A stretch of 64,000 bases of DNA. Origin: Salinivirgaceae bacterium (GTDB lineage: Bacteria > Bacteroidota > Bacteroidia > Bacteroidales > SZUA-534). Below are positions 1 to 64,000 of this stretch, piece after piece (position 1 is the first letter of the stretch; each line of letters begins with the position of its first letter). The translations under genes were made by a program, and so were the position numbers. The stretch spans positions 3,214 through 67,213 of the forward strand of contig JAGCFC010000133.1 of assembly GCA_017650325.1 (NCBI GenBank), read 5' to 3'. The notes beneath the pieces are model-generated. The model made no database searches, was not told the DNA's origin, and saw only the letters and a program-made list of their open reading frames with translations.

Positions 1-50
1 TCTTAATCCTACTTGTTATCAATTTGGTTTTCAAGAAGAAAAAGAAATAA
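1..50 (+). CDS. 3' end of an unidentified upstream gene, truncated by the window edge
   Basis: Open frame to TAA at 48-50 reads ...LILLVINLVFKKKKK*, a hydrophobic segment with a Lys tail. A terminator hairpin follows at 66-96. Confidence 0.3.
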   Translation, partial: LILLVINLVFKKKKK

Positions 51-65
51 CAAGCAACCAACTTT

Positions 66-96
66 AAAAGGCCGGACTTGCAATTCGGCCTTTTTT
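66..96 (+). terminator. Rho-independent terminator
   Basis: GGCCG (70-74) pairs with CGGCC (86-90) across an 11-nt loop. TTTTTT follows at 91-96 and an A-run precedes the stem. Confidence 0.6.
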
Positions 97-120
97 ATGT
101 GGTACAGACAATGCCCCAAC

Positions 121-144
121 ACCTAACACCCTATACCTAACACC
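121..144 (+). repeat. 10-bp direct repeat ACCTAACACC x2 with a 4-bp spacer, ending 7 nt before the ATG at 152
   Basis: Read directly: 121-130 and 135-144 are identical. Function is unknown; it may be an operator. Confidence 0.9.
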
Positions 145-151
145 TTATACC

Positions 152-826
152 ATGTCAATCACAGAACAACTATTCGCTCTTCAAGATGTTGCCTATGGCG
201 ATTTCCAAGCAAAGCTGATGCCCACAATCGACCGCAAGACTATTATTGGCGTGCGTACGCCGGCATTGCGGAAACTTGCCCAACAGATTTATAAAACCGC
301 AGCATGGCAAGAGTTCATTGGCCAGTTGCCGCACCGCTATTACGAGGAGGACAATCTGCATGCTTTCATTGTTGCGAAAATTGCTGATTTTGACGAGGCC
401 ATGCGCCAAACCGAACGTTTACTGCCATATATCGACAATTGGGCTACCTGCGACCAGTTCACGCCAGCGGTGTTCAAAAAGCACCCCGACGAACTGCTGC
501 AAGCCGTCAGGCGATGGATTACAAGCAGCCACACATACACCGTCCGTTTCGCCATTAAAATGCTTATGACCTTCTATTTAGACAACCTTTTCAAACCCGA
601 ATACGCTCAAATGGTTGCCAATGTCAAATCCGACGAGTATTACATTAAAATGATGATAGCCTGGTATTTCGCCACCGCTTTGGCAAAACAGTACGACACC
701 GCCATTGGTTTCATCAACAGCCGCTGCCTCGACACATGGACTCACAACAAAGCCATTCAGAAAGCCATCGAAAGTTACCGCATTAGCGACGAGCAGAAAG
801 TTTTTTTAAGAAGTCTAAAAATATGA
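152..826 (+). CDS. DNA alkylation repair protein (AlkD/HEAT-repeat-like family)
   Basis: 224 aa. The N-terminus ...DVAYGDFQAKLMPTIDRKTIIGVRTPALRKLA... and the helical-repeat architecture are typical of the 'DNA alkylation repair enzyme' family. Confidence 0.75.
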   Translation: MSITEQLFALQDVAYGDFQAKLMPTIDRKTIIGVRTPALRKLAQQIYKTAAWQEFIGQLPHRYYEEDNLHAFIVAKIADFDEAMRQTERLLPYIDNWATCDQFTPAVFKKHPDELLQAVRRWITSSHTYTVRFAIKMLMTFYLDNLFKPEYAQMVANVKSDEYYIKMMIAWYFATALAKQYDTAIGFINSRCLDTWTHNKAIQKAIESYRISDEQKVFLRSLKI

Positions 827-957
827 ATACCGCATATATGCGGCGTCACCATACTATTTATATATGCAAATATTAAATTTGTTTTATTCATCTAAATGCC
901 TTTACTTTGCGTGATTTTTAAAAATAAAGTCTAACTTATTAATTTAATTTATTTTAA

Positions 958-2850
958 ATGGAAAAAGAGAATCAGAAAACTCAAGAAATTGAGAGCGAAG
1001 AGGCATTCGAACTTGCCGCTCCGCAGCAACAACAAGTGGTGAAACCAGAAGATTTCGACTGGGACGCCTATGAAAATGGTGGTGTTGTATCGAGCACCGA
1101 ACGTGGCAAACTCGAGGAGATGTACAGCAACACTCTCTCATCAATCACTGAGAATGAGGTGGTTGACGGCACAATCGTTGCCATGAACAAACGCGAGGCT
1201 TTGGTCAACATCGGCTACAAGTCAGAGGGCGTTATCAACATGAACGAATTCCGCTACAACCCGGATTTGAAGGTTGGCGACAAAGTTGAGGTTTATGTTG
1301 AAAGCCAGGAAGACCGTAACGGTCAACTTTCACTGTCACACAAGAAAGCACGCGCACTGCGCTCTTGGGACCGTGTTAATCAGGCACTTGAACAAGACGA
1401 AATCATCAAGGGTTACATCAAATGCCGTACTAAAGGCGGCATGATTGTCGACGTATTCGGCATCGAGGCATTCTTGCCAGGTTCGCAAATCGACGTTAAG
1501 CCAATCCGCGACTACGATGTATTCGTTGGCAAGACCATGGAATTCAAAGTTGTTAAAATCAACCACGAATTCAAGAATGTTGTTGTTTCGCACAAAGCTC
1601 TCATCGAGGCTGAACTCGAGCAGCAGAAGAAAGACATCATCTCGAAACTCGAGAAGGGTCAGGTTCTTGAGGGAACTGTTAAAAATATCACATCTTACGG
1701 TGTATTCATCGACCTTGGCGGTGTTGACGGACTTATCCACATCACCGACCTGTCATGGGGCCGCATCCAACATCCGGAAGAAATCGTTCAGCTCGACCAG
1801 AAGCTCAACGTTGTTATCCTTGACTTCGACGACGACAAGAAACGCATTGCTCTCGGCTTGAAACAGCTGACTCCGCATCCATGGGATGCTCTTGACGCAA
1901 ACTTGAAGGTTGGCGACAAGGTTAAGGGTAAAGTTGTTGTGATGGCTGACTACGGCGCATTCGTTGAAATCGCTCCGGGCGTTGAAGGTCTTATCCACGT
2001 TTCTGAAATGTCATGGTCGCAGCACTTGCGCAGCGCCAACGAATTCCTGAACGTAGGTGACGAGGTTGAGGCTGTCATCCTGACTCTCGACCGCGAAGAG
2101 CGTAAGATGTCACTCGGCATGAAGCAACTGAAACCAGATCCATGGGAGAAGATTGCTGACCAATATGCCGTTGGTACAAAACACACCGCAAAAGTTCGCA
2201 ACTTCACCACATTCGGTGTATTTGTTGAGATTGAGGAAGGCGTTGACGGTCTTATCCACATCTCTGACCTGTCGTGGACCAAGAAAATCAAACACCCTGC
2301 AGAGTTCACCACCATTGGTGCTGACATCGAGGTTGTTGTTCTCGAAATCGACAAGGAGAACCGTCGTCTGCGCTTAGGCCACAAACAACTCGAGGAGAAT
2401 CCTTGGGATGTATTCGAGACATTGTTCACCGTTGATTCAATCCACGAAGGAACAATCATCGAGCTGACTGAGAAGGGTGCTGTTGTAGCTCTGCCTTACG
2501 GCGTTGAGGGCTTCGCAACTCCGAAACATCTTGTAAAAGAGGATGGTACTCAGGCAAAACTCGACGAGAAACTCGAGTTCAAGGTTATTGAGTTCAACAA
2601 AGAAGGCCGCAAGATTATAGTTAGCCACTCGCGCATCTTCGAAGACGCTAAACGCGGCGAGGAGAAAGCAAAGAAGGAAACTGCAGCAAAAGCCACCAAG
2701 AAAGCGACTAAGAAGATTGCCGACAGCATCGAAAAGACAACACTTGGAGATATTGCCGAACTGGCCGCTCTGAAGGATGAAATGGCTCAGGCTGAGAAAC
2801 CTAAGGCAACTAAAAAGGCTAAAAAAGACGACGCAGCTGAGGAAAAATAA
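958..2850 (+). CDS. rpsA: 30S ribosomal protein S1
   Basis: 630 aa with six tandem S1 (OB-fold) repeats, e.g. GxVxxItxyGaFVdlGGVDGLIHISDLSW recurring. It ends in a Lys/Ala-rich tail. Confidence 0.95.
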   Translation: MEKENQKTQEIESEEAFELAAPQQQQVVKPEDFDWDAYENGGVVSSTERGKLEEMYSNTLSSITENEVVDGTIVAMNKREALVNIGYKSEGVINMNEFRYNPDLKVGDKVEVYVESQEDRNGQLSLSHKKARALRSWDRVNQALEQDEIIKGYIKCRTKGGMIVDVFGIEAFLPGSQIDVKPIRDYDVFVGKTMEFKVVKINHEFKNVVVSHKALIEAELEQQKKDIISKLEKGQVLEGTVKNITSYGVFIDLGGVDGLIHITDLSWGRIQHPEEIVQLDQKLNVVILDFDDDKKRIALGLKQLTPHPWDALDANLKVGDKVKGKVVVMADYGAFVEIAPGVEGLIHVSEMSWSQHLRSANEFLNVGDEVEAVILTLDREERKMSLGMKQLKPDPWEKIADQYAVGTKHTAKVRNFTTFGVFVEIEEGVDGLIHISDLSWTKKIKHPAEFTTIGADIEVVVLEIDKENRRLRLGHKQLEENPWDVFETLFTVDSIHEGTIIELTEKGAVVALPYGVEGFATPKHLVKEDGTQAKLDEKLEFKVIEFNKEGRKIIVSHSRIFEDAKRGEEKAKKETAAKATKKATKKIADSIEKTTLGDIAELAALKDEMAQAEKPKATKKAKKDDAAEEK

Positions 2851-2891
2851 ATTTTTCCGAATGATTTTATAGCACGATGAATTGTTTTTTC

Positions 2892-2899
2892 TATATTTG
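2892..2899 (+). promoter_or_regulatory. Candidate Bacteroidetes -7 promoter box (TAnnTTTG)
   Basis: TATATTTG lies 25 nt upstream of the ATG at 2925. Confidence 0.4.
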
Positions 2900-2924
2900 A
2901 GGTACAAAACAAATCACATCTGAT

Positions 2925-3269
2925 ATGGAATTCAAAATCGAAAAACTTGACAACTTCACGCAGATTGAAGTTCTGATAGACAAACTCGATACTCATATAG
3001 CGCCATCGCTGAAATCGGAGTTAGTGCTGATTGCCGGAAACGGAGAAAAGAACATCATTCTTGATTTAAGCAATTGCAGATATTGCGATTCGTCGGGTTT
3101 GAGCGCCATTCTGGTGGCAAACCGCCTTTGCAAAAACGCCAACGGTGTATTTGTTCTGGCAGGCCTGCAAACTGCAGTTGAGCGCTTGATTACCATATCA
3201 CAACTCGACACTGTGCTTAACATTACCAAGACTGTCGATGAGGCTATAGGAATCATTAACAAGGCATAA
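2925..3269 (+). CDS. STAS-domain protein (anti-sigma-factor antagonist family)
   Basis: 114 aa. It has ...ILDLSNCRYCDSSGLSAILVANR..., with the conserved DSSGL phospho-serine motif of the SpoIIAA/STAS fold. Confidence 0.8.
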   Translation: MEFKIEKLDNFTQIEVLIDKLDTHIAPSLKSELVLIAGNGEKNIILDLSNCRYCDSSGLSAILVANRLCKNANGVFVLAGLQTAVERLITISQLDTVLNITKTVDEAIGIINKA

Positions 3270-4187
3270 ATGTCTTTATCGCTGAAAATATTGGGGTGTA
3301 GTTCGGCAACGCCTACACCGCAAAGATACTCAACCGCTCAAGTGCTCAACGTACTTGAGCGGTTCTTTTTAATTGACTGCGGCGAAGGTGCGCAAATCAA
3401 TATGCGACGGTTCGGAGTGAACATGCTGCGCATCAACCACATCTTCATCAGTCACGCCCACGGCGACCATTTTCTTGGGTTGCCAGGCGTTATTTCGAGT
3501 ATGAGCATGCAAGGACGCACATCGGACCTGCACATCTACTGCCACCAAAAACTTCACACTCTTTTAGACACATTCATCGGCACTTTTGAAATGCCGATGC
3601 CATACAACATCATCTATCATCACCTGACATACGAGAACGGGCTCACATTGCTCTATGAGGATGAGAAAGTTACGGTTCACTCCTTCCCTCTCCGACACCG
3701 CGTTCCGACCTGCGGATTCCTGTTCCGCGAGAAGCCGAAACTACGGCACCTTAACGGAAATCTAGCCAATGAGTTGGAGATACCCATAAGCAAGCGTTTC
3801 GGCATCAAGCAAGGCGATGACTACACCGCCCCCGACGGCACCGTTTACCCAAACAGCACAATCACCGATGACCCCGACCGCTCGTGTTCATACGCCTTTA
3901 TGTCGGACACGGTGAAGCTGACAAAGGCCGTTCCCTGGATTGAGAGCGTTGACCTGCTATACCATGAGGCCACCTACGGAGAGGATAATCTGAAACGCGC
4001 CCGCGACAACAACCACTCGACTGCCAAACAGGCGGCCGAAATTGCGCTGGCTGCCAAAGTCGGGAAATTGGTCATCGGACATTATTCTAATAGGTATAAA
4101 AACCTACAGCCGCTACTAGACGAAGCACGAAACGTGTTTCCCGAAACGTATCTCGCTAACGACGGGGCGGTGTTCGAGGTGAAATGA
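3270..4187 (+). CDS. rnz: Ribonuclease Z (metallo-beta-lactamase fold)
   Basis: 305 aa. It starts LKILGCSSATPT..., carries the HxHxDH motif (SHAHGDHFLGL), and ends with a HYS motif. The start codon directly follows the STAS gene stop codon. Confidence 0.9.
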   Translation: MSLSLKILGCSSATPTPQRYSTAQVLNVLERFFLIDCGEGAQINMRRFGVNMLRINHIFISHAHGDHFLGLPGVISSMSMQGRTSDLHIYCHQKLHTLLDTFIGTFEMPMPYNIIYHHLTYENGLTLLYEDEKVTVHSFPLRHRVPTCGFLFREKPKLRHLNGNLANELEIPISKRFGIKQGDDYTAPDGTVYPNSTITDDPDRSCSYAFMSDTVKLTKAVPWIESVDLLYHEATYGEDNLKRARDNNHSTAKQAAEIALAAKVGKLVIGHYSNRYKNLQPLLDEARNVFPETYLANDGAVFEVK

Positions 4188-4193
4188 GCGAGT

Positions 4194-4217
4194 AAGGTTG
4201 GTTTTGTTAGCAACCTT
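4194..4217 (+). terminator. Possible weak terminator hairpin after rnz
   Basis: AAGGTTG (4194-4200) pairs with CAACCTT (4211-4217), and a short T-run follows. Confidence 0.35.
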
Positions 4218-4273
4218 TTCAAAAATCACAGCAAACGGCTGAAACAAAGCCTACACCACGAACTGCATTTTTC

Positions 4274-4281
4274 TATCTTTG
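4274..4281 (+). promoter_or_regulatory. Candidate -7 promoter box (TAnnTTTG) for guaA
   Basis: TATCTTTG lies 19 nt upstream of the ATG at 4301. Confidence 0.45.
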
Positions 4282-4300
4282 CGCAAAATTTCGAACTGAT

Positions 4301-6097
4301 ATGCAAGATAAAATCATCGTTCTTGACTTTGGCGGACAGTATGCCCACCTGATTGCCAACCGCGTACGTCGGTTGGGCGTTTTCACCGAAATCCACTCAC
4401 CGGCAGCACCTGTCGAAGAGTTGGCTGGCGCAAAAGGCATCATCTACAGCGGCGGACCGGCAAGCGTTTATGCCGCCGACGCACCCGACTACAATCCTGA
4501 AATTCTGAACATTCCGGTTCCGAAACTGGGTATCTGCTACGGACACCAACTTATTGCGTCGCAACTGGGCGGAACGGTCAAGCCGGGAAAGGTGAAAGAG
4601 TACGGCATATCGGATTTGATTATCGGCGATAGCCAACACCCGCTGCTCAAAGGCATTCCGGCATCGTCGCCAATGTGGATGAGCCACGGTGATTCTGTTT
4701 CGCAACTTCCTGACGGATACCGCATTATAGCATCAACCAAAGACTGCCCCATTGCCGCTGTAGCGATGGACGAACGCAAGATTTACGGCATTCAGTTCCA
4801 CCCCGAAGTAACGCACAGCAAATTCGGAATGCAACTTCTGGACAACTTCATCGGCATCTGCCAATGCGAGCGGAATTGGAATATGAAGAGTTATATGCCG
4901 CTGATTTCTGAGAAGATACGCACCGAAGTTGGCACCCGCAAGGTGTTCCTGCTTGTGTCGGGCGGCGTTGACAGTACTGTGGCTTTCGTCCTGCTCAACA
5001 AGGTGCTTGGCACCGACCGTGTTATGGGCCTGCACATCGACAACGGAATGATGCGTATGGACGAGTCGCAGAAGATTATCGAGTTCCTGAAGGCCGAAGG
5101 AATGCACAATCTGCGCGTGGTTGACGCCACCGCCGATTTTCTGGGCCAACTCGAAGGAATAACCGCACCCGAAGAGAAACGCAAACGCATCGGCGCAACG
5201 TTCCTGACGGTGAAAGACAAGGAAATGAGCAAGTTGAACCTTGACCCGAAAGAGTGGATGATTGCGCAAGGCACCATCTACCCCGACACAATCGAGAGCG
5301 GTGGAACCAAAAACGCCGACCTGATAAAAACCCACCACAACCGCGTGAAGGAAGTGATGGACCTGATGGCGCAAGGCCTTCTGCTTGAGCCACTTGCCGA
5401 CCTTTACAAAGACGAAGTGCGTATGCTCGGCGAAGAACTTGGCATTCCGCACAACCTTGTATGGCGCCACCCCTTCCCCGGTCCGGGTCTTGGCGTGCGC
5501 CTACTCTGCACCGACGGCAAAGGCGAATTTGCATCGAACGCCGATGTTGAAGGTTTGGACAAATATTTGAAAGACAACAATATCGAAGGCCGCGTTCTGC
5601 CGGTGAAAAGTGTGGGCGTTCAGGGTGACGGCCGCACCTACGCACAACCTTTCCTACTGACTTCGAAAAACTTGAGTTGGAAAGAGTGCGAACGATTCAG
5701 CACAGAACTCGTCAACCGATTCAAAGTCATCAACCGCGTTATCTGGCAGGTTGGCACCGTTTCTGACGAGATGCCGAAACTGGTTGCTCAATACGCCACC
5801 AAAGATAAATTCGACACTCTGCGCAAATTCGACAACATCTGCACCGAATTCCTGCAAGCCAACGACCTTTACGAGAAAATCTGGCAGATGCCTGTGGTTC
5901 TGACACCGCTGCGAGTGCAAGACAAACCCTGCATTGTGATGCGCCCCGTGAACAGCTCGGAAGCAATGACGGCCAACTTTGCCGAAATCAACCAAACGCT
6001 GCTCGACGGCCTGTGGCAACAGTTTATGGCCGACGGCGCCGGCTCGCTTTGGTACGACGTAACACACAAACCGCCGGGAACAATTGAGTGGGAATAG
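4301..6097 (+). CDS. guaA: Glutamine-hydrolysing GMP synthase, long form
   Basis: 598 aa. It has a class-I GATase (GICYGHQL, HPEV), the PP-loop SGGVDSTV, FPGPGLGVR, and the C-terminal signature KPPGTIEWE. Confidence 0.85.
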   Translation: MQDKIIVLDFGGQYAHLIANRVRRLGVFTEIHSPAAPVEELAGAKGIIYSGGPASVYAADAPDYNPEILNIPVPKLGICYGHQLIASQLGGTVKPGKVKEYGISDLIIGDSQHPLLKGIPASSPMWMSHGDSVSQLPDGYRIIASTKDCPIAAVAMDERKIYGIQFHPEVTHSKFGMQLLDNFIGICQCERNWNMKSYMPLISEKIRTEVGTRKVFLLVSGGVDSTVAFVLLNKVLGTDRVMGLHIDNGMMRMDESQKIIEFLKAEGMHNLRVVDATADFLGQLEGITAPEEKRKRIGATFLTVKDKEMSKLNLDPKEWMIAQGTIYPDTIESGGTKNADLIKTHHNRVKEVMDLMAQGLLLEPLADLYKDEVRMLGEELGIPHNLVWRHPFPGPGLGVRLLCTDGKGEFASNADVEGLDKYLKDNNIEGRVLPVKSVGVQGDGRTYAQPFLLTSKNLSWKECERFSTELVNRFKVINRVIWQVGTVSDEMPKLVAQYATKDKFDTLRKFDNICTEFLQANDLYEKIWQMPVVLTPLRVQDKPCIVMRPVNSSEAMTANFAEINQTLLDGLWQQFMADGAGSLWYDVTHKPPGTIEWE

Positions 6098-6191
6098 ACT
6101 GATGTGATGTTAACTATTGTATAATAAAAACAAACGCACAGACAACTTTTTTACCAAAGATTTAGTTTTCTTTGCCATTCGTTAACGACAA

Positions 6192-6671
6192 TTGATTATG
6201 AGCGATAATCACAACATCGACGAACTTGATAAAAAGATTCTGTCGATAATTTCGAAGAACGCACGCACACCTTTCCTTGAGGTGGCTCGCGAGTGCGGAG
6301 TGTCAGGTGCAGCCGTCCACCAGAGGGTTCAACGACTTACCAACATTGGCATAATCACCGGTTCCGAATTCATTGTCAGCCCGCAGAATCTGGGCTACAA
6401 GACATGCGCCTTTGTGGGTATCAATCTGAAAAAAGCATGCCTTTATCAGGACATTGCCGAAGAGTTGTACAAAATCCCCGAAATTATTGAATGTCACTAT
6501 GTTACTGGCAACTATTCACTATTTATCAAAGTGATGGCTCACGATAATGAGCACTTGCGCAAGATATTGTCGGACAAGTTGCAACGGCTCGACATTGTTG
6601 AGCGCACAGAAACTATCATCTCGCTCGAGGAGAGTTTCCGCCGCCAATTCCCAATCGAATCAAAAGAATAA
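6192..6671 (+). CDS. Lrp/AsnC family transcriptional regulator
   Basis: 159 aa. It has an N-terminal HTH (LDKKILSIISKNARTPFLEVARECGVSGAAVHQRVQRL) followed by an RAM/ACT-like domain. Confidence 0.9.
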   Translation: MIMSDNHNIDELDKKILSIISKNARTPFLEVARECGVSGAAVHQRVQRLTNIGIITGSEFIVSPQNLGYKTCAFVGINLKKACLYQDIAEELYKIPEIIECHYVTGNYSLFIKVMAHDNEHLRKILSDKLQRLDIVERTETIISLEESFRRQFPIESKE

Positions 6672-6706
6672 CAAATAATTATAAATCTACAACAATTTAA
6701 ATCGAT

Positions 6707-7987
6707 ATGAACAAGGACAACGTTGTTTTCGACCTTATAGACAAGGAGTACGCCCGCCAGAAGCGCGGAATTGAGATGATTGCATCAGAGAACTTTGTAA
6801 GCGACCAGGTTATGCAGGCCATGGGTTCGTGCCTGACCAACAAATATGCCGAAGGCTACCCTGGCAAACGCCACTACGGCGGCTGCGAGGTGGTTGACGA
6901 AGTTGAGACACTGGCCATCGATCGCTTGAAGAAAATCTACGGCGCAGAATACGCTAACGTTCAGCCGCACTCTGGCGCACAGGCCAATGCAGCCGTTCTG
7001 CTGGCAGTGCTGAAACCGGGTGACAAATTTATGGGACTCGACCTTGCCCACGGCGGACACCTTTCACACGGCTCTGCTGTGAACACTTCTGGTTTGATTT
7101 ACACCCCGTGCGCCTACCACCTGAACAAGGAAACAGGCCGCGTTGACTACGACGAGATGGAAGAAGTGGCAATGCGCGAGAAACCGAAATTGATTATCGG
7201 TGGTGGCTCGGCCTACAGCCGCGAATGGGACTACAAGCGTATGCGCCAGATTGCCGATGCTTGCGGCGCTCTGCTTATGATTGATATGGCTCACCCTGCA
7301 GGTCTTATCGCAGCCGGGCTGCTCGACAACCCTGTAAAATATGCCGACATTGTAACATCAACAACTCACAAGACTCTGCGCGGACCACGCGGCGGTATCA
7401 TCTTGATTGGCAAAGATTTCCCGAATCCGTTCGGCAAAACCACAAAAAAAGGCGAAATCCGCTCGATGGGCAGCCTGATTAACTCGGCCGTGTTCCCAGG
7501 ACAACAAGGCGGACCGCTCGAGCACGTGATTGCAGCCAAAGCCGTTGCTTTCGGTGAGGCTCTCACTCCAGAGTTCAAAGAGTATCAGAAACAAGTTCAG
7601 AAGAACGCCGCTGCCCTTGCAAAAGGCATGATGAACAAAGGCTTCTACATTGTTTCTGGCGGAACTGACAACCACTCAATGTTGGTTGACCTTCGTCCGA
7701 AATATGCAGACCTTACTGGTAAAGTGGCTGAAAAAGCACTTGTTGCTGCCGACATCACAGTGAATATGAACCTTGTACCGTTCGATACCCGCTCTGCAAT
7801 GCAGACCAGCGGCTTGCGTCTTGGCACACCAGCCATCACCACCCGCGGCTTGAAAGAATCGGATATGGACATTATCGTGGATATGATTGACCGCGTTTTG
7901 GCCGATCCTGAAAACGAGAGCGTTATAGCAAAAGTTAAAGCTGAAGTCAACGAAATGATGATGCCGCGCCCAATGTTTGCGTGGTAA
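6707..7987 (+). CDS. glyA: Serine hydroxymethyltransferase
   Basis: 426 aa. It has [22 protein letters not shown]-like, and the PLP-lysine motif [14 protein letters not shown]. Confidence 0.95.
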
Positions 7988-8010
7988 TAAAATCATACAG
8001 AAAAAAAATG

Positions 8011-8045
8011 CCCGTCGAGCCAATTTGGACGACGGGTATTTTTTT
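8011..8045 (+). terminator. Rho-independent terminator after glyA
   Basis: CCCGTCG (8011-8017) pairs with CGACGGG (8030-8036). A T-run follows at 8039-8045. Confidence 0.7.
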
Positions 8046-8118
8046 GCAAAAAAACATCAGAAAAAAGTCGGTTTTTGAACCGATATTAATACCTTTACCA
8101 CAATTGAAAAAATGAATC

Positions 8119-8823
8119 TTGGACAGCAGTAATTACAACATATTCATTATCTGCAAGCGCTTGTGTGTCATTGCTTTATTGTGTTTTGCGGTGTTTTGCG
8201 GCTGCACCGACAAAGGTCAGCGCAATAACATCAGCGAAGGCTCGATGAAGTTCAAAATCACCTATCTGCAAACAGAAAAGGAGAACCCGATAATCGGGTT
8301 GCTGCCATCAACGATAATGATGCATTTCAAAAATGACAAAGTTCTTCTTGAAATGGAAGGTTGGTTGGGCATATTCAGGTCGGCATTTATAAAAGACGGC
8401 CGTCGGAACGCTTACACCCTACTCAAAATCTTGAACAAGAAATACTTATATGTGTCAAAATCGGAAGAGGGATACTATGGCATGGGGAAACCAGACAATT
8501 TGCAAATCGATTTCGATGAGGTTGACAAGGAAATCATCGGATTCCACTGCAACCACGCAACCGTAACTATCGACACAATTTCATTCGATGTGTTCTACAC
8601 AACCGACATCAAAATTAACAACGCCACAGCTAATACTCCGCTCGACAAAATTCCTGGAATGCCGATGGATTTCAGACTTGAAATGAACGGCATACCAATG
8701 CATCTTGAAGCAATTGAATTCATTAACGAAAAAATAGCGGATAAAACATTCGAGATTCCTGAAGGCTACGAGCGCGTGAAACGTTCACAAATGGACGAGA
8801 TTTTCAATGGAATAGGCAAATAA
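8119..8823 (+). CDS. Hypothetical lipoprotein; start uncertain (TTG in the ORF track)
   Basis: 234 aa. A hydrophobic N-terminus ends in ...FAVFCGC, which is lipobox-like. No family recognised. Confidence 0.55.
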   Translation: MDSSNYNIFIICKRLCVIALLCFAVFCGCTDKGQRNNISEGSMKFKITYLQTEKENPIIGLLPSTIMMHFKNDKVLLEMEGWLGIFRSAFIKDGRRNAYTLLKILNKKYLYVSKSEEGYYGMGKPDNLQIDFDEVDKEIIGFHCNHATVTIDTISFDVFYTTDIKINNATANTPLDKIPGMPMDFRLEMNGIPMHLEAIEFINEKIADKTFEIPEGYERVKRSQMDEIFNGIGK

Positions 8824-8863
8824 CATTGCTTTTTTTTCGTTACTATCCTGAAATATTTTCATT

Positions 8864-11467
8864 ATGGCAAAGAAAAAAAACAGCAGTATAGATGATGATG
8901 TGGACTTGAGTGTAACCGTCCGTCGACGTACCATTGTCGGCGTTTGCCTCACAGCGTTCACTGTTTATATGGCGTTTGCATTCATATCGTACCTGTTTAC
9001 ATGGCGCATCGACCAAAGTACACTTGACGTGCCCATTGGCAAATTGTTTTCAAACACAAACATTGTGGCCAGCAACTGGACAGGCACATTTGGAGCATTG
9101 CTTGCCCAACGATTCATGTACAAATGGATTGGCCTGCCATCGTTCGGACTAATTGTATTGCTAACTGTCTGCATCCTGCGATTGTTCAATATCAAGACAT
9201 GGCCGATTGGCAGAACTGCCAAATTGACAATTGTTTACGCCATTTGGAGCTCAATTGCTTTGGGATACATTTTTCACAATGCCGCATTTACACCAGGCGG
9301 CGCACACGGCTACTTTGTAAGCGAATGGATGAATGCTGTAATTGGCAAACTTGGCACTGGCATTGTGCTGATTACCTGCCTGTTCGCTATTCTATCATTC
9401 ACTTTCGACAGCTTTATTGCCAGATGCCGCACGTTTGTGACCGAACTTATCCACCCCAAAGTAACCGACCCCGAACTGCCAATCGCCATTGAAGCAGGAA
9501 CGCAAGAGAACGAATCGGATGAAATGTCTGAAAATAAATCAGATGACACCATAACCGTCTCCGGCTCAATAGATAACGATACAGAAAATCAGGAAGAAGA
9601 CGATGAGAACGACAGCGAAATGCCGTTTGAGAAAAACGATAAAGATCTGCTCAAATTCGAGATTAAAACCACAGCAACATTTGACAATTCGGACAATGAT
9701 GACGACTTGAGCAACAATCTTGGCGTTGTGGAATCGGAACTGATTGAAGATGACAACAACGATAACTCAAACGATAACAGCAACGTAATTGGTGGACAAG
9801 GCGATTTTGTTATTACCAACCTCACACAGAACAACGATGAGATTAAGCCGGGTGAGAACGCTGATAATAAGCCTAATGACGATGTTGAAATTGAAGTCAT
9901 ACAAAACGAGGAAGAGAAGAAAGACATAATCGACACCAAAATTGAGGAAGAAGGTCCATATGACCCCACCCGCGACCTTGAGAACTACCGACTGCCAGGT
10001 CTTGACCTGCTGAACGATTACGAGCAGAAGAACACATCGGTAACCGAAGAAGAACTGATTGCCAACAAGGATAAAATTGTTGAAACACTGAACGATTACA
10101 AGATTCAGATAGCGAAAATCGAGGCTACCATCGGTCCAACCGTCACACTATACGAAGTTGTGCCGGCAAAGGGTATTAAAATATCGAAAATCAAGAACTT
10201 AAGCGATGATATCGCATTAAGTCTCGCCGCCCTTGGCATCCGTATTATAGCTCCAATTCCAGGGCGCGGAACCGTTGGTATTGAGGTGCCTAACGCAAAA
10301 CCGCAAACAGTGGCTATGCGCACGGTGATTGCGTCGAAAAAATTCCAGGAATCGAAATACGACCTGCCCGTAGCCATTGGCAAAACCATCACCAACGAAA
10401 CATTCACTTTCGACCTGACCAAGACACCTCACCTACTTGTGGCTGGTGCCACCGGTCAAGGTAAATCTGTGGGACTTAACGCAATACTGACGTCGCTACT
10501 CTACAAGAAGCACCCTGCGCAACTGAAACTGGTGCTAGTTGACCCAAAGAAAGTGGAACTGACGCTTTACAAAGCGCTCGAGAAATATTTCTTGGCAAAA
10601 CTGCCCGATGCTGAAGATGCGATTATCACTGATACACAGAAAGTTGTAAACACAATGCAATCGCTTTGCATTGAGATGGACAAACGCTACGATTTGCTGA
10701 AAGAAGCCAGCTGCCGCAATATTAAAGAGTACAACGAAAAATTCATCAACCGACGGCTCAACCCCGAAAAAGGGCACCACTATCTGCCTTATATTGTGGT
10801 GGTTATCGACGAGTTTGCCGACCTGATTATGACCGCCGGCAAAGAAATTGAGTTGCCGATTGCCCGTCTGGCACAGTTGGCGCGCGCCATCGGCATTCAC
10901 TTGATTGTTGCCACACAAAGACCTGATTCAAACGTTATTACAGGCTTGATTAAGGCCAACTTCCCGGCTCGAATCGCATTCAAAGTAATGAGTGGAATGA
11001 ACTCTCGCATCGTTCTTGACTCACCAGGCGCCGAACAACTGATTGGCCGCGGCGATATGCTGATTGCAATGGGTAGCGAAACCACACGCGTACAATGTGC
11101 CTTTGTCGATACACCAGAACTTGAGAAGATAATGCAGCACATTGAGCAGCAACAAAGTTACACTGGAGCATACGAACTGCCAGAATATGTGCCCGAAGGC
11201 GGCGCCAGTGGCGGTATTGGCGAAGATGTCGATCTCTCGAAACGCGACCCGTTGTTTGAAGAAGCCGCACGCATAATTGTAATAAATCAGCAAGGTTCTA
11301 CTTCCTTGATTCAAAGGAAGTTCTCAATAGGTTACAACCGTGCCGGACGTCTAGTCGACCAATTGGAGGCCGCCGGAATTGTTGGCCCATTCCAAGGCGC
11401 CAAAGCTCGCGAGGTGCTCATTCCCGATGAAATGAGCCTTGACCGCTTACTGGAAACACTTCAATAA
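8864..11467 (+). CDS. ftsK: DNA translocase FtsK
   Basis: 867 aa. It has N-terminal TM helices, an acidic D/N/E-rich linker, and a motor domain with Walker A GATGQGKS and Walker B VVVIDEFADL. The C-terminal gamma wHTH reads STSLIQRKFSIGYNRAGRLVDQLE. Confidence 0.93.
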   Translation: MAKKKNSSIDDDVDLSVTVRRRTIVGVCLTAFTVYMAFAFISYLFTWRIDQSTLDVPIGKLFSNTNIVASNWTGTFGALLAQRFMYKWIGLPSFGLIVLLTVCILRLFNIKTWPIGRTAKLTIVYAIWSSIALGYIFHNAAFTPGGAHGYFVSEWMNAVIGKLGTGIVLITCLFAILSFTFDSFIARCRTFVTELIHPKVTDPELPIAIEAGTQENESDEMSENKSDDTITVSGSIDNDTENQEEDDENDSEMPFEKNDKDLLKFEIKTTATFDNSDNDDDLSNNLGVVESELIEDDNNDNSNDNSNVIGGQGDFVITNLTQNNDEIKPGENADNKPNDDVEIEVIQNEEEKKDIIDTKIEEEGPYDPTRDLENYRLPGLDLLNDYEQKNTSVTEEELIANKDKIVETLNDYKIQIAKIEATIGPTVTLYEVVPAKGIKISKIKNLSDDIALSLAALGIRIIAPIPGRGTVGIEVPNAKPQTVAMRTVIASKKFQESKYDLPVAIGKTITNETFTFDLTKTPHLLVAGATGQGKSVGLNAILTSLLYKKHPAQLKLVLVDPKKVELTLYKALEKYFLAKLPDAEDAIITDTQKVVNTMQSLCIEMDKRYDLLKEASCRNIKEYNEKFINRRLNPEKGHHYLPYIVVVIDEFADLIMTAGKEIELPIARLAQLARAIGIHLIVATQRPDSNVITGLIKANFPARIAFKVMSGMNSRIVLDSPGAEQLIGRGDMLIAMGSETTRVQCAFVDTPELEKIMQHIEQQQSYTGAYELPEYVPEGGASGGIGEDVDLSKRDPLFEEAARIIVINQQGSTSLIQRKFSIGYNRAGRLVDQLEAAGIVGPFQGAKAREVLIPDEMSLDRLLETLQ

Positions 11468-11476
11468 CAACCGATT

Positions 11477-12136
11477 ATGAAAAGAATTGCATTACTAATA
11501 TTAGCGTTGGGCACATCGGTGTGCTTTGCGCAAAAAGACCCTGAAGCCAAAACCATTCTCGACAAAGCCGCTAAGCAAGCCTCTGGCTACAAGAGCGTTA
11601 CGGCCGACTTCGATTGTGTGTACGAGAACCTTGCCGAAGAGAAAAGCGAGAACTACAACGGCACTCTATTGCTCAAAGGCAACCGCTTCCGCATCGATGT
11701 CGACAAAACCATAACTTTCTGCGACGGCAAGACACGCTGGGCATATTTAACTGAAAGTAACGAAGTTACCATATCGCCAATTGAAGCATCGAACGACGAT
11801 GCTCCTGAAGAAAAATTCATGTCGGACCCAATGTCGCTTTACACCATCTATCGCAGCGGATTCAAATATGTGATGGGCGAAACCGAAGAGATTGGCGGCA
11901 AAACAATGCAAATTGTGGAACTTGCACCAGAGAACATCAAGAAACCTTATTTCAAGATAAAATACTGGTTTACACCGAATAACGACCTTTATCAGATCAA
12001 GTGCTTCCAAAAGGACGGCACACGGTTCACGCTCACACTGACAAAATTCAGCACCAATCAAAAAATCGATGACGCAGAACTGAACTTCGATGCGAAAAAG
12101 TACCCAGGAATCGAGATTATCGATATGAGGGACTGA
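11477..12136 (+). CDS. LolA-like outer-membrane lipoprotein carrier/sorting protein
   Basis: 219 aa with a signal peptide. It lies 9 nt after ftsK, the usual Bacteroidetes position. Fold assignment is from memory of the family only. Confidence 0.65.
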   Translation: MKRIALLILALGTSVCFAQKDPEAKTILDKAAKQASGYKSVTADFDCVYENLAEEKSENYNGTLLLKGNRFRIDVDKTITFCDGKTRWAYLTESNEVTISPIEASNDDAPEEKFMSDPMSLYTIYRSGFKYVMGETEEIGGKTMQIVELAPENIKKPYFKIKYWFTPNNDLYQIKCFQKDGTRFTLTLTKFSTNQKIDDAELNFDAKKYPGIEIIDMRD

Positions 12137-12175
12137 ACATTGATTGATTAACTGATTGATTAGAAGGCGACAACC

Positions 12176-12784
12176 CTACTCTTCTGAAACATTGTGCCCA
12201 TTGTCCCGTCGGATGTCATCAATCCACTTACCAACTACAGGTGCTTGATAACCAAAGAGTTTATCGATGGCTTCAGTTGGTGTGTCGGCAAACAGAACCA
12301 TTGCGGCGTGTTGCGGTAAAAGCATTTTCTGCCCTACCATAAACTCAAGTTGCGACTTTAAATGATTGTAGAATCCGTTGATATTCAGCACTACAAGCGG
12401 CTTTTTGTGGAAACCTAACTGCCCACCCGACAAGATTTCAAACATCTCGTCCATTGTGCCAAAGCCACCCGGAAGAACAATAAAACCATCGGAAATGCGC
12501 TCCATTGTGGCTTTGCGTTCCGGCATTGAACCGACAACTATCATTTGCTCCAATCCCGTCTGGGCTAACTCTCGGCCCGCCAAAAACTCGGTGATAACTC
12601 CCGTAACCTTTGAGCCACCTGCCATTGCAGCCTCAGCCACGCAACGCATCAGCCCAACGTTGGCGCCGCCATAAACCAAATCAAGTCCGCGAACGGCAAG
12701 CACTGAGCCAAATTCAGTCGCAACATTCTGATATTCAATGTTCGCTCCCAAATTCGACGCGCAGAACACGCAAACGGTCTTCAT
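12176..12784 (-). CDS. LOG family (TIGR00730-type) cytokinin riboside 5'-monophosphate phosphoribohydrolase-like protein
   Basis: 202 aa. It has the GGANVGLM and PGGFGTMDE signature motifs. Confidence 0.85.
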   Translation of the reverse strand: MKTVCVFCASNLGANIEYQNVATEFGSVLAVRGLDLVYGGANVGLMRCVAEAAMAGGSKVTGVITEFLAGRELAQTGLEQMIVVGSMPERKATMERISDGFIVLPGGFGTMDEMFEILSGGQLGFHKKPLVVLNINGFYNHLKSQLEFMVGQKMLLPQHAAMVLFADTPTEAIDKLFGYQAPVVGKWIDDIRRDNGHNVSEE

Positions 12785-12793
12785 TGCCGGATT

Positions 12794-14026
12794 CTATTTG
12801 TTTTTGCAGTGAATCAGTCGAAGGGTGTGCCCCATACGCTCCTTTTTAGTGCGCATATAGAACTCGTTGTACTTGTTCGGTTCAATCTCGATGGGCACGT
12901 TTTCAACCACTTCAAGACCATAAGCCTCAAGCCCGATACGCTTTACCGGGTTGTTGGTCATCAGGCGCATCTTGCTCACGCCCAACTCGCGCAGGATGCT
13001 TGCACCAACGCCGTAATCGCGTTCATCAGCGTCAAAACCTAAATGGATGTTGGCGTCAACAGTGTCGTAACCATGCTCTTGCAGTTCATAGGCTTTGATT
13101 TTGGCCATCAGTCCAATGCCTCGGCCTTCCTGATTCATATAGATTATAACACCCTTGCCTTCTTTATCAATGGTTTGCATCGCCTTGTGCAGTTGCTCGC
13201 CGCACTCGCAACGCATTGAGCCGAAAATGTCGCCGGTCATACACGATGAGTGCACCCTAACCAAAATCGGCTCGCCACTCTCCCACTCTCCTTTAATCAG
13301 AGCGATGTGTTCCTTGCCGTTCGACTTCTGCATAAACGGAATCAAGCGGAAATCGCCGTAAGCCGTGGGCAGATGCACCTCCGGGCCACGCTCAATAAGC
13401 GAATCCTGTTTCAGACGGAAAGCGATCAAATCCTTGATGGTTATTATATTGAGATTGAACTCTTTAGCAATTTTCTGTAATTGTTCCATCCGGGCCATTG
13501 TGCCGTCTTCGTTCATAATCTCGATGAGTGCGGCAGCCGGATACAATCCCGCCAATCGGGCCAAATCGACAGCGGCCTCGGTATGTCCGGCACGACGGAT
13601 AACACCCTTGTTTTGAGCATAAAGCGGATTGATGTGCCCCGGACGCGCAAAGGTCGACGGCTTTGAATTCGGGTCGGCCAACGCCTTGATGGTTGCGGCG
13701 CGATCAGCAGCCGAAACACCTGTGGTACAGCCTTCTATCTTATCGACAGATACCGTGAACGGCGTTCCCAAAATCGACGTGTTGTTATCGACCATATGGT
13801 TGAGTTCAAGTTCGGCACAACGGTCGATGGTGATTGGCGCACAAAGCAGTCCGCGGCCATTTTTCAGCATAAAATTCACCTTTTCGGGGGTGATTTTTTC
13901 GGCAGCAATCACAAAGTCGCCTTCGTTCTCGCGGTCCTCGTCATCGACAACAATCACAAAATCGCCATTTTTTATTGCCTGAATGGCTTCGGGTATCGTG
14001 TTCAATTTAATGTCGGTATTATCCAT
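12794..14026 (-). CDS. ribBA: Bifunctional 3,4-dihydroxy-2-butanone-4-phosphate synthase / GTP cyclohydrolase II
   Basis: 410 aa. The DHBP synthase half has [11 protein letters not shown] and RAGHTEA. The GCH-II half has [21 protein letters not shown] and MTNNPVK. Confidence 0.95.
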
Positions 14027-14047
14027 CGCATCTTATTTTGAGATGTG

Positions 14048-14055
14048 CAAAAGTA
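14048..14055 (-). promoter_or_regulatory. Candidate -7 promoter box for ribBA
   Basis: The minus strand reads TACTTTTG, 21 nt upstream of the ATG at 14026. Confidence 0.4.
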
Positions 14056-14100
14056 GGCAGAATTGTTAGGTGCTGAAAATTTTCTTTCGCTCCTAACCCG

Positions 14101-16755
14101 TCATTTTTTCTTTTCTTTCAAATCTTCAATCGAATTGTCGATCCACTCTTGCTGATAAGCGCGTTTAAGGTTGTTGTACCACTTGTCGCCGCGGGTGTAT
14201 TCGATGACTTTCACCTTCGGGTCGGCTGACGGATGCTCGCGGAAATCGCGGCGGGCAAGCTCAATACCTAATTTCTCCTGACTCTCACGTGTCCACATCG
14301 CCTCAAAATAACGATGGTTCAACTCGTTGAGCATATTGAGCGCTTTTTTCAGTTCGTTGATTTCTGCGTAATAAACAACCGCCGCGTCAATCAACCCACT
14401 ATACTGATTCTCAAATACATAATCATAAACAGGTTTGTGTCGAATGCCGAATTGATTGTTGCAACTGTCGGTGAAGAACTCGGTGGCGGCCACATAGGTC
14501 TCGAGTGCTTTTTGGAACTCCTTCTGCTCGAGCATCGGCTGAATCGAATTAACCATCTGCTGATAGCGGCAAATGGTTTCGATGTCGTTGACACGCATCT
14601 TGGCAACTGAGTCGGTCAGATTGCAGTTGTAATTGGCTCGGGCGATTCCGGCCGCCTTATGCAGCACAGTTCGCGCCTTTATGAACTCCTTCTGCTTAAT
14701 CAGCCTCTCGGCAGCTCCAGCCTGCACGTTATAGTCGAACCACGCCTGACTGCACTCGCCTTCGTTGAGCGCGGCTGAAAGGTCGGCCAATGCGGTCTGC
14801 ACTTCTTCAATCTTCGATATTTTCGAATCTTCGGCAACAGCCAACGCCGTCTGATACTGCTGTCCGGCCTTGCCCATCTGCAACATATTTGCATACGAAA
14901 TACCCAAACTGCAAAGATTGACAACGTACATTACTGATGCGTCGCGGTGCTTGGTTGTCCATGCTGTGTCGGCCACAATTGGCTGCGATTTGTTGATTGC
15001 CAACGCCGCAGCGTAAAATGCCAATGCCTCACGCGGTTGCTTGCGATTCAAAGCGTCATCGCCTTCGCACATCAAGCCGTCGTACTTCTGTTGATAGGCC
15101 TCAACGCGCAACTCATCGGCAAGCGCGATTTTCTTGAGATCCCATGTTTGGCGGTACTTCTCAGCCTCATCGAGTTGTTCAAGCGCCGAATCAGGATAAC
15201 CGTCTTCGAGCGACGATTTAGCCTCGGTGAGCATCTGCATATATTTGTGTGTACGGCTGTCGAACGCCAATTTCTCAAGCTCATCGGTGCAATTCACCGC
15301 TTTGTGCGTGCGGCAGATATGCGTTGCCTGATCGAAAGCGAAAAGCGCCTCGTCCGGCTTATCCATCGACACCTGTTTGCCGTACGCTATCCACGCCACA
15401 TATAATTGGTTCAGCAACTTCGATTCATCGGTAGCGTCAATGTCGAAGGTCGGATATTCTGCACGCAAGCTAGCGGCTGAATCAGCAAAAACGGTACTCT
15501 GCCGCAAATCGGATGCTTCATAGAACTCGCGAGCCTGCGCCACTAGTTTGGCGTGGATGGCACCATAGAGCTGTGCCGACAACTTATCGAACTCCTCGAA
15601 ACGACGAATTCCCTTTATACGCTTGCAATAATCCTTACATACCGAAAGCATTGCAAATCCACCGTCAACATCTTTGTTTTCAATATAATAACCAACCGAA
15701 TCGATATAAACGTAAATCACCTTTTCTGCCAATTTAATAGTTCCGTAACGGGTGTCGGAATCGGGGTTCATATCGGCAATAATTCTCACGCAAGTATCAA
15801 GCACTTTCCGATAAAGTTTCTCTTCGAAATCCATCAGCGCAAGCTGGTAATGCGGCGGCGCGTAGTTCGTCTTCGCTTCTACAGACTTGATAAACAGATC
15901 TTCAGCCTTATCGCCCTTGCCCCATTCAAGCCAATCCACACCTTTCTTGTAGTATGTTTCCCAAATGTGCGACAGCGCGTACTCAACTTGCTTCTTGACG
16001 TTGCGGTTGGTCTGCTCCACAGCACGTATGTGGTCGGTCAAGCCGATGGGGTCGCTGGTAGCAAGGTCAAGTTCTGTGTCGAAATGGCGTGATTTAATGT
16101 TGTTTATGAAAGCCGTGTTATCGATAGTCAACTGCCGCGATTGTTCAAGTTGCTCAATCGAATCAGCCTTGACGGCGGCCAACTCCTGCTCCATCATCTT
16201 CAATCGGGCGTCGGTGTTGAAATAATCGTCAATCAAGGTCACAAACTCATCGGCTTCGCGCACACCCGATTTGCTAAAATGCAACCCGGCCTCAACAATT
16301 CTCAGTTTGCAGTCGGTCTGCTCTTCTTCGGTGAAGTGAAAGCGCACCATGTTTTTGCCTTCTTCAAACGGCTCATTATCAACCGTCCATCGCTTCAACT
16401 CATTGCCCTTATTGGTCAGTAACACGAATTCAATACTAAACACATTGGGCATCAGTACCTTATCGATAGAAAAGCCTTTGTATTGATGCGTTGAGCCCAT
16501 CTTCACACTTTTGTTGTCGATGGTGATGAGCAACTCGCCTCCGATTCTCGTAATGCGGCTCGCCAACTCAAGTTTATAGGTCAATAGCCGATCGCCACCA
16601 TCGGCAAAAACAATGTCAAGCAGACCATTGTCGGTACGGTTGTCGCCGTTCACATCAACCGACAAGGTTTCCGTTTCGTTGAATAATGTGGCTTGCGCCG
16701 ATGCTTGCCAACATACTGTGGCAGCCAAAATGAATGTGCAGATTAAACGTTTCAT
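14101..16755 (-). CDS. Large secreted hypothetical protein: N-terminal beta-rich region, then a long helical/TPR-like region
   Basis: 884 aa. It has a signal peptide (MKRLICTFILAATVCWQASAQ) and is open across the full length in host-like composition. No family recognised. Confidence 0.7.
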   Translation of the reverse strand: MKRLICTFILAATVCWQASAQATLFNETETLSVDVNGDNRTDNGLLDIVFADGGDRLLTYKLELASRITRIGGELLITIDNKSVKMGSTHQYKGFSIDKVLMPNVFSIEFVLLTNKGNELKRWTVDNEPFEEGKNMVRFHFTEEEQTDCKLRIVEAGLHFSKSGVREADEFVTLIDDYFNTDARLKMMEQELAAVKADSIEQLEQSRQLTIDNTAFINNIKSRHFDTELDLATSDPIGLTDHIRAVEQTNRNVKKQVEYALSHIWETYYKKGVDWLEWGKGDKAEDLFIKSVEAKTNYAPPHYQLALMDFEEKLYRKVLDTCVRIIADMNPDSDTRYGTIKLAEKVIYVYIDSVGYYIENKDVDGGFAMLSVCKDYCKRIKGIRRFEEFDKLSAQLYGAIHAKLVAQAREFYEASDLRQSTVFADSAASLRAEYPTFDIDATDESKLLNQLYVAWIAYGKQVSMDKPDEALFAFDQATHICRTHKAVNCTDELEKLAFDSRTHKYMQMLTEAKSSLEDGYPDSALEQLDEAEKYRQTWDLKKIALADELRVEAYQQKYDGLMCEGDDALNRKQPREALAFYAAALAINKSQPIVADTAWTTKHRDASVMYVVNLCSLGISYANMLQMGKAGQQYQTALAVAEDSKISKIEEVQTALADLSAALNEGECSQAWFDYNVQAGAAERLIKQKEFIKARTVLHKAAGIARANYNCNLTDSVAKMRVNDIETICRYQQMVNSIQPMLEQKEFQKALETYVAATEFFTDSCNNQFGIRHKPVYDYVFENQYSGLIDAAVVYYAEINELKKALNMLNELNHRYFEAMWTRESQEKLGIELARRDFREHPSADPKVKVIEYTRGDKWYNNLKRAYQQEWIDNSIEDLKEKKK

Positions 16756-17052
16756 CTATGTCCGATTTTTACACGTGCGCCTGCGTTTTTCTCCCTTGCG
16801 GGAATACAAAAAAACGCAAGGCTTCGCCATTTTTTAACAGCCTGATTGCCAATAAATTTCTTTATCAGCAAGCCGCTAAAAAGCAAGCACAATGTAAGTA
16901 TTTTATCTATCGATTTTCTGGGGCTACAATTATGTATTCAACAGGTTGGGTGTTAATAGTTTTGGGGGGGATAAAAAAGATGAGAAATGTAAAATGGGTT
17001 AATTACTCGATGTATTTCAGATATTATGGGTATTCGGGATAATTATATTCGA

Positions 17053-18174
17053 TTATAATTCAGCAATATATTCCATAAATCCTTGCTTGTTTTCGATTGC
17101 TGTGGTTGTCGGTCTGCCCAAATCCTCACGGGCCCCGATTGAGCACTTGACTTCTATAAGGCTTAATTCGTTGGCATTTTTAGCAGCTTGCAGCGCTTTG
17201 TCTAACGCTTCAAACGAATCGACAGAAACAACATTCTTATAGCCGCAAGCCTTTGCAATGGCAACTAAATCTATCTTGCCAGCAACTGTCGGCTGGCCGC
17301 CAACGGTCTCGTGTGCCGAATTGTTGATGACAACGTGAACGAGATTTTTAGGCGCATTGGCACCAATTACGGCCATAGAACCCATATGCATAAGAACCGC
17401 GCCATCACCGTCAATGCACCATATTTTTTTGTCGGGTTTGTTGATAGCGACACCCAACGCAATTGACGAGCTGTGCCCCATAGAACCAACAGTCAGAAAA
17501 TCATATTTATGGCTTTGGTGGTTTGCCTCACGAATTTCAAAAAGTTCGCGGCTGGCCTTGCCCGTTGTCGAGACAATCGGATCCTCACCTGATACACTCA
17601 CAATATGGCGGATGATTTCCTCGCGAAGCATCGTGTTGTTGTTTTTATACTCAACCTTGCCGTCGTAAGAGAGTCCGCCCTTGCGTACCACAAACGCAAC
17701 ATCCTTGCCTTGTGAGAGCAACGATTTGAAATCTACCATCGCTTTCTCGACTTCTTCATCCGTCGTCTCTTTACCAATAATGAACGACGATATTTCCATA
17801 TCGTCAAGAAGTTTCACCGTGACTTCGCCTTGATAAATGTGTTGCGGCTCATCGTGAACACCTGGCTCACCGCGCCAACCAATAACAAAAACCACGGGGA
17901 TAGCATACACCTTGTCGTTCAACAACGATGCAACGGGGTTAATAATATTGCCCTCGCCCGAATTTTGCATATAAACTACTGGCACTTTGCCTGTTGCCAG
18001 ATGATAACCCGCCGCCAAAGCCGTACAGTTACCCTCGTTTGCAGCAATGATATGGTGTTTCGGATCGATACCGTATTTGTTCATCAAACAGTTGCACAAT
18101 GCCTTCAACTGGCTGTCAGGCACACCTGTATAAAAATCGGCGCCTATTATATTTAAAAGATTCTCTACCTTCAT
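17053..18174 (-). CDS. ppd: Phosphonopyruvate decarboxylase, copy 1 (ThDP-dependent)
   Basis: 373 aa. It has GADFYTGVPDSQLK, NEGNCTALAAGY, MQNSGEGN, GWRGEPGVHDEPQH, and the ThDP motif IDGDGAVLMHMG...NN. It overlaps the upstream gene by 4 nt (ATGA). Confidence 0.85.
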   Translation of the reverse strand: MKVENLLNIIGADFYTGVPDSQLKALCNCLMNKYGIDPKHHIIAANEGNCTALAAGYHLATGKVPVVYMQNSGEGNIINPVASLLNDKVYAIPVVFVIGWRGEPGVHDEPQHIYQGEVTVKLLDDMEISSFIIGKETTDEEVEKAMVDFKSLLSQGKDVAFVVRKGGLSYDGKVEYKNNNTMLREEIIRHIVSVSGEDPIVSTTGKASRELFEIREANHQSHKYDFLTVGSMGHSSSIALGVAINKPDKKIWCIDGDGAVLMHMGSMAVIGANAPKNLVHVVINNSAHETVGGQPTVAGKIDLVAIAKACGYKNVVSVDSFEALDKALQAAKNANELSLIEVKCSIGAREDLGRPTTTAIENKQGFMEYIAEL

Positions 18175-19292
18175 TTTAATTTCGATATTTTATGATATAA
18201 CATATCGATAGTGTCCTCTTCAAGCAAGACTGGATTGTTTTTCAATCTTGTCGGATTGACCGATTTTTTCAGAACATCAAAATCACTTTCCGATTTGATT
18301 TCTGGCGCCTTCAATCCTAACGATTCAACTATATTCTTGAATTTAGCAGCCGCATCCATTGGGGACTTCTCTCCCATTGATTCTGCGATTTCCACAAAAA
18401 CAGAGTCAAGATATTCTCTGCCTCGACTATCGATACATTTTACCGTATTCTCAATCATATACGGCCATAATTCACTGACACACAATGCAGCCGCGTGTCC
18501 GTGCGCGATTCCGTAAAGCGATGTTAGTTTATAGCACATTGCGTGCCCCGCTGTCGTCTGAGTAATGTTTATGGCTTTCCCCGCGATGTTCGCTGCCATC
18601 AGCATATTCTTGTTGCCATCGTATTCGTTTTTCAAATACGAATCCATATTATTGAGAATCAACCTTATCGCGTCTTTCGAATATGCCTTGCTCTCATCCG
18701 TCGAATTGACCGACCAAAAGGCCTCTACAGCGTGGCAAAAAGCGTCAAGCATTGTAACCTTGCGCTGATAATCGGGCAATGTTTCAAGTACCGACGGGTC
18801 GAACAAGACAACCTGCGGAATGCAACTGTAATCCGCAATAGACTGTTTGGCGCCATTATAGTAAATAACCGCAAAACGAGTTGCCTCGCTGCCTGTCCCC
18901 GCTGTTGTCGGGATTGCAAAAAACGGAATGTTGTTCGGCTCGATTTTCTGATTTATGTAATCGCTACCCAATGGCATTGTTGCATACAGTTTTATGCATT
19001 TTGCCACATCCATTGTGCTTCCACCGCCTACGGCAAGAATCGAATCGCATTCAGTTTTTCTGAAAACATCCACGCCTTTCACAACCGATTTGTAATCGGG
19101 ATTCGGTTGGTAATCAGAAAAGAAGACGATTCCTATATTGTTCGCAGCAAAAAAATCTATTATGTACTTTCCGACAGAAAGTTTCTTGAAAGACGAATCG
19201 CAGACAACAATAATTTTTTTTATGCCGCGGTCAAGAAATTGACTTACGAATTCATCGTAGTCTTTGTAGGAAAAAATAGCCGTCTGTTCCAC
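18171..19292 (-). CDS. Group III iron-dependent alcohol dehydrogenase, predicted phosphonoacetaldehyde reductase (PhpC/FomC-like)
   Basis: 373 aa. It has AVGGGSTMDVAK, the metal-site histidines (CHAVEAFW, GIAHGHAAAL), and a GTG start overlapping the pepM-1 stop by 1 nt. It sits between pepM and ppd. Confidence 0.7.
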   Translation of the reverse strand: MEQTAIFSYKDYDEFVSQFLDRGIKKIIVVCDSSFKKLSVGKYIIDFFAANNIGIVFFSDYQPNPDYKSVVKGVDVFRKTECDSILAVGGGSTMDVAKCIKLYATMPLGSDYINQKIEPNNIPFFAIPTTAGTGSEATRFAVIYYNGAKQSIADYSCIPQVVLFDPSVLETLPDYQRKVTMLDAFCHAVEAFWSVNSTDESKAYSKDAIRLILNNMDSYLKNEYDGNKNMLMAANIAGKAINITQTTAGHAMCYKLTSLYGIAHGHAAALCVSELWPYMIENTVKCIDSRGREYLDSVFVEIAESMGEKSPMDAAAKFKNIVESLGLKAPEIKSESDFDVLKKSVNPTRLKNNPVLLEEDTIDMLYHKISKLK

Positions 19293-20590
19293 TATTTTGT
19301 ACCAGGGATAAGTTCAAGTATTTCTTTGACACTCATACACATATCGTTTGCCTCGAGCGAGCGGTGATGCGTGAGAATTAATTTTGCAGTGTTCACCATT
19401 GCGGGATAGGCCGAACGCAACATATGGTTTGCGTAGATAACAACATTCACGCCCCAACTTGCAAGTTCCTCTTCAGTTATCCAGTTGTAGGTTGTCGGCA
19501 CTACCACAATCGGTACCGACGTGTGCTTCTGACGGAATTTCTGGCAGAATTCCTTAATGTCCTCACCAGATTTGTTCTTGCTATGAATCATAATGCCATC
19601 GGCACCCGCCTCAACGTATGCGAAACAACGTTCAAGAGCATCTTCAACTGATTTTCCCGCGATAAGGATCTCGCAGCGTGCGATAATCATAAAATCCTGT
19701 GCGATTTGCGCTCTTTTTCCAGCTCTTATTTTTTCAGAAAAACCTTCGATTGAATCTTGCGTTTGGATTGCGTCGGTGCCAAAAAGAGAGTTTTTCTTCA
19801 AGCCGACTTTGTCTTCAATAATTATGGCCGAAACGCCCAACCGTTCCAAAGTCCTGACCGTGAACACAAAATGCTCGATTTTACCGCCAGTGTCACCATC
19901 AAATATGACTGGTTTGGTGGTGCATTCGAGCGCATCATTCAAACCGTGAAGTCTTGTTGTCAAATCAACGGCCTCAATATCAGGTTTGCCCTTGCTTGTG
20001 GAATCTGTCAGCGAACTAGCCCACATTCCGTCAAACTCTTCGGTCTTGTTGTTGACCTTGACTTTCGTCTTCTCAATGATAAGACCTGTCAAACCAGAAT
20101 GGCTTTCCATAATACGCACAATCGGTTTTGCCGCGATAAGACGTCTTAACATTCTCTGACGGATCTCTGGCGTTGTTCCAATCTCGCGAACTTCAGCATT
20201 CAGTGCAGTTGAAGAAATCCCTGGTGTGTATGGAATATCAACTACTTTGCCGCCCCATTTGGCAATACAGTCTATCACTCTTTGCCGTGTTTCCTTCTGA
20301 ACTCCCGTGAGCCAGTCATCACCGTGAACAACATAATCAGGTTTAAGTTTTTCAAGGTTGGGGACATAGTCCAAAGTCGTTTGCGGAACAACTCTTTCGA
20401 CACCCTTGATGTTTGATACTATTTCCGCACGCTGCTCATATGTCAAGTACGGAAGTCTTTTATAACTCGCAATTGCCGCATCTGTTAAAACACCAACGGT
20501 AACCTCTCCGAGTTTCATCGCCTCGTGAATGATGTTCAAGTGCCCGTGATGAATTAAATCGGCACTCATACCGCAATAGACTGTTTTCAT
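19292..20590 (-). CDS. pepM: Cytidylyltransferase-like domain fused to phosphoenolpyruvate mutase, copy 1
   Basis: 432 aa. The N-terminal ~130 aa is TagD/ECT-type ([25 protein letters not shown]). The C-terminal PEP mutase has [28 protein letters not shown] and IIEDK. Confidence 0.9.
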
Positions 20591-22467
20591 ATACTATTTT
20601 GATTTTTAATTATTTTCATCGATTCCGAATCCTTCTTATACTCAATAAAAGGCATAAATGAAAGGAACGCAAACAGCGGGAAACTGAAATGACTGCTGCC
20701 GCTGAACATACTGAAAAACATACAGCACAGATACATTATGAAGAAAATGCCCAACTCCTTGCGACGCTTCCAATATAGCCACAAACTTGCTATCAAAAAG
20801 ATGATATAAACCACACCGCCAATAATACCCGAATATAGGAACGATGAGATGATTGGATTGTGCGGGAAATCGTGGCGATCTGGATTTTTCCAAAAACGTT
20901 CTCCATACCATTCAAGATATTTGAATCCTTGACCAAAGATTTTCTGCTTAGTATCATAGCGTGTCTGCCATAACTCAAGAGCGTAGCGCCAACGGTCGGT
21001 ACGGGTATTCATCAAATAGTTTACTGTGTCTGCACCTTCCTTTACGAAGAAACTGTGAATAACACTATCTGGCAATTGGTCGGCATACATCGGAAGGCCT
21101 GTGGTGTCATCGCAAGTTAGACTTATGTCTTTAACTTCGATTGTGGAACCTGCGCGTAAAGAATTTAAAAAACATTCCGAATTTAATTTGTCAACATTAA
21201 ATTTATATAAAACCTCACAACGATTCCAAACACCATCTATTGATGTAATTGAAACTGGTAGATTATTTCTATAACCATGCCCATCATTTCCTCCCCAACC
21301 CACATAAAAAGGCCGTTCACCTCCTTCCAACACTCTATATGAGAACGAAAGATTGTATATAATATCTTTATGATAAATAATCGGACGACCAGAATAATAG
21401 ATTTGCCAATAGCCATTAGAGCAGCCTCGCGTTACTCTAATGGCACTATCACCATTTTCTGTAGCGACAAGATTAAATCGTATGCAATCGTGCGGTGTCG
21501 GCAAATAATTCCAACCTTCCAAACCACATTTCAAATCACCATTATGGAACAAATTATCGCCAATAGAATAATCATGCCTCGGCTGACATTTCATCTTCTG
21601 TTTGAAATCAAATTCCGAAAACGTAACGCCATCATCGAACAGTGTGTATAACTTATAATACTTGTATTTTTCATCGAATGACAAATCTTCGTTATATATC
21701 TTGTTGAAAGACAAACAAACAACAGTTCCACCAATAATAGAAAAAACGATTGGCATCAAACTAACCGACAATAATTTTTTATCCCAACGGTATTTGAATA
21801 CGGCCAACATAACTAAAACAAAAACGAGTAACGCAAAAAGCACATACCCTCGCCGTGACATGACCGCCGCGATGTTTATTGCTGATATTGCATTGATTAC
21901 AAAAAGAATTCGAACATTTGTTTTCTTATTAACATAAAACTTTACCGACAGAATGATAGATAATATGAAAAATAGAGCATAGAAATTACAATCGTTGACC
22001 AATGTGAAACCTACTCCCTCAAAAAGTTTGGCACCCAATGGGATTGGCGCACCTAACATCGTCAATCCAAACCTAACAATGGCTATCAATCCTGCCAACA
22101 TCGTAAGCAGAAGAATCCATTTCAATAACGCTTCTGTTTTTTCGCCCGCAAAATACAAATCCGCAAAAGCCACGAAATACAACAACAGCAACAGATTGAT
22201 CGATTCTTTCACGACGTTACTCAACGGCGCGAAATGAGCGAAAAACAATGCAATCACCATTAGCGGCAACAAAACTTTACCAATTTTTGGTTTGGCAATT
22301 CCATTTTTCAGCAAATAATATGCAGAATAAACGACACACGGCACAAGTGTCAAGAAAAATAGATACTTATAGCCGATGAACACCGTGCGACAAAAAAATA
22401 ATGCCAGACATAGGGGCATTATTTTCTCAACATTCCGCAGGCGTTCTATGTTATTCATTTTTAGCAT
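20587..22467 (-). CDS. Wzy/O-antigen-ligase-family membrane protein with an inserted CBM-like beta-sandwich domain
   Basis: 626 aa with about 8 N-terminal TM helices. It has the SRRG motif, the family loop signature RWRYALELW...FGQGFK...[17 protein letters not shown], and C-terminal TMs. Residues ~300-455 are soluble and open with [16 protein letters not shown], a CBM4/9-type opening motif. Confidence 0.7.
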
Positions 22468-22501
22468 TTAAAAGATATCGCTTCCTTATATTATATGCAT
22501 C

Positions 22502-22549
22502 TTCTTTTTTCAATAGTACACTTTATAAAGTGTACTATTGAAAAAAGAA
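22502..22549. repeat. Perfect 48-bp palindrome (24-bp arms, no spacer)
   Basis: TTCTTTTTTCAATAGTACACTTTATAAAGTGTACTATTGAAAAAAGAA was checked base by base. It lies in the only large (279 nt) intergenic gap of the locus. Confidence 0.97.
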
Positions 22550-22746
22550 TCCTAAGATTTATGCCATACAAACAAAACTCTGCAAATTATTTAATATGTC
22601 GACAGACAATCAATCAAATCAACGCCAACACAGCAAATCTTCCTTGTGTAAAAAATAATAATTGAAAAAATCACTATTATTTAAACTATTCTGCTCCTAA
22701 TTCGATTAAATAACCGTCTTTAGAATGACGAGAAACAATCGACTAA

Positions 22747-24846
22747 CTACTTAATCAAAAGCGATCTTGTATCGCTACCTATCTTAACAATGTAAATACC
22801 AGAAGCATTGACTCTGATTTTTGCATCTAAATTGTTAGATGTAGCAACAAGACTTCCTTTATTATTATAAACTCGTATTGAATACTTTGCGTTCTTTACA
22901 ACAATAGTGCGTCCAATTGCGTAAACTATATTTTCTGACGTAATCGATTCTTTGATAACTGTTGAATTTGACAAATGTGAACCTTCAGCTATTCGCGTAT
23001 CTGTTACACCACAACCCCGTTCACATATTGCAGTTTCAGTGCCATCTCTATCTATTGTTGCATCGTTGTTATAAATATAGTTTTTGAAATCATGACCTAA
23101 AGCAGGAATAACATCTTGAGTCACTAAAACTGCATTACAAATCGAGCAATGCCTACCTTCTGACAATCCTGTGTTGGTGCATGTTGGTAGAACTGCCGCA
23201 TCAATCACACCTGTGTGTTCTATAACTTTATAAGTTTGTTCCGCATTAGTGACCCATACTCTTTCTGTCTGTCCGGCATATAACACATTCGATTCAAACA
23301 AAACCTTAAACTTATTACTACCCAATGATATATATGTCATTCGTTCATGAGGTTCATTTGACTCAATGGTACCTATAACATTACCAGTCAAGCCATAGTA
23401 TTTATATCGTTCTTCTGACCAAGTATTTGTTTCGGGAATATATTTATAATCAGCAGAAATGGTTAAATTACCGTCAGCATCATAAAAAGATTCACGTTTT
23501 GAAGTACACCATTCATGTTCGGAACATTGGTAGTAGGAGATTTCAACTATTTGATTTCCATTATTATCATACATGTATTCATGGTTATCCGTACATTCGT
23601 TACCATAAAAAAGAGAGGATCGTACTAACTTCCCATTATCATCATAAACATATTCTGTTTTCCAATTATTCATCCACAAATTTGCTGTTTGATTCCAACT
23701 GTAATGATTTCTTATTGTTTTGTTTCCATTGGCATCGTAAATCCATTCATCTTTTACCTCACCAACCCATTCATTCTTCTCGGAATTCCAATTGAATTTA
23801 GCATCAAGTATTCGGTTACCATTTGCATCATAATCATATTCTGTTTTCGCGCAATCTATCCATGAGTTTGTCTCTGCTTTAAAAATGCTTAATACATAAA
23901 GTATTTGTTGACCAATTTCGTTGTAAGTATATTCGAATTTTCTTGTATTCACCAATGCATTATGTTCCAATTTCCATTCTGAACAAGTTACTACGACTTT
24001 GTTTTCTTTTGAATTATAAACATATTCTGTATGTGTTTTATTCAACCAAGACTGAGTTAATTCGTTTCTCACATAGACATTACTCGATATGGGCTTCCCA
24101 ATTTCATTGAAAGTCGAATCTTCTTTTCGTTCGCACAGCCATGAGTCAGGGTCGTTACTCCAAACGTAATCAGCATAATGGATTTGATGACCATTATCAT
24201 CATATTTATATTCTTTTTTATAAATATACCTCCATGCGTTTATCTCTGTATCCCAGCCATAACGAATTTCAAAAGTTATTTTTTTATCACCATTAAAAGT
24301 ATATTCTGTAAAATATCCATATCCATTGCCATCCCAAATATTTATTTCGGGATTCCATCGATAACGAGCAAAAGATGTTCTATTACCATAATCATCATAC
24401 ATTGTTTCGTCTTTTGTGTCGTTATTCCATGTATTTGTTTCCGCATTCCAACGATATTCAATAGAAAGTGTCATATTTCCATTTGCATCATAGGCATACT
24501 CTGTTTTTCCAACATTATTCCACAAGTTTGTTGTAACGTTCCACCTATAATTAATACTAAGTATCTTATTTCCAGCCACGTCATAAGTGTATTCATGTTT
24601 AATACTTTCCTCCCAAGATCCTGTTTGGTTATTCTTTTTGTAGATAACATACTGGATTGCTCTTCCTTTAGAGTCATATATATATTCATATTTGTTTGTG
24701 CCTCGAACCTCAGATTCTTTCACTATTTTGCAAACAGAGTGATCTAATATGCCATTAGAATACCACTCATTATCAAAAAAACTCTGAGCATTTGCAAAAA
24801 AAGCACTCATCAATATGATACCAATAGTAAAAACAAATCTTTTCAT
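22747..24846 (-). CDS. T9SS-secreted repeat protein (YD-like 31-residue repeats, Cys-rich module, type A C-terminal sorting domain)
   Basis: 699 aa with a signal peptide (MKRFVFTIGIILMSAFFANAQ). It has about 14 tandem repeats of K-x-E-Y-x-Y-D-x-x-G-N-x6-Y-x-W-N-x2-T-N-x-W. The C-terminus ...ASGIYIVKIGSDTRSLLIK is typical of the T9SS type A CTD. Confidence 0.75.
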   Translation of the reverse strand: MKRFVFTIGIILMSAFFANAQSFFDNEWYSNGILDHSVCKIVKESEVRGTNKYEYIYDSKGRAIQYVIYKKNNQTGSWEESIKHEYTYDVAGNKILSINYRWNVTTNLWNNVGKTEYAYDANGNMTLSIEYRWNAETNTWNNDTKDETMYDDYGNRTSFARYRWNPEINIWDGNGYGYFTEYTFNGDKKITFEIRYGWDTEINAWRYIYKKEYKYDDNGHQIHYADYVWSNDPDSWLCERKEDSTFNEIGKPISSNVYVRNELTQSWLNKTHTEYVYNSKENKVVVTCSEWKLEHNALVNTRKFEYTYNEIGQQILYVLSIFKAETNSWIDCAKTEYDYDANGNRILDAKFNWNSEKNEWVGEVKDEWIYDANGNKTIRNHYSWNQTANLWMNNWKTEYVYDDNGKLVRSSLFYGNECTDNHEYMYDNNGNQIVEISYYQCSEHEWCTSKRESFYDADGNLTISADYKYIPETNTWSEERYKYYGLTGNVIGTIESNEPHERMTYISLGSNKFKVLFESNVLYAGQTERVWVTNAEQTYKVIEHTGVIDAAVLPTCTNTGLSEGRHCSICNAVLVTQDVIPALGHDFKNYIYNNDATIDRDGTETAICERGCGVTDTRIAEGSHLSNSTVIKESITSENIVYAIGRTIVVKNAKYSIRVYNNKGSLVATSNNLDAKIRVNASGIYIVKIGSDTRSLLIK

Positions 24847-24879
24847 AATTGTACGTTAAAATGAGGAAACGGGAATAAT

Positions 24880-26055
24880 CTATTTCGCTTTTTCTATTAT
24901 GTTTTCGATTATAAATTCTGCAGTTGCATCTATTTCATTAAAATGTACTTTTTTAGGCAAAGATACTAGAAATCTATCTTTCACTTTAACAAGCAATTCA
25001 TCAGTATAAGTCAACACTCCATTGTCCACATTCTCAATACCATCAAGATAAATTGACTCTCGGTTTTTCTTCTGCATATCAGTTAACGAGAACTTTGATT
25101 CATCAATAGAAACACCATCGCTGTTAATAATTATAGGATAACCACCAATATTACCATCAAATCCGGGACAATGCAACTTAGTTTGTTTACCATATCGAAC
25201 TGCATTTAAAATTCCCTGAATTATTTCGAAATTGCTCGAAGCATTCATCATATTACGTTTCCCATCAACAGGCATAGATATTTTGCACTTGGAAAAGGTG
25301 GAATCTAGTACTTCAAGTTTTTTCCCCTGGTATTCTGCACAAATAAGTTGTTTCACCCCTTCTGTCTGACCTTCCTTACTTATAACAACATCATGAAAAT
25401 GTGCAACAGCGTAAGTAATATCAATATTCCACCAGTCTTTAATATTATTCTCCTGAGAAAGTGCAAATTTTATGCGAGGAAGCAAGTGATTGATATTACC
25501 AGAACCAAAATCAGGATAAGCTTTGCCTGCGGTTTTTAGCCATGGTATAACAGCATCTGAATATGACGTATTAATTACAATTGCATCTGATTGTGCAATT
25601 GTATATGCTTCCATAATATTCTTGGTATATTTAATTGACAATGGAGTCCAAATACCATACGCACGGAAATTTGACCACGATATGCTACCATATTTTAGTC
25701 CGGGATATGCTCGACTTGAATTAACAATAATATCTGGACAAATATCCGAAATAGCATCAACAATTGTAGAAATATTATCCAAATCCACACCAGATTTTAT
25801 GATAACATTAGTCCTGTTTTGACGTCTGATAAACGACGCAACACGAATAATGTTGACATTCATTTCCATTTTTTCATACGAACGACCAGCAACAACGATT
25901 TCAATTTTATCATCATTAGTTGACATCAGGTAATCCAGCAGATAACATCCTACGCTACCTAACCCAATAATCATTATTTTTATTGGACGATTATCCAAAT
26001 TTTTGTTTTTAATTTCACTTAATTTTTCGTTTAAAGTTTTCATATTATTAATCAC
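24880..26055 (-). CDS. Rossmann-fold NAD(P) oxidoreductase, saccharopine / carboxynorspermidine dehydrogenase-like (tentative)
   Basis: 391 aa. It has an N-terminal GxGxxG (KIMIIGLGSVGCYLLDYL) followed by ...VVAGRS.... Length and layout resemble the saccharopine dehydrogenase family. It overlaps the upstream gene by 4 nt. Confidence 0.45.
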   Translation of the reverse strand: MINNMKTLNEKLSEIKNKNLDNRPIKIMIIGLGSVGCYLLDYLMSTNDDKIEIVVAGRSYEKMEMNVNIIRVASFIRRQNRTNVIIKSGVDLDNISTIVDAISDICPDIIVNSSRAYPGLKYGSISWSNFRAYGIWTPLSIKYTKNIMEAYTIAQSDAIVINTSYSDAVIPWLKTAGKAYPDFGSGNINHLLPRIKFALSQENNIKDWWNIDITYAVAHFHDVVISKEGQTEGVKQLICAEYQGKKLEVLDSTFSKCKISMPVDGKRNMMNASSNFEIIQGILNAVRYGKQTKLHCPGFDGNIGGYPIIINSDGVSIDESKFSLTDMQKKNRESIYLDGIENVDNGVLTYTDELLVKVKDRFLVSLPKKVHFNEIDATAEFIIENIIEKAK

Positions 26056-26792
26056 ATTAGTTTTCTAACAAATTCATAATCAGCAACAGTATTGCAATTA
26101 AACCATTCTGAAAAAGAAACCACATCATATTCTGTAGGGTTCATATCACCGAAATACGCTTGAACAATCTCAAGGTTTGTGCCATGTAATTGGGTTTCAG
26201 TCAAAGTACAAACAGCCTCGTGAAGTTTTTCTGAAGAAGCGAATTTCCACATTTGCCCACTATTAAAAATTGCCCTAAAAGCTTCTGGAACAATCAATGT
26301 TTTATGATTGGTATCATACAGATAACGTGGTTTTCCATCAGAGTTTATGTATAATGCAACTGCCTTGTCTGAATAAATCGGTTCACGGTTAATGGTAATG
26401 ACATTTTTTGATGAATCATAAACTTGTTTGAATGTATCTGCATTAAAAAACAAATCACCCTCTACAAAGGTAACATCACCTTGTTCGTTAACTGCTTCAA
26501 TTCCTTTAAAGAGGCTATAACCTGAACCATAATCTCTAAAATGTTCATTAAAGACAAGTTCTATTTTGTCTCGATAAGATCCAAGTTCATTATTTGCAAA
26601 TTGCTCCAATTTATCAAACAAATAACCGCCTACAATTATATATTTATCGTAGTACCCACAATTTTTCAACAACTGAGACAAAAGAGAATACTTAGAGTTG
26701 TCTGTGTAATATAGACATTTGAGTGTATCCTCTTTTGTATCACGATTAAAGCGAGTGGCAGTTCCTGCTACTGTAATTATTAAGTATTTCAT
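26052..26792 (-). CDS. Nucleotidyltransferase-fold protein (LicC / sugar-phosphate NTP-transferase-like, tentative)
   Basis: 246 aa. The N-terminal MKYLIITVAGTATRFN resembles the (A/G)GxGTR(L/F) NTP-binding loop. It has 4-nt overlaps on both sides. Confidence 0.5.
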   Translation of the reverse strand: MKYLIITVAGTATRFNRDTKEDTLKCLYYTDNSKYSLLSQLLKNCGYYDKYIIVGGYLFDKLEQFANNELGSYRDKIELVFNEHFRDYGSGYSLFKGIEAVNEQGDVTFVEGDLFFNADTFKQVYDSSKNVITINREPIYSDKAVALYINSDGKPRYLYDTNHKTLIVPEAFRAIFNSGQMWKFASSEKLHEAVCTLTETQLHGTNLEIVQAYFGDMNPTEYDVVSFSEWFNCNTVADYEFVRKLM

Positions 26793-27781
26793 TTTTCAAT
26801 GCTATTTACGCACATTGTTAGACCTTCGTCTAATGATATAATTGGTTTCCAATTGGTTCTGTTCCGTATTTTATCGGTATTAAGAAGTCTACGCTCTGGA
26901 TCAGATTTGCGGAAACCCTCAAATTTGATTTCCACATCCACAATACCCATCTTGTTGGCAATCTTTTTCACAAGTTCAATAATTGTAACTTCTTCTTCTG
27001 TTGCCACATTATAAACAGTACCATCAAGTGCATTTTCAGATTCAATTAATGCCATAACAGCCCGACAACTATCAATATTATGAAGAAATGTCCGCTTATT
27101 AACCTTAGAATTCTCTAAAAGAGTTACTACGTGGCTAGCAAGTAAATTGTCAATGATATGTGGAATTATGTGTTCAGCAAAACGCTCGTGTTTACTATAC
27201 ACATTAGCAAAACGAATTGAACATCCTTTAATATGCTTTTTATCAACAGCATCTTTCATAAAAAATTCTGTCATCAATTTACCACAAGCATAACTTGTTC
27301 GTTGACTATGTTCTGCTGTTGACATTGCCAAATAATCACTTTCCTTAACACCTCCGTTCTCATTCCAAGATTGCATAGAATATACCTCGGAAGTAGAGCA
27401 ATTAATAAAAGTATCGGCTTTTAATGCAATTGCTCGTTCCAAAAAGTCTTTCATTGCTAACACATTTGTTTGGAAAGTACTTTCCACTTCATAGAAATGT
27501 TTTGTATGAACAACCGCTGCACAATTAATAAAAACCAAACGGTGATACTCAGATTGCATACTCCTCACTTTTTCACAAACCTCATCCATTTGGACTAGGT
27601 TGTTAATATCATAATTATAGAATATAAACGAAGGATTATTAACTATGGCTTTAACAGTATCGATAGAACTTGCAAAAAAATTATCGAACCCGATTACAGT
27701 ATGCCCCTGAGCAACGAATTGTTGTGATAGTTCACTACCAGTCATCCCTGTAACGCCACTTATAACATATAGATTTTTCAT
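26789..27781 (-). CDS. NAD-dependent epimerase/dehydratase (extended SDR)
   Basis: 330 aa. It has GVTGMTGSEL (GxxGxxG) and the catalytic YACGK (YxxxK). Confidence 0.8.
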   Translation of the reverse strand: MKNLYVISGVTGMTGSELSQQFVAQGHTVIGFDNFFASSIDTVKAIVNNPSFIFYNYDINNLVQMDEVCEKVRSMQSEYHRLVFINCAAVVHTKHFYEVESTFQTNVLAMKDFLERAIALKADTFINCSTSEVYSMQSWNENGGVKESDYLAMSTAEHSQRTSYACGKLMTEFFMKDAVDKKHIKGCSIRFANVYSKHERFAEHIIPHIIDNLLASHVVTLLENSKVNKRTFLHNIDSCRAVMALIESENALDGTVYNVATEEEVTIIELVKKIANKMGIVDVEIKFEGFRKSDPERRLLNTDKIRNRTNWKPIISLDEGLTMCVNSIEK

Positions 27782-28503
27782 ACTCCAAATTTTAATCTTG
27801 TTTTATAAAATTCATCAACATTGCTAGTAAAACTATTTTGTTCCACAGCATAATTATATTTCAATTTAATAAATTCACAATTTTCGGTATTAGTATCAAA
27901 AATAACAAATTGAGAATAAGGATTAATATTTCTCGGCTGTCCTACTGAACCAGGATTAATAAAAATAGTTTTTTTCTGATTCCGTGTATTTACATTATCT
28001 GTGTTAAAAAACTTTTCAAAAAAGATAGGACGATGCGAATGTCCCATCAACACTACATCGTAAGAATAGTAAAGAGACAGATCGTTGGAACAGTCAAACT
28101 TACCCCAATAAGTATCATCAATCGTGCCGTGGACAGCAAGAAAATGTTTTCCATCTATCAAGAACTCTGACTTACCATCCTTTGTCATCTCTGTCAAGAT
28201 ATAGTTCTTACTTTGTTCTGTAAGAAGAGTTTTTGTATTTTTGGCACAATCAACGCCTCGCCGAGACGAAAAACGACCGTAATTATCATTGATTATAGCA
28301 TCCTCATGATTACCAAAAATATTACACACAATAGGAATTTTCAAAGCAGCAACCATCTCAACAACCTCGTTGGAATGAGGGCCATAATCAATCAAATCAC
28401 CCAACAAAGCAACAAAATCCAACTCCATATTTTTAATATATGAAAATACAGACTCAAGTGCTGTTTTGTTTCCATGAATATCTGACAAGATAAGCAATTT
28501 CAT
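27778..28503 (-). CDS. Metallophosphoesterase (YfcE/MJ0936-like calcineurin-fold)
   Basis: 241 aa. It has SDIHGN, GDLIDYG, GNHE, VHG and GHSH, the complete metallophosphoesterase motif set. Confidence 0.85.
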   Translation of the reverse strand: MKLLILSDIHGNKTALESVFSYIKNMELDFVALLGDLIDYGPHSNEVVEMVAALKIPIVCNIFGNHEDAIINDNYGRFSSRRGVDCAKNTKTLLTEQSKNYILTEMTKDGKSEFLIDGKHFLAVHGTIDDTYWGKFDCSNDLSLYYSYDVVLMGHSHRPIFFEKFFNTDNVNTRNQKKTIFINPGSVGQPRNINPYSQFVIFDTNTENCEFIKLKYNYAVEQNSFTSNVDEFYKTRLKFGV

Positions 28504-29627
28504 TTCTTCAAAAACTCCATTAATGCTTTTTTATTTTCTTGAGGTGTTGATTTCGGTCGACCCAGATCTTTGCGTGCCCCTTTGCACACCTTAATTTCTA
28601 CAAATGTTAACAAATTGCAGCCGTTAATTTCAGAAAGAACACGATCCAATTCCAAAACAGTTGAAATCGAATAAACTTTTTCGTATCCACAAGCTTTTGC
28701 AATCGTAGGAAGGTCTATTGACAATCCAACCGTAGGTTGTCCGCCTACAGAATCATGCGCTCCATTATTTAATACAAAATGAACTAAATTATGAGGTTTA
28801 CGAGTTCCTATTGTAGCAAGTCCACCCATTTGCATTATAGTAGCACCATCACCGTCTATACAATAAATGCGTCTGTCATTTTTTTGCATTGCTATAGCCA
28901 AAGCAATTTGGCTAGCATGTCCCATACTACCAACAGTTAAGAAGTCTCGGTCGTGCCCCATTCCGTGTTTTTCGCGTAATTCGTAAAGCTCACGACTTGC
29001 CATACCAGTAGTGGAAACAAATGCTGTTCGTTCATCTGCAGAAAGCATTATTTTTTCTATAGCATCCTCACGTTTCATTTCAGCACTCACAACATTGTTT
29101 TTTTGCAACACATAGTCACTAAATGTGCCTTTGCGAATCACAAATGCATAAGGAGCCTTGTTATTCTTTATGTATGAATATGCCTTCTCAAATTGTTTCG
29201 GCAAATCAGATTCGTTATCGGAAAGAATATCATACGGAACTTTCATCGCGTCAAGCAACTCACATGTCACCTTCCCTTGTTTTACGTGCTGAGGTTCATC
29301 GTGTACTCCAGGTTCGCCACGCCAACCGATTAGAATCAACAATGGAACTGAATATACATCAGGATCAATAAGTGAAAGCAAAGGGTTTATCATATTACCT
29401 TCACCAGAATTCTGCATATAAACAAGCGGAATTTTGTTGGTAGCGAAATAGTATCCAGCAGCAAGTGCCGTTGCCGAACCCTCATTAGCAGAAATAATAT
29501 GTTTTTCTTCCGGTGCATTGTCTGTAACGTATGCGCAGAAGTTTTTTAAAAGAGAATCAGGCACACCAGCGAAAAAATCCGTGCCATGATTCAAAAGCAA
29601 TTCGTAAAATATTTTTGGTTGAATCAT
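28500..29627 (-). CDS. ppd: Phosphonopyruvate decarboxylase, copy 2
   Basis: 375 aa with the same motif set as copy 1: GVPDSLLK, NEGSATALAAGY, MQNSGEGN, GWRGEPGVHDEPQH, IDGDGATIMQMG. By eye it is about half identical to copy 1. Confidence 0.85.
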   Translation of the reverse strand: MIQPKIFYELLLNHGTDFFAGVPDSLLKNFCAYVTDNAPEEKHIISANEGSATALAAGYYFATNKIPLVYMQNSGEGNMINPLLSLIDPDVYSVPLLILIGWRGEPGVHDEPQHVKQGKVTCELLDAMKVPYDILSDNESDLPKQFEKAYSYIKNNKAPYAFVIRKGTFSDYVLQKNNVVSAEMKREDAIEKIMLSADERTAFVSTTGMASRELYELREKHGMGHDRDFLTVGSMGHASQIALAIAMQKNDRRIYCIDGDGATIMQMGGLATIGTRKPHNLVHFVLNNGAHDSVGGQPTVGLSIDLPTIAKACGYEKVYSISTVLELDRVLSEINGCNLLTFVEIKVCKGARKDLGRPKSTPQENKKALMEFLKK

Positions 29628-29637
29628 AATCTATCAT

Positions 29638-30939
29638 CTATTTTGTTCCAGGAATAAGTTCTAAAATTTCTTTAATAGGCATACACATATCGTTAACTTC
29701 CAACGAACGTTCTGCCTCAAGTATTTTTTCTGCGCATTTTCTCATAGCGGGATAGGAGGCTCTAAGCATGTGGTTAGCGTAAATGATAATATTAGCGCCC
29801 CACTCGCAAAGTTCTTTTTCTGTAAACTGATTATATGTTGTAGGAACAAGAACGATAGGAATGTTTTTATATACATTCCTAAATTTAGCACAAAAATCTT
29901 TTATATCTGCGCCACTCTTATCCTTAGAATGTATCATTATTCCATCTGCTCCGGCCTTAACTGCTGCGAATGCTTTTGTAATCGCCTCATCGACACTATA
30001 ACCAGCGATGATTTCTTCAATTCTGGCAATTATCATAAAGTCTTTAGTAACCTGAGCACGTTTGCCTGCACTGATTTTTTCACAAAATTCCTCCTCAGTT
30101 GCCAACACTTGTTTAGCCTCAGTTCCGAATAGGGAGTTCTTTTTCAAACCCTTTTTATCTTCAATAATAACTGCACTAACACCATTACGTTCCAATGTAC
30201 GTACAGTAAACACGAAATGCTCGGGAATGTCGCCTGTGTCACCGTCATATATTATCGGCTTTGTTGTACATTCCAAAATGTCGGTTAACGACTGCATACG
30301 AGTGGTCAAATCAACTGCTTCAATGTCAGGTTTACCTTTCGATGTGGAATCTGTTAAAGACGAAGACCACATACCGTCAAATTGGTGGATGCCGTCTTCC
30401 TTTTCAACAGAGATGTTTTCAGCTATAAGTCCAGACAATCCAGAATGAGCTTCAAGAATACGCACAATCGGTTTGGCAGCTAAAAGGCGACGCAACCTTG
30501 CACGACGAATATCAGGTGTGGTACCTATTGTTTTTGCATTCTCGTTAAGAGCAGTAGAATTAATTCCTTGTGTATATGGAATTTCAATAATTTGACCGCC
30601 CCATTCTTTCATAGCCTCAAAGCAATCTTCACGGATTTTAGACAGATAGTTGTTTTTCCAATCATCACCGTGAATCATGAAATCGGGTTTAAATTTTTTA
30701 AGGTTAGACACATAACTCCATTCCTCTTGCGGAACAACTTTGGAGACACCTTTGATGTTCTCAACAACCTGTTTTCTTTGTTCGTATGTGAGATAGGGTA
30801 ATCTCTTATGTGCTACAATAGCGCTATCGGTAAGTAAACCAATAATAAGTTGGCCATATGAAGCACCTTTGTTAATGATATTGATAATACCAGGATGAAT
30901 AATATCTCCTGTAATACCAAGGTAAACTGTTTTTGACAT
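29638..30939 (-). CDS. pepM: Cytidylyltransferase-like domain (degenerate HxGH) fused to phosphoenolpyruvate mutase, copy 2
   Basis: 433 aa. The PEP mutase half is conserved ([33 protein letters not shown], ...[10 protein letters not shown]). The N-terminal domain reads GITGDIIHPGIINII where copy 1 has HHGH. Confidence 0.9.
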   Translation of the reverse strand: MSKTVYLGITGDIIHPGIINIINKGASYGQLIIGLLTDSAIVAHKRLPYLTYEQRKQVVENIKGVSKVVPQEEWSYVSNLKKFKPDFMIHGDDWKNNYLSKIREDCFEAMKEWGGQIIEIPYTQGINSTALNENAKTIGTTPDIRRARLRRLLAAKPIVRILEAHSGLSGLIAENISVEKEDGIHQFDGMWSSSLTDSTSKGKPDIEAVDLTTRMQSLTDILECTTKPIIYDGDTGDIPEHFVFTVRTLERNGVSAVIIEDKKGLKKNSLFGTEAKQVLATEEEFCEKISAGKRAQVTKDFMIIARIEEIIAGYSVDEAITKAFAAVKAGADGIMIHSKDKSGADIKDFCAKFRNVYKNIPIVLVPTTYNQFTEKELCEWGANIIIYANHMLRASYPAMRKCAEKILEAERSLEVNDMCMPIKEILELIPGTK

Positions 30940-30980
30940 ATATTTTACTATTTCGTGATATATAATACACTAGAACACGA

Positions 30981-32012
30981 TTATTCTAATAAAGACTTAT
31001 CTTCTTTTATATATTTTATTAATCGTCTATAAGCCGTTTCCAAATTTACTGTTGCTCTCCATCCCAATTTATTTAGTTTAGCAGAAGTCAAACGCAACAA
31101 GACATCGGGTGCATATCCAAAATTTTTATTTTGTGGTATATCGTAGTCGACTTTTATCGCATTTTCCGCAATCTCTCTTACAACAAGTTCCGCAATTTCA
31201 CTTATACTTCTAGTCTCATTATCATTACATACATTATACGATTGCCCATCTTCTCCATTCAAGAGTATTGTAAAAATACCTCGTACGGTATCTGTTGTAT
31301 AACAAAAATTAGATATTGATTTTCCTGCTGTATGAAGGATGATATCCTTTCCACTAATAACACTATTGGCGAATTGCATCGACACCCTATTATCAGACAA
31401 AGGTATGCCGGCGCCAAATGTTAAGGCGAGCCTAACTATTTTTACTGGCAACTTATACTGATGATAATAACACATACATAAACATTCCGCAGCTCGTTTG
31501 CCTTCAGAATAAGATGATCTGGCAGATGTAAGATCTATAAAACCAAGTTTATCCTCAGAAACAGGATTCTGTGTCGCGGTTGTTATGCCATAAACCTCCA
31601 TAGAAGAAAGATACGCCATACTTTTAATCTTACATTTATTTGCATAATTAAGAATATTCTTTGTCCCTGAAATTGCAATGTCTAACGTATCCACAGGAGC
31701 ATCAACCATCAATTTAGATTTTGTATTTGAAGCGCAATGAATAATAAAATCAACAATTATCTCATCTTCTAATGGATTCCTAACATCACCAACAATATAA
31801 TTAACTTTATCTCCAAACAAAGACTTCGCTTTTTGAATGTCTCTAACAAGAGCATATATCTGTAAAGGTATATCAATAGCCAATAATGTTCGAATACAAA
31901 GGGAACCTATTAAACCCGTTGCTCCTGTAACAAGAATCTTAGCATTAAATAGTTTATTCCATGCGATGTTTTTATCGGCTGTTATTATTTTTATATCTTC
32001 TTGTAATATCAT
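30981..32012 (-). CDS. NAD-dependent epimerase/dehydratase/reductase (SDR)
   Basis: 343 aa. It has VTGATGLIGS and the catalytic YSEGK. It lies directly downstream of the IspD-like gene. Confidence 0.8.
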   Translation of the reverse strand: MILQEDIKIITADKNIAWNKLFNAKILVTGATGLIGSLCIRTLLAIDIPLQIYALVRDIQKAKSLFGDKVNYIVGDVRNPLEDEIIVDFIIHCASNTKSKLMVDAPVDTLDIAISGTKNILNYANKCKIKSMAYLSSMEVYGITTATQNPVSEDKLGFIDLTSARSSYSEGKRAAECLCMCYYHQYKLPVKIVRLALTFGAGIPLSDNRVSMQFANSVISGKDIILHTAGKSISNFCYTTDTVRGIFTILLNGEDGQSYNVCNDNETRSISEIAELVVREIAENAIKVDYDIPQNKNFGYAPDVLLRLTSAKLNKLGWRATVNLETAYRRLIKYIKEDKSLLE

Positions 32013-32014
32013 AG

Positions 32015-32722
32015 TTATCCATTATTATTTCTACATTTCATAATCCCCTCAAACATATAAAAATCAAGCGGTGTTGTTATTTTAATATTCTCTGGTGGAC
32101 CTATAACTTTAGGAACAGATCTGTTATACATTTGCATCAAAGTAACAGAATCAATCACATCATTATTGCCTTTTGCTGTTTCTCTTTCATACAAATCCAA
32201 TATTTCACTAAGTATGAAACACTGTGGCGCTCTTAATAAGAAACACTGCTCACGAGGAATAATAGTTCGAGAATCACCACATTCTCGATATATGGTTTCA
32301 ATAGCCGGCGAACATACTACTGCAGAACCATTTTTATTTGTACATTCAATCGCCTCAGAAATAGTTTTATGATCAATCAATGGTCGAACTCCGTCATGAA
32401 TTAACACGACTGCCTCTTCATAATACTTTTTTGCACAGCGTAAGCCTATTAAACGAGATTCATGTCCAGTTTTGCCACCAGACACAATATCTTTTACTTT
32501 ATTAAGACCATATTCCCGAACTAAATCTTCTGTCTTTTTAATCCATTGTTCAATACAAACGACAATAATACCATCTATAATATCTAGTTGTTGAAAGACA
32601 TTAATTGTATAGACAATTATAGGCATACCACCAACTTCTAAAAATTGTTTTGGAATATCGCCCAAGTTCATACGCTTGCCTACTCCGCCTGCAAAGATCA
32701 CAGCCACATTTTTCATTTTCAA
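32015..32722 (-). CDS. IspD/TarI-family cytidylyltransferase (CDP-polyol-type)
   Basis: 235 aa. The N-terminal VAVIFAGGVGKRM...PKQFL is typical of the IspD/TarI family. Confidence 0.8.
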   Translation of the reverse strand: MKMKNVAVIFAGGVGKRMNLGDIPKQFLEVGGMPIIVYTINVFQQLDIIDGIIVVCIEQWIKKTEDLVREYGLNKVKDIVSGGKTGHESRLIGLRCAKKYYEEAVVLIHDGVRPLIDHKTISEAIECTNKNGSAVVCSPAIETIYRECGDSRTIIPREQCFLLRAPQCFILSEILDLYERETAKGNNDVIDSVTLMQMYNRSVPKVIGPPENIKITTPLDFYMFEGIMKCRNNNG

Positions 32723-32759
32723 TTATTATCTTTCAAAATTCAATAACAATATGTTGGTA

Positions 32760-33680
32760 TCATAATACACAATCATCTTGCGTAAAACTTCGTGTACCAT
32801 CAAAATACTCTTTATAATCATGGTCTAGATCAAAGAAAACATCTCCGTGTTGCGATGGAGCGATTACTGGAGTATGGTAATCGCCAAACGTCTTTGTTAA
32901 GACTTTATCAAACTCACATGGGATTCCGATCAACGTATCCTCAAACTTAACACTAACAGGCTTGCCAAACCAACTCCGATTCCATGTGTTTGTTTGCTCA
33001 AGAAAATAATATGTTGAAGTTGTTCCCACCATTTTGGTTTTTTTCCTATTGGGTAGTTTATACCACCATTCATATATTTTAAAAAGACGTCTTACGGATT
33101 TATTGGTTGGCAATGCGATTACAGAAATCATATGTTTAATCTTTGTTATGAGCGAATGTTTGTTCTGTCTATAATAATATTTAGCATAATAAATAATTTG
33201 CATTATTTTTATAGACAACCATTTATGAGTTTTACGAATCAAAAAAACATCAGGCACATTATCTAATGGAAATATGTCAATGAAGACACCTTGGTGATGC
33301 TTATATTTCTCAATGTATTGAATATATCTAATGGCTGTTGTATTATTTTTACGTATCTTGGCATGTCCATAGAAATAGTCTTCTTCAGTTTCGGGTGTTT
33401 GCAAAAAAAAACCATCCGGCAACTCTTGTTGGGCATATGCAATGAATTTGTCATAATCTTCACGCATCATTGATATATCCAAATCATCATCCCACGGAAT
33501 AAAGCCCGAATGACGAACAGCCCCAAGCAAAGTGCCTCCATCTGCATAGTAAACCAAATTATGCCTTTCACATATAGACTTGACGGCTTCCAAAAGTTCA
33601 AGTTCCACATTCCATACTGACCTTCGCTTATTACTAACAAAAAATTCATTCATTGTAAGACTATGATTATATTTATGCAT
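32760..33680 (-). CDS. licD: LicD-family phosphotransferase
   Basis: 306 aa. It has DGGTLLGAVRHSGFIPWDDDLDISM, the LicD signature. Confidence 0.8.
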   Translation of the reverse strand: MHKYNHSLTMNEFFVSNKRRSVWNVELELLEAVKSICERHNLVYYADGGTLLGAVRHSGFIPWDDDLDISMMREDYDKFIAYAQQELPDGFFLQTPETEEDYFYGHAKIRKNNTTAIRYIQYIEKYKHHQGVFIDIFPLDNVPDVFLIRKTHKWLSIKIMQIIYYAKYYYRQNKHSLITKIKHMISVIALPTNKSVRRLFKIYEWWYKLPNRKKTKMVGTTSTYYFLEQTNTWNRSWFGKPVSVKFEDTLIGIPCEFDKVLTKTFGDYHTPVIAPSQHGDVFFDLDHDYKEYFDGTRSFTQDDCVL

Positions 33681-35124
33681 CTTTCTTTATCTTTTGCTTC
33701 CTTTGTAATAATTGATCAACAGCAAAAACATATACATTGTCTTTAAACAATGCCAACATAAGTATATACCCCAATCCTCCCATTAAAATTAGAATCAAAA
33801 GGCCAATTATTGTATCTGGAACCATGCGGCAGGACAAAACAATAATTCCATACATAAATACACCTGCTATAATTTTCTTATACGAAAGACTGAGTATCTG
33901 TCTTAAATGCAAATATCCATCGCAATTAATTAAATACAAGGCTGAAATTATAATTTCTGCAATAATAGATGCGATTACGGCTCCTGCACTTTTCAAATAA
34001 GGAATCAATGCTAAATTCAGAATTAGATTGCATATGGCACCAACAATAAGATACTTTGCACTTTTAATCCTCAAACCTGCAGGATTATAATACTGATCAC
34101 CCAACGCATTACTTATTGCAATAATTACAATGATAGGAGACAATAATTTGAGCAAAAGTATTACTCCATCATAACCTACCCCAAAAAAAATGGGTACAAA
34201 TCTGTCAGAAATCGCTGCAATGCCAAAGGTAAAACCGAATCCTAATGCCAACATTATGCTCAATGAAAGTTGCAAATTAATCTTTATTTTATCGTATTCT
34301 TTATTAATAAACAAATATGAATTCCTTGCACATAACACAGCATTTAAAGATGTGAAAGTGATGGCTTTCGCTATTTCAATAACTTTTGTTGTTTGTTCAT
34401 AAATGCCATTTTCATATGTGCTTTGAGTTATTGTTCCTATCAATGTTTTATCAAGTACTGTATAAATGGTAGTTGCCACTGATGGAACAAAATACACCAT
34501 TACATCCTTCATGTGTCTGAATGGATTACATTCACTAAATCTGAGTTTATTCACATATTTTCTAAGATTCACCCATAATGTTATATTTCCAACAAATGTT
34601 CCGCCCCCCATGATTAAACAATAAACGGGAAGATCATCTGTTGATTTAACAAAAATGAATATGGCGACAACCTCTAGAACTCTAATTACCACATTTCTTG
34701 ACACGATGTAAGGAAACAACTCCAAGCCTGCATAAAACCATGATATATCAAACAAAGCGGCTACAATGTATATTGTAAGGATTTCAAATACTACTATGTT
34801 TTCAGACTGGCACCCTATTAATATAATCCATCCGACAAACGCTAATAGAGTTGTTACTGCACGCAACAACTCTATCTCCCAAAATGCAACACTTACAGTC
34901 TTTTTGTTATCTCTTAGTCTTGCTATTTCTCTTGTGCCATACGTGGCAGTTCCCAAAACAGCCAATAAGCAAAAATACGATTGCAACGAATAAGAATAAC
35001 TAAATATACCTACATTATCAACACCAAGCACCCTTGCAACATATGGTGTGGTAATAAATGGAGTAATTATTCTAAGAACTTGTGATATTGTATTTAAAAT
35101 GAAATTAGTTCTAATTCTCATCAT
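33673..35124 (-). CDS. wzx: Wzx-type oligosaccharide flippase (polysaccharide biosynthesis / MOP family)
   Basis: 483 aa, polytopic (about 12-14 TM helices). The N-terminal ...ITPFITTPYVARVLGVDNVGIFSYSYS is typical of the family. Confidence 0.8.
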   Translation of the reverse strand: MMRIRTNFILNTISQVLRIITPFITTPYVARVLGVDNVGIFSYSYSLQSYFCLLAVLGTATYGTREIARLRDNKKTVSVAFWEIELLRAVTTLLAFVGWIILIGCQSENIVVFEILTIYIVAALFDISWFYAGLELFPYIVSRNVVIRVLEVVAIFIFVKSTDDLPVYCLIMGGGTFVGNITLWVNLRKYVNKLRFSECNPFRHMKDVMVYFVPSVATTIYTVLDKTLIGTITQSTYENGIYEQTTKVIEIAKAITFTSLNAVLCARNSYLFINKEYDKIKINLQLSLSIMLALGFGFTFGIAAISDRFVPIFFGVGYDGVILLLKLLSPIIVIIAISNALGDQYYNPAGLRIKSAKYLIVGAICNLILNLALIPYLKSAGAVIASIIAEIIISALYLINCDGYLHLRQILSLSYKKIIAGVFMYGIIVLSCRMVPDTIIGLLILILMGGLGYILMLALFKDNVYVFAVDQLLQRKQKIKKDA

Positions 35125-36437
35125 ACCGGATAACGGTTACTACAAATAACACTCTGTCTATGAAATTTAAATGAAGATTCTGACAAAATAATTGTAATAC
35201 AAAAAAAACAAAAGAAGTTCAAATGGTAGAATGCCGGATCAATAATATTTACTAATAAGAAAAACAATTGCATACCCAATCCCACAACCCCTATAATCAA
35301 ATTGTCCGATTGTTCAGATATTTTATGTCGCATCATCTTTCTTACATTTCTAAATGTAATCAAGAATATGTGAATCATAGGAGTAAAAATCAAAATAAAG
35401 CCAACAACACCAGTCTCACAAAGCCATTGTAAATATGTGTTATGTACATCATGATTGTACTTGTTTTGAGTCATAAATTGCTCCCAGCCTATTCCTAATA
35501 TCGGATTTTCCTTAAATAAGTTCCACGCTTGGTCCCAAAGTGCCAAACGACCTCCACTATAATCTTGACTATTAATATTTTTATATGTTAGTTTCTGAAA
35601 AAAATCATCGTATCTCGTAAGGTGACCTGTTTTATGCAGAATCATTAATGCTAATATAACGAACAACATAACCATCAATAAACATATGATTTTTTTAATA
35701 AACGCTTTTCCTTTACGAACGTCCAACGACATAATATAAAGACATAAAATTGTAATAACAAAAGCAATTATTTCGGATTTTCGATTTTCAAATAATATGG
35801 CGACAAAAAAAATGATGATTTTAATAAATGATAACGAACTAATACTTTTTCGCTGATTATCAAAAAACAGGCTGGCAAAAAAATAGAACAATGGAATAAT
35901 GATAACATAATCCGCATAAGTTGAAGATCCTCCAATAGGAACCCCATACCCTTTCCTCATTTGATTATTTGCCATTTCTTGCACATACGGGCCCAATTTT
36001 GGATATATAAAATCCCAATAGACATTAGGATAAAGTTTTATTATAATTACATACAAAGAAATGACTACAGCAACTAAATTAACCCATTTAAAAAAACGAT
36101 TTATTTCCTGTCTATCTGTTGTATATAAAACTGCCATCACCCCAAAAACTGCCATTGATATCATAATGGCTATTGTTGTGTGTTCTGCTTTATTTGAGTT
36201 TGGTGCTAAAGTGAAAAGTACGCATGTAATAATCAGCAACCAAAACCATATTCCATACCTTGACAAAGAAATGCAAGTGCGGTATTTGACTACTAAAAAA
36301 AAAGCACAAATTGTCATTATTAAATATCCGTATAAATAACGTATATTTAAGTCATTATAAATGAAATTTGTCAAAAGGAATATTGTTATTATTGACAGTA
36401 TTCTATTCTTCTTTCGTACGACCCCAAATTGTTTCAT
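35121..36437 (-). CDS. wzy: Wzy-type polymerase (O-antigen ligase family)
   Basis: 438 aa, polytopic. The loop signature is GGRLALWDQAWNLFKENPILGIGWEQF...HDVHNTYLQWLCETGVVG. Confidence 0.75.
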   Translation of the reverse strand: MKQFGVVRKKNRILSIITIFLLTNFIYNDLNIRYLYGYLIMTICAFFLVVKYRTCISLSRYGIWFWLLIITCVLFTLAPNSNKAEHTTIAIMISMAVFGVMAVLYTTDRQEINRFFKWVNLVAVVISLYVIIIKLYPNVYWDFIYPKLGPYVQEMANNQMRKGYGVPIGGSSTYADYVIIIPLFYFFASLFFDNQRKSISSLSFIKIIIFFVAILFENRKSEIIAFVITILCLYIMSLDVRKGKAFIKKIICLLMVMLFVILALMILHKTGHLTRYDDFFQKLTYKNINSQDYSGGRLALWDQAWNLFKENPILGIGWEQFMTQNKYNHDVHNTYLQWLCETGVVGFILIFTPMIHIFLITFRNVRKMMRHKISEQSDNLIIGVVGLGMQLFFLLVNIIDPAFYHLNFFCFFCITIILSESSFKFHRQSVICSNRYPV

Positions 36438-37249
36438 TCCGCCAAGTTCATGTACTCTTTTACAAACACTTCCATTTCATCTTGTTCTTTCTTTAGCGTA
36501 ATGGCATGCATTGCATCCGGCTTATCTTTTCGTGGTGTCATATAACTTATACCATATGAACTTTTAAGTACAGTATCGTAATCTTTAACTATCATTAATT
36601 TCTTATCCTCAAAATTAGTAAGAATATAATGAGTATTAATTGCGGCGGGCAAAACCATACTACTTCCAACTCTCGTGTCGTTAGACCGATGAACGAATGA
36701 TTTATTACCTTGCAGTTGTTTCATAAACCATTTAGCCAGTCTTATTCGAAATCTATATGGTATTATTTGTGACATGTAAACCAAAGCATTAATAAAAAAC
36801 TTATTTACCCCCTTATACAATCCATTCAAATTAGACATTCTTTGGTCAGAAATTGTTCTGGTCATCAAAATAAAAAATTTTGTTCCCGCCATTTTTAACC
36901 GCTGTACAAATTGCTTTTCTGAGATATAGTCATAAACAAATATATCCGCCCAAACTACCGGACAACCATTTCTTTTCATAACGAATTGAGGAAATCGATT
37001 AATATCAACGAATGCGAAACCTCTCGATAATTTAATTGTTTTCATCAATAAACAGAACTTATCAAAATTTTCACGATCCATTGTAATATCTGCATCATCA
37101 TCCCACGCAATAAACCCTTTTTCCCGTATAGCTCCTAACAAAGTTCCTCCATGAAGTGAATATTTGATTCCATTTTGTACACATAATTTATGAAAATTCT
37201 CTAAAAGAATTAACAATTCTTTGTGTATCATTTCTATATCTTTCGACAT
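36434..37249 (-). CDS. licD: LicD-family phosphotransferase
   Basis: 271 aa. It has HGGTLLGAIREKGFIAWDDDADITM. Confidence 0.8.
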   Translation of the reverse strand: MSKDIEMIHKELLILLENFHKLCVQNGIKYSLHGGTLLGAIREKGFIAWDDDADITMDRENFDKFCLLMKTIKLSRGFAFVDINRFPQFVMKRNGCPVVWADIFVYDYISEKQFVQRLKMAGTKFFILMTRTISDQRMSNLNGLYKGVNKFFINALVYMSQIIPYRFRIRLAKWFMKQLQGNKSFVHRSNDTRVGSSMVLPAAINTHYILTNFEDKKLMIVKDYDTVLKSSYGISYMTPRKDKPDAMHAITLKKEQDEMEVFVKEYMNLAE

Positions 37250-37273
37250 AAACGCAGTATCTCCTTCTTCTTA

Positions 37274-38023
37274 TTAATATATATGCTGCGGTGCACGTTC
37301 TTTTTCTGGTGGAAGTTGCATATAATCGCCAAATTGTTTTTTTAGATAATCTTCATATCTTGTAATAATAAAAAACTCCTTATTTTCAAATTTGTGCAAT
37401 TCATAGCCATCCATTATATTATCTTTATATTGGTATGAGATTAACTTGAACTTATCATTAAATATACTTAAATGCTTGCTTCCTTTTTTATTACCAATTT
37501 GAGAGACTTTATCATACCGAGAAAAAAGATTCTTCTTATTAAAAAAATGACCCAAAAAGGCTGTAACTTTAATACAAAAAGAATAAAACCAAGAATACTC
37601 CCTATACATAGAGTTTTCACGAAGCATTCCTTGCAATACCATCAATCTTATTATCTGAATTTTGTTAACGATTTTACTATTAGGGACCCTATCCATTACA
37701 AATAAATCTATTGAAGGTACATATCCGTTAATTTTGTGACATTTACGGACACGATAAACCCATTGATCTTGTTCTAAAATATACTCCAGATCCGTGGCAT
37801 TACTCATTGCTATAATAAATTTCTCATAATTACAACGGTCGAACATAATATCAAAATCATCATCCCATGGGATAAAACCGTTATGTCGGATCGCACCCAA
37901 AAGTGAACCACCGGTCAGGCTGTATTTAATTCCATTCGTTTCACAAAACGAATGAATAAAGCACATCAAATCAAGTAATTCATTATGTAAATTGCCTAAT
38001 CCGTACGATTCTTTTTTTGTCAT
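37274..38023 (-). CDS. licD: LicD-family phosphotransferase
   Basis: 249 aa. It has TGGSLLGAIRHNGFIPWDDDFDIMF. Confidence 0.8.
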   Translation of the reverse strand: MTKKESYGLGNLHNELLDLMCFIHSFCETNGIKYSLTGGSLLGAIRHNGFIPWDDDFDIMFDRCNYEKFIIAMSNATDLEYILEQDQWVYRVRKCHKINGYVPSIDLFVMDRVPNSKIVNKIQIIRLMVLQGMLRENSMYREYSWFYSFCIKVTAFLGHFFNKKNLFSRYDKVSQIGNKKGSKHLSIFNDKFKLISYQYKDNIMDGYELHKFENKEFFIITRYEDYLKKQFGDYMQLPPEKERAPQHIY

Positions 38024-38073
38024 ACATCAAACTAATCATTATATTTCAAAAGGTAAATAATATCACAATAATT

Positions 38074-38997
38074 TCAAATATTAACGAATTTAAGTATCAT
38101 ATTTACAATAGATGTACTATCCATGCCATACTGTTGTCGCAAATAATGCTGATTGCCCACTCGTATGCTATATTCATCATTTAAACCAATCCGTAACAAT
38201 CTTGCCCTTTTAAATCGCATTTCTGCCATAACTTCTGCCACAGCACTTCCGAAACCTCCGATAATATTATGTTCCTCGACTGTAACAATAAGATCAGTTT
38301 CTCTGGACACAAATTCTATTGTTTCTTTGTCAATAGGTTTAACTGTAGGGAATGTATAAATTATTGGATTGTATCCTATTTTTTGGAGTTTATCGTATGC
38401 TGCAGTTACTTCTTCAAATATAGCACCCGTGGAAAAAATCGCAATATCTTTGCCATCATGAACTTTTATTGCTTTACCGATTTCAAAATTTTCAATTTTG
38501 TTATGTATTCTTTTTTCACCACCGCGACCTAAACGTAAATATGCTGTTCCTTTTGTTTTTGCTAAAACTTTTGTACACTCTTCTGCCTCAACCAAATCTG
38601 CAGGAGCCATAACCACAACATCTGGTAACGCTCTAAGAATGGCCAAATCTTCAGTGGCTTGATGACTCATTCCAAGAGATCCATAAACAAATCCACCTCC
38701 GACACATACTACTTTAACATTTGCTTTATGATAAGCACAATCATTTCGTATTTGTTCTAAGCATCTTAAAGTTGGAAAATTTCCAATACTATAAGTAAAC
38801 ACAGTTTTCCCTTCCATTGCCATTCCTGCAGCAACAGAAGTCATATTCTGTTCCGCGATTCCGGCATTGGTAAATTGATTAGGACATTGTTCCCAATATG
38901 GTTTTAATACACCAAAACCAAGGTCACCAGTAACCAATTCTATATTTTTATTCTCTTTGGCTAAACCAATTAGCGTTTTTACAAATGTATCTCTCAT
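38074..38997 (-). CDS. Transketolase-family protein, C-terminal (pyrimidine-binding) subunit
   Basis: 307 aa. It has ...TGDLGFGV..., FTNAGIAEQNMTSVAAGMA, and a C-terminal transketolase_C-like region. Confidence 0.85.
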   Translation of the reverse strand: MRDTFVKTLIGLAKENKNIELVTGDLGFGVLKPYWEQCPNQFTNAGIAEQNMTSVAAGMAMEGKTVFTYSIGNFPTLRCLEQIRNDCAYHKANVKVVCVGGGFVYGSLGMSHQATEDLAILRALPDVVVMAPADLVEAEECTKVLAKTKGTAYLRLGRGGEKRIHNKIENFEIGKAIKVHDGKDIAIFSTGAIFEEVTAAYDKLQKIGYNPIIYTFPTVKPIDKETIEFVSRETDLIVTVEEHNIIGGFGSAVAEVMAEMRFKRARLLRIGLNDEYSIRVGNQHYLRQQYGMDSTSIVNMILKFVNI

Positions 38998-40010
38998 AGT
39001 GAGGTATTATGAACAAATTCTCTACTACCCGGCTTGGCCTCTACTCTCCGCATTTTTTCCGGGTAAGTAGTATTCCATGTTTTCGAAAATGTATGGTCGT
39101 TTCCTATATCATCTGTTTTTGTTGGCATTTTTGGATTTGGAATACCATTGGGCGTATAAGGATCAACTATACCTCTTGGCATAGATTGGTGCAATTCATT
39201 TACTGAACAATCGTACTCCCAACCATCATGCGGGAATCGATAATGCCATAGAATATCATTTTCCATAAATGATATTCCATACCCTTTAATAGTATCCGCT
39301 ATTATAACAGTCGGCTTATGGGGAACTATATTACCGTATTCTTTAGATTTATTAAACGCTTCTTTTAATTCTTTGTGATCATGGCCATTAATTTCAATGA
39401 CATTCCATCCGAATGCATTCCATTTGTTTGCAAAATCCTCTAATTCAAAAGTATTTTCATTGAAATCAAGACTTTGCATCCGGTTATGATCTACTATTGC
39501 AATTAAATTATTCAATCGAAAGTGATTGGCGAACAAAGCGGCCTCCCAAACTGCCCCCTCGTTGCATTCTCCATCACCTAAAACAACAAATACACGATGA
39601 TCTGTCAATCCATCTTTTTTTGCTGCATATGCCATACCACAAGCAGCAGACAAACCATGACCTAAAGAACCTGTTGAAAAATCAACTCCAGGCAAATGAT
39701 GTGACACATGACCAGAAAGACGACTCCCATTAGCATAGTGAGTTTTTAACTCCTCAACGGGGAAAAAACCAGACTCTGCAAGTGCTGCATAAATACTAGC
39801 ACCAGCATGTCCCTTTGATAAAATAAACCTATCCCTTCCATTCCATTTTGGATTATCGGATTTATAATTCAAAACATTGCTATAAAGCATAGCAATAATA
39901 TCTGCAACTGACATTATTGCTCCGATATGGCTGCCTCCTGACAAATGTGTCATTTCAACTCCATGTCGCCTAATGAGCCATGCCAACTGTTCACTTGTTA
40001 GTTTCTTCAT
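38994..40010 (-). CDS. Transketolase-family protein, N-terminal (ThDP-binding) subunit with a C-terminal extension
   Basis: 338 aa. It has SGGSHIG, SKGHAG, GSLGHGLS and the ThDP motif GDGECNEGAVWEA. About 75 aa follow the canonical ...WHYRFP end. It overlaps the partner gene by 4 nt. Confidence 0.85.
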   Translation of the reverse strand: MKKLTSEQLAWLIRRHGVEMTHLSGGSHIGAIMSVADIIAMLYSNVLNYKSDNPKWNGRDRFILSKGHAGASIYAALAESGFFPVEELKTHYANGSRLSGHVSHHLPGVDFSTGSLGHGLSAACGMAYAAKKDGLTDHRVFVVLGDGECNEGAVWEAALFANHFRLNNLIAIVDHNRMQSLDFNENTFELEDFANKWNAFGWNVIEINGHDHKELKEAFNKSKEYGNIVPHKPTVIIADTIKGYGISFMENDILWHYRFPHDGWEYDCSVNELHQSMPRGIVDPYTPNGIPNPKMPTKTDDIGNDHTFSKTWNTTYPEKMRRVEAKPGSREFVHNTSL

Positions 40011-40011
40011 G

Positions 40012-40953
40012 CTATAGTTTATCTTTTGATACGTTATCCAACAACTCTAATTCTTCGACAGTAAGATTCCAATCTGTACCTTCTATGTTTTCGGAGATTT
40101 GGGCTGGTCTTTTGGCTCCAACAAGGACAACAGAATCTCCTAATTTGTCAAGAATAAAACGTATGGCAACCGCAGGAATGGGTTTATTGTGCTCTATCGC
40201 AATTTTTTTCATTACATCAACAATTTCCAAATTCTTCACCAGTTTATCTCCATGGAAATTGACGTATATATCTCTACTTCGTCTATCATCGGAACCAAAT
40301 ACTATCGTTTTATCGTATTTCCCTGTAAGAACACCTTGTCCCAAACTACCCCAAGTTAATGGGCTGATAGAATAATTTTTACTTAACTTATATAGATCGC
40401 TCTCATTTTTCCTACAAGCCAAACTATACTCATCTTGCACACTTACAATCTTACCTACAAATGGTTTTATTTCTTCAAATTCAGTTTCATGAATATTAGA
40501 AAGACCATAATAACGAATTTTGCCTGATTCTTTTATTCTTTCAAGAGTTTCAATAACAATATCAAGAGGTGTAGCATCTCTGTAATGAACTTGATAAAGA
40601 TCAATATAATCTGTTTTTAAACGTTTTAAAGATCTATCGAGCGCCACTTTTATATATTCGGGGCTATTATCATAAAATGTCTTTCCATTTTCAACACGAA
40701 CACCAAATTTATCTGCAATTACCACACTGTTTCTCTTAGTACCCAATGCTTTACTAAGTGTAATCTCGCTTTGTCCCAATCCATATGTATCTGCCGTATC
40801 AAAGATAGTAATACCATTATCAATAGCCGATTGCACTGCATGAATCAGTTCGTTCTCTTGCACATTTCCCCAACCATAACCTCCCATAGGGCAACCGCCC
40901 ATACACAATCTAGATACTTTAAGAATAGAGTTTTTTAGTGTTATATATTCCAT
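40012..40953 (-). CDS. Aldo/keto reductase
   Basis: 313 aa. It has FDTADTYG, ...KFG..., YIDLYQVH and ...YYGLSN..., the classic AKR signatures. Confidence 0.85.
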   Translation of the reverse strand: MEYITLKNSILKVSRLCMGGCPMGGYGWGNVQENELIHAVQSAIDNGITIFDTADTYGLGQSEITLSKALGTKRNSVVIADKFGVRVENGKTFYDNSPEYIKVALDRSLKRLKTDYIDLYQVHYRDATPLDIVIETLERIKESGKIRYYGLSNIHETEFEEIKPFVGKIVSVQDEYSLACRKNESDLYKLSKNYSISPLTWGSLGQGVLTGKYDKTIVFGSDDRRSRDIYVNFHGDKLVKNLEIVDVMKKIAIEHNKPIPAVAIRFILDKLGDSVVLVGAKRPAQISENIEGTDWNLTVEELELLDNVSKDKL

Positions 40954-40967
40954 TGTCCTACCAATTA

Positions 40968-41636
40968 TTATCTATGTTCTTTCTTAAATAAATACCCGTA
41001 TGTTTTTTGTAAAACTTTCAATATAGTTTTAAAGAAAATTCCACAATCCGTGGCAAGACTAACAGTTTTTGCATATTTTATTCTTAATGCATTTTTTTGG
41101 GGAAGAACATATTGTTCATACTTTTCATCGGCATTTTCTGAACCAACAATTTCATCTAAATTAATAAATTCTATTGAACTAAAATCTGTTATACCAGGAC
41201 GAACTGTTAATATTATTTTTTCTTCACCTTTATATTGTGAAGTATATTTGAGTAACTCTGGTCGAGGGCCTATAAAACTCATATTTCCACAAAGTATATT
41301 GATCAGATTAGCAGTTTCATCAAGTTTTGTTTTCCTCAGTATGCGTCCCACTTTAGTAATTCTTGGATCATGCATTGCTGTAGTTCCCCCTCCTATTTGA
41401 TCTGCATTTTTTACCATTGTTCGGAATTTAAAGATCTTGAATGGTATGTCATTAAATCCGCCTCGCTGTGGTCTATAAAAAACAGGACGCCCATCTTCTA
41501 TAAGTATCGTTAATGAAATAAATAAGAACAAAGGTATTAAGCAAATCATTAAGAAAAACGCAGTTATAAAATCTATAACTCTTTTTATAAAACGATTGTA
41601 AATACCATTAGTTTGTATATCAATATTATCACTCAT
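40968..41636 (-). CDS. Small monotopic phosphoglycosyl transferase (PglC/WcfS-like initiating sugar transferase)
   Basis: 222 aa. It has one N-terminal re-entrant helix, FKFRTM, KLDETANL and IGPRPE. Confidence 0.85.
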   Translation of the reverse strand: MSDNIDIQTNGIYNRFIKRVIDFITAFFLMICLIPLFLFISLTILIEDGRPVFYRPQRGGFNDIPFKIFKFRTMVKNADQIGGGTTAMHDPRITKVGRILRKTKLDETANLINILCGNMSFIGPRPELLKYTSQYKGEEKIILTVRPGITDFSSIEFINLDEIVGSENADEKYEQYVLPQKNALRIKYAKTVSLATDCGIFFKTILKVLQKTYGYLFKKEHR

Positions 41637-41654
41637 ACTTCTATCTAACCCAAT

Positions 41655-42398
41655 TTATGGTTCTACAACTAATCTAAAACCTATACTTGACGCTTTTTTA
41701 TTTAAAGGATACGCTCTTCGCGCTGAAAGATGCAGACACCACGCCGTAGTTGTATCATTGGTAATTGCACCACCCCTAAAAGGATACATAAGTTTGTCTA
41801 TGTCTGCAGATAAATCTTGACATATTTCAAAAACATTACCCGTCATATCGTACAATCCTAGTTCATTAGGATTCTTTGTAGTCACAGCATGCGTTCTATC
41901 TCCTGCATTGTTTTTAAACCAAGCTACCTCATCAATATCATCACTTCCTGAATACTTTTTATCAGTTGATTTCTTTCCTCCCCGGGCTGCGTACTCCCAT
42001 TCCGCTTCAAATGGTAAACGAAATTGTTGACCTGTTATTTCATTAAGTTTCTTAATAAACGCATGCACATCATACCATGAAACATTTTCTACAGGGTAAT
42101 TGCCATCTCTATTTTTAAAGTACGATGGATTGCTACCCATAACGGCGAACCATAATTCTTGAGTTACCTCGGTTTCTCCAATAAGAAAATCATCAACTAT
42201 AACTTTGTGAACAGGCCGTTCGTTTTCGCAGGCCTCGTCTCCTTGTCCTGGTGTGGCACCCATCATAAACGAGCCGCCCTCAACAGCTATCATTTTAAAT
42301 TTTATACCATTAACTTCGAATTCACGGTCTGAAATTGTACTACACGAATCAAGCATAACACACATTATCACAACAACAAATGCCTTTAATGTTTTCAT
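41655..42398 (-). CDS. FGE-sulfatase/SUMF1-fold lipoprotein, probably not a true formylglycine-generating enzyme
   Basis: 247 aa with lipobox ...MLDSCS. It has WYDVHAFIKKLNE, GNVFEICQD and IGFRLV. Only one Cys sits in the region where FGE carries its catalytic Cys pair. Confidence 0.7.
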   Translation of the reverse strand: MKTLKAFVVVIMCVMLDSCSTISDREFEVNGIKFKMIAVEGGSFMMGATPGQGDEACENERPVHKVIVDDFLIGETEVTQELWFAVMGSNPSYFKNRDGNYPVENVSWYDVHAFIKKLNEITGQQFRLPFEAEWEYAARGGKKSTDKKYSGSDDIDEVAWFKNNAGDRTHAVTTKNPNELGLYDMTGNVFEICQDLSADIDKLMYPFRGGAITNDTTTAWCLHLSARRAYPLNKKASSIGFRLVVEP

Positions 42399-42437
42399 TC
42401 TCTATAGTTAGCCAATAAATAATATACTAATAACGAC

Positions 42438-43019
42438 CTAAATAAGCATTTGATACTCCGACACATTATTCAAACTACCCGACAAACAATATCCTACATC
42501 CGTTTTTGATAAAACTCCAGTTTTCTCAAGATTTATGGTGGTTGTTAGAATGTCTTTGTTACTGAAAAAATCTTGCGGGTAACCCACTTCCCTAATAATA
42601 TATTCGATGTCCTTAATGGCAGAATAATTGCAAATGCTGAGTATGCCTACTATTGCCGAAGCTATTATCAACGATTTGTTATCAAATATGGAGTTAACAA
42701 ACGTGGCGCTTTGCAATAAATATGGGATACTACGCCTATATGATTCTTTAATACACGAATCGACAGTTTTAAGCATATGCTCCAAAGTTTGCTTCGTGTC
42801 GGCGTCGTACTGGCTTTGTAGATTTTTAATTTCAATTGAAAGAGCATCTATCTCATCGAAATACGCCAAACGAGGATCTTCGATATCAAAACAATTTCTC
42901 TTCCCAAAAATGTTTAGCATCAATGCCGATTTATGCAGCCGAAGTCTGTCGAAAGGTGAAAGTTCGGTCTTCAACCTCATCAGAATCAGCATACATAATA
43001 TTGCTTTTGAATCGCTCAC
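42438..43019 (-). CDS. Hypothetical protein, helical; no family recognised
   Basis: 193 aa. It is co-directional with the operon, with 22-nt and 39-nt gaps to its neighbours. Confidence 0.5.
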   Translation of the reverse strand: MSDSKAILCMLILMRLKTELSPFDRLRLHKSALMLNIFGKRNCFDIEDPRLAYFDEIDALSIEIKNLQSQYDADTKQTLEHMLKTVDSCIKESYRRSIPYLLQSATFVNSIFDNKSLIIASAIVGILSICNYSAIKDIEYIIREVGYPQDFFSNKDILTTTINLEKTGVLSKTDVGYCLSGSLNNVSEYQMLI

Positions 43020-43041
43020 TTGTTAATACTGAAAGCGTATA

Positions 43042-44295
43042 TTACTCAAAACACCTTCGAACAATTTCAATTACAACATTTTGTTCCGCAATAGTCATTT
43101 TGTTGTCACTGGGTAGACATAGACCGCGAGCGAAGACATCAGCACCAATATCATTGCTTACCCCATTGACATAGTCAGGAACAAATGGACACATGTTGTA
43201 AAGCGGTTGCAAGTGCATCGGTTTCCAAATAGGACGCCCCTCGACATTGTATTTTGCAAGAGTCTCAAGTATTTCGGTTGGACAACTTTTCCCCTTTACC
43301 GGTGTATATGTTGCTTCCGTGTCTGTTCTTTTTTGAGGACACATGGCATCTGTGTCAATAAGCAGACACGAAAGCCAATAATTTGGTTGACTGTTTTTGA
43401 CATCGTACGGATTCAGCGCAATCGGCAATCCTTTCAAGCCCTCTTTATATCGCTCATATATTGCTTTTTTTTGAGCAATATGCTCATCAAGATGCCCCAT
43501 CTGACCGCGTATCACTCCTGCAATAATATTCGACATACGATAGTTATAACCCATATCTTCATGTTGATACCATGGCGCTGCCTCACGCGACTGAGTTGAC
43601 CATTTGCGGACTTTGTCGGCGTCTTCCTTGCTGTCAGTAAGGAACATACCTCCCGACGAGCCTGTGATTATCTTATTACCATTGAAACTGATTGCTCCAA
43701 AATCACCAAATGAGCCTGTTTCCCTACCTTTATATTTTGCACCCAATGACTCTGCTGCATCTTCAACAATAAGCGCACCATGACGATCGCAAACAGCGCG
43801 GATTTCATCAATTTTGGCAGGAATACCATAAAGATGCGCAATCACCACCAACTTAACCTCGGGATATAACTCAAAGGCCCGCTCAAGTGCGGCAGGGCTG
43901 ATATTCCATGTATCATACTCCGTATCGATAAAGACCGTCTCCCCACCTTCATATGCCACAGAATTGACCGTTGCATTAAAAGTCATATCGGAACAAAACA
44001 CCTTGTGACCTTGAAGAGTTCCGCAATTTGGTTTTGCCTGTCCATATAGTTTTTCTCCGGCAAGTTTGGTCGCCAAGTGAAGCGCTGCAGTTCCACACGA
44101 AAGCGCGACTGCATATTTAACCCCAATACGCTCTGCCACTATTCGTTCCACCTCGTTGATGTTCTCACCGGCTGTAGTTATCCAATTCTTATCAAAAGCA
44201 TCGTTTACCCACTTTTGCTCGTCACCATGCATTGTAGGCGACGACAGCCAAACCTTCTTTTCAAACGGCTTTATGTCGTTCCGATTTTGAAACAT
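43042..44295 (-). CDS. DegT/DnrJ/EryC1/StrS-family PLP-dependent sugar aminotransferase (WcfR/PglE-like)
   Basis: 417 aa. It has ...AVALSCGTAALHLA..., DAAESLGA, and SFNGNKIITGSSGGM with the PLP lysine. Confidence 0.9.
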   Translation of the reverse strand: MFQNRNDIKPFEKKVWLSSPTMHGDEQKWVNDAFDKNWITTAGENINEVERIVAERIGVKYAVALSCGTAALHLATKLAGEKLYGQAKPNCGTLQGHKVFCSDMTFNATVNSVAYEGGETVFIDTEYDTWNISPAALERAFELYPEVKLVVIAHLYGIPAKIDEIRAVCDRHGALIVEDAAESLGAKYKGRETGSFGDFGAISFNGNKIITGSSGGMFLTDSKEDADKVRKWSTQSREAAPWYQHEDMGYNYRMSNIIAGVIRGQMGHLDEHIAQKKAIYERYKEGLKGLPIALNPYDVKNSQPNYWLSCLLIDTDAMCPQKRTDTEATYTPVKGKSCPTEILETLAKYNVEGRPIWKPMHLQPLYNMCPFVPDYVNGVSNDIGADVFARGLCLPSDNKMTIAEQNVVIEIVRRCFE

Positions 44296-44361
44296 TTCTA
44301 TTCTGTTTTTAGGCTCTAGGCTTCAGGCACTAGGCATTATGTTATTCAATTAATCAATTAT

Positions 44362-44865
44362 TCAGTTAATCAATCCTTCCAACTGTCCGCCTGGCAAATC
44401 AACTGCTATGTTAGCCAAACCATCAAGAACAATAACAAAGCGTTTTTTACCGTTTATGCGGCTCACAACGCCCTGTAATCCATCAAATTGTCCGTCGTGA
44501 ATTGTTACTTTGTCACCCACAGCAAAATCGACACTCTCAAGTTTGACATCAGACGCACTGCACACTGCCATGAAATCGTTCATCTGCTTATCGCTCACAA
44601 CCATACTTGAATTTGAATTGCGATCGACAAGATAATGCACATCGTATTTCATAACATTAACTATGGTAAAACGGTTTTCTGCTTCAACATGAACAAAAAC
44701 CATCGATGGCAGCACAAGTACTTCTATCTTTTTCTTGCGCCCGTGGCCGTAGTAGTGGTATTCAGTTATGGTGGGCAGGAAGTACTCCACTCCCATCGTC
44801 TGTAGCACGGTTCTAACAGCTTTCTCCTGACGCGGCTTTGTCTTGAGCACATACCAATTTGCCAT
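44362..44865 (-). CDS. upxY: UpxY-family (NusG-like) capsule-locus transcription antiterminator
   Basis: The start is taken at MANWYVLKTKPRQEKAV..., an NGN domain. The C-terminal KOW reads GDKVTIHDGQFDGLQGVV. The ORF-track start at 44913 is rejected as an upstream extension. Confidence 0.85.
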   Translation of the reverse strand: MANWYVLKTKPRQEKAVRTVLQTMGVEYFLPTITEYHYYGHGRKKKIEVLVLPSMVFVHVEAENRFTIVNVMKYDVHYLVDRNSNSSMVVSDKQMNDFMAVCSASDVKLESVDFAVGDKVTIHDGQFDGLQGVVSRINGKKRFVIVLDGLANIAVDLPGGQLEGLIN

Positions 44866-45043
44866 ATATACACAGCTTCGCCACTGTCGGGTGTGGCATA
44901 ATTTTACGACCATACTGACTTTAGTTTGACAAAACCTTTGCTAATCAGCGCAATAGGCTCGACAAAATGCCAATATGCCATTTTAATTTTATACAACGCA
45001 ATAATAACACTATATCGCGTAAATTGGAATTGATACGTGCACA

Positions 45044-45072
45044 AAAAAAGCGGCCTTTTTGAAGCCGCTTTT
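45044..45072 (-). terminator. Rho-independent terminator of the SusC/SusD/lipoprotein operon
   Basis: The minus strand reads AAAGCGGC-ttcaaaaag-GCCGCTTT followed by TTTTGT. This separates the PUL-like operon from the UpxY promoter region. Confidence 0.7.
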
Positions 45073-45091
45073 CTCTATTGATTTTGTTCTT

Positions 45092-45910
45092 TTATTCAGC
45101 AGGTGTGAAATCGAAAGAGTAGTTTCCGAAATCGCCAGCATCACAATAAATATTGAATAACACTGTAAATGAACCTGTACATGAATTATAGTTTCCGCTG
45201 ACGATTTTATACGTATATGAGCCATAACCTTCTGTGCCCCAATCTGCATCCAAATCCTCCGACAACACAAAAACGTTGCGGTTTGAAATCTCATACGAAT
45301 CGGGATCGATTTCGAAGAAAACTTCATCTTTACCTGAAACGCCATCCAAATCGTTCAAACCTTCGACATAGATTTTGTATGGATTTGCGGGATCCGCAGC
45401 AAGCACTACACTGCCTTTGGCTTCCCAATCCTCACTTACAACATCATAATCACCCTGTGTCAAATCCGAATCGAAAGCGCAAACAATTTTAATGTTTGCC
45501 GCGGCAATACTACGTGTGGTTTTTCCACCTTTGGTTGTAAGCACGTACATTGTGAAAACATCACCTGCCAAGACGCTGTCTTTGTTCAGCCCCATTTGGT
45601 CGATAATATCTTTTGCCTTGAGTGTCACGTTTGCTGGAAGGCTAGAAATCTCCTCCATAATTGTAGCATTTTCGCCGTTATAAGTTACTTCAATGCTGGC
45701 TTTGTCGACATTATCACCTTCGTCAAGCGACACGGTAAACTCAACGGCTGTTGTCTCCAGCTCGGTTGTGAAAACTGGCGCAGAAGTGAACTCAAACAGA
45801 GGAACCACGTTCTCACCACGTTGTTTGACCGGATTCTCGTTAGTATTCTCGCATGAAGCGAATACCATGCCACATGCAAGAGTCCATATTGCTATTTTCA
45901 AATTTTTCAT
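45092..45910 (-). CDS. Surface lipoprotein in the SusE/F position; function unknown
   Basis: 272 aa with lipobox MVFASC. It lies immediately downstream of the SusD-like gene. Confidence 0.65.
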   Translation of the reverse strand: MKNLKIAIWTLACGMVFASCENTNENPVKQRGENVVPLFEFTSAPVFTTELETTAVEFTVSLDEGDNVDKASIEVTYNGENATIMEEISSLPANVTLKAKDIIDQMGLNKDSVLAGDVFTMYVLTTKGGKTTRSIAAANIKIVCAFDSDLTQGDYDVVSEDWEAKGSVVLAADPANPYKIYVEGLNDLDGVSGKDEVFFEIDPDSYEISNRNVFVLSEDLDADWGTEGYGSYTYKIVSGNYNSCTGSFTVLFNIYCDAGDFGNYSFDFTPAE

Positions 45911-45939
45911 GATTCAAACATTAATCGGTTAAACAATAA

Positions 45940-47394
45940 TTAATGGTCACCTCCGGCCCACCAAACGTTGTCTTTATAAACGTCGGTATTCGAGAACGCT
46001 TCGTACACATTGGTATTTGTTGTTACATCGTCACCACCGTAAGCATAGCGCAACGGGAATTTGTCTGGATTCGGGTGTGCCAATACTATATGCTCCTCGC
46101 CCAGCGATTTCCAACGGCGGATGTCGTTATATGCCTCAACGGCCTCTTCCTCGTAGAATGCAATGTATTTCTGCGTTGCCACCTCAGTCAGAGCATTTGA
46201 TGCTTTAATATTGGCAATCACATCTTTAACATAAGGATTCATCAACGAGTCAGGAACTGCGACGTTGACTTTCTTGCAAGCTGCAGTTATAGCCTTCTCG
46301 CATGCCTCTTTTGTTTTGTCGACATCGCCCAAACGAGCGTAAGCCTCTGCTTTCAAGAACTCAATCTCATGGTAGCTCAACAAATATGTTGGAGCTGTTT
46401 TGGTTGATATTCCTGAAATAGCATAATAACCTTGCTGTTGGAGTGGTTTTCCGTTTTCAGCTACAACAAAATCGCCAGTATTAGGATTTTCGACATAATA
46501 AATCAACTCGCGCGGATCATTCAATGAGAGCAGAAGTTCATCGAAACTTGCACTTGCACCAAGATAATCACGATCTATCATAAACTGATAGAACGGGCTT
46601 GTGGCCACAACACCATCGTAAAGAGCAAATTTAGCTTCCTCGTCGGCGCTTTCGAATGAATTATTAGCGTATTCAATAACTTTGTTCATTTCGGCATTCT
46701 TGTCACTGGCGCGACCCATAAGGCGCATTGTGTAGCGTGCTTTAAGTCCGTATGCGAATTTTGTCCATAATTCAATATCGCCGCCATAATAGAAGTCCTG
46801 ATTATCCAAATCATATTGGCAATCTTTACCGAAATTATCGATTGCGGAATCAAGATATCCGAAAATCACCTCATAAATCGACTCCTGCGAATCCAACTTC
46901 GGAGTGTAGATCACACCTGGCTGCAAAGCCTCTGTCCATGGCACATCGCCAAACAAATCGGTGAGCACGGCCAAATTGTATGCTGACAATACTTGCGCCA
47001 CACCTAATCCGTAGTAGTTTTCAGCCTCTTCGCCACCTTCGCTGCATTTTTCGATACATACCTTCAAGTTCGACAAATTCTGATAAATCTGCGACCACTC
47101 ATTATTATAGGTGGAACTCATGTCGGCTTGTGCGCCTCTAATCTCAGCCAAATACAACTGGTTGTAAATTCCAACATTGTACTCGATATAACATGATGCG
47201 TAAAATGCCAAATTAGCACCCACGATACTAAACGCCGTTGAAGTCATAACATCAGTAAGAATGAATCTCGACGCCATATCGGTAGGATTATTCTTATTAG
47301 TGTTGATTTCGTCCATTTTGTCTTCGCTGCAGGCAACTGCAAACAAACCGAAGACTATCAAAACTATTTTACTTAAATTCTTTTTCATCTCCAT
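45940..47394 (-). CDS. susD: SusD/RagB-family nutrient-binding outer-membrane lipoprotein
   Basis: 484 aa with lipobox FAVACS. It has helical TPR-like content and lies 13 nt downstream of the SusC-like gene. Confidence 0.85.
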   Translation of the reverse strand: MEMKKNLSKIVLIVFGLFAVACSEDKMDEINTNKNNPTDMASRFILTDVMTSTAFSIVGANLAFYASCYIEYNVGIYNQLYLAEIRGAQADMSSTYNNEWSQIYQNLSNLKVCIEKCSEGGEEAENYYGLGVAQVLSAYNLAVLTDLFGDVPWTEALQPGVIYTPKLDSQESIYEVIFGYLDSAIDNFGKDCQYDLDNQDFYYGGDIELWTKFAYGLKARYTMRLMGRASDKNAEMNKVIEYANNSFESADEEAKFALYDGVVATSPFYQFMIDRDYLGASASFDELLLSLNDPRELIYYVENPNTGDFVVAENGKPLQQQGYYAISGISTKTAPTYLLSYHEIEFLKAEAYARLGDVDKTKEACEKAITAACKKVNVAVPDSLMNPYVKDVIANIKASNALTEVATQKYIAFYEEEAVEAYNDIRRWKSLGEEHIVLAHPNPDKFPLRYAYGGDDVTTNTNVYEAFSNTDVYKDNVWWAGGDH

Positions 47395-47407
47395 AAGTAT
47401 TTAACTG

Positions 47408-50400
47408 TTAGAATTTAACCTCAACGCCAAAACCGAAACTCTTTGTCTGCGGCATCGAGAAACGCTCGAAACCACCAGTCATGTTTCCTGTTCCTTGCGA
47501 TGATTCTGGGTCGAAATTATCCAACTCGCTCCACAGCAACAGGTTTCTTGCAAATGCTGACAAAGAAACTGTGGCTTTGGGTATCACTGACGATGGAATT
47601 GTATAGCGAAGAGCAACCTCGCGCAATTTTACGAATGAGTTGCCGTAAACTGCTGCCTCTGAAATATTACTCAAAACATCAGAATACAATACCTCATATG
47701 CATCAGGGTCGTTGGCTCCACCACGCACGATATCGTTTTTAGTGCCATCGGCCTTATAACCTTCATAAACGAAAGTTGAAGTACGGTCTTCGGTTTTTGC
47801 TGAAACACCATACATATCGAAGCAGTTATTCGATCCGTGATACATGTGTCCGCCTTGTTTCCACTCAAGCACAGCACTCAGAGTCAGTCCCTTATATGTC
47901 ACATCGGTGCTTGCTCCTGCAATGAAATCGGGCGATACATTTGCCAACACTTTCTCCGGTGCCTCCATCGGCATACCATAGGTGAGAGATGATGGATCTT
48001 CGTCAACCAGGATGTGTCCATCATCGTCTCTTGCAAATGAAACACCGTAAATAACAGGCATTTCATAACCAACTCCCAAACGAACTTGAGGATCGACAAA
48101 GCCGCCTAAGAAAATGCTCTCAACACCATCGGCCAGTTCGTCGACAACGTTCTCCATTTTGGTAAAGTTGAAATTGACGTTCCACTCCAAATCATTGGTT
48201 CTGACCGGAGTTGTGTAAATAACAACCTCGTGTGCGTTGGTGTGAGCCTTACCTGCGTTCATTGTCAACGAGCTGAATCCTGTCGAGCCGGCCAAAGGCA
48301 CATCGAATATCTGGTCTTTGATGTTCTGTTTCGAGAACGTGTAATCGAAGCCCAAACGGTTGTTGAAGAATTTCATGTCAAGACCGATTTCGAAACTTTT
48401 GGTGTTCTGCGGTTTCAAATTCGGATCGTAAGTTGACGGATATTGCTGATACGACTTGGTACTTTGGATTGGATAAGAGATAGGCTCTCCACTCCACATA
48501 CCGCCGCCGTATTCCGGAACATCATAATATGGCTGATAATAACGCTCTGCCATACCAACCTCGGCAAATGAGAAGCGGGCTTTGGCAAACGACAGCCAAT
48601 CAATATCCTGCAATGGCTCCAATGCTGTTGCCACAAATCCTAACGAAACCGAAGGATAGAAGAACGAACGGTTACCACGCGGCATCTTCGATACAATATC
48701 GTTACGTCCTGTAGTGTTCAAGTAAATCATGCTCTTGAAATCCAACGAAGCGCTATAGAAGAAACCGACAGTGCGGTATTCGCTTTGTTCCTCTTTAGAG
48801 GTAACGGCACCACTTAAATTCTGAATATGGTTCCAACCTCCGAAATTGAACTTCTCACCATACTGTTCATAGAATTTATAACGCTCATGATTGAACTCAT
48901 TACCAACCATCATGTTGAAATTCATTTCATCGGTTAATCTCCAGTCATAACCCAAAGTAAACAATGAGTTAACTGTTGCGTCGGTTTCGCCGTAATTGTC
49001 AATCACGCCTTTCTGACCCTTGCTTCCGTACCCCCAAATATCCTGATAGTGAGTAGTGTACATATCCATACCCAACTGATATTTGGCATTCAGTTTCATT
49101 GTTTCGTTCAAATCGATGTTGAATCCAATATTTGCGTTTCCAAAGAAACGGTTGGTCTCCTCGTTGAATGTGTTGTTTTTCTCCACCCAATAAGGGTTGT
49201 CAAATGTCAGAGCGCGATAATAAATCTGAGTATAGGGATCGTCGGGTGCGCAATAAGGTGTTCCTTTCAAATCGTAACTTACAGGACCCATAACAACACC
49301 TTGCAACGAAGCGTCATTGGCTCCTGTCAGTTTATCAACATTCACATTTGAATAGTTGGCATTGAACCCGGTTGTGAAATATTTACCCAATTTGCGTTCT
49401 GCCGAAGCATTACCAGTCCAACGTTTCATTCCTGTGTTCAGAGCAATACCATCTTGTGTGGTATTTCCCAGACTAAGGGAATAGTTGCCTTCTTCGCTTG
49501 CTTGGCTAATATTCACACCCGTTGTTGCTGTGATACCTGTGCGAAAATAATCTTTCCAGTTGTTGTAAGCTTTCGGCTCAAGCCATGGATCCAAACCTGC
49601 AGCTGCACGCTGCGGCACATAGTACTTACCCTCTTGAATACCATATTCCTGAGTATAAACGTTATCGGTGTTACCGCCATAATCGGGATCGTCAGGCAAA
49701 TCCTCGATTTTCGGACCCCACGACATTGAAGAGTTCGGGATGTATTTTCCTTTAGAACCTTGTGCATAAGTCGTTTGATATTTAGGATTGCGCGAAACGA
49801 TATCGAAACTAACATCCTCCGATATGGTTACAATGGTTTTACCTTTCTCGCCGCCCTTGCCGCTTTTGGTTGTTATTACAACAACACCGTTCGAAGCACG
49901 CAAGCCGTACAACGCTGCGGCGGCCTGGCCTTTCAATACGTTTATGCTCTCAATATCATTCGGGTTTATGTCGAGCGAACGGTTTGTAAAGTCAGCACCA
50001 GTAACACTCTGGCCTGTACTACGGGCTCCAGACTCAATAGGCATTCCATCAACAACGTATAGAGGTGCGTTATTGCCTGTGAATGAACGAGAACCGCGAA
50101 TTACAAACTGAGCCGAAGCACCTGGCATACCGCTTGATACTTTAATATCAACACCTGCGACTTTTCCTTGCATTGCGCGGCTCAAATCGGGCGAGGCGGC
50201 TCTTGTCAGATTTTCAGACTTGATTTCTTGCACAGCGTAGCCTAACGCCTTGGCTTCTTTCTTGATACCCAAAGCTGTAACCACAACCTCATCCATTCCA
50301 ATGGTCTCTGGATCCATTGTGATGTTGAACGTAGTGGTACTGCCAACTGGCACTTCCTGTGTCTGCATTCCCATAAACGAGAACACAAGAGCTTCGACAT

Positions 50401-50602
50401 CGCTTGCCACACTCAGGGTAAACTTACCGTCGAAATCAGTAATCGTTCCCTGCGTTGTGCCTTTTACAACAACATTGACACCCGGCAACGGCTGGTTGTC
50501 TTCCGACGAAATAACCGTACCTGTCAAGGTCTTGTTTTGTGCATTAACCAATTGTGCCCCAAGGAACAGAAGGCCAACAATCAGCATTGCAATTTTCTTC
50601 AT
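47408..50602 (-). CDS. susC: SusC/RagA-family TonB-dependent outer-membrane transporter
   Basis: The start is taken at MKKIAMLIVGLLF... (ATG at 50602). It has a carboxypeptidase-regulatory-like domain (GTVISSEDNQPLPGVNVVVKGT), a plug (INPNDIESINVLKGQAAAALYG), and a terminal ...GVEVKF. Confidence 0.9.
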   Translation of the reverse strand: MKKIAMLIVGLLFLGAQLVNAQNKTLTGTVISSEDNQPLPGVNVVVKGTTQGTITDFDGKFTLSVASDVEALVFSFMGMQTQEVPVGSTTTFNITMDPETIGMDEVVVTALGIKKEAKALGYAVQEIKSENLTRAASPDLSRAMQGKVAGVDIKVSSGMPGASAQFVIRGSRSFTGNNAPLYVVDGMPIESGARSTGQSVTGADFTNRSLDINPNDIESINVLKGQAAAALYGLRASNGVVVITTKSGKGGEKGKTIVTISEDVSFDIVSRNPKYQTTYAQGSKGKYIPNSSMSWGPKIEDLPDDPDYGGNTDNVYTQEYGIQEGKYYVPQRAAAGLDPWLEPKAYNNWKDYFRTGITATTGVNISQASEEGNYSLSLGNTTQDGIALNTGMKRWTGNASAERKLGKYFTTGFNANYSNVNVDKLTGANDASLQGVVMGPVSYDLKGTPYCAPDDPYTQIYYRALTFDNPYWVEKNNTFNEETNRFFGNANIGFNIDLNETMKLNAKYQLGMDMYTTHYQDIWGYGSKGQKGVIDNYGETDATVNSLFTLGYDWRLTDEMNFNMMVGNEFNHERYKFYEQYGEKFNFGGWNHIQNLSGAVTSKEEQSEYRTVGFFYSASLDFKSMIYLNTTGRNDIVSKMPRGNRSFFYPSVSLGFVATALEPLQDIDWLSFAKARFSFAEVGMAERYYQPYYDVPEYGGGMWSGEPISYPIQSTKSYQQYPSTYDPNLKPQNTKSFEIGLDMKFFNNRLGFDYTFSKQNIKDQIFDVPLAGSTGFSSLTMNAGKAHTNAHEVVIYTTPVRTNDLEWNVNFNFTKMENVVDELADGVESIFLGGFVDPQVRLGVGYEMPVIYGVSFARDDDGHILVDEDPSSLTYGMPMEAPEKVLANVSPDFIAGASTDVTYKGLTLSAVLEWKQGGHMYHGSNNCFDMYGVSAKTEDRTSTFVYEGYKADGTKNDIVRGGANDPDAYEVLYSDVLSNISEAAVYGNSFVKLREVALRYTIPSSVIPKATVSLSAFARNLLLWSELDNFDPESSQGTGNMTGGFERFSMPQTKSFGFGVEVKF

Positions 50603-50780
50603 AAACCTTATGAATTTAATTAAACTAATAGTTGCTTTACAAATCACAAAAGAACAAAAAAATATTTATCTGCGCAAAGATTTTAGATACAGACATAACA
50701 ACACGTATAATACGTAATTACAGATTATATATGTGTCGAAAAATCATTTCTGCCGGACATCGGTCTGCAGATTCACCGCA

Positions 50781-53087
50781 CTACTCACTCTCAATAACCT
50801 GGAGTTTGGCATATTTAAGCAGCAGTTTCTTCTCGCCCGATTTCGGGAAGAATATGATGGCCGCTCGGCTGTCACCCTCACCATCCATCCGGAGAACCCT
50901 ACCCTGCCCGAACTGATGGTGCATGACCGTAACGCCGGGACGGATTTTGTCGATGGGCGATGGCTGGATATCCGAAGACTGGCTCGATTGCTGTCTAAGT
51001 TGCTGTAATCGGCGTTGCGCTGCAAATGACGCACCAATCGGCGCTTTTGTTTGGCCGAACGTGCCTGAACTGAATGAACTAGAACCGAATGTGGGACGAC
51101 CTGCACTGCCCATTCCCGTTGTGGTATGTGAAAGAAACTGCGGGTCGATATCTTTGATGAAGCGGCTCGCCACCGTCTGTTCGCGCGTACCACCGTATTT
51201 GGCACGGCTGCGACTGTATGAGATGGTTGCCTGCTGCATGGCTCTTGTCAGCGCCACATAGAACAAACGGCGCTCCTCCTCCAACTCATGCTGGCTATAA
51301 ACCGACATTGCCGACGGGAAAAGCCCCTCCTCCACACCTACTATATAAACATACGGGAACTCCAGACCTTTGGCCGAATGGATAGTCATAAGCGTAATGC
51401 TGTCGGCACCTTCGGTGCGTTTGTTGTCCTGGTCGGTTATGAGCGCCACATTTTCGAGGAACCCGGCCAGTCCCGGCGTTTCGCCCTCCTTGTAATTGGC
51501 TGCCACATAATCGCTTATGCCACGCAAAAGTTCCTCGATATTTTCGAGTCGGCTTTGGTCTTCAGGATCATCGGAATTCTGGAATTCGTTCTTAATTCCT
51601 GCAGTATTGATTATTTCACTAGCCAAATCGTAAGCATCAATTTTCTCGAGTTGCGGAATAAATTTGGAAATCAAATCTGTGAACCCTTCAACTTTCGCCA
51701 TTGTTCCTCGATTGAGTCCGGCCATTGACAGCAGATCGGTATTCGTCAGAACCGCCCACATACTGCAACCATTTTCGTTGGCCGCCGCTGCAATCTTCTC
51801 GACAGTGGTCTCACCAATTCCGCGCGCAGGATAGTTGATGATTCGCTTAAGAGCCTCATCGTCGTTGTTATTGACAATCAGCCGCATATAAGCAATGGCA
51901 TCTTTCACCTCTTTGCGCTGGTAGAATGACTGACCTCCATAAATCTTATACGGAAAATTGCGCTTTCGCAGAGCCTCCTCAAAGGTACGGCTCTGGGCAT
52001 TTGTGCGGTAGAGAATGGCAAAATCGCGGTAGTGACAGTGATTATTGGCGATTTTTGCAAAAATGTCGCCAACCACATTGTAACTCTCTTCAATGTCGGT
52101 CATTGCAGCCATAACGCGCACTGGATCACCCTCGTCCTTTTCCGAAAAAACATCTTTCGGGATCTGATGTTCGTTCTTCTTAATCAGGCTGTTAGCCGCA
52201 GAGACAATATTCTGCGTCGAGCGGTAGTTCTGCTCCAGTTTGAACAATCGGCACTGCGGATAATCGTTTTTGAAGTTCAGAATGTTCTCAATTTTAGCGC
52301 CGCGGAACGAATAGATACTCTGCGCATCATCGCCCACCACACATATATTCTGATGTTGCTGCGCCAATTTCTTGATAATCAAATATTGGGCAAAGTTTGT
52401 ATCCTGATACTCATCGACTAAAATATACTTGAACTTCTGCTGATACTTGTCGAGAATATCCGGATTATCGCGGAAAAGGATGTTGGTGTTGAGCAGCAAA
52501 TCATCGAAATCCATTGCCGAAGCCTGGCGGCACCGTGCCACATACCTAACATATATGTCGCCAATGAGCGGCATGCGGTTTGCGTTATCGGCGGTCATCA
52601 GTTCGCCATTGGCCTTGTAAGTTTCAGGCGTAATCAGATTGTTTTTTGCCATCGATATTCGATTGGCAATGTGGTTGATCTTATAAACCTTGTCATCGAG
52701 ACGCATCTCCTTGACAATGGACTTGATAAGGCTCTTTGAATCGGTTGTGTCATAGATGGTGTAAGCCGACGGGAATCCTAACCTCACGCTCTCCGCACGC
52801 AGGATATGGCTGAAAATGGAATGGAATGTTCCCATAACAATCGACTGCGCATCGGAGCCGCCAACAAGCGAATCGATACGGTTCTGCATCTCACGGGCTG
52901 CCTTGTTGGTGAATGTTAGAGCAAGAATATTCCATGGCTTGACTCCGTTGGCAAGCAAATGCGCTATTCGATAGGTGAGCACACGAGTCTTGCCCGAACC
53001 GGCACCCGCCACAATCAGGCACGGACCTTGCGTAGCCTGCACTGCAGCACGCTGCACATCGTTCAATTGGTCGAGATAGTTTTCCAT
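50781..53087 (-). CDS. UvrD/PcrA/Rep-family ATP-dependent DNA helicase
   Basis: The start is taken at MENYLDQLNDVQRAAV. It has Walker A AGAGSGKT, LALTFTNKAA, VDEYQDTN and a C-terminal ...HHQFGQGRV... tail. Confidence 0.9.
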   Translation of the reverse strand: MENYLDQLNDVQRAAVQATQGPCLIVAGAGSGKTRVLTYRIAHLLANGVKPWNILALTFTNKAAREMQNRIDSLVGGSDAQSIVMGTFHSIFSHILRAESVRLGFPSAYTIYDTTDSKSLIKSIVKEMRLDDKVYKINHIANRISMAKNNLITPETYKANGELMTADNANRMPLIGDIYVRYVARCRQASAMDFDDLLLNTNILFRDNPDILDKYQQKFKYILVDEYQDTNFAQYLIIKKLAQQHQNICVVGDDAQSIYSFRGAKIENILNFKNDYPQCRLFKLEQNYRSTQNIVSAANSLIKKNEHQIPKDVFSEKDEGDPVRVMAAMTDIEESYNVVGDIFAKIANNHCHYRDFAILYRTNAQSRTFEEALRKRNFPYKIYGGQSFYQRKEVKDAIAYMRLIVNNNDDEALKRIINYPARGIGETTVEKIAAAANENGCSMWAVLTNTDLLSMAGLNRGTMAKVEGFTDLISKFIPQLEKIDAYDLASEIINTAGIKNEFQNSDDPEDQSRLENIEELLRGISDYVAANYKEGETPGLAGFLENVALITDQDNKRTEGADSITLMTIHSAKGLEFPYVYIVGVEEGLFPSAMSVYSQHELEEERRLFYVALTRAMQQATISYSRSRAKYGGTREQTVASRFIKDIDPQFLSHTTTGMGSAGRPTFGSSSFSSGTFGQTKAPIGASFAAQRRLQQLRQQSSQSSDIQPSPIDKIRPGVTVMHHQFGQGRVLRMDGEGDSRAAIIFFPKSGEKKLLLKYAKLQVIESE

Positions 53088-53248
53088 TTCAAAATGTATC
53101 AGACATCGGCAAATTACGATAAAAAAGTTAAGCAATCGGGAATATCGGCAGACATAGTTTTTAACAAAACTGCAAATCGAATCTTTTGCCCTAATTTTTA
53201 TAATATTGCGCTCAAATTTGAGTTATAGTATCGACACAACATTTTACG

Positions 53249-54643
53249 ATGACCAGACACCTACTATCAATATTGTTATGCAGTTGCTTACTGGCATCGA
53301 GCGGCAGTGTCCTTGCTCAAATTACCGCTAACGCCAACAGAACCGACACCACCTCCTACAAGACCGATTCTATTGCCAACGATCCCATTTTCGTCTACTA
53401 TTCCGACCCGCGTGGATTCAGTACCACTGGCACTTTGAAGGCATCGGTGCCCGACAGTAGCAATTTGACATTCAACTGGTTTAAATACAACGAGAGCACT
53501 TCAGCCTTCGACATCTCTCTCAAAACCGAAAAAGGCGTGTCGGAATCAACAAAAGACAACTGCACTCAAGGCGGCTATATGGTGACCATTCAAAACGATT
53601 CATGCACCTGGGACACAACGTTTTACGCATGGGTATTTCAGAATGAGTTCAATGTGAGCGCCATAAACGTATACAACTCAACCTGCGAACTGATAGAGTT
53701 GCACACTTCAATGGCCTATGACGAGGAGTTCGAATACTACGACCGTGTTAGCGGCAAGCCCCTCACATATTTCAGTGACAACATCAAGTTCATGAAATTC
53801 AAATGGGAGGCCACACCCGGAGCCGGTGCAATTCCATCAGTAAAAAACCCGGTTTTCGAAGCACCCACAAAACCAACTGTTTATCGGTTAACGGTTGAAG
53901 ACTCACATGGCGAAAGCCGCTCAAAGAAACTCGAAATTGAGGAGGGCGACGACAATGGTGACGGCAACCTCTATCTGAAAGCCGTAAAAGCAAAATTCGC
54001 GGCAAGCAGGTCTTTTGTACCGATGGAAGAAACCGACAGCAGCGGACAAGCCCCGTTGGCAGTGCAATTTATTGACAGTTCGGAGAACGCAATTGAGTGG
54101 AACTGGTTCTTCTACAAACAGAAAGACCGCCGCAAAAATGAGGAGGACTCCCTTCTGATACCACCTATAATGAATACGCAATTCATCACGGACTCACTAA
54201 TTTATACGATGCCGAACCAAAAATATGGCTACGATGTGGCTTTGGAAGTGAAAGGTCCTGTATACGTGATTGATGGTGAGCAACACCAATGTATCGACCG
54301 CCTGCTGAAAGAAGATTATATCAATGTCGACTCTTCATTCATCGCCAAAAATCCAGAGATTCCAAACGCATTTACCCCTGGCGGTGCAAATCCCGTATTC
54401 ATCTTTACCGATGAGACCATGCCTAAATCAATCCGATTTTTCCAGATAAAAATTTACAACCGTTGGGGCGTAAAAATCTACAGTTACGAGGATAACAGCG
54501 GAAATTGGGAAGGTTGGGACGGCAGCACATTCGGCTTTGGCGACGCGCCGTCAGGCGTCTATTTCTACACCATCTATGCCGAAGGCTGGAACGATGAGGA
54601 ATTCCGCCGAAAAGGATACGTACACCTGTTCAGAAAGAAGTAA
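53249..54643 (+). CDS. Secreted hypothetical protein with a T9SS type B (gliding-motility-associated) C-terminal domain
   Basis: 464 aa with a signal peptide. The C-terminus reads IPNAFTPGGANPVF...IYNRWGVKIYS...WDG...PSGVYFYTI. Confidence 0.7.
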   Translation: MTRHLLSILLCSCLLASSGSVLAQITANANRTDTTSYKTDSIANDPIFVYYSDPRGFSTTGTLKASVPDSSNLTFNWFKYNESTSAFDISLKTEKGVSESTKDNCTQGGYMVTIQNDSCTWDTTFYAWVFQNEFNVSAINVYNSTCELIELHTSMAYDEEFEYYDRVSGKPLTYFSDNIKFMKFKWEATPGAGAIPSVKNPVFEAPTKPTVYRLTVEDSHGESRSKKLEIEEGDDNGDGNLYLKAVKAKFAASRSFVPMEETDSSGQAPLAVQFIDSSENAIEWNWFFYKQKDRRKNEEDSLLIPPIMNTQFITDSLIYTMPNQKYGYDVALEVKGPVYVIDGEQHQCIDRLLKEDYINVDSSFIAKNPEIPNAFTPGGANPVFIFTDETMPKSIRFFQIKIYNRWGVKIYSYEDNSGNWEGWDGSTFGFGDAPSGVYFYTIYAEGWNDEEFRRKGYVHLFRKK

Positions 54644-54686
54644 AGCGACCTGCATTTTCTGACGCAGGCACAATCCCAATCACATT

Positions 54687-55340
54687 CTAACAACTGATTA
54701 GTCCGTCTTGCATTGTTATTGTGCGGTCCGACATTTTTGCAAGACTCATGTCGTGAGTAACAATCACAAACGTTTGGTTGAACTTGTCGCGCAAGTCGAA
54801 AAAAAGTTTGTGCAATTCCTCTTTGTTTATAGTGTCGAGATTGCCTGAAGGCTCATCAGCCAGAATAACTTCCGGACCGTTAATCAGCGCACGCGCCACA
54901 GCAACACGCTGCTGCTCACCTCCCGACATCTCACGCGGCTTGTGATACAATCGGTGCCCTAAATTCAGATATTCAAGCAATTCAATAGCTTTAGCCTCAC
55001 TCTGCTTGCGCGTTCCGCTGTTTATCAAAGCTGGAATCATAACATTCTCAACAGCAGTAAATTCAGGCAACAATTGGTGCCCCTGAAACACGAATCCCAA
55101 ATTACGGTTTCGGAATTTCGACAACTCCCTCTCCGACAAAGCCGTAACATCAACACCGCCAATCAGCACCTTACCGCTGTCCGGGCGCAACAATGTGCCA
55201 ACAATCTGCAACAAAGTTGTCTTGCCAGCGCCACTTTTTCCAACTATCGAGACAATCTCTCCCTTCTCAACCTCAAGGCTGATGCCTTTCAAAACCTCAA
55301 CATCGCCATACGACTTGTGAATATCAGAAATGCTAATCAT
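54687..55340 (-). CDS. ABC transporter ATP-binding protein (LolD/MacB-type)
   Basis: The start is taken at [12 protein letters not shown]. It has Walker [10 protein letters not shown], the signature MSGGEQQR, and Walker [12 protein letters not shown]. Confidence 0.85.
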
Positions 55341-55382
55341 CAGATTCAATTTTGTTTTCCGCCATAAAAGTATAAAACAAAA

Positions 55383-55406
55383 CAAGGCTGCCAAACGGCA
55401 GCCTTG
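55383..55406 (-). terminator. Rho-independent terminator after secDF
   Basis: A perfect 10-bp stem, CAAGGCTGCC-aaac-GGCAGCCTTG, is followed on the minus strand by TTTTGTTTTAT. Confidence 0.7.
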
Positions 55407-55432
55407 CTGATATTTCATTTGACAATGAATTC

Positions 55433-58400
55433 TTATTTAGCCTCTTCAGCTTTTTTAGCTTGGCGGTTAAGCAAATCGAATGTGATTGGCGTTGCCACGA
55501 ACAGTGAAGAGTAAGTACCAACTGCGATACCAATCATCATTGCGAAGATGAATCCGCGGATAACCTCACCACCGAAGATGAAGATGGTTATCAATACGAG
55601 CAATGTGGTTACCGAAGTATTGATGGTACGTGCCAATGTGCTGTTGACGGCACCGTTCATCACCTCTTGCAGGCTGCGTTTCGATTGCAAGCCCATATAC
55701 TCACGGATACGGTCGAATACAACCACGGTGTCGTTGATTGAGTAACCAACCACTGTCAAGATTGCCGCAATGAACGACTGGTCAATCGACATTGAGAACG
55801 GCATGATGCTGTAAAGCAGAGAGTACATCGAGAACACGAACAAGGTATCGTGAACCAAAGCCACCAAACTGCCCAAACCGAACTGCCATTTGCGGAAACG
55901 GAAGGCGATATAGAGGAATATCACTATCAGAGAGAATGTGATTGCCAATGCAGCTGATGATTTGATATCTTCAGCAATAGTAGCACCCACCTTCTCTGAA
56001 CTCATACGGTAGTCATTCTTAAAATCAGAGAATGTTGTACCAGCCGGCAGGAATTTATCCTTCAATGCCAGATAGAACTTAACCTCAACAACATCGTCAA
56101 CCGATGGTTGCTCAGCAGTGTACTGTGCTGCTTCTGCGTAATCAGCTTCTGTAGCCTCCTCACCGGCAGCGAACAGATACTTGGTTGTAATCTTAACCTG
56201 TTCATTACCACCGTAAGTCTTAACCTCTGCGGTCTGGCCAATCTTTTCGGCAATAGCGTTTTGAATTTCAACAGTACTTACTGGTTTGTCGAATCTTACA
56301 ACATAAGTACGGCCACCAGTGAAATCAACACCAAAGTCGAGACCACGAGTGCAAAGCGATATTATACCAGCAAACAAAACCACACTTGAAATAACATAGC
56401 AAACTTTGCGTGCGCCAATGAAGTCGAAATTGATTCCCTTGAATGCTTGAGCTGTTGCCTTTGATGCAAACGACAGATTTCTCTCTTTGTCAAGCATACG
56501 CTCGAAAATCAAGCGGGTGATGAATATCGAAGTGAACAACGAAGCCAAAATACCAATGCTCAGAGTAACGGCAAAACCATGAATCGGGCCTTCACCGAAC
56601 TTGCCAAGAACAATGGCTGTCAGCAATGTTGTGATGTTCGAGTCGAGGATTGCCGAATAAGCGTTAGCGTAACCGTCTTTCACTGCAAGTTTAATACCCT
56701 TACCTGCAGCCAACTCTTCCTTGATACGTTCGTAGATAAGCACGTTCGAGTCGACCGCCATACCTAATGTCAGCACAATACCTGCAATACCCGACAATGT
56801 CAAAACAGCGCCAAACGATGCGAGCACTCCGAAAATGAAGAACACGTTCAAAAGCAGGGCGATGTTTGCAGCCATACCACCAGTACGATAGTAGATAAGC
56901 ATATAAACCAACACTAGCACAAATGCAATAACAAACGAAATGAATCCTTTGTTGATTGACTCCTGGCCAAGTGACGGACCGACGATTGTCTCTTGCTCGA
57001 TACGAGCAGGAGCAGGCATCTTACCAGACTTCAAAATATTAGCCAAGTCTTTTGCCTCTGCAACAGTGAAGTTACCAGTAATTGACGAACGACCACCTTT
57101 GATCTCTGTTTGAACCGTCGGGTAGCTATATACATAGTTGTCAAGAACGATGGCAACACTCTTGCCAATATTCTCTTTTGTGATACGAGCCCATTTGCGG
57201 GCGCCTTCGGCGTTCATACTCATCGAAACCTCCGAAACGCCACGGCCTTGTGCGTACTCGTCAGAAGCGTCAGTTACAACGTCACCCGAAAGAGCCGGCT
57301 GACCATCACGACTGGTAACCTTGATGGCAATCAGTTCAAAATAGTTTCCTGCGTCATCGAATGATTTAACTCCCCAAAGCAATTTCAGATTGCGTGGGAA
57401 CAAAGCCTTAACAAGAGGCTCGTTCAACATTGCATTTACTGCAGCAGTATCTTTAAAATGGGCATAACCAACTGCTGCACCCTGACGTGGACGGCCATCC
57501 TGCGAATACATAGGATTCAAAACAGCAAACAATGGGTAATTTTTTGCTATCTCGTCCGCCGAAGTAACATCCTCAGTTGCTGTCGAATCAGCTGCAAGTT
57601 TATCAATCAACGAATTAGACTCAGCAGACTCTGCTTTTGACTCTTCGGGTTGCTCTGCCACAGCCACGCTGCCGCTTTCAGCCTCCTTCAAATCGTTGAT
57701 CTCTTTAATTTTAGCATTTGCCTCAATCAAATATTGCTGAACCTCTGTATTGTCATATGTTTCCCAAAACTCAAGGTTGGCTGTTCCTTGCAACAATTTA
57801 CGAACACGCTCAGAATCCTTAATACCAGGCAACTCTACCAAAATGCGGCCCGTATTACCCAAACGTTGAATGTTAGGTTGAGCAACACCGAAACGGTCAA
57901 TACGTGTACGAAGGATTTGGAACGAGTTGGCGATTGCGGCCTCAGTCTCGTCGCGAAGAACATTAAGAACTTCAGCGTTTGTTGAGTTGAAATTAACCTT
58001 GTCTTTCAGCACAGTGGTGTTGAAAATGGCTGCCAAACTAGCATTGGGGTCAATTTTTTCGAAACACTGGCCAAACAATGTGACAAAGTTGGTCTGTCCG
58101 CCTTCTGCTTTTTGAGCAGCTTTTGCCGCCTCAATAGCCTGAAGGAATGTGGGGTCGGTGTTGTAATTCGACAGCGACTTGATAACATCAACCACACTGA
58201 CTTCAAGAATAACGTTCATACCACCCTTCAAGTCAAGACCAAGGTTAATCTCTCTTTCCTTGCATTCACGATATGTGAATTCTTTCAGGAACAAGAAATT
58301 GTAAACTGGTGTGCTTGACAAAGCATCAAGGTAGTTGTTGTACTTGACCAGATTAAAATTACCGTCGGCCTCTGTGGCAAAAGCCTCGGCCTTCTTCTCT

Positions 58401-58492
58401 TCACGCGATGTTACTACTGTAAAAAACAATTGATACAGACACACTAAAACGAGTGCGATAGCAACAAATCTAATAGTTCCTTTATTCTGCAT
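55433..58492 (-). CDS. secDF: Protein translocase subunit SecDF (fused)
   Basis: 1019 aa with two RND-like 6-TM bundles and a large periplasmic domain. It has LGLDLKGG and GPSLG motifs. Confidence 0.93.
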
Positions 58493-58559
58493 TTTTTAAT
58501 AGTGTTATTTGAATTTCATTACTATTTATCCGGCATGGCCGGTTTTTGCTTAAAGCACG

Positions 58560-58567
58560 CAAATATA
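58560..58567 (-). promoter_or_regulatory. Candidate -7 promoter box for secDF
   Basis: The minus strand reads TATATTTG, 67 nt upstream of the start at 58492. A TTTG lies about 23 nt further upstream. Confidence 0.35.
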
Positions 58568-58712
58568 TCGGTTTTTTTAAAAAAGCGAAACAAAATTACT
58601 TCACGCAATAATGTTGTTTGCAATAACCTGCAATTTACTATGCTTCAACAATTTAAATAAAATAAATCTGATATCTGCCGACTTTTTACGTTATACCTAT
58701 TATATAATAAAA

Positions 58713-58735
58713 GAGCCGCACGGTTAATGCGGCTC
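58713..58735 (-). terminator. Rho-independent terminator after rho
   Basis: GAGCCGCA (58713-58720) pairs with TGCGGCTC (58728-58735). The minus strand continues TTTTATTATAT. Confidence 0.65.
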
Positions 58736-58753
58736 TCTATAATATCACTTTGT

Positions 58754-60520
58754 TTACGAATTCATCGAGATAAAGAACTCCTCGTTGTTCTTTGTTCTTG
58801 CCAAACGGTCGCGGAGGAATTGCATTGCCTCTACAGAGTTCATGTCCGACAAATGATTGCGGAGTACCCACATACGGCTTAACGTGTCTTTGTCGACAAG
58901 CAGGTCGTCGCGGCGTGTGCTGCTCAAGTTGATGTCGACAGCCGGATAGATGCGCTTGTTCGACAGCTTGCGGTCGAGCTGTAACTCCATGTTGCCGGTG
59001 CCCTTGAATTCCTCGAAAATCACCTCGTCCATCTTTGAGCCGGTTTCAGTCAAGGCAGTTGCCAGAATGGTCAGCGAACCACCGTTCTCAATGTTTCGAG
59101 CAGCGCCGAAGAAACGTTTCGGTTTGTGAAGCGCATTTGCATCAACACCACCAGAAAGCACTTTACCTGACGCAGGCGAAACCGTATTGTAGGCTCGTGC
59201 CAGACGGGTAATAGAGTCAAGCAAGATAACCACATCGTGGCCGCACTCTACGAGGCGTTTAGCCTTTTCGAGCACTATTGAAGACACCTTCACGTGTTTC
59301 TCTGCTGGCTCGTCGAATGTTGAAGCAATAACCTCACCATTCACGCTACGTGCCATATCGGTAACCTCCTCCGGACGTTCATCGATGAGCAGTACGATAA
59401 GATAAACCTCCGGGTGATTGTATGAAATTGCGTTTGCTATCTCTTTCAGCAGCACAGTTTTACCAGTTTTTGGCTGTGCGACAATCAAACCGCGCTGACC
59501 TTTGCCTATCGGTGAGAACATATCGACAACGCGAGTCGAAATTGAGCATTGCGGATGACTGGTCAAATCGAATTTCTCCTCCGGGAAAAGCGGTGTGAGG
59601 AAGTCAAACGGCACGCGGTCGCGAATACTTTCTGGTGTGCAACCGTTGATGGTCTCAACCTTGATGAGCGGAAAATACTTCTCGCCTTCTTTTGGAGGAC
59701 GGATTGTTCCTGTCACTGTATCACCAGTTTTCAGACCGAACAGTTTTATCTGCGATTGGCTCACATAAACGTCATCGGGAGAATTCAGATAATTGTAGTC
59801 AGACGAACGAAGGAATCCGTAACCGTCCTGCATCAGCTCCAAAACGCCAGTGGCAGTTATCAACTGATCAAACTCATATTTAGTTTTATCATCTGACTCC
59901 TTCGGCTGATTCTGCGATTGGTTCTGCGGCTGATTATTTTTAGGCTGATTCTGATAACCATTGTTCTGATAGCCGTGTTTATTGAAGCGCTGCTGCGCAT
60001 TGTTCTGGCGGTGCTCATTATTCTCCGGCTCCGTCTGCGCATGTTTGTCTGCATCGCTCGAAGCGGCTGCCGATTGCGCTGAAGAATTGCGAGAACTGAA
60101 ATCAAGTTCGGGCTGCGCGCTCTTGTGAGTATATTGATTGTCAAACTTCGGTGTAGTTCTCACCGGAGCATCGTTGTCAACATCTCTTCTGACGTATGGG
60201 CGTGCGGCAACTCGAGTTGGCTGTTGTTCTGCAGGTTTCTCATATTGTTCTGACTTTGCCTCATTATCGGCATTCAGAGAAACACCCATCACACGCTCTA
60301 CTCGTCCGCTCAATCGTGTACGTTTACGCGGTTGGCGCTCTGTGTCGCTGCCAGACTGTTCGCTGACACTCTTCGGTGACTTTGCATTTTGAGCCTCAAG
60401 AATCTTTGTAATAAGATCTTGTTTTCTCAATGCTTCTACTCTCTTCATACCCAATTCTTTAGCAATCGATCGCAAATCAGGTAGAAGCATTTTGCTCAAC
60501 GACAAAAAATCATAATCCAT
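58754..60520 (-). CDS. rho: Transcription termination factor Rho with a long N/Q-rich low-complexity insertion
   Basis: The start is taken at [24 protein letters not shown]. The RNA-binding domain has GYGFLRS. It has Walker A AQPKTGKT and a C-terminal ...SRMWVLR.... About 170 aa of low-complexity sequence separates the N-terminal helix bundle from the CSD. Confidence 0.92.
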
Positions 60521-60758
60521 ATAAATAAAGTATTTTGAAAGATTTTGATTACAAAATTTCAACAATTCAAAAGGAATTCACGAAAAGAAGTGATTTTGTT
60601 TGGATAGAACTATCCTCGCCTTTTTGAAAACGGTGCAATTTTAGTGAATAATCGGTTATGCACAAACAAAAAAATTGAAAAAGTTTGAAAATGGGCGAAA
60701 TACAATTTTTCGTGTTTTTCAGTCATACGTTTGGGTTTTCCTTTTACGTTTTTGTTAA

Positions 60759-60766
60759 TACCTTTG
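60759..60766 (+). promoter_or_regulatory. Candidate -7 promoter box for the peptidase-pnuC operon
   Basis: TACCTTTG lies 21 nt upstream of the ATG at 60788. Confidence 0.4.
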
Positions 60767-60787
60767 GCATCGATTAAAAAAATTGAT

Positions 60788-62407
60788 ATGCGAAAACTTC
60801 TAATACTGGCTGCCGCCGCCATTATGGCGATGAATGCGCAAGCCCAATACAACTACCGCGAGCAAACGTTCAAAATGACACGTGTGCTCGACCTAATCAG
60901 CAACCGCTACGTTGACACTGTGAATCAAGCGAAGCTGGTAGAGACCGGCATCATAGCAATGCTGAAGGAACTCGACCCTCACTCTGTTTACATCACACAA
61001 GATGATGTTAAAGCTATGAACGAGCCGCTCGAGGGCAATTTCGAAGGCATCGGCATACAGTTCAGCATTCTGAACGACACTCTGATGATTGTGGCAGTGA
61101 TTCCTGGCGGACCATCGGAGCGCGTGGGACTGATGGCTGGCGACCGTATTATATATGTGGACACCGCCAACATTGCCGGCGTGGGACTCACAAACCAAAT
61201 GGTGCAGAAGAAACTACGCGGCAAAAAGGGTACAGTGGTAACCGTCAAAGTGATGCGTCATGGCAGCAAAGAACTGATTGACTTCAAAATAACACGCGAC
61301 AAAATTCCAATTTACAGCGTTGACGCGGCCTATATGGTTGACGCAAAAGCAGGCATTGGATACATTAAAATCAACAAGTTTGCTGCCACAACCACAACCG
61401 AATACAACAACGCTATAAGGAAATTACGTGAACAAGGCATGAAGCACCTGATTGTGGACCTGACCGACAATGGTGGCGGCTACCTCAACACCGGCTTCGA
61501 CCTTGCAAGCCAATTCTTGCAGAGCGGAAAGATGGTGGTGTTTACTCAAGGTTCGAGAAGCCCGCGCCAGAACTACTACACCGAATCGGGACACAACGAA
61601 AAAGATTACGGACGAGTTGTTGTTATGGTGAACGAAAATTCAGCATCGGCAAGTGAGATTGTGTCGGGCGCCCTTCAAGACTGGGACCGTGCCGTTCTGG
61701 TTGGACGCCGTACCTTTGGCAAAGGTTTGGTTCAGAACCAGTTTCCTCTACCCGATGGCTCAATGATGCGTTTGACAATAGCACGCTACTACACTCCTAC
61801 CGGCCGCTGTATCCAACGCTCATACGAAGGCGGAGTTGACGAGTACAACAAGGATTTCGACAAACGCTACAACGACGGCGAGCTCTACAGTGCCGACTCT
61901 ATCCATCTGCCCACAGGCGAGAAATACTTCACCAAAGTGAATAACCGCGTGGTGTACGGCGGTGGTGGCATCATGCCCGACGTGTTTGTACCAATCGACA
62001 CAACTTACTCGTCGAGATACTACGTGAAAATGGTTCGTCAAGGAATATTTAACCGATTCGTTCTCAACTATATTGATAACAATCGTGCTGAACTTGAAAA
62101 GAAATACAAATCGACAAAGACTGACGCTGACTTCAAGCAGTTTGATGAGAAATTCATTGTCACCGACGATTTTCTGAAGCAACTCACCGACTTTGCCGAA
62201 AAAGAAAAGCTGCCGTTCGACGAGAAGGGGTTTGAGCGCGGTAAGGAGCACATGCGCGTAAATCTGAAAGCCGCCATTGCACGCGACCTTTACGATTCGG
62301 GCGAGTACTACCAGATTATCAACCGCATCGATCCGATTTTCAACGAAGCCGTGAAGGTTATGAAGGACGAGAAATTGTACAACTCGAAATTGCAGCCAGC
62401 CAAATAA
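60788..62407 (+). CDS. S41-family C-terminal processing peptidase
   Basis: The start is taken at MRKLLILAAAAIMAMNAQA. It has a PDZ domain (GGPSERVGLMAGDRI) and the catalytic region NENSASASEIVSGALQD...GRRTFGKGLVQ. Confidence 0.9.
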   Translation: MRKLLILAAAAIMAMNAQAQYNYREQTFKMTRVLDLISNRYVDTVNQAKLVETGIIAMLKELDPHSVYITQDDVKAMNEPLEGNFEGIGIQFSILNDTLMIVAVIPGGPSERVGLMAGDRIIYVDTANIAGVGLTNQMVQKKLRGKKGTVVTVKVMRHGSKELIDFKITRDKIPIYSVDAAYMVDAKAGIGYIKINKFAATTTTEYNNAIRKLREQGMKHLIVDLTDNGGGYLNTGFDLASQFLQSGKMVVFTQGSRSPRQNYYTESGHNEKDYGRVVVMVNENSASASEIVSGALQDWDRAVLVGRRTFGKGLVQNQFPLPDGSMMRLTIARYYTPTGRCIQRSYEGGVDEYNKDFDKRYNDGELYSADSIHLPTGEKYFTKVNNRVVYGGGGIMPDVFVPIDTTYSSRYYVKMVRQGIFNRFVLNYIDNNRAELEKKYKSTKTDADFKQFDEKFIVTDDFLKQLTDFAEKEKLPFDEKGFERGKEHMRVNLKAAIARDLYDSGEYYQIINRIDPIFNEAVKVMKDEKLYNSKLQPAK

Positions 62408-62413
62408 CGAATC

Positions 62414-62995
62414 GTGATTAATTGGTTTATAGATAACTGGCTAGAGCTTTTCGGTGTTGCAGTCACAATTGCCTATCTATTCCTATCGATAAGGCAGAGT
62501 ATATGGCTTTGGCCTCTAGGGGCACTGTCATCGGCCATATATATTGCAATTTATTTTGTCAACAAGTTCTACGCCGACATGGGGCTTCAGACTTACTATC
62601 TGATAATCAGCATCTATGGCTTTGTTGCATGGCTTGTCCACAAAAATCGCGAGGGCAAGGAGTTGGCTGTTTGCCGCACAACTATAAAGCAATGGCTAGC
62701 ATTGGGGGTCATCACCGCCGCCATCTGGGGCGCACTATATTGGATTCTGTCAGAATTCACCGACTCGCCCGTGCCTGTCGGCGACTCATTCACAACTGCT
62801 TTGGCCATCACCGCCACATGGATGCTCACCCGCAAAATGATTGAGCAGTGGCTTGTGTTCATTGTTGCCGACGCTGTCTCGGTGGCGCTATACTTCACAC
62901 GCTCGATGCCGCTCACCGCATCACTATATATAATATATACAACAATGGCCGTTGTGGGCTTTTACAAATGGCGGAAAGAACTGATACAAAGATAA
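62414..62995 (+). CDS. pnuC: Nicotinamide riboside transporter PnuC
   Basis: 193 aa with a GTG start and about 7 TM helices. The W-rich N-terminus is WLELFGV...SIWLWPLG. Confidence 0.8.
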   Translation: MINWFIDNWLELFGVAVTIAYLFLSIRQSIWLWPLGALSSAIYIAIYFVNKFYADMGLQTYYLIISIYGFVAWLVHKNREGKELAVCRTTIKQWLALGVITAAIWGALYWILSEFTDSPVPVGDSFTTALAITATWMLTRKMIEQWLVFIVADAVSVALYFTRSMPLTASLYIIYTTMAVVGFYKWRKELIQR

Positions 62996-63501
62996 TTGTG
63001 GTCACTGGTGCCGAATCGACAGGCAAAACCGAGCTGTGTCGATTTTTATCCCAAGAGCTTGACATTCCGTGGGTTCCAGAACTTGCACGCGGCTATGTTG
63101 AGCAATTGGGCCGCCCCTACACCTACGACGATGTGGTTGAGATTGCCCGCCTGCAGATTGCCGAATTTGAGAATGCGATCAAAGGTGAAAGCAACATTGT
63201 CATATTTGATACCGACTTGATAATCACCAAAGTATGGCTCGAAGTAGTTTACGGCTCCTGCCCCGCATGGATTCCCGAAGCCATATGTTCACACCCTGCA
63301 ACGCTGCATCTGCTATGCAAGACTGATATACCCTGGGTAGCCGACAACGTGCGTGAAAACGGCGGTACGATGCGCGATAAACTATCGGGAATGTACCGTA
63401 AAGAGTTGGAAACGTTCGGTTTGCCTTACGTTGAAATTAGTGGGGACGGCGATGAACGGCGGCAGACGGCATTAGATGCCGTGAAAAATATTATGAGTTA
63501 G
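62968..63501 (+). CDS. NadR-like P-loop ATPase / ribosylnicotinamide kinase domain protein
   Basis: The start is taken at the ATG at 62968 (MAERTDTKIIVVTGAESTGKTEL, Walker A). It overlaps the pnuC 3' end by 28 nt. Confidence 0.7.
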   Translation: MAERTDTKIIVVTGAESTGKTELCRFLSQELDIPWVPELARGYVEQLGRPYTYDDVVEIARLQIAEFENAIKGESNIVIFDTDLIITKVWLEVVYGSCPAWIPEAICSHPATLHLLCKTDIPWVADNVRENGGTMRDKLSGMYRKELETFGLPYVEISGDGDERRQTALDAVKNIMS

Positions 63502-63584
63502 GCGAGCAAAACTTCTGCAACAAAGCACCCAACCTACGTATTATAAAAATGTCCAAAGTCCGTTGTCCGTAGTCTGTTGTCTTC

Positions 63585-64000
63585 TTATTCTACGTAGAGC
63601 ACCAACCCTTTAAGATACTCACTTTCAGGATGGAACATGCCTATCGGGTGGTCGATTGGTTGCGAGAGCTGATGCAGAATACGCACATTGCGACGAGCGT
63701 TGACTGAAGCCGCAAACACGGCCTTGCGAAAATCTTCCTTACTAACAGCCTGCGAACACGAGAAGGTGAACAGAATTCCGCCACGCTCAATCTGCTCGAG
63801 AGCCCGCTGATTGATGCGTTTGTAACCCTGCAAAGCGTTGTTGAGCGCGCTTTGGTGCTTGGCAAAAGCCGGCGGGTCGAGAATAATTAGGTCGTACTTG
63901 TCGGTTGTCTGTGCGAAAAAGTCGAAAGCATCTAATGCAAAACCCTGATGGTTAGCGCAATCGGGGAAGTTCAGCGCCACATTGCGGTCTGTCTGGACGA
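63585..64000 (-). CDS. Class I SAM-dependent rRNA methyltransferase (RlmI-like), C-terminal part; 5' end lies beyond the window
   Basis: It has ...YDLIILDPPAFAK.... The frame stays open upstream of the ORF-track GTG at 63980 all the way to the window edge. Confidence 0.75.
   Translation of the reverse strand, partial: VQTDRNVALNFPDCANHQGFALDAFDFFAQTTDKYDLIILDPPAFAKHQSALNNALQGYKRINQRALEQIERGGILFTFSCSQAVSKEDFRKAVFAASVNARRNVRILHQLSQPIDHPIGMFHPESEYLKGLVLYVE

Follow-up and report, generated by a model that had tools for sequence, protein, structure and literature searches.

Surface-polymer loci of Bacteroidales that are led by UpxY are normally self-contained. Two parts of the locus reported here resemble enzymes from other systems: the HS5.17 enzyme of C. 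jejuni (PDB 8V4G and 8V4H) is a CDP-6-D-fructose reductase (PMC10918830), and CMP-HEP activity has been described for the cytidylyltransferase domain of Fom1 (PMC6697681). Here we analyzed a 64-kb stretch of DNA (the window) from a rumen/gut Salinivirgaceae-like member of the Bacteroidales. With moderate confidence, we interpret its central gene row as a mosaic UpxY-led Wzx/Wzy locus, in which the repeat unit would be made from one sugar-phosphate and three LicD transfers without a Leloir glycosyltransferase (GT).

The row consists of 26 ORFs (g1-g26) on the minus strand, to which all coordinates below refer, running from 44913 (or 44865) to 17053. All 26 reading frames are intact and closely packed. 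The intergenic distances are 66, 22, 39, 18, 14, 1, -4, 50, 24, -4, -4, -8, and 37 nt from g1 to g14, and 2, 41, 10, -4, -4, -4, -4, 33, 279, -4, -1, and -4 nt from g14 to g26; only the g1-g2 (66 nt) and g22-g23 (279 nt) junctions exceed 50 nt, leaving 23 of 25 at or below this length. A hairpin resembling an intrinsic terminator (a GC stem and then a T7 run), read from the sequence at 45042..45070, closes the upstream gene, and the row therefore begins afresh at g1. Both flanks within the window are housekeeping genes. A preliminary description of this DNA had listed 26 co-directional ORFs with mostly small gaps, encoding UpxY, a DegT aminotransferase, a small phosphoglycosyl transferase (PGT), Wzx, two proteins of the Wzy/O-antigen ligase family, three LicD proteins, several nucleotidyltransferase functions, two phosphonate cassettes, and no Leloir GT. 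The profile matches and homologues given below agree with this inventory. The accompanying idea of one homogeneous 26-gene operon had to be abandoned: the row is a mosaic, and its tail follows the 279-nt gap, which contains a strong hairpin. The inventory had also lacked g4 (FGE-sulfatase-like), g6 (aldo-keto reductase), g7/g8 (split transketolase), g15 and g19 (extended SDRs), g18 (metallophosphoesterase), g25 (iron-containing alcohol dehydrogenase), and the T9SS-domain nature of the secreted g22.

GT families (GT-A or GT-B, including GT1, GT2, and GT4) were absent from the 26 ORFs in Pfam and NCBIfam searches at E<=0.01. Ten reference proteins (GT1/GT2/GT61/TagF-like) taken from related loci gave only noise against the same ORFs (<=5 bits, phmmer --max), and no GT gene was found in the rest of the window. 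Four poorly annotated ORFs, g3, g20, g21, and g23, resolve to non-GT folds or families. The first of these (42438..43019) is a conserved protein without a Pfam or NCBIfam match, and its 66 homologues are all from Bacteroidales or Salinivirgaceae. Its AlphaFold2 model (pLDDT 92) is all-alpha with a C-terminal winged helix and had no PDB match at E<0.001; it was rejected as a GT and as the PGT, which is instead g5 (40968-41636). The protein g20 (26052..26792) belongs to DUF6564 (PF20202, E=1.3e-88), and the best match of its family profile, over nearly the full length, was LicC (1JYK, E=0.004); it was also rejected as a GT and is regarded as a LicC/PntC-like cytidylyltransferase. Some of its homologues matched PF12804 as well. 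The AlphaFold2 model of g21 (24880..26055; pLDDT 86) has a two-domain fold of the LDH/MDH type, with LDH and MDH structures found by Foldseek at TM-scores of 0.5-0.65. This protein was thus excluded as a GT and assigned as an NAD(P)-dependent oxidoreductase.

These negative results could also be explained if the locus encodes a primer and decorations only, with the backbone made by GTs from other parts of the genome and alditol-phosphate and phosphonates added to it by the LicD proteins. The window covers 64 kb of the genome, and GTs might act in trans; moreover, GT genes are usual in other loci that share the PGT-aldo-keto reductase-transketolase cassette (GT1 or GT2) or the six-gene phosphonate cassette, and hence the former cassette alone does not imply a GT-less product. 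We consider this explanation rather unlikely, however, because the row includes PGT, Wzx, and Wzy genes, which define a self-contained Wzx/Wzy pathway, as is normal for UpxY-led loci of the order.

The row opens with a head module of the Salinivirgaceae type (g1-g4). The first gene (44362..44913) encodes a UpxY-family NusG-like antiterminator (NF033644, 143.7 bits, cutoff 100; PF02357, E=1.7e-12); the NusG match in the long ORF begins at residue 19-20, and the true start is likely 44865. A sugar aminotransferase of the DegT/LegC/PseC type follows as g2 (43042..44295; PF01041, E=2.8e-76; TIGR04181, 295 bits, below cutoff), in a position kept in the Salinivirgaceae loci L011 and L012. No UDP-HexNAc 4,6-dehydratase to supply the DegT step was found within the window. 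The fourth protein (41655..42398; PF03781, E=3.2e-37) has an FGE-sulfatase fold and an N-terminal hydrophobic segment, and its gene adjoins g3 in L011-L013.

The next four genes form a widespread cassette of a PGT, an aldo-keto reductase, and a split transketolase. The small monotopic PGT g5 (40968..41636; Bac_transf, PF02397, E=3e-51), which would start the lipid-linked unit, is 60-72% identical to PGTs of Firmicutes cassettes but 35-41% identical to native Salinivirgaceae PGTs. It is foreign to the head module, and accordingly g2 and g5 may not share one sugar substrate. The aldo-keto reductase g6 (40012..40953; PF00248, E=1.8e-57) has a counterpart in 66 of 80 cassette loci. The split transketolase (38074..40010; PF00456, PF02779, PF02780), composed of an N-terminal part (g7, 38994-40010) and a C-terminal part (g8, 38074-38997), is 65-88% identical over 80 loci from several phyla. 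Because they travel together with g5, g6 and g7/g8 probably serve the first (PGT) step.

Three LicD-family phosphotransferases follow, g9 (37274..38023; PF04991, E=1.1e-24), g10 (36434..37249; E=4.3e-26), and g13 (32760..33680; E=1.2e-46), all of which contain the motif GGTLLGAxRHxGFIxWDDDxD. Among them lie g11 (35121..36437), a polymerase of the Wzy type (Wzy_C, PF04932, E=1.4e-20) for which 11 transmembrane segments were predicted, and g12 (33673..35124), a Wzx flippase (PF01943, E=2e-20). The gene g13 adjoins those for a CDP-alditol. One encodes the IspD/TarI-type sugar-phosphate cytidylyltransferase g14 (32015..32722; PF01128, E=8.2e-34), whose best PDB match was the ribitol-5-phosphate cytidylyltransferase 4JIS (E=1e-29), and the other the extended SDR g15 (30981..32012), likely a CDP-ketose reductase forming a CDP-alditol. 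The best PDB matches of g15, over its full length, were the two HS5.17 structures (E=4e-45). The pair thus resembles HS5.18/HS5.17 of C. jejuni and differs from TarJ, so that the TarI/TarJ-like CDP-polyol enzymes proposed earlier have to be replaced. This similarity suggests that cytidylylation comes first and reduction second, and that, instead of ribitol, glucitol, mannitol, or arabinitol may be the alditol.

The following six genes (g16-g21) form the first phosphonate cassette, which is also widespread. They encode a cytidylyltransferase-PEP mutase (Ppm) fusion, g16 (29638..30939; TIGR02320, 392.7 bits, above cutoff; PF01467), with the motif EDKKGLKKNS at residue 260; a phosphonopyruvate decarboxylase (Ppd), g17 (28500..29627; TIGR03297, 509.9 bits, above cutoff); a YfcE-like metallophosphoesterase, g18 (27778..28503; PF12850, PF00149), which is kept in L007-L009, L148-L150, and L152; an extended SDR of the nucleotide-sugar type, g19 (26789..27781; PF16363, PF01370), with dTDP-glucose dehydratases and UDP-sugar epimerases as PDB matches (E=1e-18); and g20 and g21 described above. 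An AEP transaminase is absent from this unit. The 120 homologues of g21 that were listed out of 2973 were 65-77% identical and included proteins from Bacteroidales, Treponema, Clostridia, and a Methanomethylophilaceae archaeon. In L008 and L009, a LicD gene directly adjoins the g20 homologue. This arrangement and the LicC-like nature of g20 fit the earlier proposal that phosphonates stand where phosphocholine sits in pneumococcal-type assembly. The absence of GTs and the phosphonate logic stand from that interpretation, whereas the single operon and TarI/TarJ do not. The product proposed with it, a polymer poor in sugar and with polyol-phosphate and phosphonate in abundance, may be the one made here.

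Downstream of this cassette, g22 (22747..24846) encodes a secreted protein with DUF3836/YD-like repeats (PF12930, E=3.4e-19) and a T9SS C-terminal sorting domain, for which the matches to PF18962 and TIGR04183 were weak and below the curated cutoffs. It was rejected as a biosynthetic enzyme on account of these features. The sole long intergenic gap then contains a perfect 22-bp hairpin (22502..22549; predicted dG -27.7 kcal/mol, z-score -9.6), which occurs once in the window and may mark the boundary of a transcript or a site of processing. Beyond the gap, g23 (20587..22467) is a membrane protein of the Wzy_C (O-antigen ligase/polymerase) family with an inserted CBM-like periplasmic domain. 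It had no Pfam match itself and was assigned from its 630 homologues, with Wzy_C matched in 14 of 20 and CBM_4_9 in 2 of 20. It is 57-83% identical to same-position proteins of Salinivirgaceae MAGs, the position being conserved and the sequence variable.

This protein raises the alternative that, in place of a long capsule, the locus makes a short anionic unit or oligomer. As an O-antigen-ligase-like protein, g23 would join it to a lipid A-core-type anchor, giving a product similar to Porphyromonas A-LPS that could itself anchor T9SS cargo such as g22. We regard this as improbable. The family and conserved position of g23 are consistent with it, as are the cargo gene within the row, a second T9SS (CHU_C) protein close by (53249-54643), and the lack of Wza/Wzc-type export genes among the row ORFs in profile searches. 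Nevertheless, the locus has a separate Wzy (g11) that is conserved with its block in Firmicutes, a group lacking LPS, and the T9SS link may be accidental, since no g22 counterpart was found in related Salinivirgaceae loci and its domain matches are subthreshold.

The tail cassette comprises g24 (19292..20590), a Fom1-like cytidylyltransferase-Ppm fusion (TIGR02320, 415 bits, above cutoff); g25 (18171..19292), an iron-containing alcohol dehydrogenase (PF00465, PF25137; TIGR03405 Phn_Fe-ADH, 135 bits, below cutoff); and g26 (17053..18174), a Ppd (TIGR03297, 473 bits, above cutoff). The row thus has two Ppm-Ppd pairs, and g24, like g16, carries the ten-residue motif EDKxxxxxNS. The identity of g24 is 63% to g16 and 97-98% to Salinivirgaceae MAG proteins. 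Flanked by genes for Ppm and Ppd, g25 likely encodes a phosphonoacetaldehyde reductase forming 2-hydroxyethylphosphonate. The set matches Fom1/FomC/Fom2, and by this analogy its product should be CMP-2-hydroxyethylphosphonate. In related MAGs, g24-g26 are fixed beside many different variable regions, which suggests a general decoration role and favors the reading with a glycan made elsewhere. Together with the 279-nt gap and the hairpin, this backbone-like conservation indicates that the tail may be transcribed and used independently.

Returning to the favored reading, the row has four nucleotidyltransferase functions (g14, IspD-like; the N-terminal PF01467 domains of g16 and g24; and g20), and three LicD genes stand beside three routes to activated donors (g14/g15, g16-g21, and g24-g26). 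We infer every chemical step, each LicD-donor pairing, and the polymer structure as follows. The PGT g5 would transfer one sugar-1-phosphate to undecaprenyl phosphate, the sugar probably being of the 6-deoxy-amino-HexNAc type because of the DegT aminotransferase g2. A ketose phosphate would be cytidylylated by g14, and the CDP-ketose then reduced to CDP-alditol by g15. By g24, g26, and g25, PEP would be converted via phosphonopyruvate and phosphonoacetaldehyde to 2-hydroxyethylphosphonate, from which the N-terminal domain of g24 would form the CMP conjugate as in Fom1. From phosphonoacetaldehyde, g16-g21 would make a second phosphonate, activated with CMP by the g16 domain and/or g20. The LicD proteins g9, g10, and g13 would add alditol-phosphate and two phosphonyl groups to the lipid-linked unit, g12 would flip the unit, and g11 would polymerize it via the reducing-end sugar to a poly(glycosyl-alditol-phosphate) bearing phosphonates, each repeat containing one sugar. 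Finally, g23 would ligate the chain to an anchor or act as a second polymerase.

Comparison with other genomes showed that the locus is a mosaic: after the head module come a block acquired horizontally, the secreted protein g22, and a tail that is conserved in the lineage. The GC content is 0.30-0.39 across g3-g23 and 0.42-0.46 in g1-g2 and g24-g26. Such recent recombination might have removed GTs so that the product is no longer made, and in one same-species contig (L002) g18 is truncated and g26 is split, which is due to either assembly error or decay. We consider such a loss of function very improbable. In addition to the intact, tightly packed ORFs, an identical g20 was found on ten metagenome contigs, and the six displayed, from six different samples, agree in gene order up to the contig ends.

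The block g5-g21 has a colinear counterpart in Lachnospiraceae, also GT-less and with housekeeping genes at both ends. Lachnospiraceae L015 and L018 and Oscillospiraceae L037 share the gene order of g5-g15, and L152 and L153 prolong the Lachnospiraceae locus with two PntC-like nucleotidyltransferases, an ABC importer, and then the same six-gene phosphonate cassette. The borders of this Firmicutes version are TilS, Hpt, and FtsH at the 5' end (L015) and pyrimidine genes at the 3' end (L154); no GT gene was found between them, which is hard to square with a need for nearby partner GTs. The absence of GTs is thus no local accident. Since most of the locus recurs in Lachnospiraceae, the unusual design appears to be genuine and functional. 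Bacteroidales and Lachnospiraceae/Oscillospiraceae have kept this GT-less arrangement with proteins that are 40-80% identical, a divergence that argues against decay and points to long-term selection on the gene set.

The surface-polymer locus comprised 26 ORFs in a row on the minus strand (g1 to g26 in the reading direction, 44913 to 17053 in the window). The ORFs were tightly packed, as the preliminary description had stated: 23 of the 25 junctions measured 50 nt or less and 4-nt overlaps were frequent, the exceptions being g1-g2 (66 nt) and g22-g23 (279 nt). Since the NusG match does not begin before residue 19-20 of the longest ORF, the start of g1 proposed earlier, at 44865, is plausible. 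A terminator with a GC stem and a T-run at about 45042-45070 closes the gene upstream of g1; therefore, the row begins fresh at g1. The first gene encodes UpxY (NF033644, 143.7 bits against a curated cutoff of 100). The UpxZ antagonist was absent directly behind it, and the second gene encodes a DegT aminotransferase. The third gene, g3, was considered as UpxZ and rejected, having neither a Pfam/NCBIfam match nor an informative match in a fold search; it might encode a regulator in place of UpxZ.

Upstream of UpxY, a weak 20-nt inverted repeat with 75% complementarity was observed, and no convincing invertible-promoter repeats were found upstream of g1. The Bacteroides -7 motif TAnnTTTG occurred neither in the leader nor in the other intergenic regions checked, and the Rfam search gave no RNA family across the whole window. 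The g22-g23 gap, the sole long gap of the row, contains a perfect 22-bp hairpin at 22502-22549 (dG -27.7 kcal/mol, z -9.6), which is unique in the window. This hairpin is non-canonical as a terminator in either direction, because its U-run lies on the 5' side and its A-run on the 3' side. On the same strand directly upstream of the locus (45092-50647), and separated from it by a strong terminator, were genes for a SusC/SusD-like pair and for a protein of 272 aa that matched no family. The gene at 53249-54643 encodes a protein of 464 aa that carries a CHU_C type IX secretion signal domain; taken with the product of g22, this protein shows that the organism uses the type IX secretion system (T9SS).

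All 26 proteins were scanned with Pfam and NCBIfam to assign gene families. Behind UpxY and the aminotransferase, which is of the DegT/LegC type, lie g3 and g4 (together 41655-43019), the former with no Pfam or NCBIfam match and the latter with an FGE-sulfatase fold. These are followed by a small Bac_transf phosphoglycosyl transferase (PGT, g5), an aldo-keto reductase (AKR, g6) and a split transketolase (g7 and g8). The locus contains a complete Wzx/Wzy set, namely PF02397 (PGT), PF01943 (flippase, g12) and PF04932 (Wzy, g11 with a Wzy_C match), each above its cutoff. LicD proteins and a CDP-polyol supply are both present: three PF04991 proteins (g9, g10 and g13), all of which carry the family motif GGTLLGA..WDDDxD, an IspD/TarI-type cytidylyltransferase (g14) and an extended SDR resembling CDP-ketose reductases (g15). 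Phosphonate enzymes are encoded twice. Both g16 and g24 are fusions of a cytidylyltransferase with PEP mutase (Ppm) and contain the Ppm-specific motif EDKxxxxxNS; g17 and g26 are phosphonopyruvate decarboxylases (Ppd), and in both pairs TIGR02320 and TIGR03297 scored above their cutoffs, which for the decarboxylases are the equivalog cutoffs. The remaining assignments were a metallophosphoesterase (g18), a further extended SDR (g19), DUF6564 (g20), a weak saccharopine-dehydrogenase N-terminal match (g21), an iron alcohol dehydrogenase (g25) and no family match for g23. Embedded among the biosynthetic genes is g22 (22747-24846), a 699-aa secreted protein. It has DUF3836/YD-like repeats and a cysteine-rich segment, and its C-terminus weakly matches a T9SS sorting domain; related MAGs lack it at the corresponding loci.

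It had been claimed that none of these genes encodes a recognisable Leloir glycosyltransferase (GT). Indeed, no GT family was matched at E<=0.01 in any of the 26 ORFs with Pfam or NCBIfam, and when ten GT1, GT2, GT61 and TagF-like proteins from related loci were compared with the 26 proteins as a control, only noise was obtained. Single-sequence searches of the PDB with g3, g20, g21 and g23 gave nothing significant, and these proteins could be resolved only with profiles or predicted structures. For g20 (26052-26792), a profile built from 24 members of its family best matched pneumococcal LicC (1JYK) over nearly the full length, and some homologues also matched the LicC/PntC family PF12804. 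Hence g20 is a predicted cytidylyltransferase; a GT-A assignment was rejected on the basis of its GxGTRF-type motif and the LicC match. The Rossmann-like N-terminus of g21 (24880-26055) raised the possibility of a GT-B protein. However, its AlphaFold2 model was confident (pLDDT 86) and the fold search returned LDH/MDH-type NAD oxidoreductases, and GT-B was rejected. The model of g3 (42438-43019) was also confident (pLDDT 92), all-alpha with a C-terminal winged helix, and matched no PDB structure at E<0.001; its predicted fold is thus not that of a GT. Finally, among 630 homologues of g23, 20 were sampled, of which 14 matched Wzy_C and two CBM_4_9. We therefore place g23, a membrane protein, in the Wzy/O-antigen-ligase family, with a carbohydrate-binding-like domain as an insertion. 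It showed no detectable similarity to g11 outside the Wzy_C motif region. No GT was found in the remainder of the window, which consists of housekeeping genes and the one SusC/SusD pair. Since there was no family match, the four weakly assigned proteins were resolved, the control gave noise and the rest of the window was free of GTs, the central observation is confirmed.

This absence could mean that GTs act in trans on another glycan, for which the locus would provide no more than priming and decoration. Only 64 kb of the genome was seen, which leaves room for this explanation, but we consider it doubtful, as a self-contained counterpart exists in Firmicutes. The order of g5 to g15 (PGT, AKR, transketolase N, transketolase C, LicD, LicD, Wzy, Wzx, LicD, IspD, SDR) recurred in two Lachnospiraceae MAGs and one Oscillospiraceae MAG at 37-81% protein identity. 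An exact-match DNA search extended one of these loci (L015) by only about 500 nt; rumen metagenome contigs 94% identical to one such MAG locus carried it further. In these contigs the SDR was followed by two PntC-like nucleotidyltransferases and an ABC importer, behind which came Ppm, metallophosphoesterase, SDR, DUF6564, a g21 homologue and Ppd. Therefore, g5-g21 of the window is colinear with the Firmicutes locus, and the synteny comparison bears out the GT-less arrangement. The Firmicutes locus is bounded on the 5' side by TilS/Hpt/FtsH, followed by a CapD/PglF-like dehydratase, and on the 3' side, seen in a related contig, by pyrimidine-biosynthesis genes. No GT was found between these boundaries. 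Because the counterpart is likewise GT-free between housekeeping genes, the comparison argues that the GT-less gene set is probably functional rather than the product of decay. That the locus is a dead mosaic is unlikely also in that its ORFs are intact, it recurs on contigs from several samples and it is conserved across phyla.

The nucleotidyltransferases and importer of the Lachnospiraceae version (contig L152, 9091-14564; also contigs L159 and L163, about 10000-14700) suggest uptake and activation of an external phosphonate or choline-like compound. One of these nucleotidyltransferases, which are LicC/PntC-like, bears an N-terminal MarR-type HTH domain, and its homologue adjoins an AEP transaminase-Ppm-Ppd set in the human-gut contig L163. 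In a metagenome contig of the same species as the window (L002), the metallophosphoesterase gene was shortened to 186 aa (8310-8870) and the second Ppd gene was split into 133 and 177 aa (18619-19582), reflecting either assembly error or strain-level decay.

The locus itself is a mosaic. At its head, the UpxY-DegT-g3-g4-PGT module was conserved in Salinivirgaceae MAGs, while the genes after the module differed widely. The g3 homologues (n=66) were limited to Bacteroidales/Salinivirgaceae; g3 and g4 were fixed partners of UpxY, DegT and PGT in the polysaccharide loci of the lineage (L011-L013). In the middle, g5 was 60-72% identical to Firmicutes PGTs but only 35-41% to native Salinivirgaceae PGTs, and the GC content was 0.30-0.39 for g3-g23 versus 0.42-0.46 for g1-g2, g24-g26 and the flanks. 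At the tail, the nearest relatives of g23 were in Salinivirgaceae and other Bacteroidales MAGs, where the order g23-g24-g25-g26 and three genes downstream of the locus was the same. Across the tail-bearing MAGs, g24-g26 were 82-98% identical whereas g23 was only 57-83% identical. The kept order and the identity of g24-g26 therefore mark the HEP-type phosphonate cassette as a constant element that closes a hypervariable glycan locus on its 3' side, and g23 co-varies with the variable part. Thus, of the single 26-gene operon described earlier, the co-directional tight row stands, but not a uniform locus: a head, a foreign middle, the secreted g22 and, after the 279-nt gap, a conserved tail are joined.

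Two cassettes in the locus are widespread. The PGT-AKR-split transketolase unit (38074-41636) occurred as four genes in 66-74 of 80 genome loci (L014-L093), at 60-88% protein identity, in Firmicutes, Akkermansia, Planctomycetes, Actinobacteria and Bacteroides. Most of these are polysaccharide loci with ordinary GT genes, for example in Ruminococcus flavefaciens 007c and a Eubacterium MAG. The IspD and SDR pair was also present in only five of the 80; therefore, the reductase and transketolase would act in the initiating step and not in alditol supply. They possibly use phosphonoacetaldehyde or a nucleotide-keto-sugar as the acceptor, giving an unprecedented building block. We found no published function for this cassette in the literature.

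The six-gene phosphonate unit, g16-g21 (24880-30939), consists of cytidylyltransferase-Ppm, Ppd, metallophosphoesterase, extended SDR, DUF6564 and LDH-fold oxidoreductase. It was also found in Bacteroides intestinalis, Prevotellaceae, Lachnospiraceae, Treponema, a Methanomethylophilaceae archaeon and Pseudobutyrivibrio (L007-L010, L148-L150 and L152-L153), and in a Eubacteriales MAG (L010) it lacked the metallophosphoesterase. LicD genes were often beside or within the unit. In Pseudobutyrivibrio it adjoins a flagellin gene, which hints at flagellin modification. No AEP transaminase was called beside the unit in the loci examined, and no published account of it was found. In the window, too, there was no AEP transaminase: the locus contained no Aminotran_5 or class III aminotransferase, and the sole aminotransferase was the DegT-type g2 of the head module. 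The predicted phosphonate nucleotidyltransferases are the PF01467 domains of g16 and g24, fused to Ppm, and the LicC-like g20. In the tail, g24, g25 and g26 are adjacent and form a Fom1/FomC/Fom2-type set at the family level only, the Phn_Fe-ADH match of g25 being 135 bits, under the curated cutoff of 423 bits. The cytidylyltransferase domain of Fom1 makes CMP-2-hydroxyethylphosphonate (PMC6697681).

The preliminary description had assigned the CDP-polyol enzymes as TarI/TarJ-like; the reductase part of this assignment did not hold. The best solved relative of g15 was the CDP-6-D-fructose reductase HS5.17 of C. jejuni (8V4G, E=4e-45, full length), that of g14 was a ribitol-5-P cytidylyltransferase, and no TarJ-type medium-chain reductase was found among the 26 ORFs. 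As a putative pair of IspD-like cytidylyltransferase and extended-SDR CDP-ketose reductase encoded 2 nt apart, g14 and g15 most likely cytidylylate a ketose phosphate and then reduce it to a CDP-alditol, most likely differing from TarI/TarJ in both reaction order and enzyme type.

The following pathway is our inference from the genes present and from the precedent of their families. The PGT g5 would be the source of the only sugar. Three activated donors would be available for the three LicD enzymes: a CDP-alditol from g14 and g15, CMP-2-hydroxyethylphosphonate from g24, g26 and g25, and a second activated phosphonate from g16-g21. Wzx (g12) would flip the unit and Wzy (g11) polymerise it, and g23 would ligate the chain or polymerise it further. 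As a tentative proposal in which we have limited confidence, the locus and its Lachnospiraceae counterpart may make a Wzy-polymerised "phosphono-teichoic acid", with a repeat of a single sugar and alditol-phosphate and two different phosphonates, one of them new and derived from the six-gene cassette, in which LicD proteins replace all Leloir GTs. The ligase family of g23 would also suit a short anionic unit that g23 joins to an anchor of the LPS type, with a possible connection to g22 or other T9SS cargo, but we regard this product as improbable.

The proposed polymer pathway was then compared with known systems. Its logic is closest to pneumococcal teichoic acid and enterococcal EPA decorations, combined with Pnt phosphonate tailoring. 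As in S. pneumoniae (lic/tar, TacF flippase and Wzy-like polymerase), there would be a lipid-linked repeat on an amino-sugar primer, an IspD/TarI-type cytidylyltransferase, LicD with CDP-/CMP-activated donors, a LicC-type activating enzyme, a MOP-family flippase and a Wzy-like polymerase. However, Leloir GTs add several sugars to the repeat in the pneumococcus, and no match to the GTs for its Glc and GalNAc residues was found among the 26 ORFs. TarJ is a medium-chain reductase acting before cytidylylation, whereas a CDP-ketose-reductase-type SDR is present here; the pneumococcus adds choline through LicA and LicB, whereas two phosphonate pathways are present here. No ADH_zinc (TarJ-type), choline kinase (LicA) or LicB-type family was detected among the 26 ORFs. 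Moreover, the organism is Gram-negative and its locus has a UpxY leader. The suggested pneumococcal-type logic thus stands for LicD, CDP-polyol, the LicC-like enzyme and Wzx/Wzy, but not for TarJ, LicA/LicB and the GTs.

The EPA teichoic-acid decorations of Enterococcus faecalis share a variable Wzx/Wzy locus, LicD-family enzymes, which are proposed to use a CDP donor made by TarI for the transfer of ribitol-phosphate onto an undecaprenyl-linked sugar, and an O-antigen-ligase-like Wzy; unlike here, EPA loci have GT2 and GT4, multi-sugar repeats and no phosphonate genes (PMC7188991). The Pnt pathway and the AEP-bearing polysaccharide B of Bacteroides fragilis share the Ppm-cytidylyltransferase fusion, Ppd, an extra LicC/PntC-like nucleotidyltransferase, LicD-like transferases and a cell-surface glycan locus, but polysaccharide B is a normal multi-sugar capsule made with GTs (PMC6697681, PMC8942020). 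In contrast to Pnt, neither cassette here has an AEP transaminase; one uses an Fe-ADH route to HEP, and the other is an undescribed set including metallophosphoesterase, extended SDR, DUF6564 and LDH-fold oxidoreductase. The tail resembles the early fosfomycin steps of Streptomyces (Fom1/Fom2/FomC: cytidylyltransferase-Ppm fusion, Ppd and iron alcohol dehydrogenase, giving CMP-2-hydroxyethylphosphonate), but Fom3 and Fom4 homologues are missing here and the context is a surface-polymer locus, so that the CMP-phosphonate presumably serves as a donor for LicD and not as a step towards an antibiotic.

For g14/g15, the counterparts are HS5.18/HS5.17 (CDP-6-D-glucitol) of C. jejuni and pneumococcal Mnp1/Mnp2 (CDP-mannitol), in which a cytidylyltransferase and an extended-SDR reductase act on an open-chain CDP-ketose; the C. 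jejuni capsule, however, is exported by an ABC transporter, with alditol phosphate joined to heptose in a sugar-containing repeat (PMC10918830). AbpA/AbpB is another CDP-alditol synthase pair of this type. In ISPD/FKTN/FKRP on alpha-dystroglycan, an IspD-type CDP-alditol synthase likewise feeds several LicD-family transferases, and FKTN and FKRP act one after another on the same glycan to add tandem ribitol-phosphate, but that system is eukaryotic and protein-linked, with only two units, not polymerised, and no phosphonates (PMC4873967). Of the several GT-A/GT-B enzymes that build the repeat in Bacteroidales UpxY capsule loci, none was found, either among the 26 ORFs or in the remainder of the window. 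The locus thus works like known systems but is a member of none, because it has no GTs, TarJ, LicA/LicB or AEP transaminase, and we found no published description of such a GT-less locus type.

The GT-less architecture and two common uncharacterised cassettes, PGT-AKR-split transketolase and the six-gene phosphonate unit, which is also present in other Clostridia, are now brought to light and directly testable, and the chemical structure of the polymer is a prediction from the genes. If what the genes suggest is true, a Wzx/Wzy repeat would be built by phosphotransferases alone, which would widen the rules for predicting capsule and O-antigen structures. A phosphonate-rich teichoic-acid-like polymer would be added to those of Gram-negative gut anaerobes, apparently shared with Lachnospiraceae by gene transfer, and this would matter for phage receptors, for immune recognition and for the cycling of phosphorus in the rumen and gut.

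Follow-up and report, generated by a model that had tools for sequence, protein, structure and literature searches.

Two phosphonate cassettes of different origin and predicted chemistry adjoining one surface-polysaccharide locus in an uncultured Salinivirgaceae bacterium

Three groups of described phosphonate systems are closest to the genes analysed here. In the fosfomycin pathway of Streptomyces, Fom1 makes CMP-2-hydroxyethylphosphonate (CMP-HEP), and its type of PF01467 fusion occurs in 23.6% of Ppm proteins (Rice et al., PMC6697681). PhpC-like iron alcohol dehydrogenases (Fe-ADH), present in 8.5% of neighbourhoods, are classed as the HEP branch, and HEP-modified exopolysaccharides are known (Li & Horsman, PMC8942020). 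In the aepXYZ (PS-B) system of B. fragilis and the PntC-AEPT (CMP-AEP) system of Treponema denticola, PEP mutase and phosphonopyruvate decarboxylase supply a capsule locus, a nucleotidyltransferase activates the head group and a LicD-like enzyme transfers it. Finally, some ppm-ppd clusters lack AEPT and carry PF12850 and PF16363; they are known from archaea and from Fibrobacter succinogenes, a producer of N-(2-hydroxyethyl)-AEP (Li & Horsman, PMC8942020).

The DNA analysed here (the window, 64 kb) comes from an uncultured Salinivirgaceae (Bacteroidales) bacterium whose habitat is gut or rumen. A Bacteroidota-type surface-polysaccharide locus starts at the UpxY gene (44913) on its minus strand and extends towards lower coordinates; this single locus is adjoined by two phosphonate cassettes, both with intact gene sets. 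Cassette 1 (17053-22467) consists of Mem626–PepM–Fe-ADH–Ppd, and cassette 2 (24880-30939) of PepM-2 and Ppd-2 plus four further genes. We consider it fairly probable that these cassettes, which differ in origin and predicted chemistry, provide the capsule with two different phosphonates, neither formed via an AEP transaminase. Cassette 1 and the other features of the locus are located as follows (positions within the window):

44362..44913, minus strand, UpxY/NusG-like antiterminator (PF02357 + KOW), 5' boundary of the polysaccharide locus
36434-37249 and 37274-38023, minus strand, two LicD-family phosphotransferase genes (PF04991)
32760..33680, minus strand, a further LicD-family phosphotransferase (PF04991)
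22747..24846, minus strand, DUF3836 repeat protein, 699 aa (PF12930; GC3 0.256), between the cassettes
22502..22549, no strand assigned, perfect 48-nt palindrome in the 280-bp spacer upstream of Mem626
20587..22467, minus strand, Mem626, 626 aa, polytopic O-antigen-ligase/Wzy_C-like membrane protein with a central soluble domain
19292..20590, minus strand, pepM-1, 432 aa, Fom1-like bifunctional cytidylyltransferase/PEP mutase (PF01467 + PF13714)
18171..19292, minus strand, group-III iron alcohol dehydrogenase, 373 aa (PF00465/PF25137)
17053..18174, minus strand, ppd-1, phosphonopyruvate decarboxylase, 373 aa (TIGR03297, 473 bits)

A preliminary description of this locus had proposed two diverged PepM/Ppd pairs; what it had observed was confirmed, and its interpretation was supported in part. 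All four ORFs are present on the minus strand and pass the curated family cutoffs (319.55 bits for the TIGR02320 PEP-mutase equivalog, 312.5 bits for TIGR03297). Both PepM proteins are fusions, as claimed, with PF01467 N-terminal to PF13714; they are 63% identical over 431 aa with zero gaps (estimated at about two-thirds), share a C-terminal ending of 11 residues (a shared ending had also been noticed), and both contain the motif EDKxGLKKNS. The Ppd pair, put at about half, is 51% identical. The contrast drawn between a host-like copy 1 and an AT-rich copy 2 is likewise seen in GC3, which is 0.45-0.49 in cassette 1 (flanking host genes 0.45-0.59) and 0.25-0.31 in the six cassette-2 genes, the latter agreeing with most of the low-GC variable block. 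The pairs have separate histories, in keeping with the earlier view that they are not a recent duplication: cassette 1 goes with Salinivirgaceae orthologues, and cassette 2 is, among named genomes, nearest to rumen Treponema. The description of both pairs as one operon was not established, since the strand is common yet the DUF3836 gene and the 280-bp spacer separate the cassettes. Comparative data show the genes evolving as two units: one is a variable block, and the other is conserved and forms the terminal unit. The DUF3836 protein is predicted to have no part in phosphonate synthesis, and relative L087 has no gene at its position.

Mem626, the first gene of the terminal unit, has a stop that shares 4 bp with the start of pepM-1. 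The protein has no Pfam match; among its 79 homologues, one is named 'O-antigen ligase family protein [Salinivirgaceae]' and one carries PF02018 + PF04932. In six of seven sampled relatives Mem626 lies at the 3' end of a variable glycan locus (the contig of the seventh, L090, starts too near Mem626 for its position to be judged). The cassette-1 unit follows Mem626 in the window and in four of the seven relatives, and is missing downstream of it in three. In related Salinivirgaceae MAGs, orthologues with 93-98% protein identity (PepM-1 98% in L087, L088, L092 and L093; Ppd-1 93-96%) lie at the same site of the chromosome, and Fe-ADH orthologues of 82-91% identity take the equivalent position. 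PepM-1 orthologues share 98% of protein positions and only 61-73% of synonymous codons, similar to host genes (ribBA 58-60%, a TPR gene 63-64%). This host-like synonymous divergence with near-constant protein indicates that the lineage has inherited cassette 1 vertically, as its conserved terminal unit, and that purifying selection on it is strong.

The predicted product of cassette 1 is CMP-2-hydroxyethylphosphonate, that is, a known branch. PepM-1 scores 415 bits against TIGR02320, its motifs are all intact (HHGH, PGISST, EDK), and its N-terminal domain matches the Fom1 cytidylyltransferase 5X3D with E = 7.5e-59; the prediction follows from this very close similarity of the fused domain to the 2-HEP cytidylyltransferase of Fom1. 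The Fe-ADH gene is translationally coupled to pepM-1 on one side and to ppd-1 on the other, and from this context the enzyme is predicted to be a phosphonoacetaldehyde reductase forming 2-HEP; its score against the TIGR03405 phosphonate-ADH model is 135 bits, below the cutoff of 423.7. PEP would thus be converted to phosphonopyruvate by the mutase domain of PepM-1, to phosphonoacetaldehyde by Ppd-1 and to HEP by the Fe-ADH, after which the N-terminal domain of PepM-1 would use CTP to form CMP-HEP and a LicD-type transferase would place HEP onto the glycan. This logic is like that of the Fom1/FomC steps and of the PhpC-type HEP branch of phosphonoglycan clusters, with the same PF01467–PEP mutase fusion, decarboxylase and group-III Fe-ADH. 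Unlike the fosfomycin pathway, cassette 1 is without Fom3/FomD/Fom4-type downstream tailoring, and CMP-HEP, a transient intermediate there, is here presumably the final donor for LicD-type transfer onto the capsule. Also unlike those systems, the Fe-ADH falls below the equivalog cutoff, and in Salinivirgaceae the cassette goes together with a membrane protein resembling O-antigen ligases.

Cassette 2 has a different set of genes around the same two committed enzymes:

29638..30939, minus strand, pepM-2, 433 aa, cytidylyltransferase-like domain + PEP mutase (PF01467 + PF13714)
28500..29627, minus strand, ppd-2, phosphonopyruvate decarboxylase, 375 aa (TIGR03297, 509.9 bits)
27778..28503, minus strand, calcineurin-like metallophosphoesterase, 241 aa (PF12850/PF00149; TIGR00040, YfcE subfamily)
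26789..27781, minus strand, extended SDR of the NDP-sugar dehydratase/decarboxylase type, 330 aa (PF16363/PF01370)
26052..26792, minus strand, DUF6564 protein, 246 aa (PF20202), nucleotidyltransferase fold
24880..26055, minus strand, LDH/MDH-fold NAD(P)-dependent oxidoreductase, 'Sacchrp_dh-like'/SacDH-like (AF2 model + Foldseek)

The two pairs had been said to have distinct neighbours, and they do: the Fe-ADH (18171-19292) stands between pepM-1 and ppd-1, and the four-gene set (24880-28503) follows ppd-2. An Fe-ADH in one case and a four-gene tailoring set in the other suggest different chemistry, and two different head groups from one locus are plausible. The genes for the metallophosphoesterase, SDR and DUF6564 sit close together with ppd-2 and the dehydrogenase gene and are translationally coupled to both; the metallophosphoesterase start overlaps the ppd-2 stop by 4 bp. 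The best PDB sequence matches of the SDR are dTDP-glucose 4,6-dehydratase and UDP-glucuronate decarboxylase, and GxxGxxG, STSEVY and YxxxK were read by eye in its translation. PepM-2 scores 392.7 bits against TIGR02320 and has an intact mutase motif, and its HxGH reads HPGI. The Treponema orthologues have HPGI or HHGI too, which argues for a conserved state and not for recent decay.

The AF2 model of DUF6564 (pLDDT 90.5) gave Foldseek matches to inositol-1-P cytidylyltransferase, KdsB, RmlA, GlmU, PntC-AEPT 6PD2 and LicC; homologues also match PF12804, and hhalign against the IspD family gave E = 3e-4. The modelled fold is of the PntC/LicC nucleotidyltransferase type, making DUF6564 the candidate phosphonate cytidylyltransferase of the module.

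The dehydrogenase (391 aa, shortened to 387 if translation begins at a downstream start; 2973 homologues found) matches PF03435 below cutoff and in the Rossmann part only, and has no significant sequence-level match among solved structures. Its AF2 model (pLDDT 84.3) has the two-domain fold of the L-lactate/malate dehydrogenase superfamily, with all top 50 Foldseek matches being LDH/MDH (E about 1e-8, TM 0.5-0.63); this fold lends no support to a reductive aminase of the saccharopine type. A profile alignment with LDH is weak (E = 0.007; Rossmann-only control 0.001); in it, the protein retains GxGxxG and FGSG...R(I/L)KF and has an Arg opposite LDH Arg171. The protein differs from LDH/MDH in its identity of 13-17% and its length of 391 versus about 315 aa, and LDH Asp168 and His195 align to His190 and Glu228, the pair being swapped. 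We propose it as the branch-point enzyme of the module.

Around the SacDH-like gene, 80 loci were surveyed, in Treponema, Lachnospiraceae, Christensenellaceae, Muribaculum, Methanobrevibacter and Methanomethylophilaceae. The gene co-occurs with DUF6564 in 76/80, the metallophosphoesterase and the SDR in 73/80 each, PepM in 72/80 and Ppd in 66/80. Cassette 2 is a widespread, horizontally shared six-gene module of Treponema, Firmicutes, Muribaculum and methanogens, itself without AEPT and without Fe-ADH. The PepM fusion is the rule here too, as 74 of 76 PepM matches align from the N-terminal cytidylyltransferase domain onward. Among named genomes, the closest relatives are rumen Treponema, with identical gene order; Ppd-2 is 81% identical to that of Treponema L010, and PepM-2 is 92% identical to its L010 orthologue in protein versus 49% in synonymous codons, which points to purifying selection. 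The SacDH-like dehydrogenase can complete a cassette alone: it is found with PepM and Ppd also in loci that lack the metallophosphoesterase, SDR and DUF6564, such as the minimal PepM-SacDH-Ppd-LicD cassettes of L042 and L075.

To our knowledge, this type of module is uncharacterised. We infer the following substrates and order of steps. PepM-2 and Ppd-2 would supply phosphonoacetaldehyde, an anionic carbonyl compound, on which the LDH/MDH-fold NAD(P) dehydrogenase would act as branch enzyme. The SDR and metallophosphoesterase would tailor the intermediate, probably nucleotide-linked at that stage, activation would be by DUF6564, and LicD would transfer the product. DUF6564 is preferred as activator because the PepM-2 cytidylyltransferase-like domain lacks the second His of HxGH; that domain may be inactive, one lost histidine being insufficient as proof. 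Our best guess for the product is a tailored C2 phosphonate, neither plain HEP nor AEP. By analogy it is possibly of the N-(2-hydroxyethyl)-AEP type, the F. succinogenes link consisting of two shared Pfam domains. The 'Post-Ppd other' families GCF 60 (F. succinogenes) and 869 and 685 (archaeal) resemble the module in having ppm-ppd, none of seven catalogued branch enzymes, PF12850 and PF16363 (GDP-mannose-dehydratase-like SDR), and these two domains, the only ones named for them, carry the likeness (Li & Horsman 2022). The modules of Methanobrevibacter and Methanomethylophilaceae parallel the archaeal GCFs. New here are the DUF6564 nucleotidyltransferase, the LDH/MDH-fold dehydrogenase, the six-gene size, the cross-phylum spread and the presence in Bacteroidales.

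The dehydrogenase could simply reduce phosphonoacetaldehyde to HEP, in which case both cassettes would begin alike. It would then be a non-orthologous reductase, the second cassette would serve dosage or another acceptor, and the metallophosphoesterase, SDR and DUF6564 would work on a sugar or alditol nucleotide. We regard this as unlikely, though it is the strongest alternative: an LDH/MDH-like enzyme suggests carbonyl reduction beside an anionic group, the SDR is of NDP-sugar type, and HEP or phosphonoacetate has been suggested as the product of atypical NAD(P) oxidoreductases that follow Ppm-Ppd (Li & Horsman, PMC8942020). Doubling of one branch does occur, as L087 holds two Fe-ADH-type cassettes. 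In L055 no PepM lies within 10 kb of the four accessory genes, a set that may therefore not serve phosphonate synthesis exclusively. Against this stand the coupling of the three genes to ppd-2 and the dehydrogenase, the presence of PepM and Ppd beside them in some 70 of the 80 loci, and the 59-77% conservation of the dehydrogenase across domains of life, which suggests a specific function. In the Firmicute loci L024 and L086 the module is accompanied by an Fe-ADH branch, which would be superfluous if HEP were already the module's product. These loci and L087 also make the window less singular than the preliminary description implied.

Production of AEP by cassette 2, or feeding of AEP by one or both cassettes, is improbable. 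The amino group would be introduced by a PhnW/AEPT encoded outside the window, or by the module dehydrogenase itself if this enzyme aminated phosphonoacetaldehyde reductively with ammonia and NAD(P)H. In its chemistry the locus would be like PS-B of B. fragilis, the third gene being displaced. AEP is by far the commonest surface phosphonate (56% of neighbourhoods; PMC8942020), the DUF6564 fold resembles the AEP-specific PntC, and the view is limited to 64 kb of the genome. However, Pfam scans of all sizeable ORFs in this 64-kb window found no class-V (PhnW/AEPT) aminotransferase, in agreement with the earlier claim that both cassettes lack one. The only PLP enzymes are a housekeeping SHMT and the DegT protein at 43042-44295; the latter had been named as possibly PhnW-like, but it is not, its highest scores being to sugar aminotransferases of the LegC/PseC type. 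Nor is a class-V aminotransferase a recurrent gene of the 80 module loci, and the single NTase-aminotransferase-like fusion seen there (L042) is Thr/Ser-phosphate-decarboxylase-like, not AEPT. The cassette-2 dehydrogenase is without similarity to known amine or amino-acid dehydrogenases, and plain AEP would not need three extra conserved enzymes. The window thus differs from aepXYZ and PntC-AEPT in its branch enzymes, an Fe-ADH and an LDH/MDH-fold dehydrogenase, and is like them in its PntC/LicC-fold nucleotidyltransferase.

That one cassette is a decaying or silent remnant beside a single operating pathway is very improbable, since the degenerate HxGH of PepM-2 and the dispensability of cassette 1 in some lineages, suggested by its absence in three of seven relatives, are set against full-length ORFs, intact catalytic motifs, equivalog cutoffs passed, an HPGI/HHGI state common to Treponema orthologues, and protein identity far above synonymous identity, indicating purifying selection on both.

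In the reading with two different phosphonates, transfer would fall to the LicD enzymes. There are three LicD genes in the window and also three predicted activated donors, and any assignment of one to another is conjectural. LicD genes lie near the module in 40/80 loci, most of them with the gene at 32760..33680 as best match within the window; it is a candidate transferase for a head group from CMP-phosphonate or CDP-alditol. The 48-nt palindrome upstream of Mem626 is absent from relatives and, outside the window, was seen in the same species (L003) only; as RNA it folds at -27.7 kcal/mol (z = -7.9).

The minus strand of the window is a long array of co-oriented genes, for which families were assigned using Pfam and NCBIfam. 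In transcription order, the array reads as follows.

44362-44913 (-), UpxY/NusG-like gene, first in transcription order
43042-44295 (-), DegT aminotransferase
42438-43019 (-), 193-aa ORF with no family match, between the DegT and FGE-sulfatase-domain genes
41655-42398 (-), FGE-sulfatase-domain protein of 247 aa with weak GldK/EgtB-like matches
40968-41636 (-), Bac_transf initiating transferase
40012-40953 (-), aldo-keto reductase
38074-40010 (-), split transketolase (N-terminal subunit 38994-40010, C-terminal subunit 38074-38997)
36434-38023 (-), two LicD genes
35121-36437 (-), Wzy
33673-35124 (-), Wzx
32760-33680 (-), third LicD
30981-32722 (-), IspD-family cytidylyltransferase and extended SDR
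29638-30939 (-), pepM-2
28500-29627 (-), ppd-2
27778-28503 (-), metallophosphoesterase
26789-27781 (-), extended SDR
26052-26792 (-), DUF6564
24880-26055 (-), weakly Sacchrp_dh-like protein (the dehydrogenase)
22747-24846 (-), DUF3836 repeat protein of 699 aa
20587-22467 (-), Mem626, a 626-aa membrane protein
19292-20590 (-), pepM-1
18171-19292 (-), Fe-ADH
17053-18174 (-), ppd-1

The features by which a Bacteroidota capsular locus is recognized are all present on this one strand (UpxY-type antiterminator, initiating transferase, Wzx flippase and Wzy polymerase). Two phosphonate cassettes accompany them: cassette 1 runs from Mem626 to ppd-1, and cassette 2 from pepM-2 to the dehydrogenase. The mobile six-gene set to which cassette 2 belongs is referred to as the module, and its metallophosphoesterase, SDR and DUF6564 genes as the trio. 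We are confident that the two cassettes are intact, under selection, independent of an AEP (2-aminoethylphosphonate) transaminase, of separate histories, and attached to one surface-glycan locus. The exact PepM proteins of the window were found in only a few metagenome contigs, with identical gene order in all.

Both PEP mutases scored above the TIGR02320 equivalog cutoff of 319.55 bits (PepM-1, 415 bits; PepM-2, 392.7 bits), and both phosphonopyruvate decarboxylases scored above the TIGR03297 cutoff of 312.5 bits (Ppd-1, 473 bits; Ppd-2, 509.9 bits). The EDKxxxxxNS catalytic motif, which distinguishes Ppm from the rest of the isocitrate-lyase family (PMC6697681), is present in both PepMs (PepM-1, [10 protein letters not shown]; PepM-2, EDKKGLKKNS), and each fuses an N-terminal PF01467 domain to PF13714. 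The families and cutoffs thus bear out the preliminary description of the loci and fusions, its wording of "one operon" aside. Its by-eye identities of about two-thirds for PepM and half for Ppd were computed as 63% (gap-free, with the common C-terminus [11 protein letters not shown]) and 51%. GC3 was 0.45-0.49 in cassette 1, 0.45-0.59 in flanking host genes and 0.25-0.31 in cassette 2, which agrees with the reading of copy 1 as host-like and copy 2 as AT-rich. A recent tandem duplication, already argued against on first reading, was rejected given these identities and the differences in composition and nearest relatives.

The family of Mem626 is small (79 proteins): one member bears the name O-antigen ligase family protein, and one combines CBM_4_9 with Wzy_C. 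The named homologues, together with the cluster of the window SHMT (at least 90% identity), are from uncultured Salinivirgaceae MAGs (Bacteroidales). Seven contexts of Mem626 homologues (41-83% identity) were sampled. Mem626 lies at the end of a variable polysaccharide locus in six of these, the seventh contig (L090) starting too near the gene to judge, and PepM-Fe-ADH-Ppd follows it, directly or past one small gene, in four (L087, L088, L092 and L093); in L087 and L093 the same TPR-ribBA flank follows as in the window. Across these four loci, Mem626 has diverged to 56-77% identity. The cassette-1 orthologues are 98% (PepM), 93-96% (Ppd) and 82-91% (Fe-ADH) identical as proteins, with synonymous-codon identity of only 55-79% (PepM-1, 61-73%), close to that of the comparison genes ribBA (58-60%) and the TPR gene (63-64%). 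High protein identity combined with host-like synonymous divergence indicates that cassette 1 has been inherited vertically under very strong purifying selection, and such selection argues that it is functional. Recent horizontal transfer was rejected as the cause of the 98% PepM-1 identity because synonymous identity is in line with that of the flanking housekeeping genes.

The N-terminal domain of PepM-1 matched the crystallised cytidylyltransferase (CyTase) domain of Fom1 (5X3D, E = 7.5e-59), and neither of its nucleotide-binding motifs (HHGH and PGISST) has been lost. Fom1 converts 2-hydroxyethylphosphonate (HEP) to CMP-HEP, and the PF01467 fusion is present in 23.6% of all Ppm proteins (PMC6697681). 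A group-III Fe-ADH (PF00465 and PF25137) is encoded between pepM-1 and ppd-1, overlapping its neighbours at the start and stop codons, and is kept in the relatives; a PhpC-like Fe-ADH beside ppm and ppd is characteristic of the HEP branch, to which 8.5% of neighbourhoods belong (PMC8942020). The Fom1-like domain and this context predict that CMP-HEP is probably the product of cassette 1, with the caveat that the Fe-ADH fell below the phosphonate-associated equivalog TIGR03405 (135.1 bits vs a cutoff of 423.7). The pathway would run from PEP through phosphonopyruvate, phosphonoacetaldehyde and HEP to CMP-HEP.

The cassette-2 dehydrogenase has 2973 homologues, in gut and rumen metagenomes among others. 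Their identity is 59-77% across Bacteroidales, Treponema, Lachnospiraceae, Christensenellaceae, Muribaculum, Methanobrevibacter and Methanomethylophilaceae. Module context was counted in the best 80 dehydrogenase loci of named genomes. The dehydrogenase was accompanied there by DUF6564 (76 loci), the metallophosphoesterase (73), the SDR (73), PepM (72) and Ppd (66), with LicD genes nearby in half (40/80); further recurrent neighbours, judged by eye, were glycosyltransferase- and TagF-like. All but two of the 76 PepM hits in module loci align from the N-terminal cytidylyltransferase domain on. Successive genes of the window overlap by 4 bp all the way from ppd-2 through the dehydrogenase, five genes in total. 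Three Treponema loci (L008-L010), with PepM and Ppd included, have exactly the gene order of the window and the highest identity (84-92% to PepM-2, 73-81% to Ppd-2). Synonymous identity between cassette 2 and Treponema was 38-49%, which is near saturation while the proteins remain similar, so the sharing is old and the proteins are constrained; recent horizontal transfer was likewise rejected on this figure.

Two loci (L042 and L075) contain only a minimal set of PepM, dehydrogenase, Ppd and LicD genes, from which the dehydrogenase looks like the branch enzyme and the trio like a separable tailoring/activation set. One further locus, L055, carries the four accessory genes (7631-13399) with PepM and Ppd absent within 10 kb, and a 707-aa protein with a citrate-lyase-ligase/CTP_transf_like domain follows them; the accessory set may therefore not be strictly tied to phosphonates. 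Neither a characterisation of the module gene set nor a description of DUF6564 was found in the searchable literature, including, for the gene set, CMP-phosphonate work since 2019.

DUF6564 had no sequence match in the PDB. Its AlphaFold model (pLDDT 90.5) matched inositol-1-phosphate cytidylyltransferase (4JD0), KdsB, RmlA, GlmU, the phosphonate-specific PntC (6PD2) and LicC (1JYK), and in a profile alignment its N-terminal VAGTATRF aligned with the GxGxR-type motif of IspD. The window protein matches PF20202 only, and several homologues (53-57% identity) contain both PF20202 and PF12804. The modelled fold of DUF6564 is that of a nucleotidyltransferase of the PntC/LicC type.

For the dehydrogenase model (pLDDT 84.3), the top 50 Foldseek matches were all LDH/MDH (E about 1e-8, TMt about 0.6, ~350 columns). 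The match to PF03435 covered only residues 27-114, the Rossmann part, at 24.3 bits vs a threshold of 25.1, and profile matches to PDB sequences were insignificant (8DEB, E = 0.16; 4INA, E = 1.6). A reductive aminase, by analogy with saccharopine reductase or carboxynorspermidine dehydrogenase, was consequently rejected as chemically conceivable but lacking specific support, the predicted fold being LDH/MDH-like. A weak local hhalign alignment (E = 0.007) of the family with a genuine LDH encoded in locus L054 placed three invariant residues, R194 at LDH Arg171, H190 at Asp168 and E228 at His195; in this weak alignment the His-carboxylate pair is kept, with its positions swapped relative to LDH. 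These residues suggest that the substrate carries an anionic group next to its carbonyl. The module SDR is of the NDP-sugar dehydratase/decarboxylase type, and every metallophosphoesterase motif was present in the phosphoesterase, as judged by eye.

The HxGH motif of the GCT/CCT/ECT family is HHGH in PepM-1 and HPGI in PepM-2, in which the second His is lost; the (P/Q)GI(S/N)ST motif is kept in both. Motifs were counted from the alignment of PepM ORFs, seven rows of which had no N-terminus. Window PepM-2 and three Treponema orthologues have HPGI or HHGI and keep the second motif as GINS(T/S), while 65 firmicute and archaeal ORFs keep HxGH (as HEGH) and have lost the ISTT-type motif, with YNENVK-like residues instead. 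PepM-1 and Fom1 retain both signature motifs. Judged by these residues, the fused cytidylyltransferase-like domain of module PepMs appears degenerate, one motif of two being lost in a lineage-specific manner. Cassette 1 has both motifs intact and no separate nucleotidyltransferase. We infer that activation is handled in each cassette by one fully competent enzyme.

Neighbourhoods classed as "post-Ppd other" include those of Fibrobacter succinogenes (GCF 60) and the archaeal GCFs 869 and 685; these families have no AEPT but do have PF12850 and PF16363 genes. F. succinogenes is noted to make N-(2-hydroxyethyl)-AEP, and a reductive amination was proposed by Li & Horsman (PMC8942020). Cassette 2 fits this published description, which is our only source for F. 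succinogenes: it has ppm and ppd, lacks all seven catalogued branch enzymes, and carries both PF12850 and PF16363. The same ppm/ppd/PF12850/PF16363 set is found in four Methanobrevibacter loci (L078, L081, L083 and L085). On balance we favour a different, nucleotide-activated and tailored C2 phosphonate as the product of cassette 2; that it is specifically of the N-(2-hydroxyethyl)-AEP type is possible but rather doubtful. As a tentative broader proposal, the four accessory genes could form a new, transaminase-free early phosphonate branch in which the head group is tailored on a nucleotide handle, giving N-(2-hydroxyethyl)-AEP or an undescribed phosphonate. This branch would be horizontally shared among abundant gut and rumen Bacteroidales, spirochaetes, Firmicutes and methanogens and, beside the CMP-HEP cassette, would furnish one capsule with two C-P decorations, each with its own LicD. 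The preliminary interpretation is largely right: it stands as regards two separate, selected, AEPT-free cassettes, and its proposal that one locus makes two different head groups is plausible and modestly favoured. We regard it as unlikely that both cassettes yield HEP.

Synthesis of AEP through an unseen transaminase or by direct amination is more improbable still. Pfam scans of all sizeable ORFs found no class-V aminotransferase (PhnW/AEPT) in the whole 64-kb window, in keeping with the earlier claim that the locus is without an AEP transaminase. The DegT protein (43042-44295), which had been singled out as a potential PhnW in disguise, was checked and rejected as such, being by best match a LegC/PseC-type sugar aminotransferase. 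DegT-like proteins (7 loci) were also the only recurrent aminotransferases near the module in the best 80 loci. That one cassette is dead is essentially excluded by the selection analysis.

A 604-aa fusion of a LicC/PntC-like nucleotidyltransferase and a threonine/serine-phosphate-decarboxylase-like PLP domain was observed in two loci. In L042 (15551-17365 (-)) it is near the minimal PepM-dehydrogenase-Ppd cassette, and in L089 (3393-5207), a locus without PepM, it adjoins an ApbA/Octopine_DH-domain protein. A PntC-AEPT identity was rejected for the L042 protein because its C-terminal domain is Thr/Ser-phosphate-decarboxylase-like (PLP domain vs 6OUX, E = 4.5e-49). The fusion might serve to make a CDP-aminoalcohol donor.

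Two ppm neighbourhoods occur in about 18% of ppm-containing genomes (PMC8942020). In two loci from Firmicutes (L024 and L086), the module and an Fe-ADH branch share one gene array. In L087, from a related Salinivirgaceae MAG, the site holds two PepM/Ppd/Fe-ADH cassettes (6109-9638 and 11902-15443). The PepM of the upstream one has 81% identity to PepM-1, but its Fe-ADH has only 36% identity to that of the window. The lineage has therefore doubled its cassettes more than once, with different partners, and with the firmicute loci and the 18% figure, the dual design is recurrent rather than unique. The arrangement is a variant of known phosphonoglycan biosynthesis; what is new here is the recognition, composition and distribution of the six-gene module and the fact that in Bacteroidales it is paired with a conserved HEP cassette.

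Phosphonate decorations alter how a microbial surface is charged, how well it resists phosphatases and how the immune system recognizes it, and the AEP-bearing capsule of B. fragilis is the textbook example of a surface phosphonate. The strongly conserved CMP-HEP cassette adjoining the module offers a natural system in which to ask why a cell would place two different C-P groups on one polymer. No branch enzyme has been assigned in about 13% of known ppm neighbourhoods (PMC8942020), and this locus suggests that one of the unassigned branches is a discrete six-gene module spanning bacteria and archaea. Knowing the module product would fill a gap in phosphonate pathways and might explain N-(2-hydroxyethyl)-AEP synthesis without a transaminase.

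Directly upstream of pepM-2 is the IspD-family cytidylyltransferase gene, accompanied by an extended SDR (30981-32722). The IspD-family protein scored just under the cutoff of the ribitol-5-phosphate cytidylyltransferase subfamily (144 vs 166 bits), and the two genes look like a TarI/TarJ or Bcs1 set for CDP-alditol synthesis. Near the module, IspD-like genes were found in 11 and SDR343-like genes in 9 of the best 80 loci. Together with the three LicD genes, the pair hints that the same polymer draws on a third phospho-donor, and the numerical match of three LicD genes to three predicted donors (CMP-HEP, the module product and a CDP-alditol) is suggestive. The split transketolase and aldo-keto reductase (38074-40953, -) also sit within the capsule locus; such an enzyme might in theory lengthen an aldehyde, phosphonoacetaldehyde for example, a role of the transketolase for which this analysis offers no support.

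A perfect 48-nt palindrome (22502-22549) with T-run/A-run flanks lies 35-82 nt upstream of the Mem626 start. Its predicted RNA fold is -27.7 kcal/mol (z = -7.9), and it is also present in L003, a locus of the same species. A conserved boundary element was rejected, as the palindrome is missing at this junction in L087, L088 and L091-L093. Promoter and terminator scans were uninformative on operon structure, the promoter model being sigma-70 and the genome that of a Bacteroidota. Between the cassettes, the DUF3836 gene (22747-24846, -) has a GC3 of 0.26, low as in the variable block, and the relative L087 is without a gene at that position; the encoded protein has a signal-peptide-like N-terminus and many YxYD/GN-type repeats.
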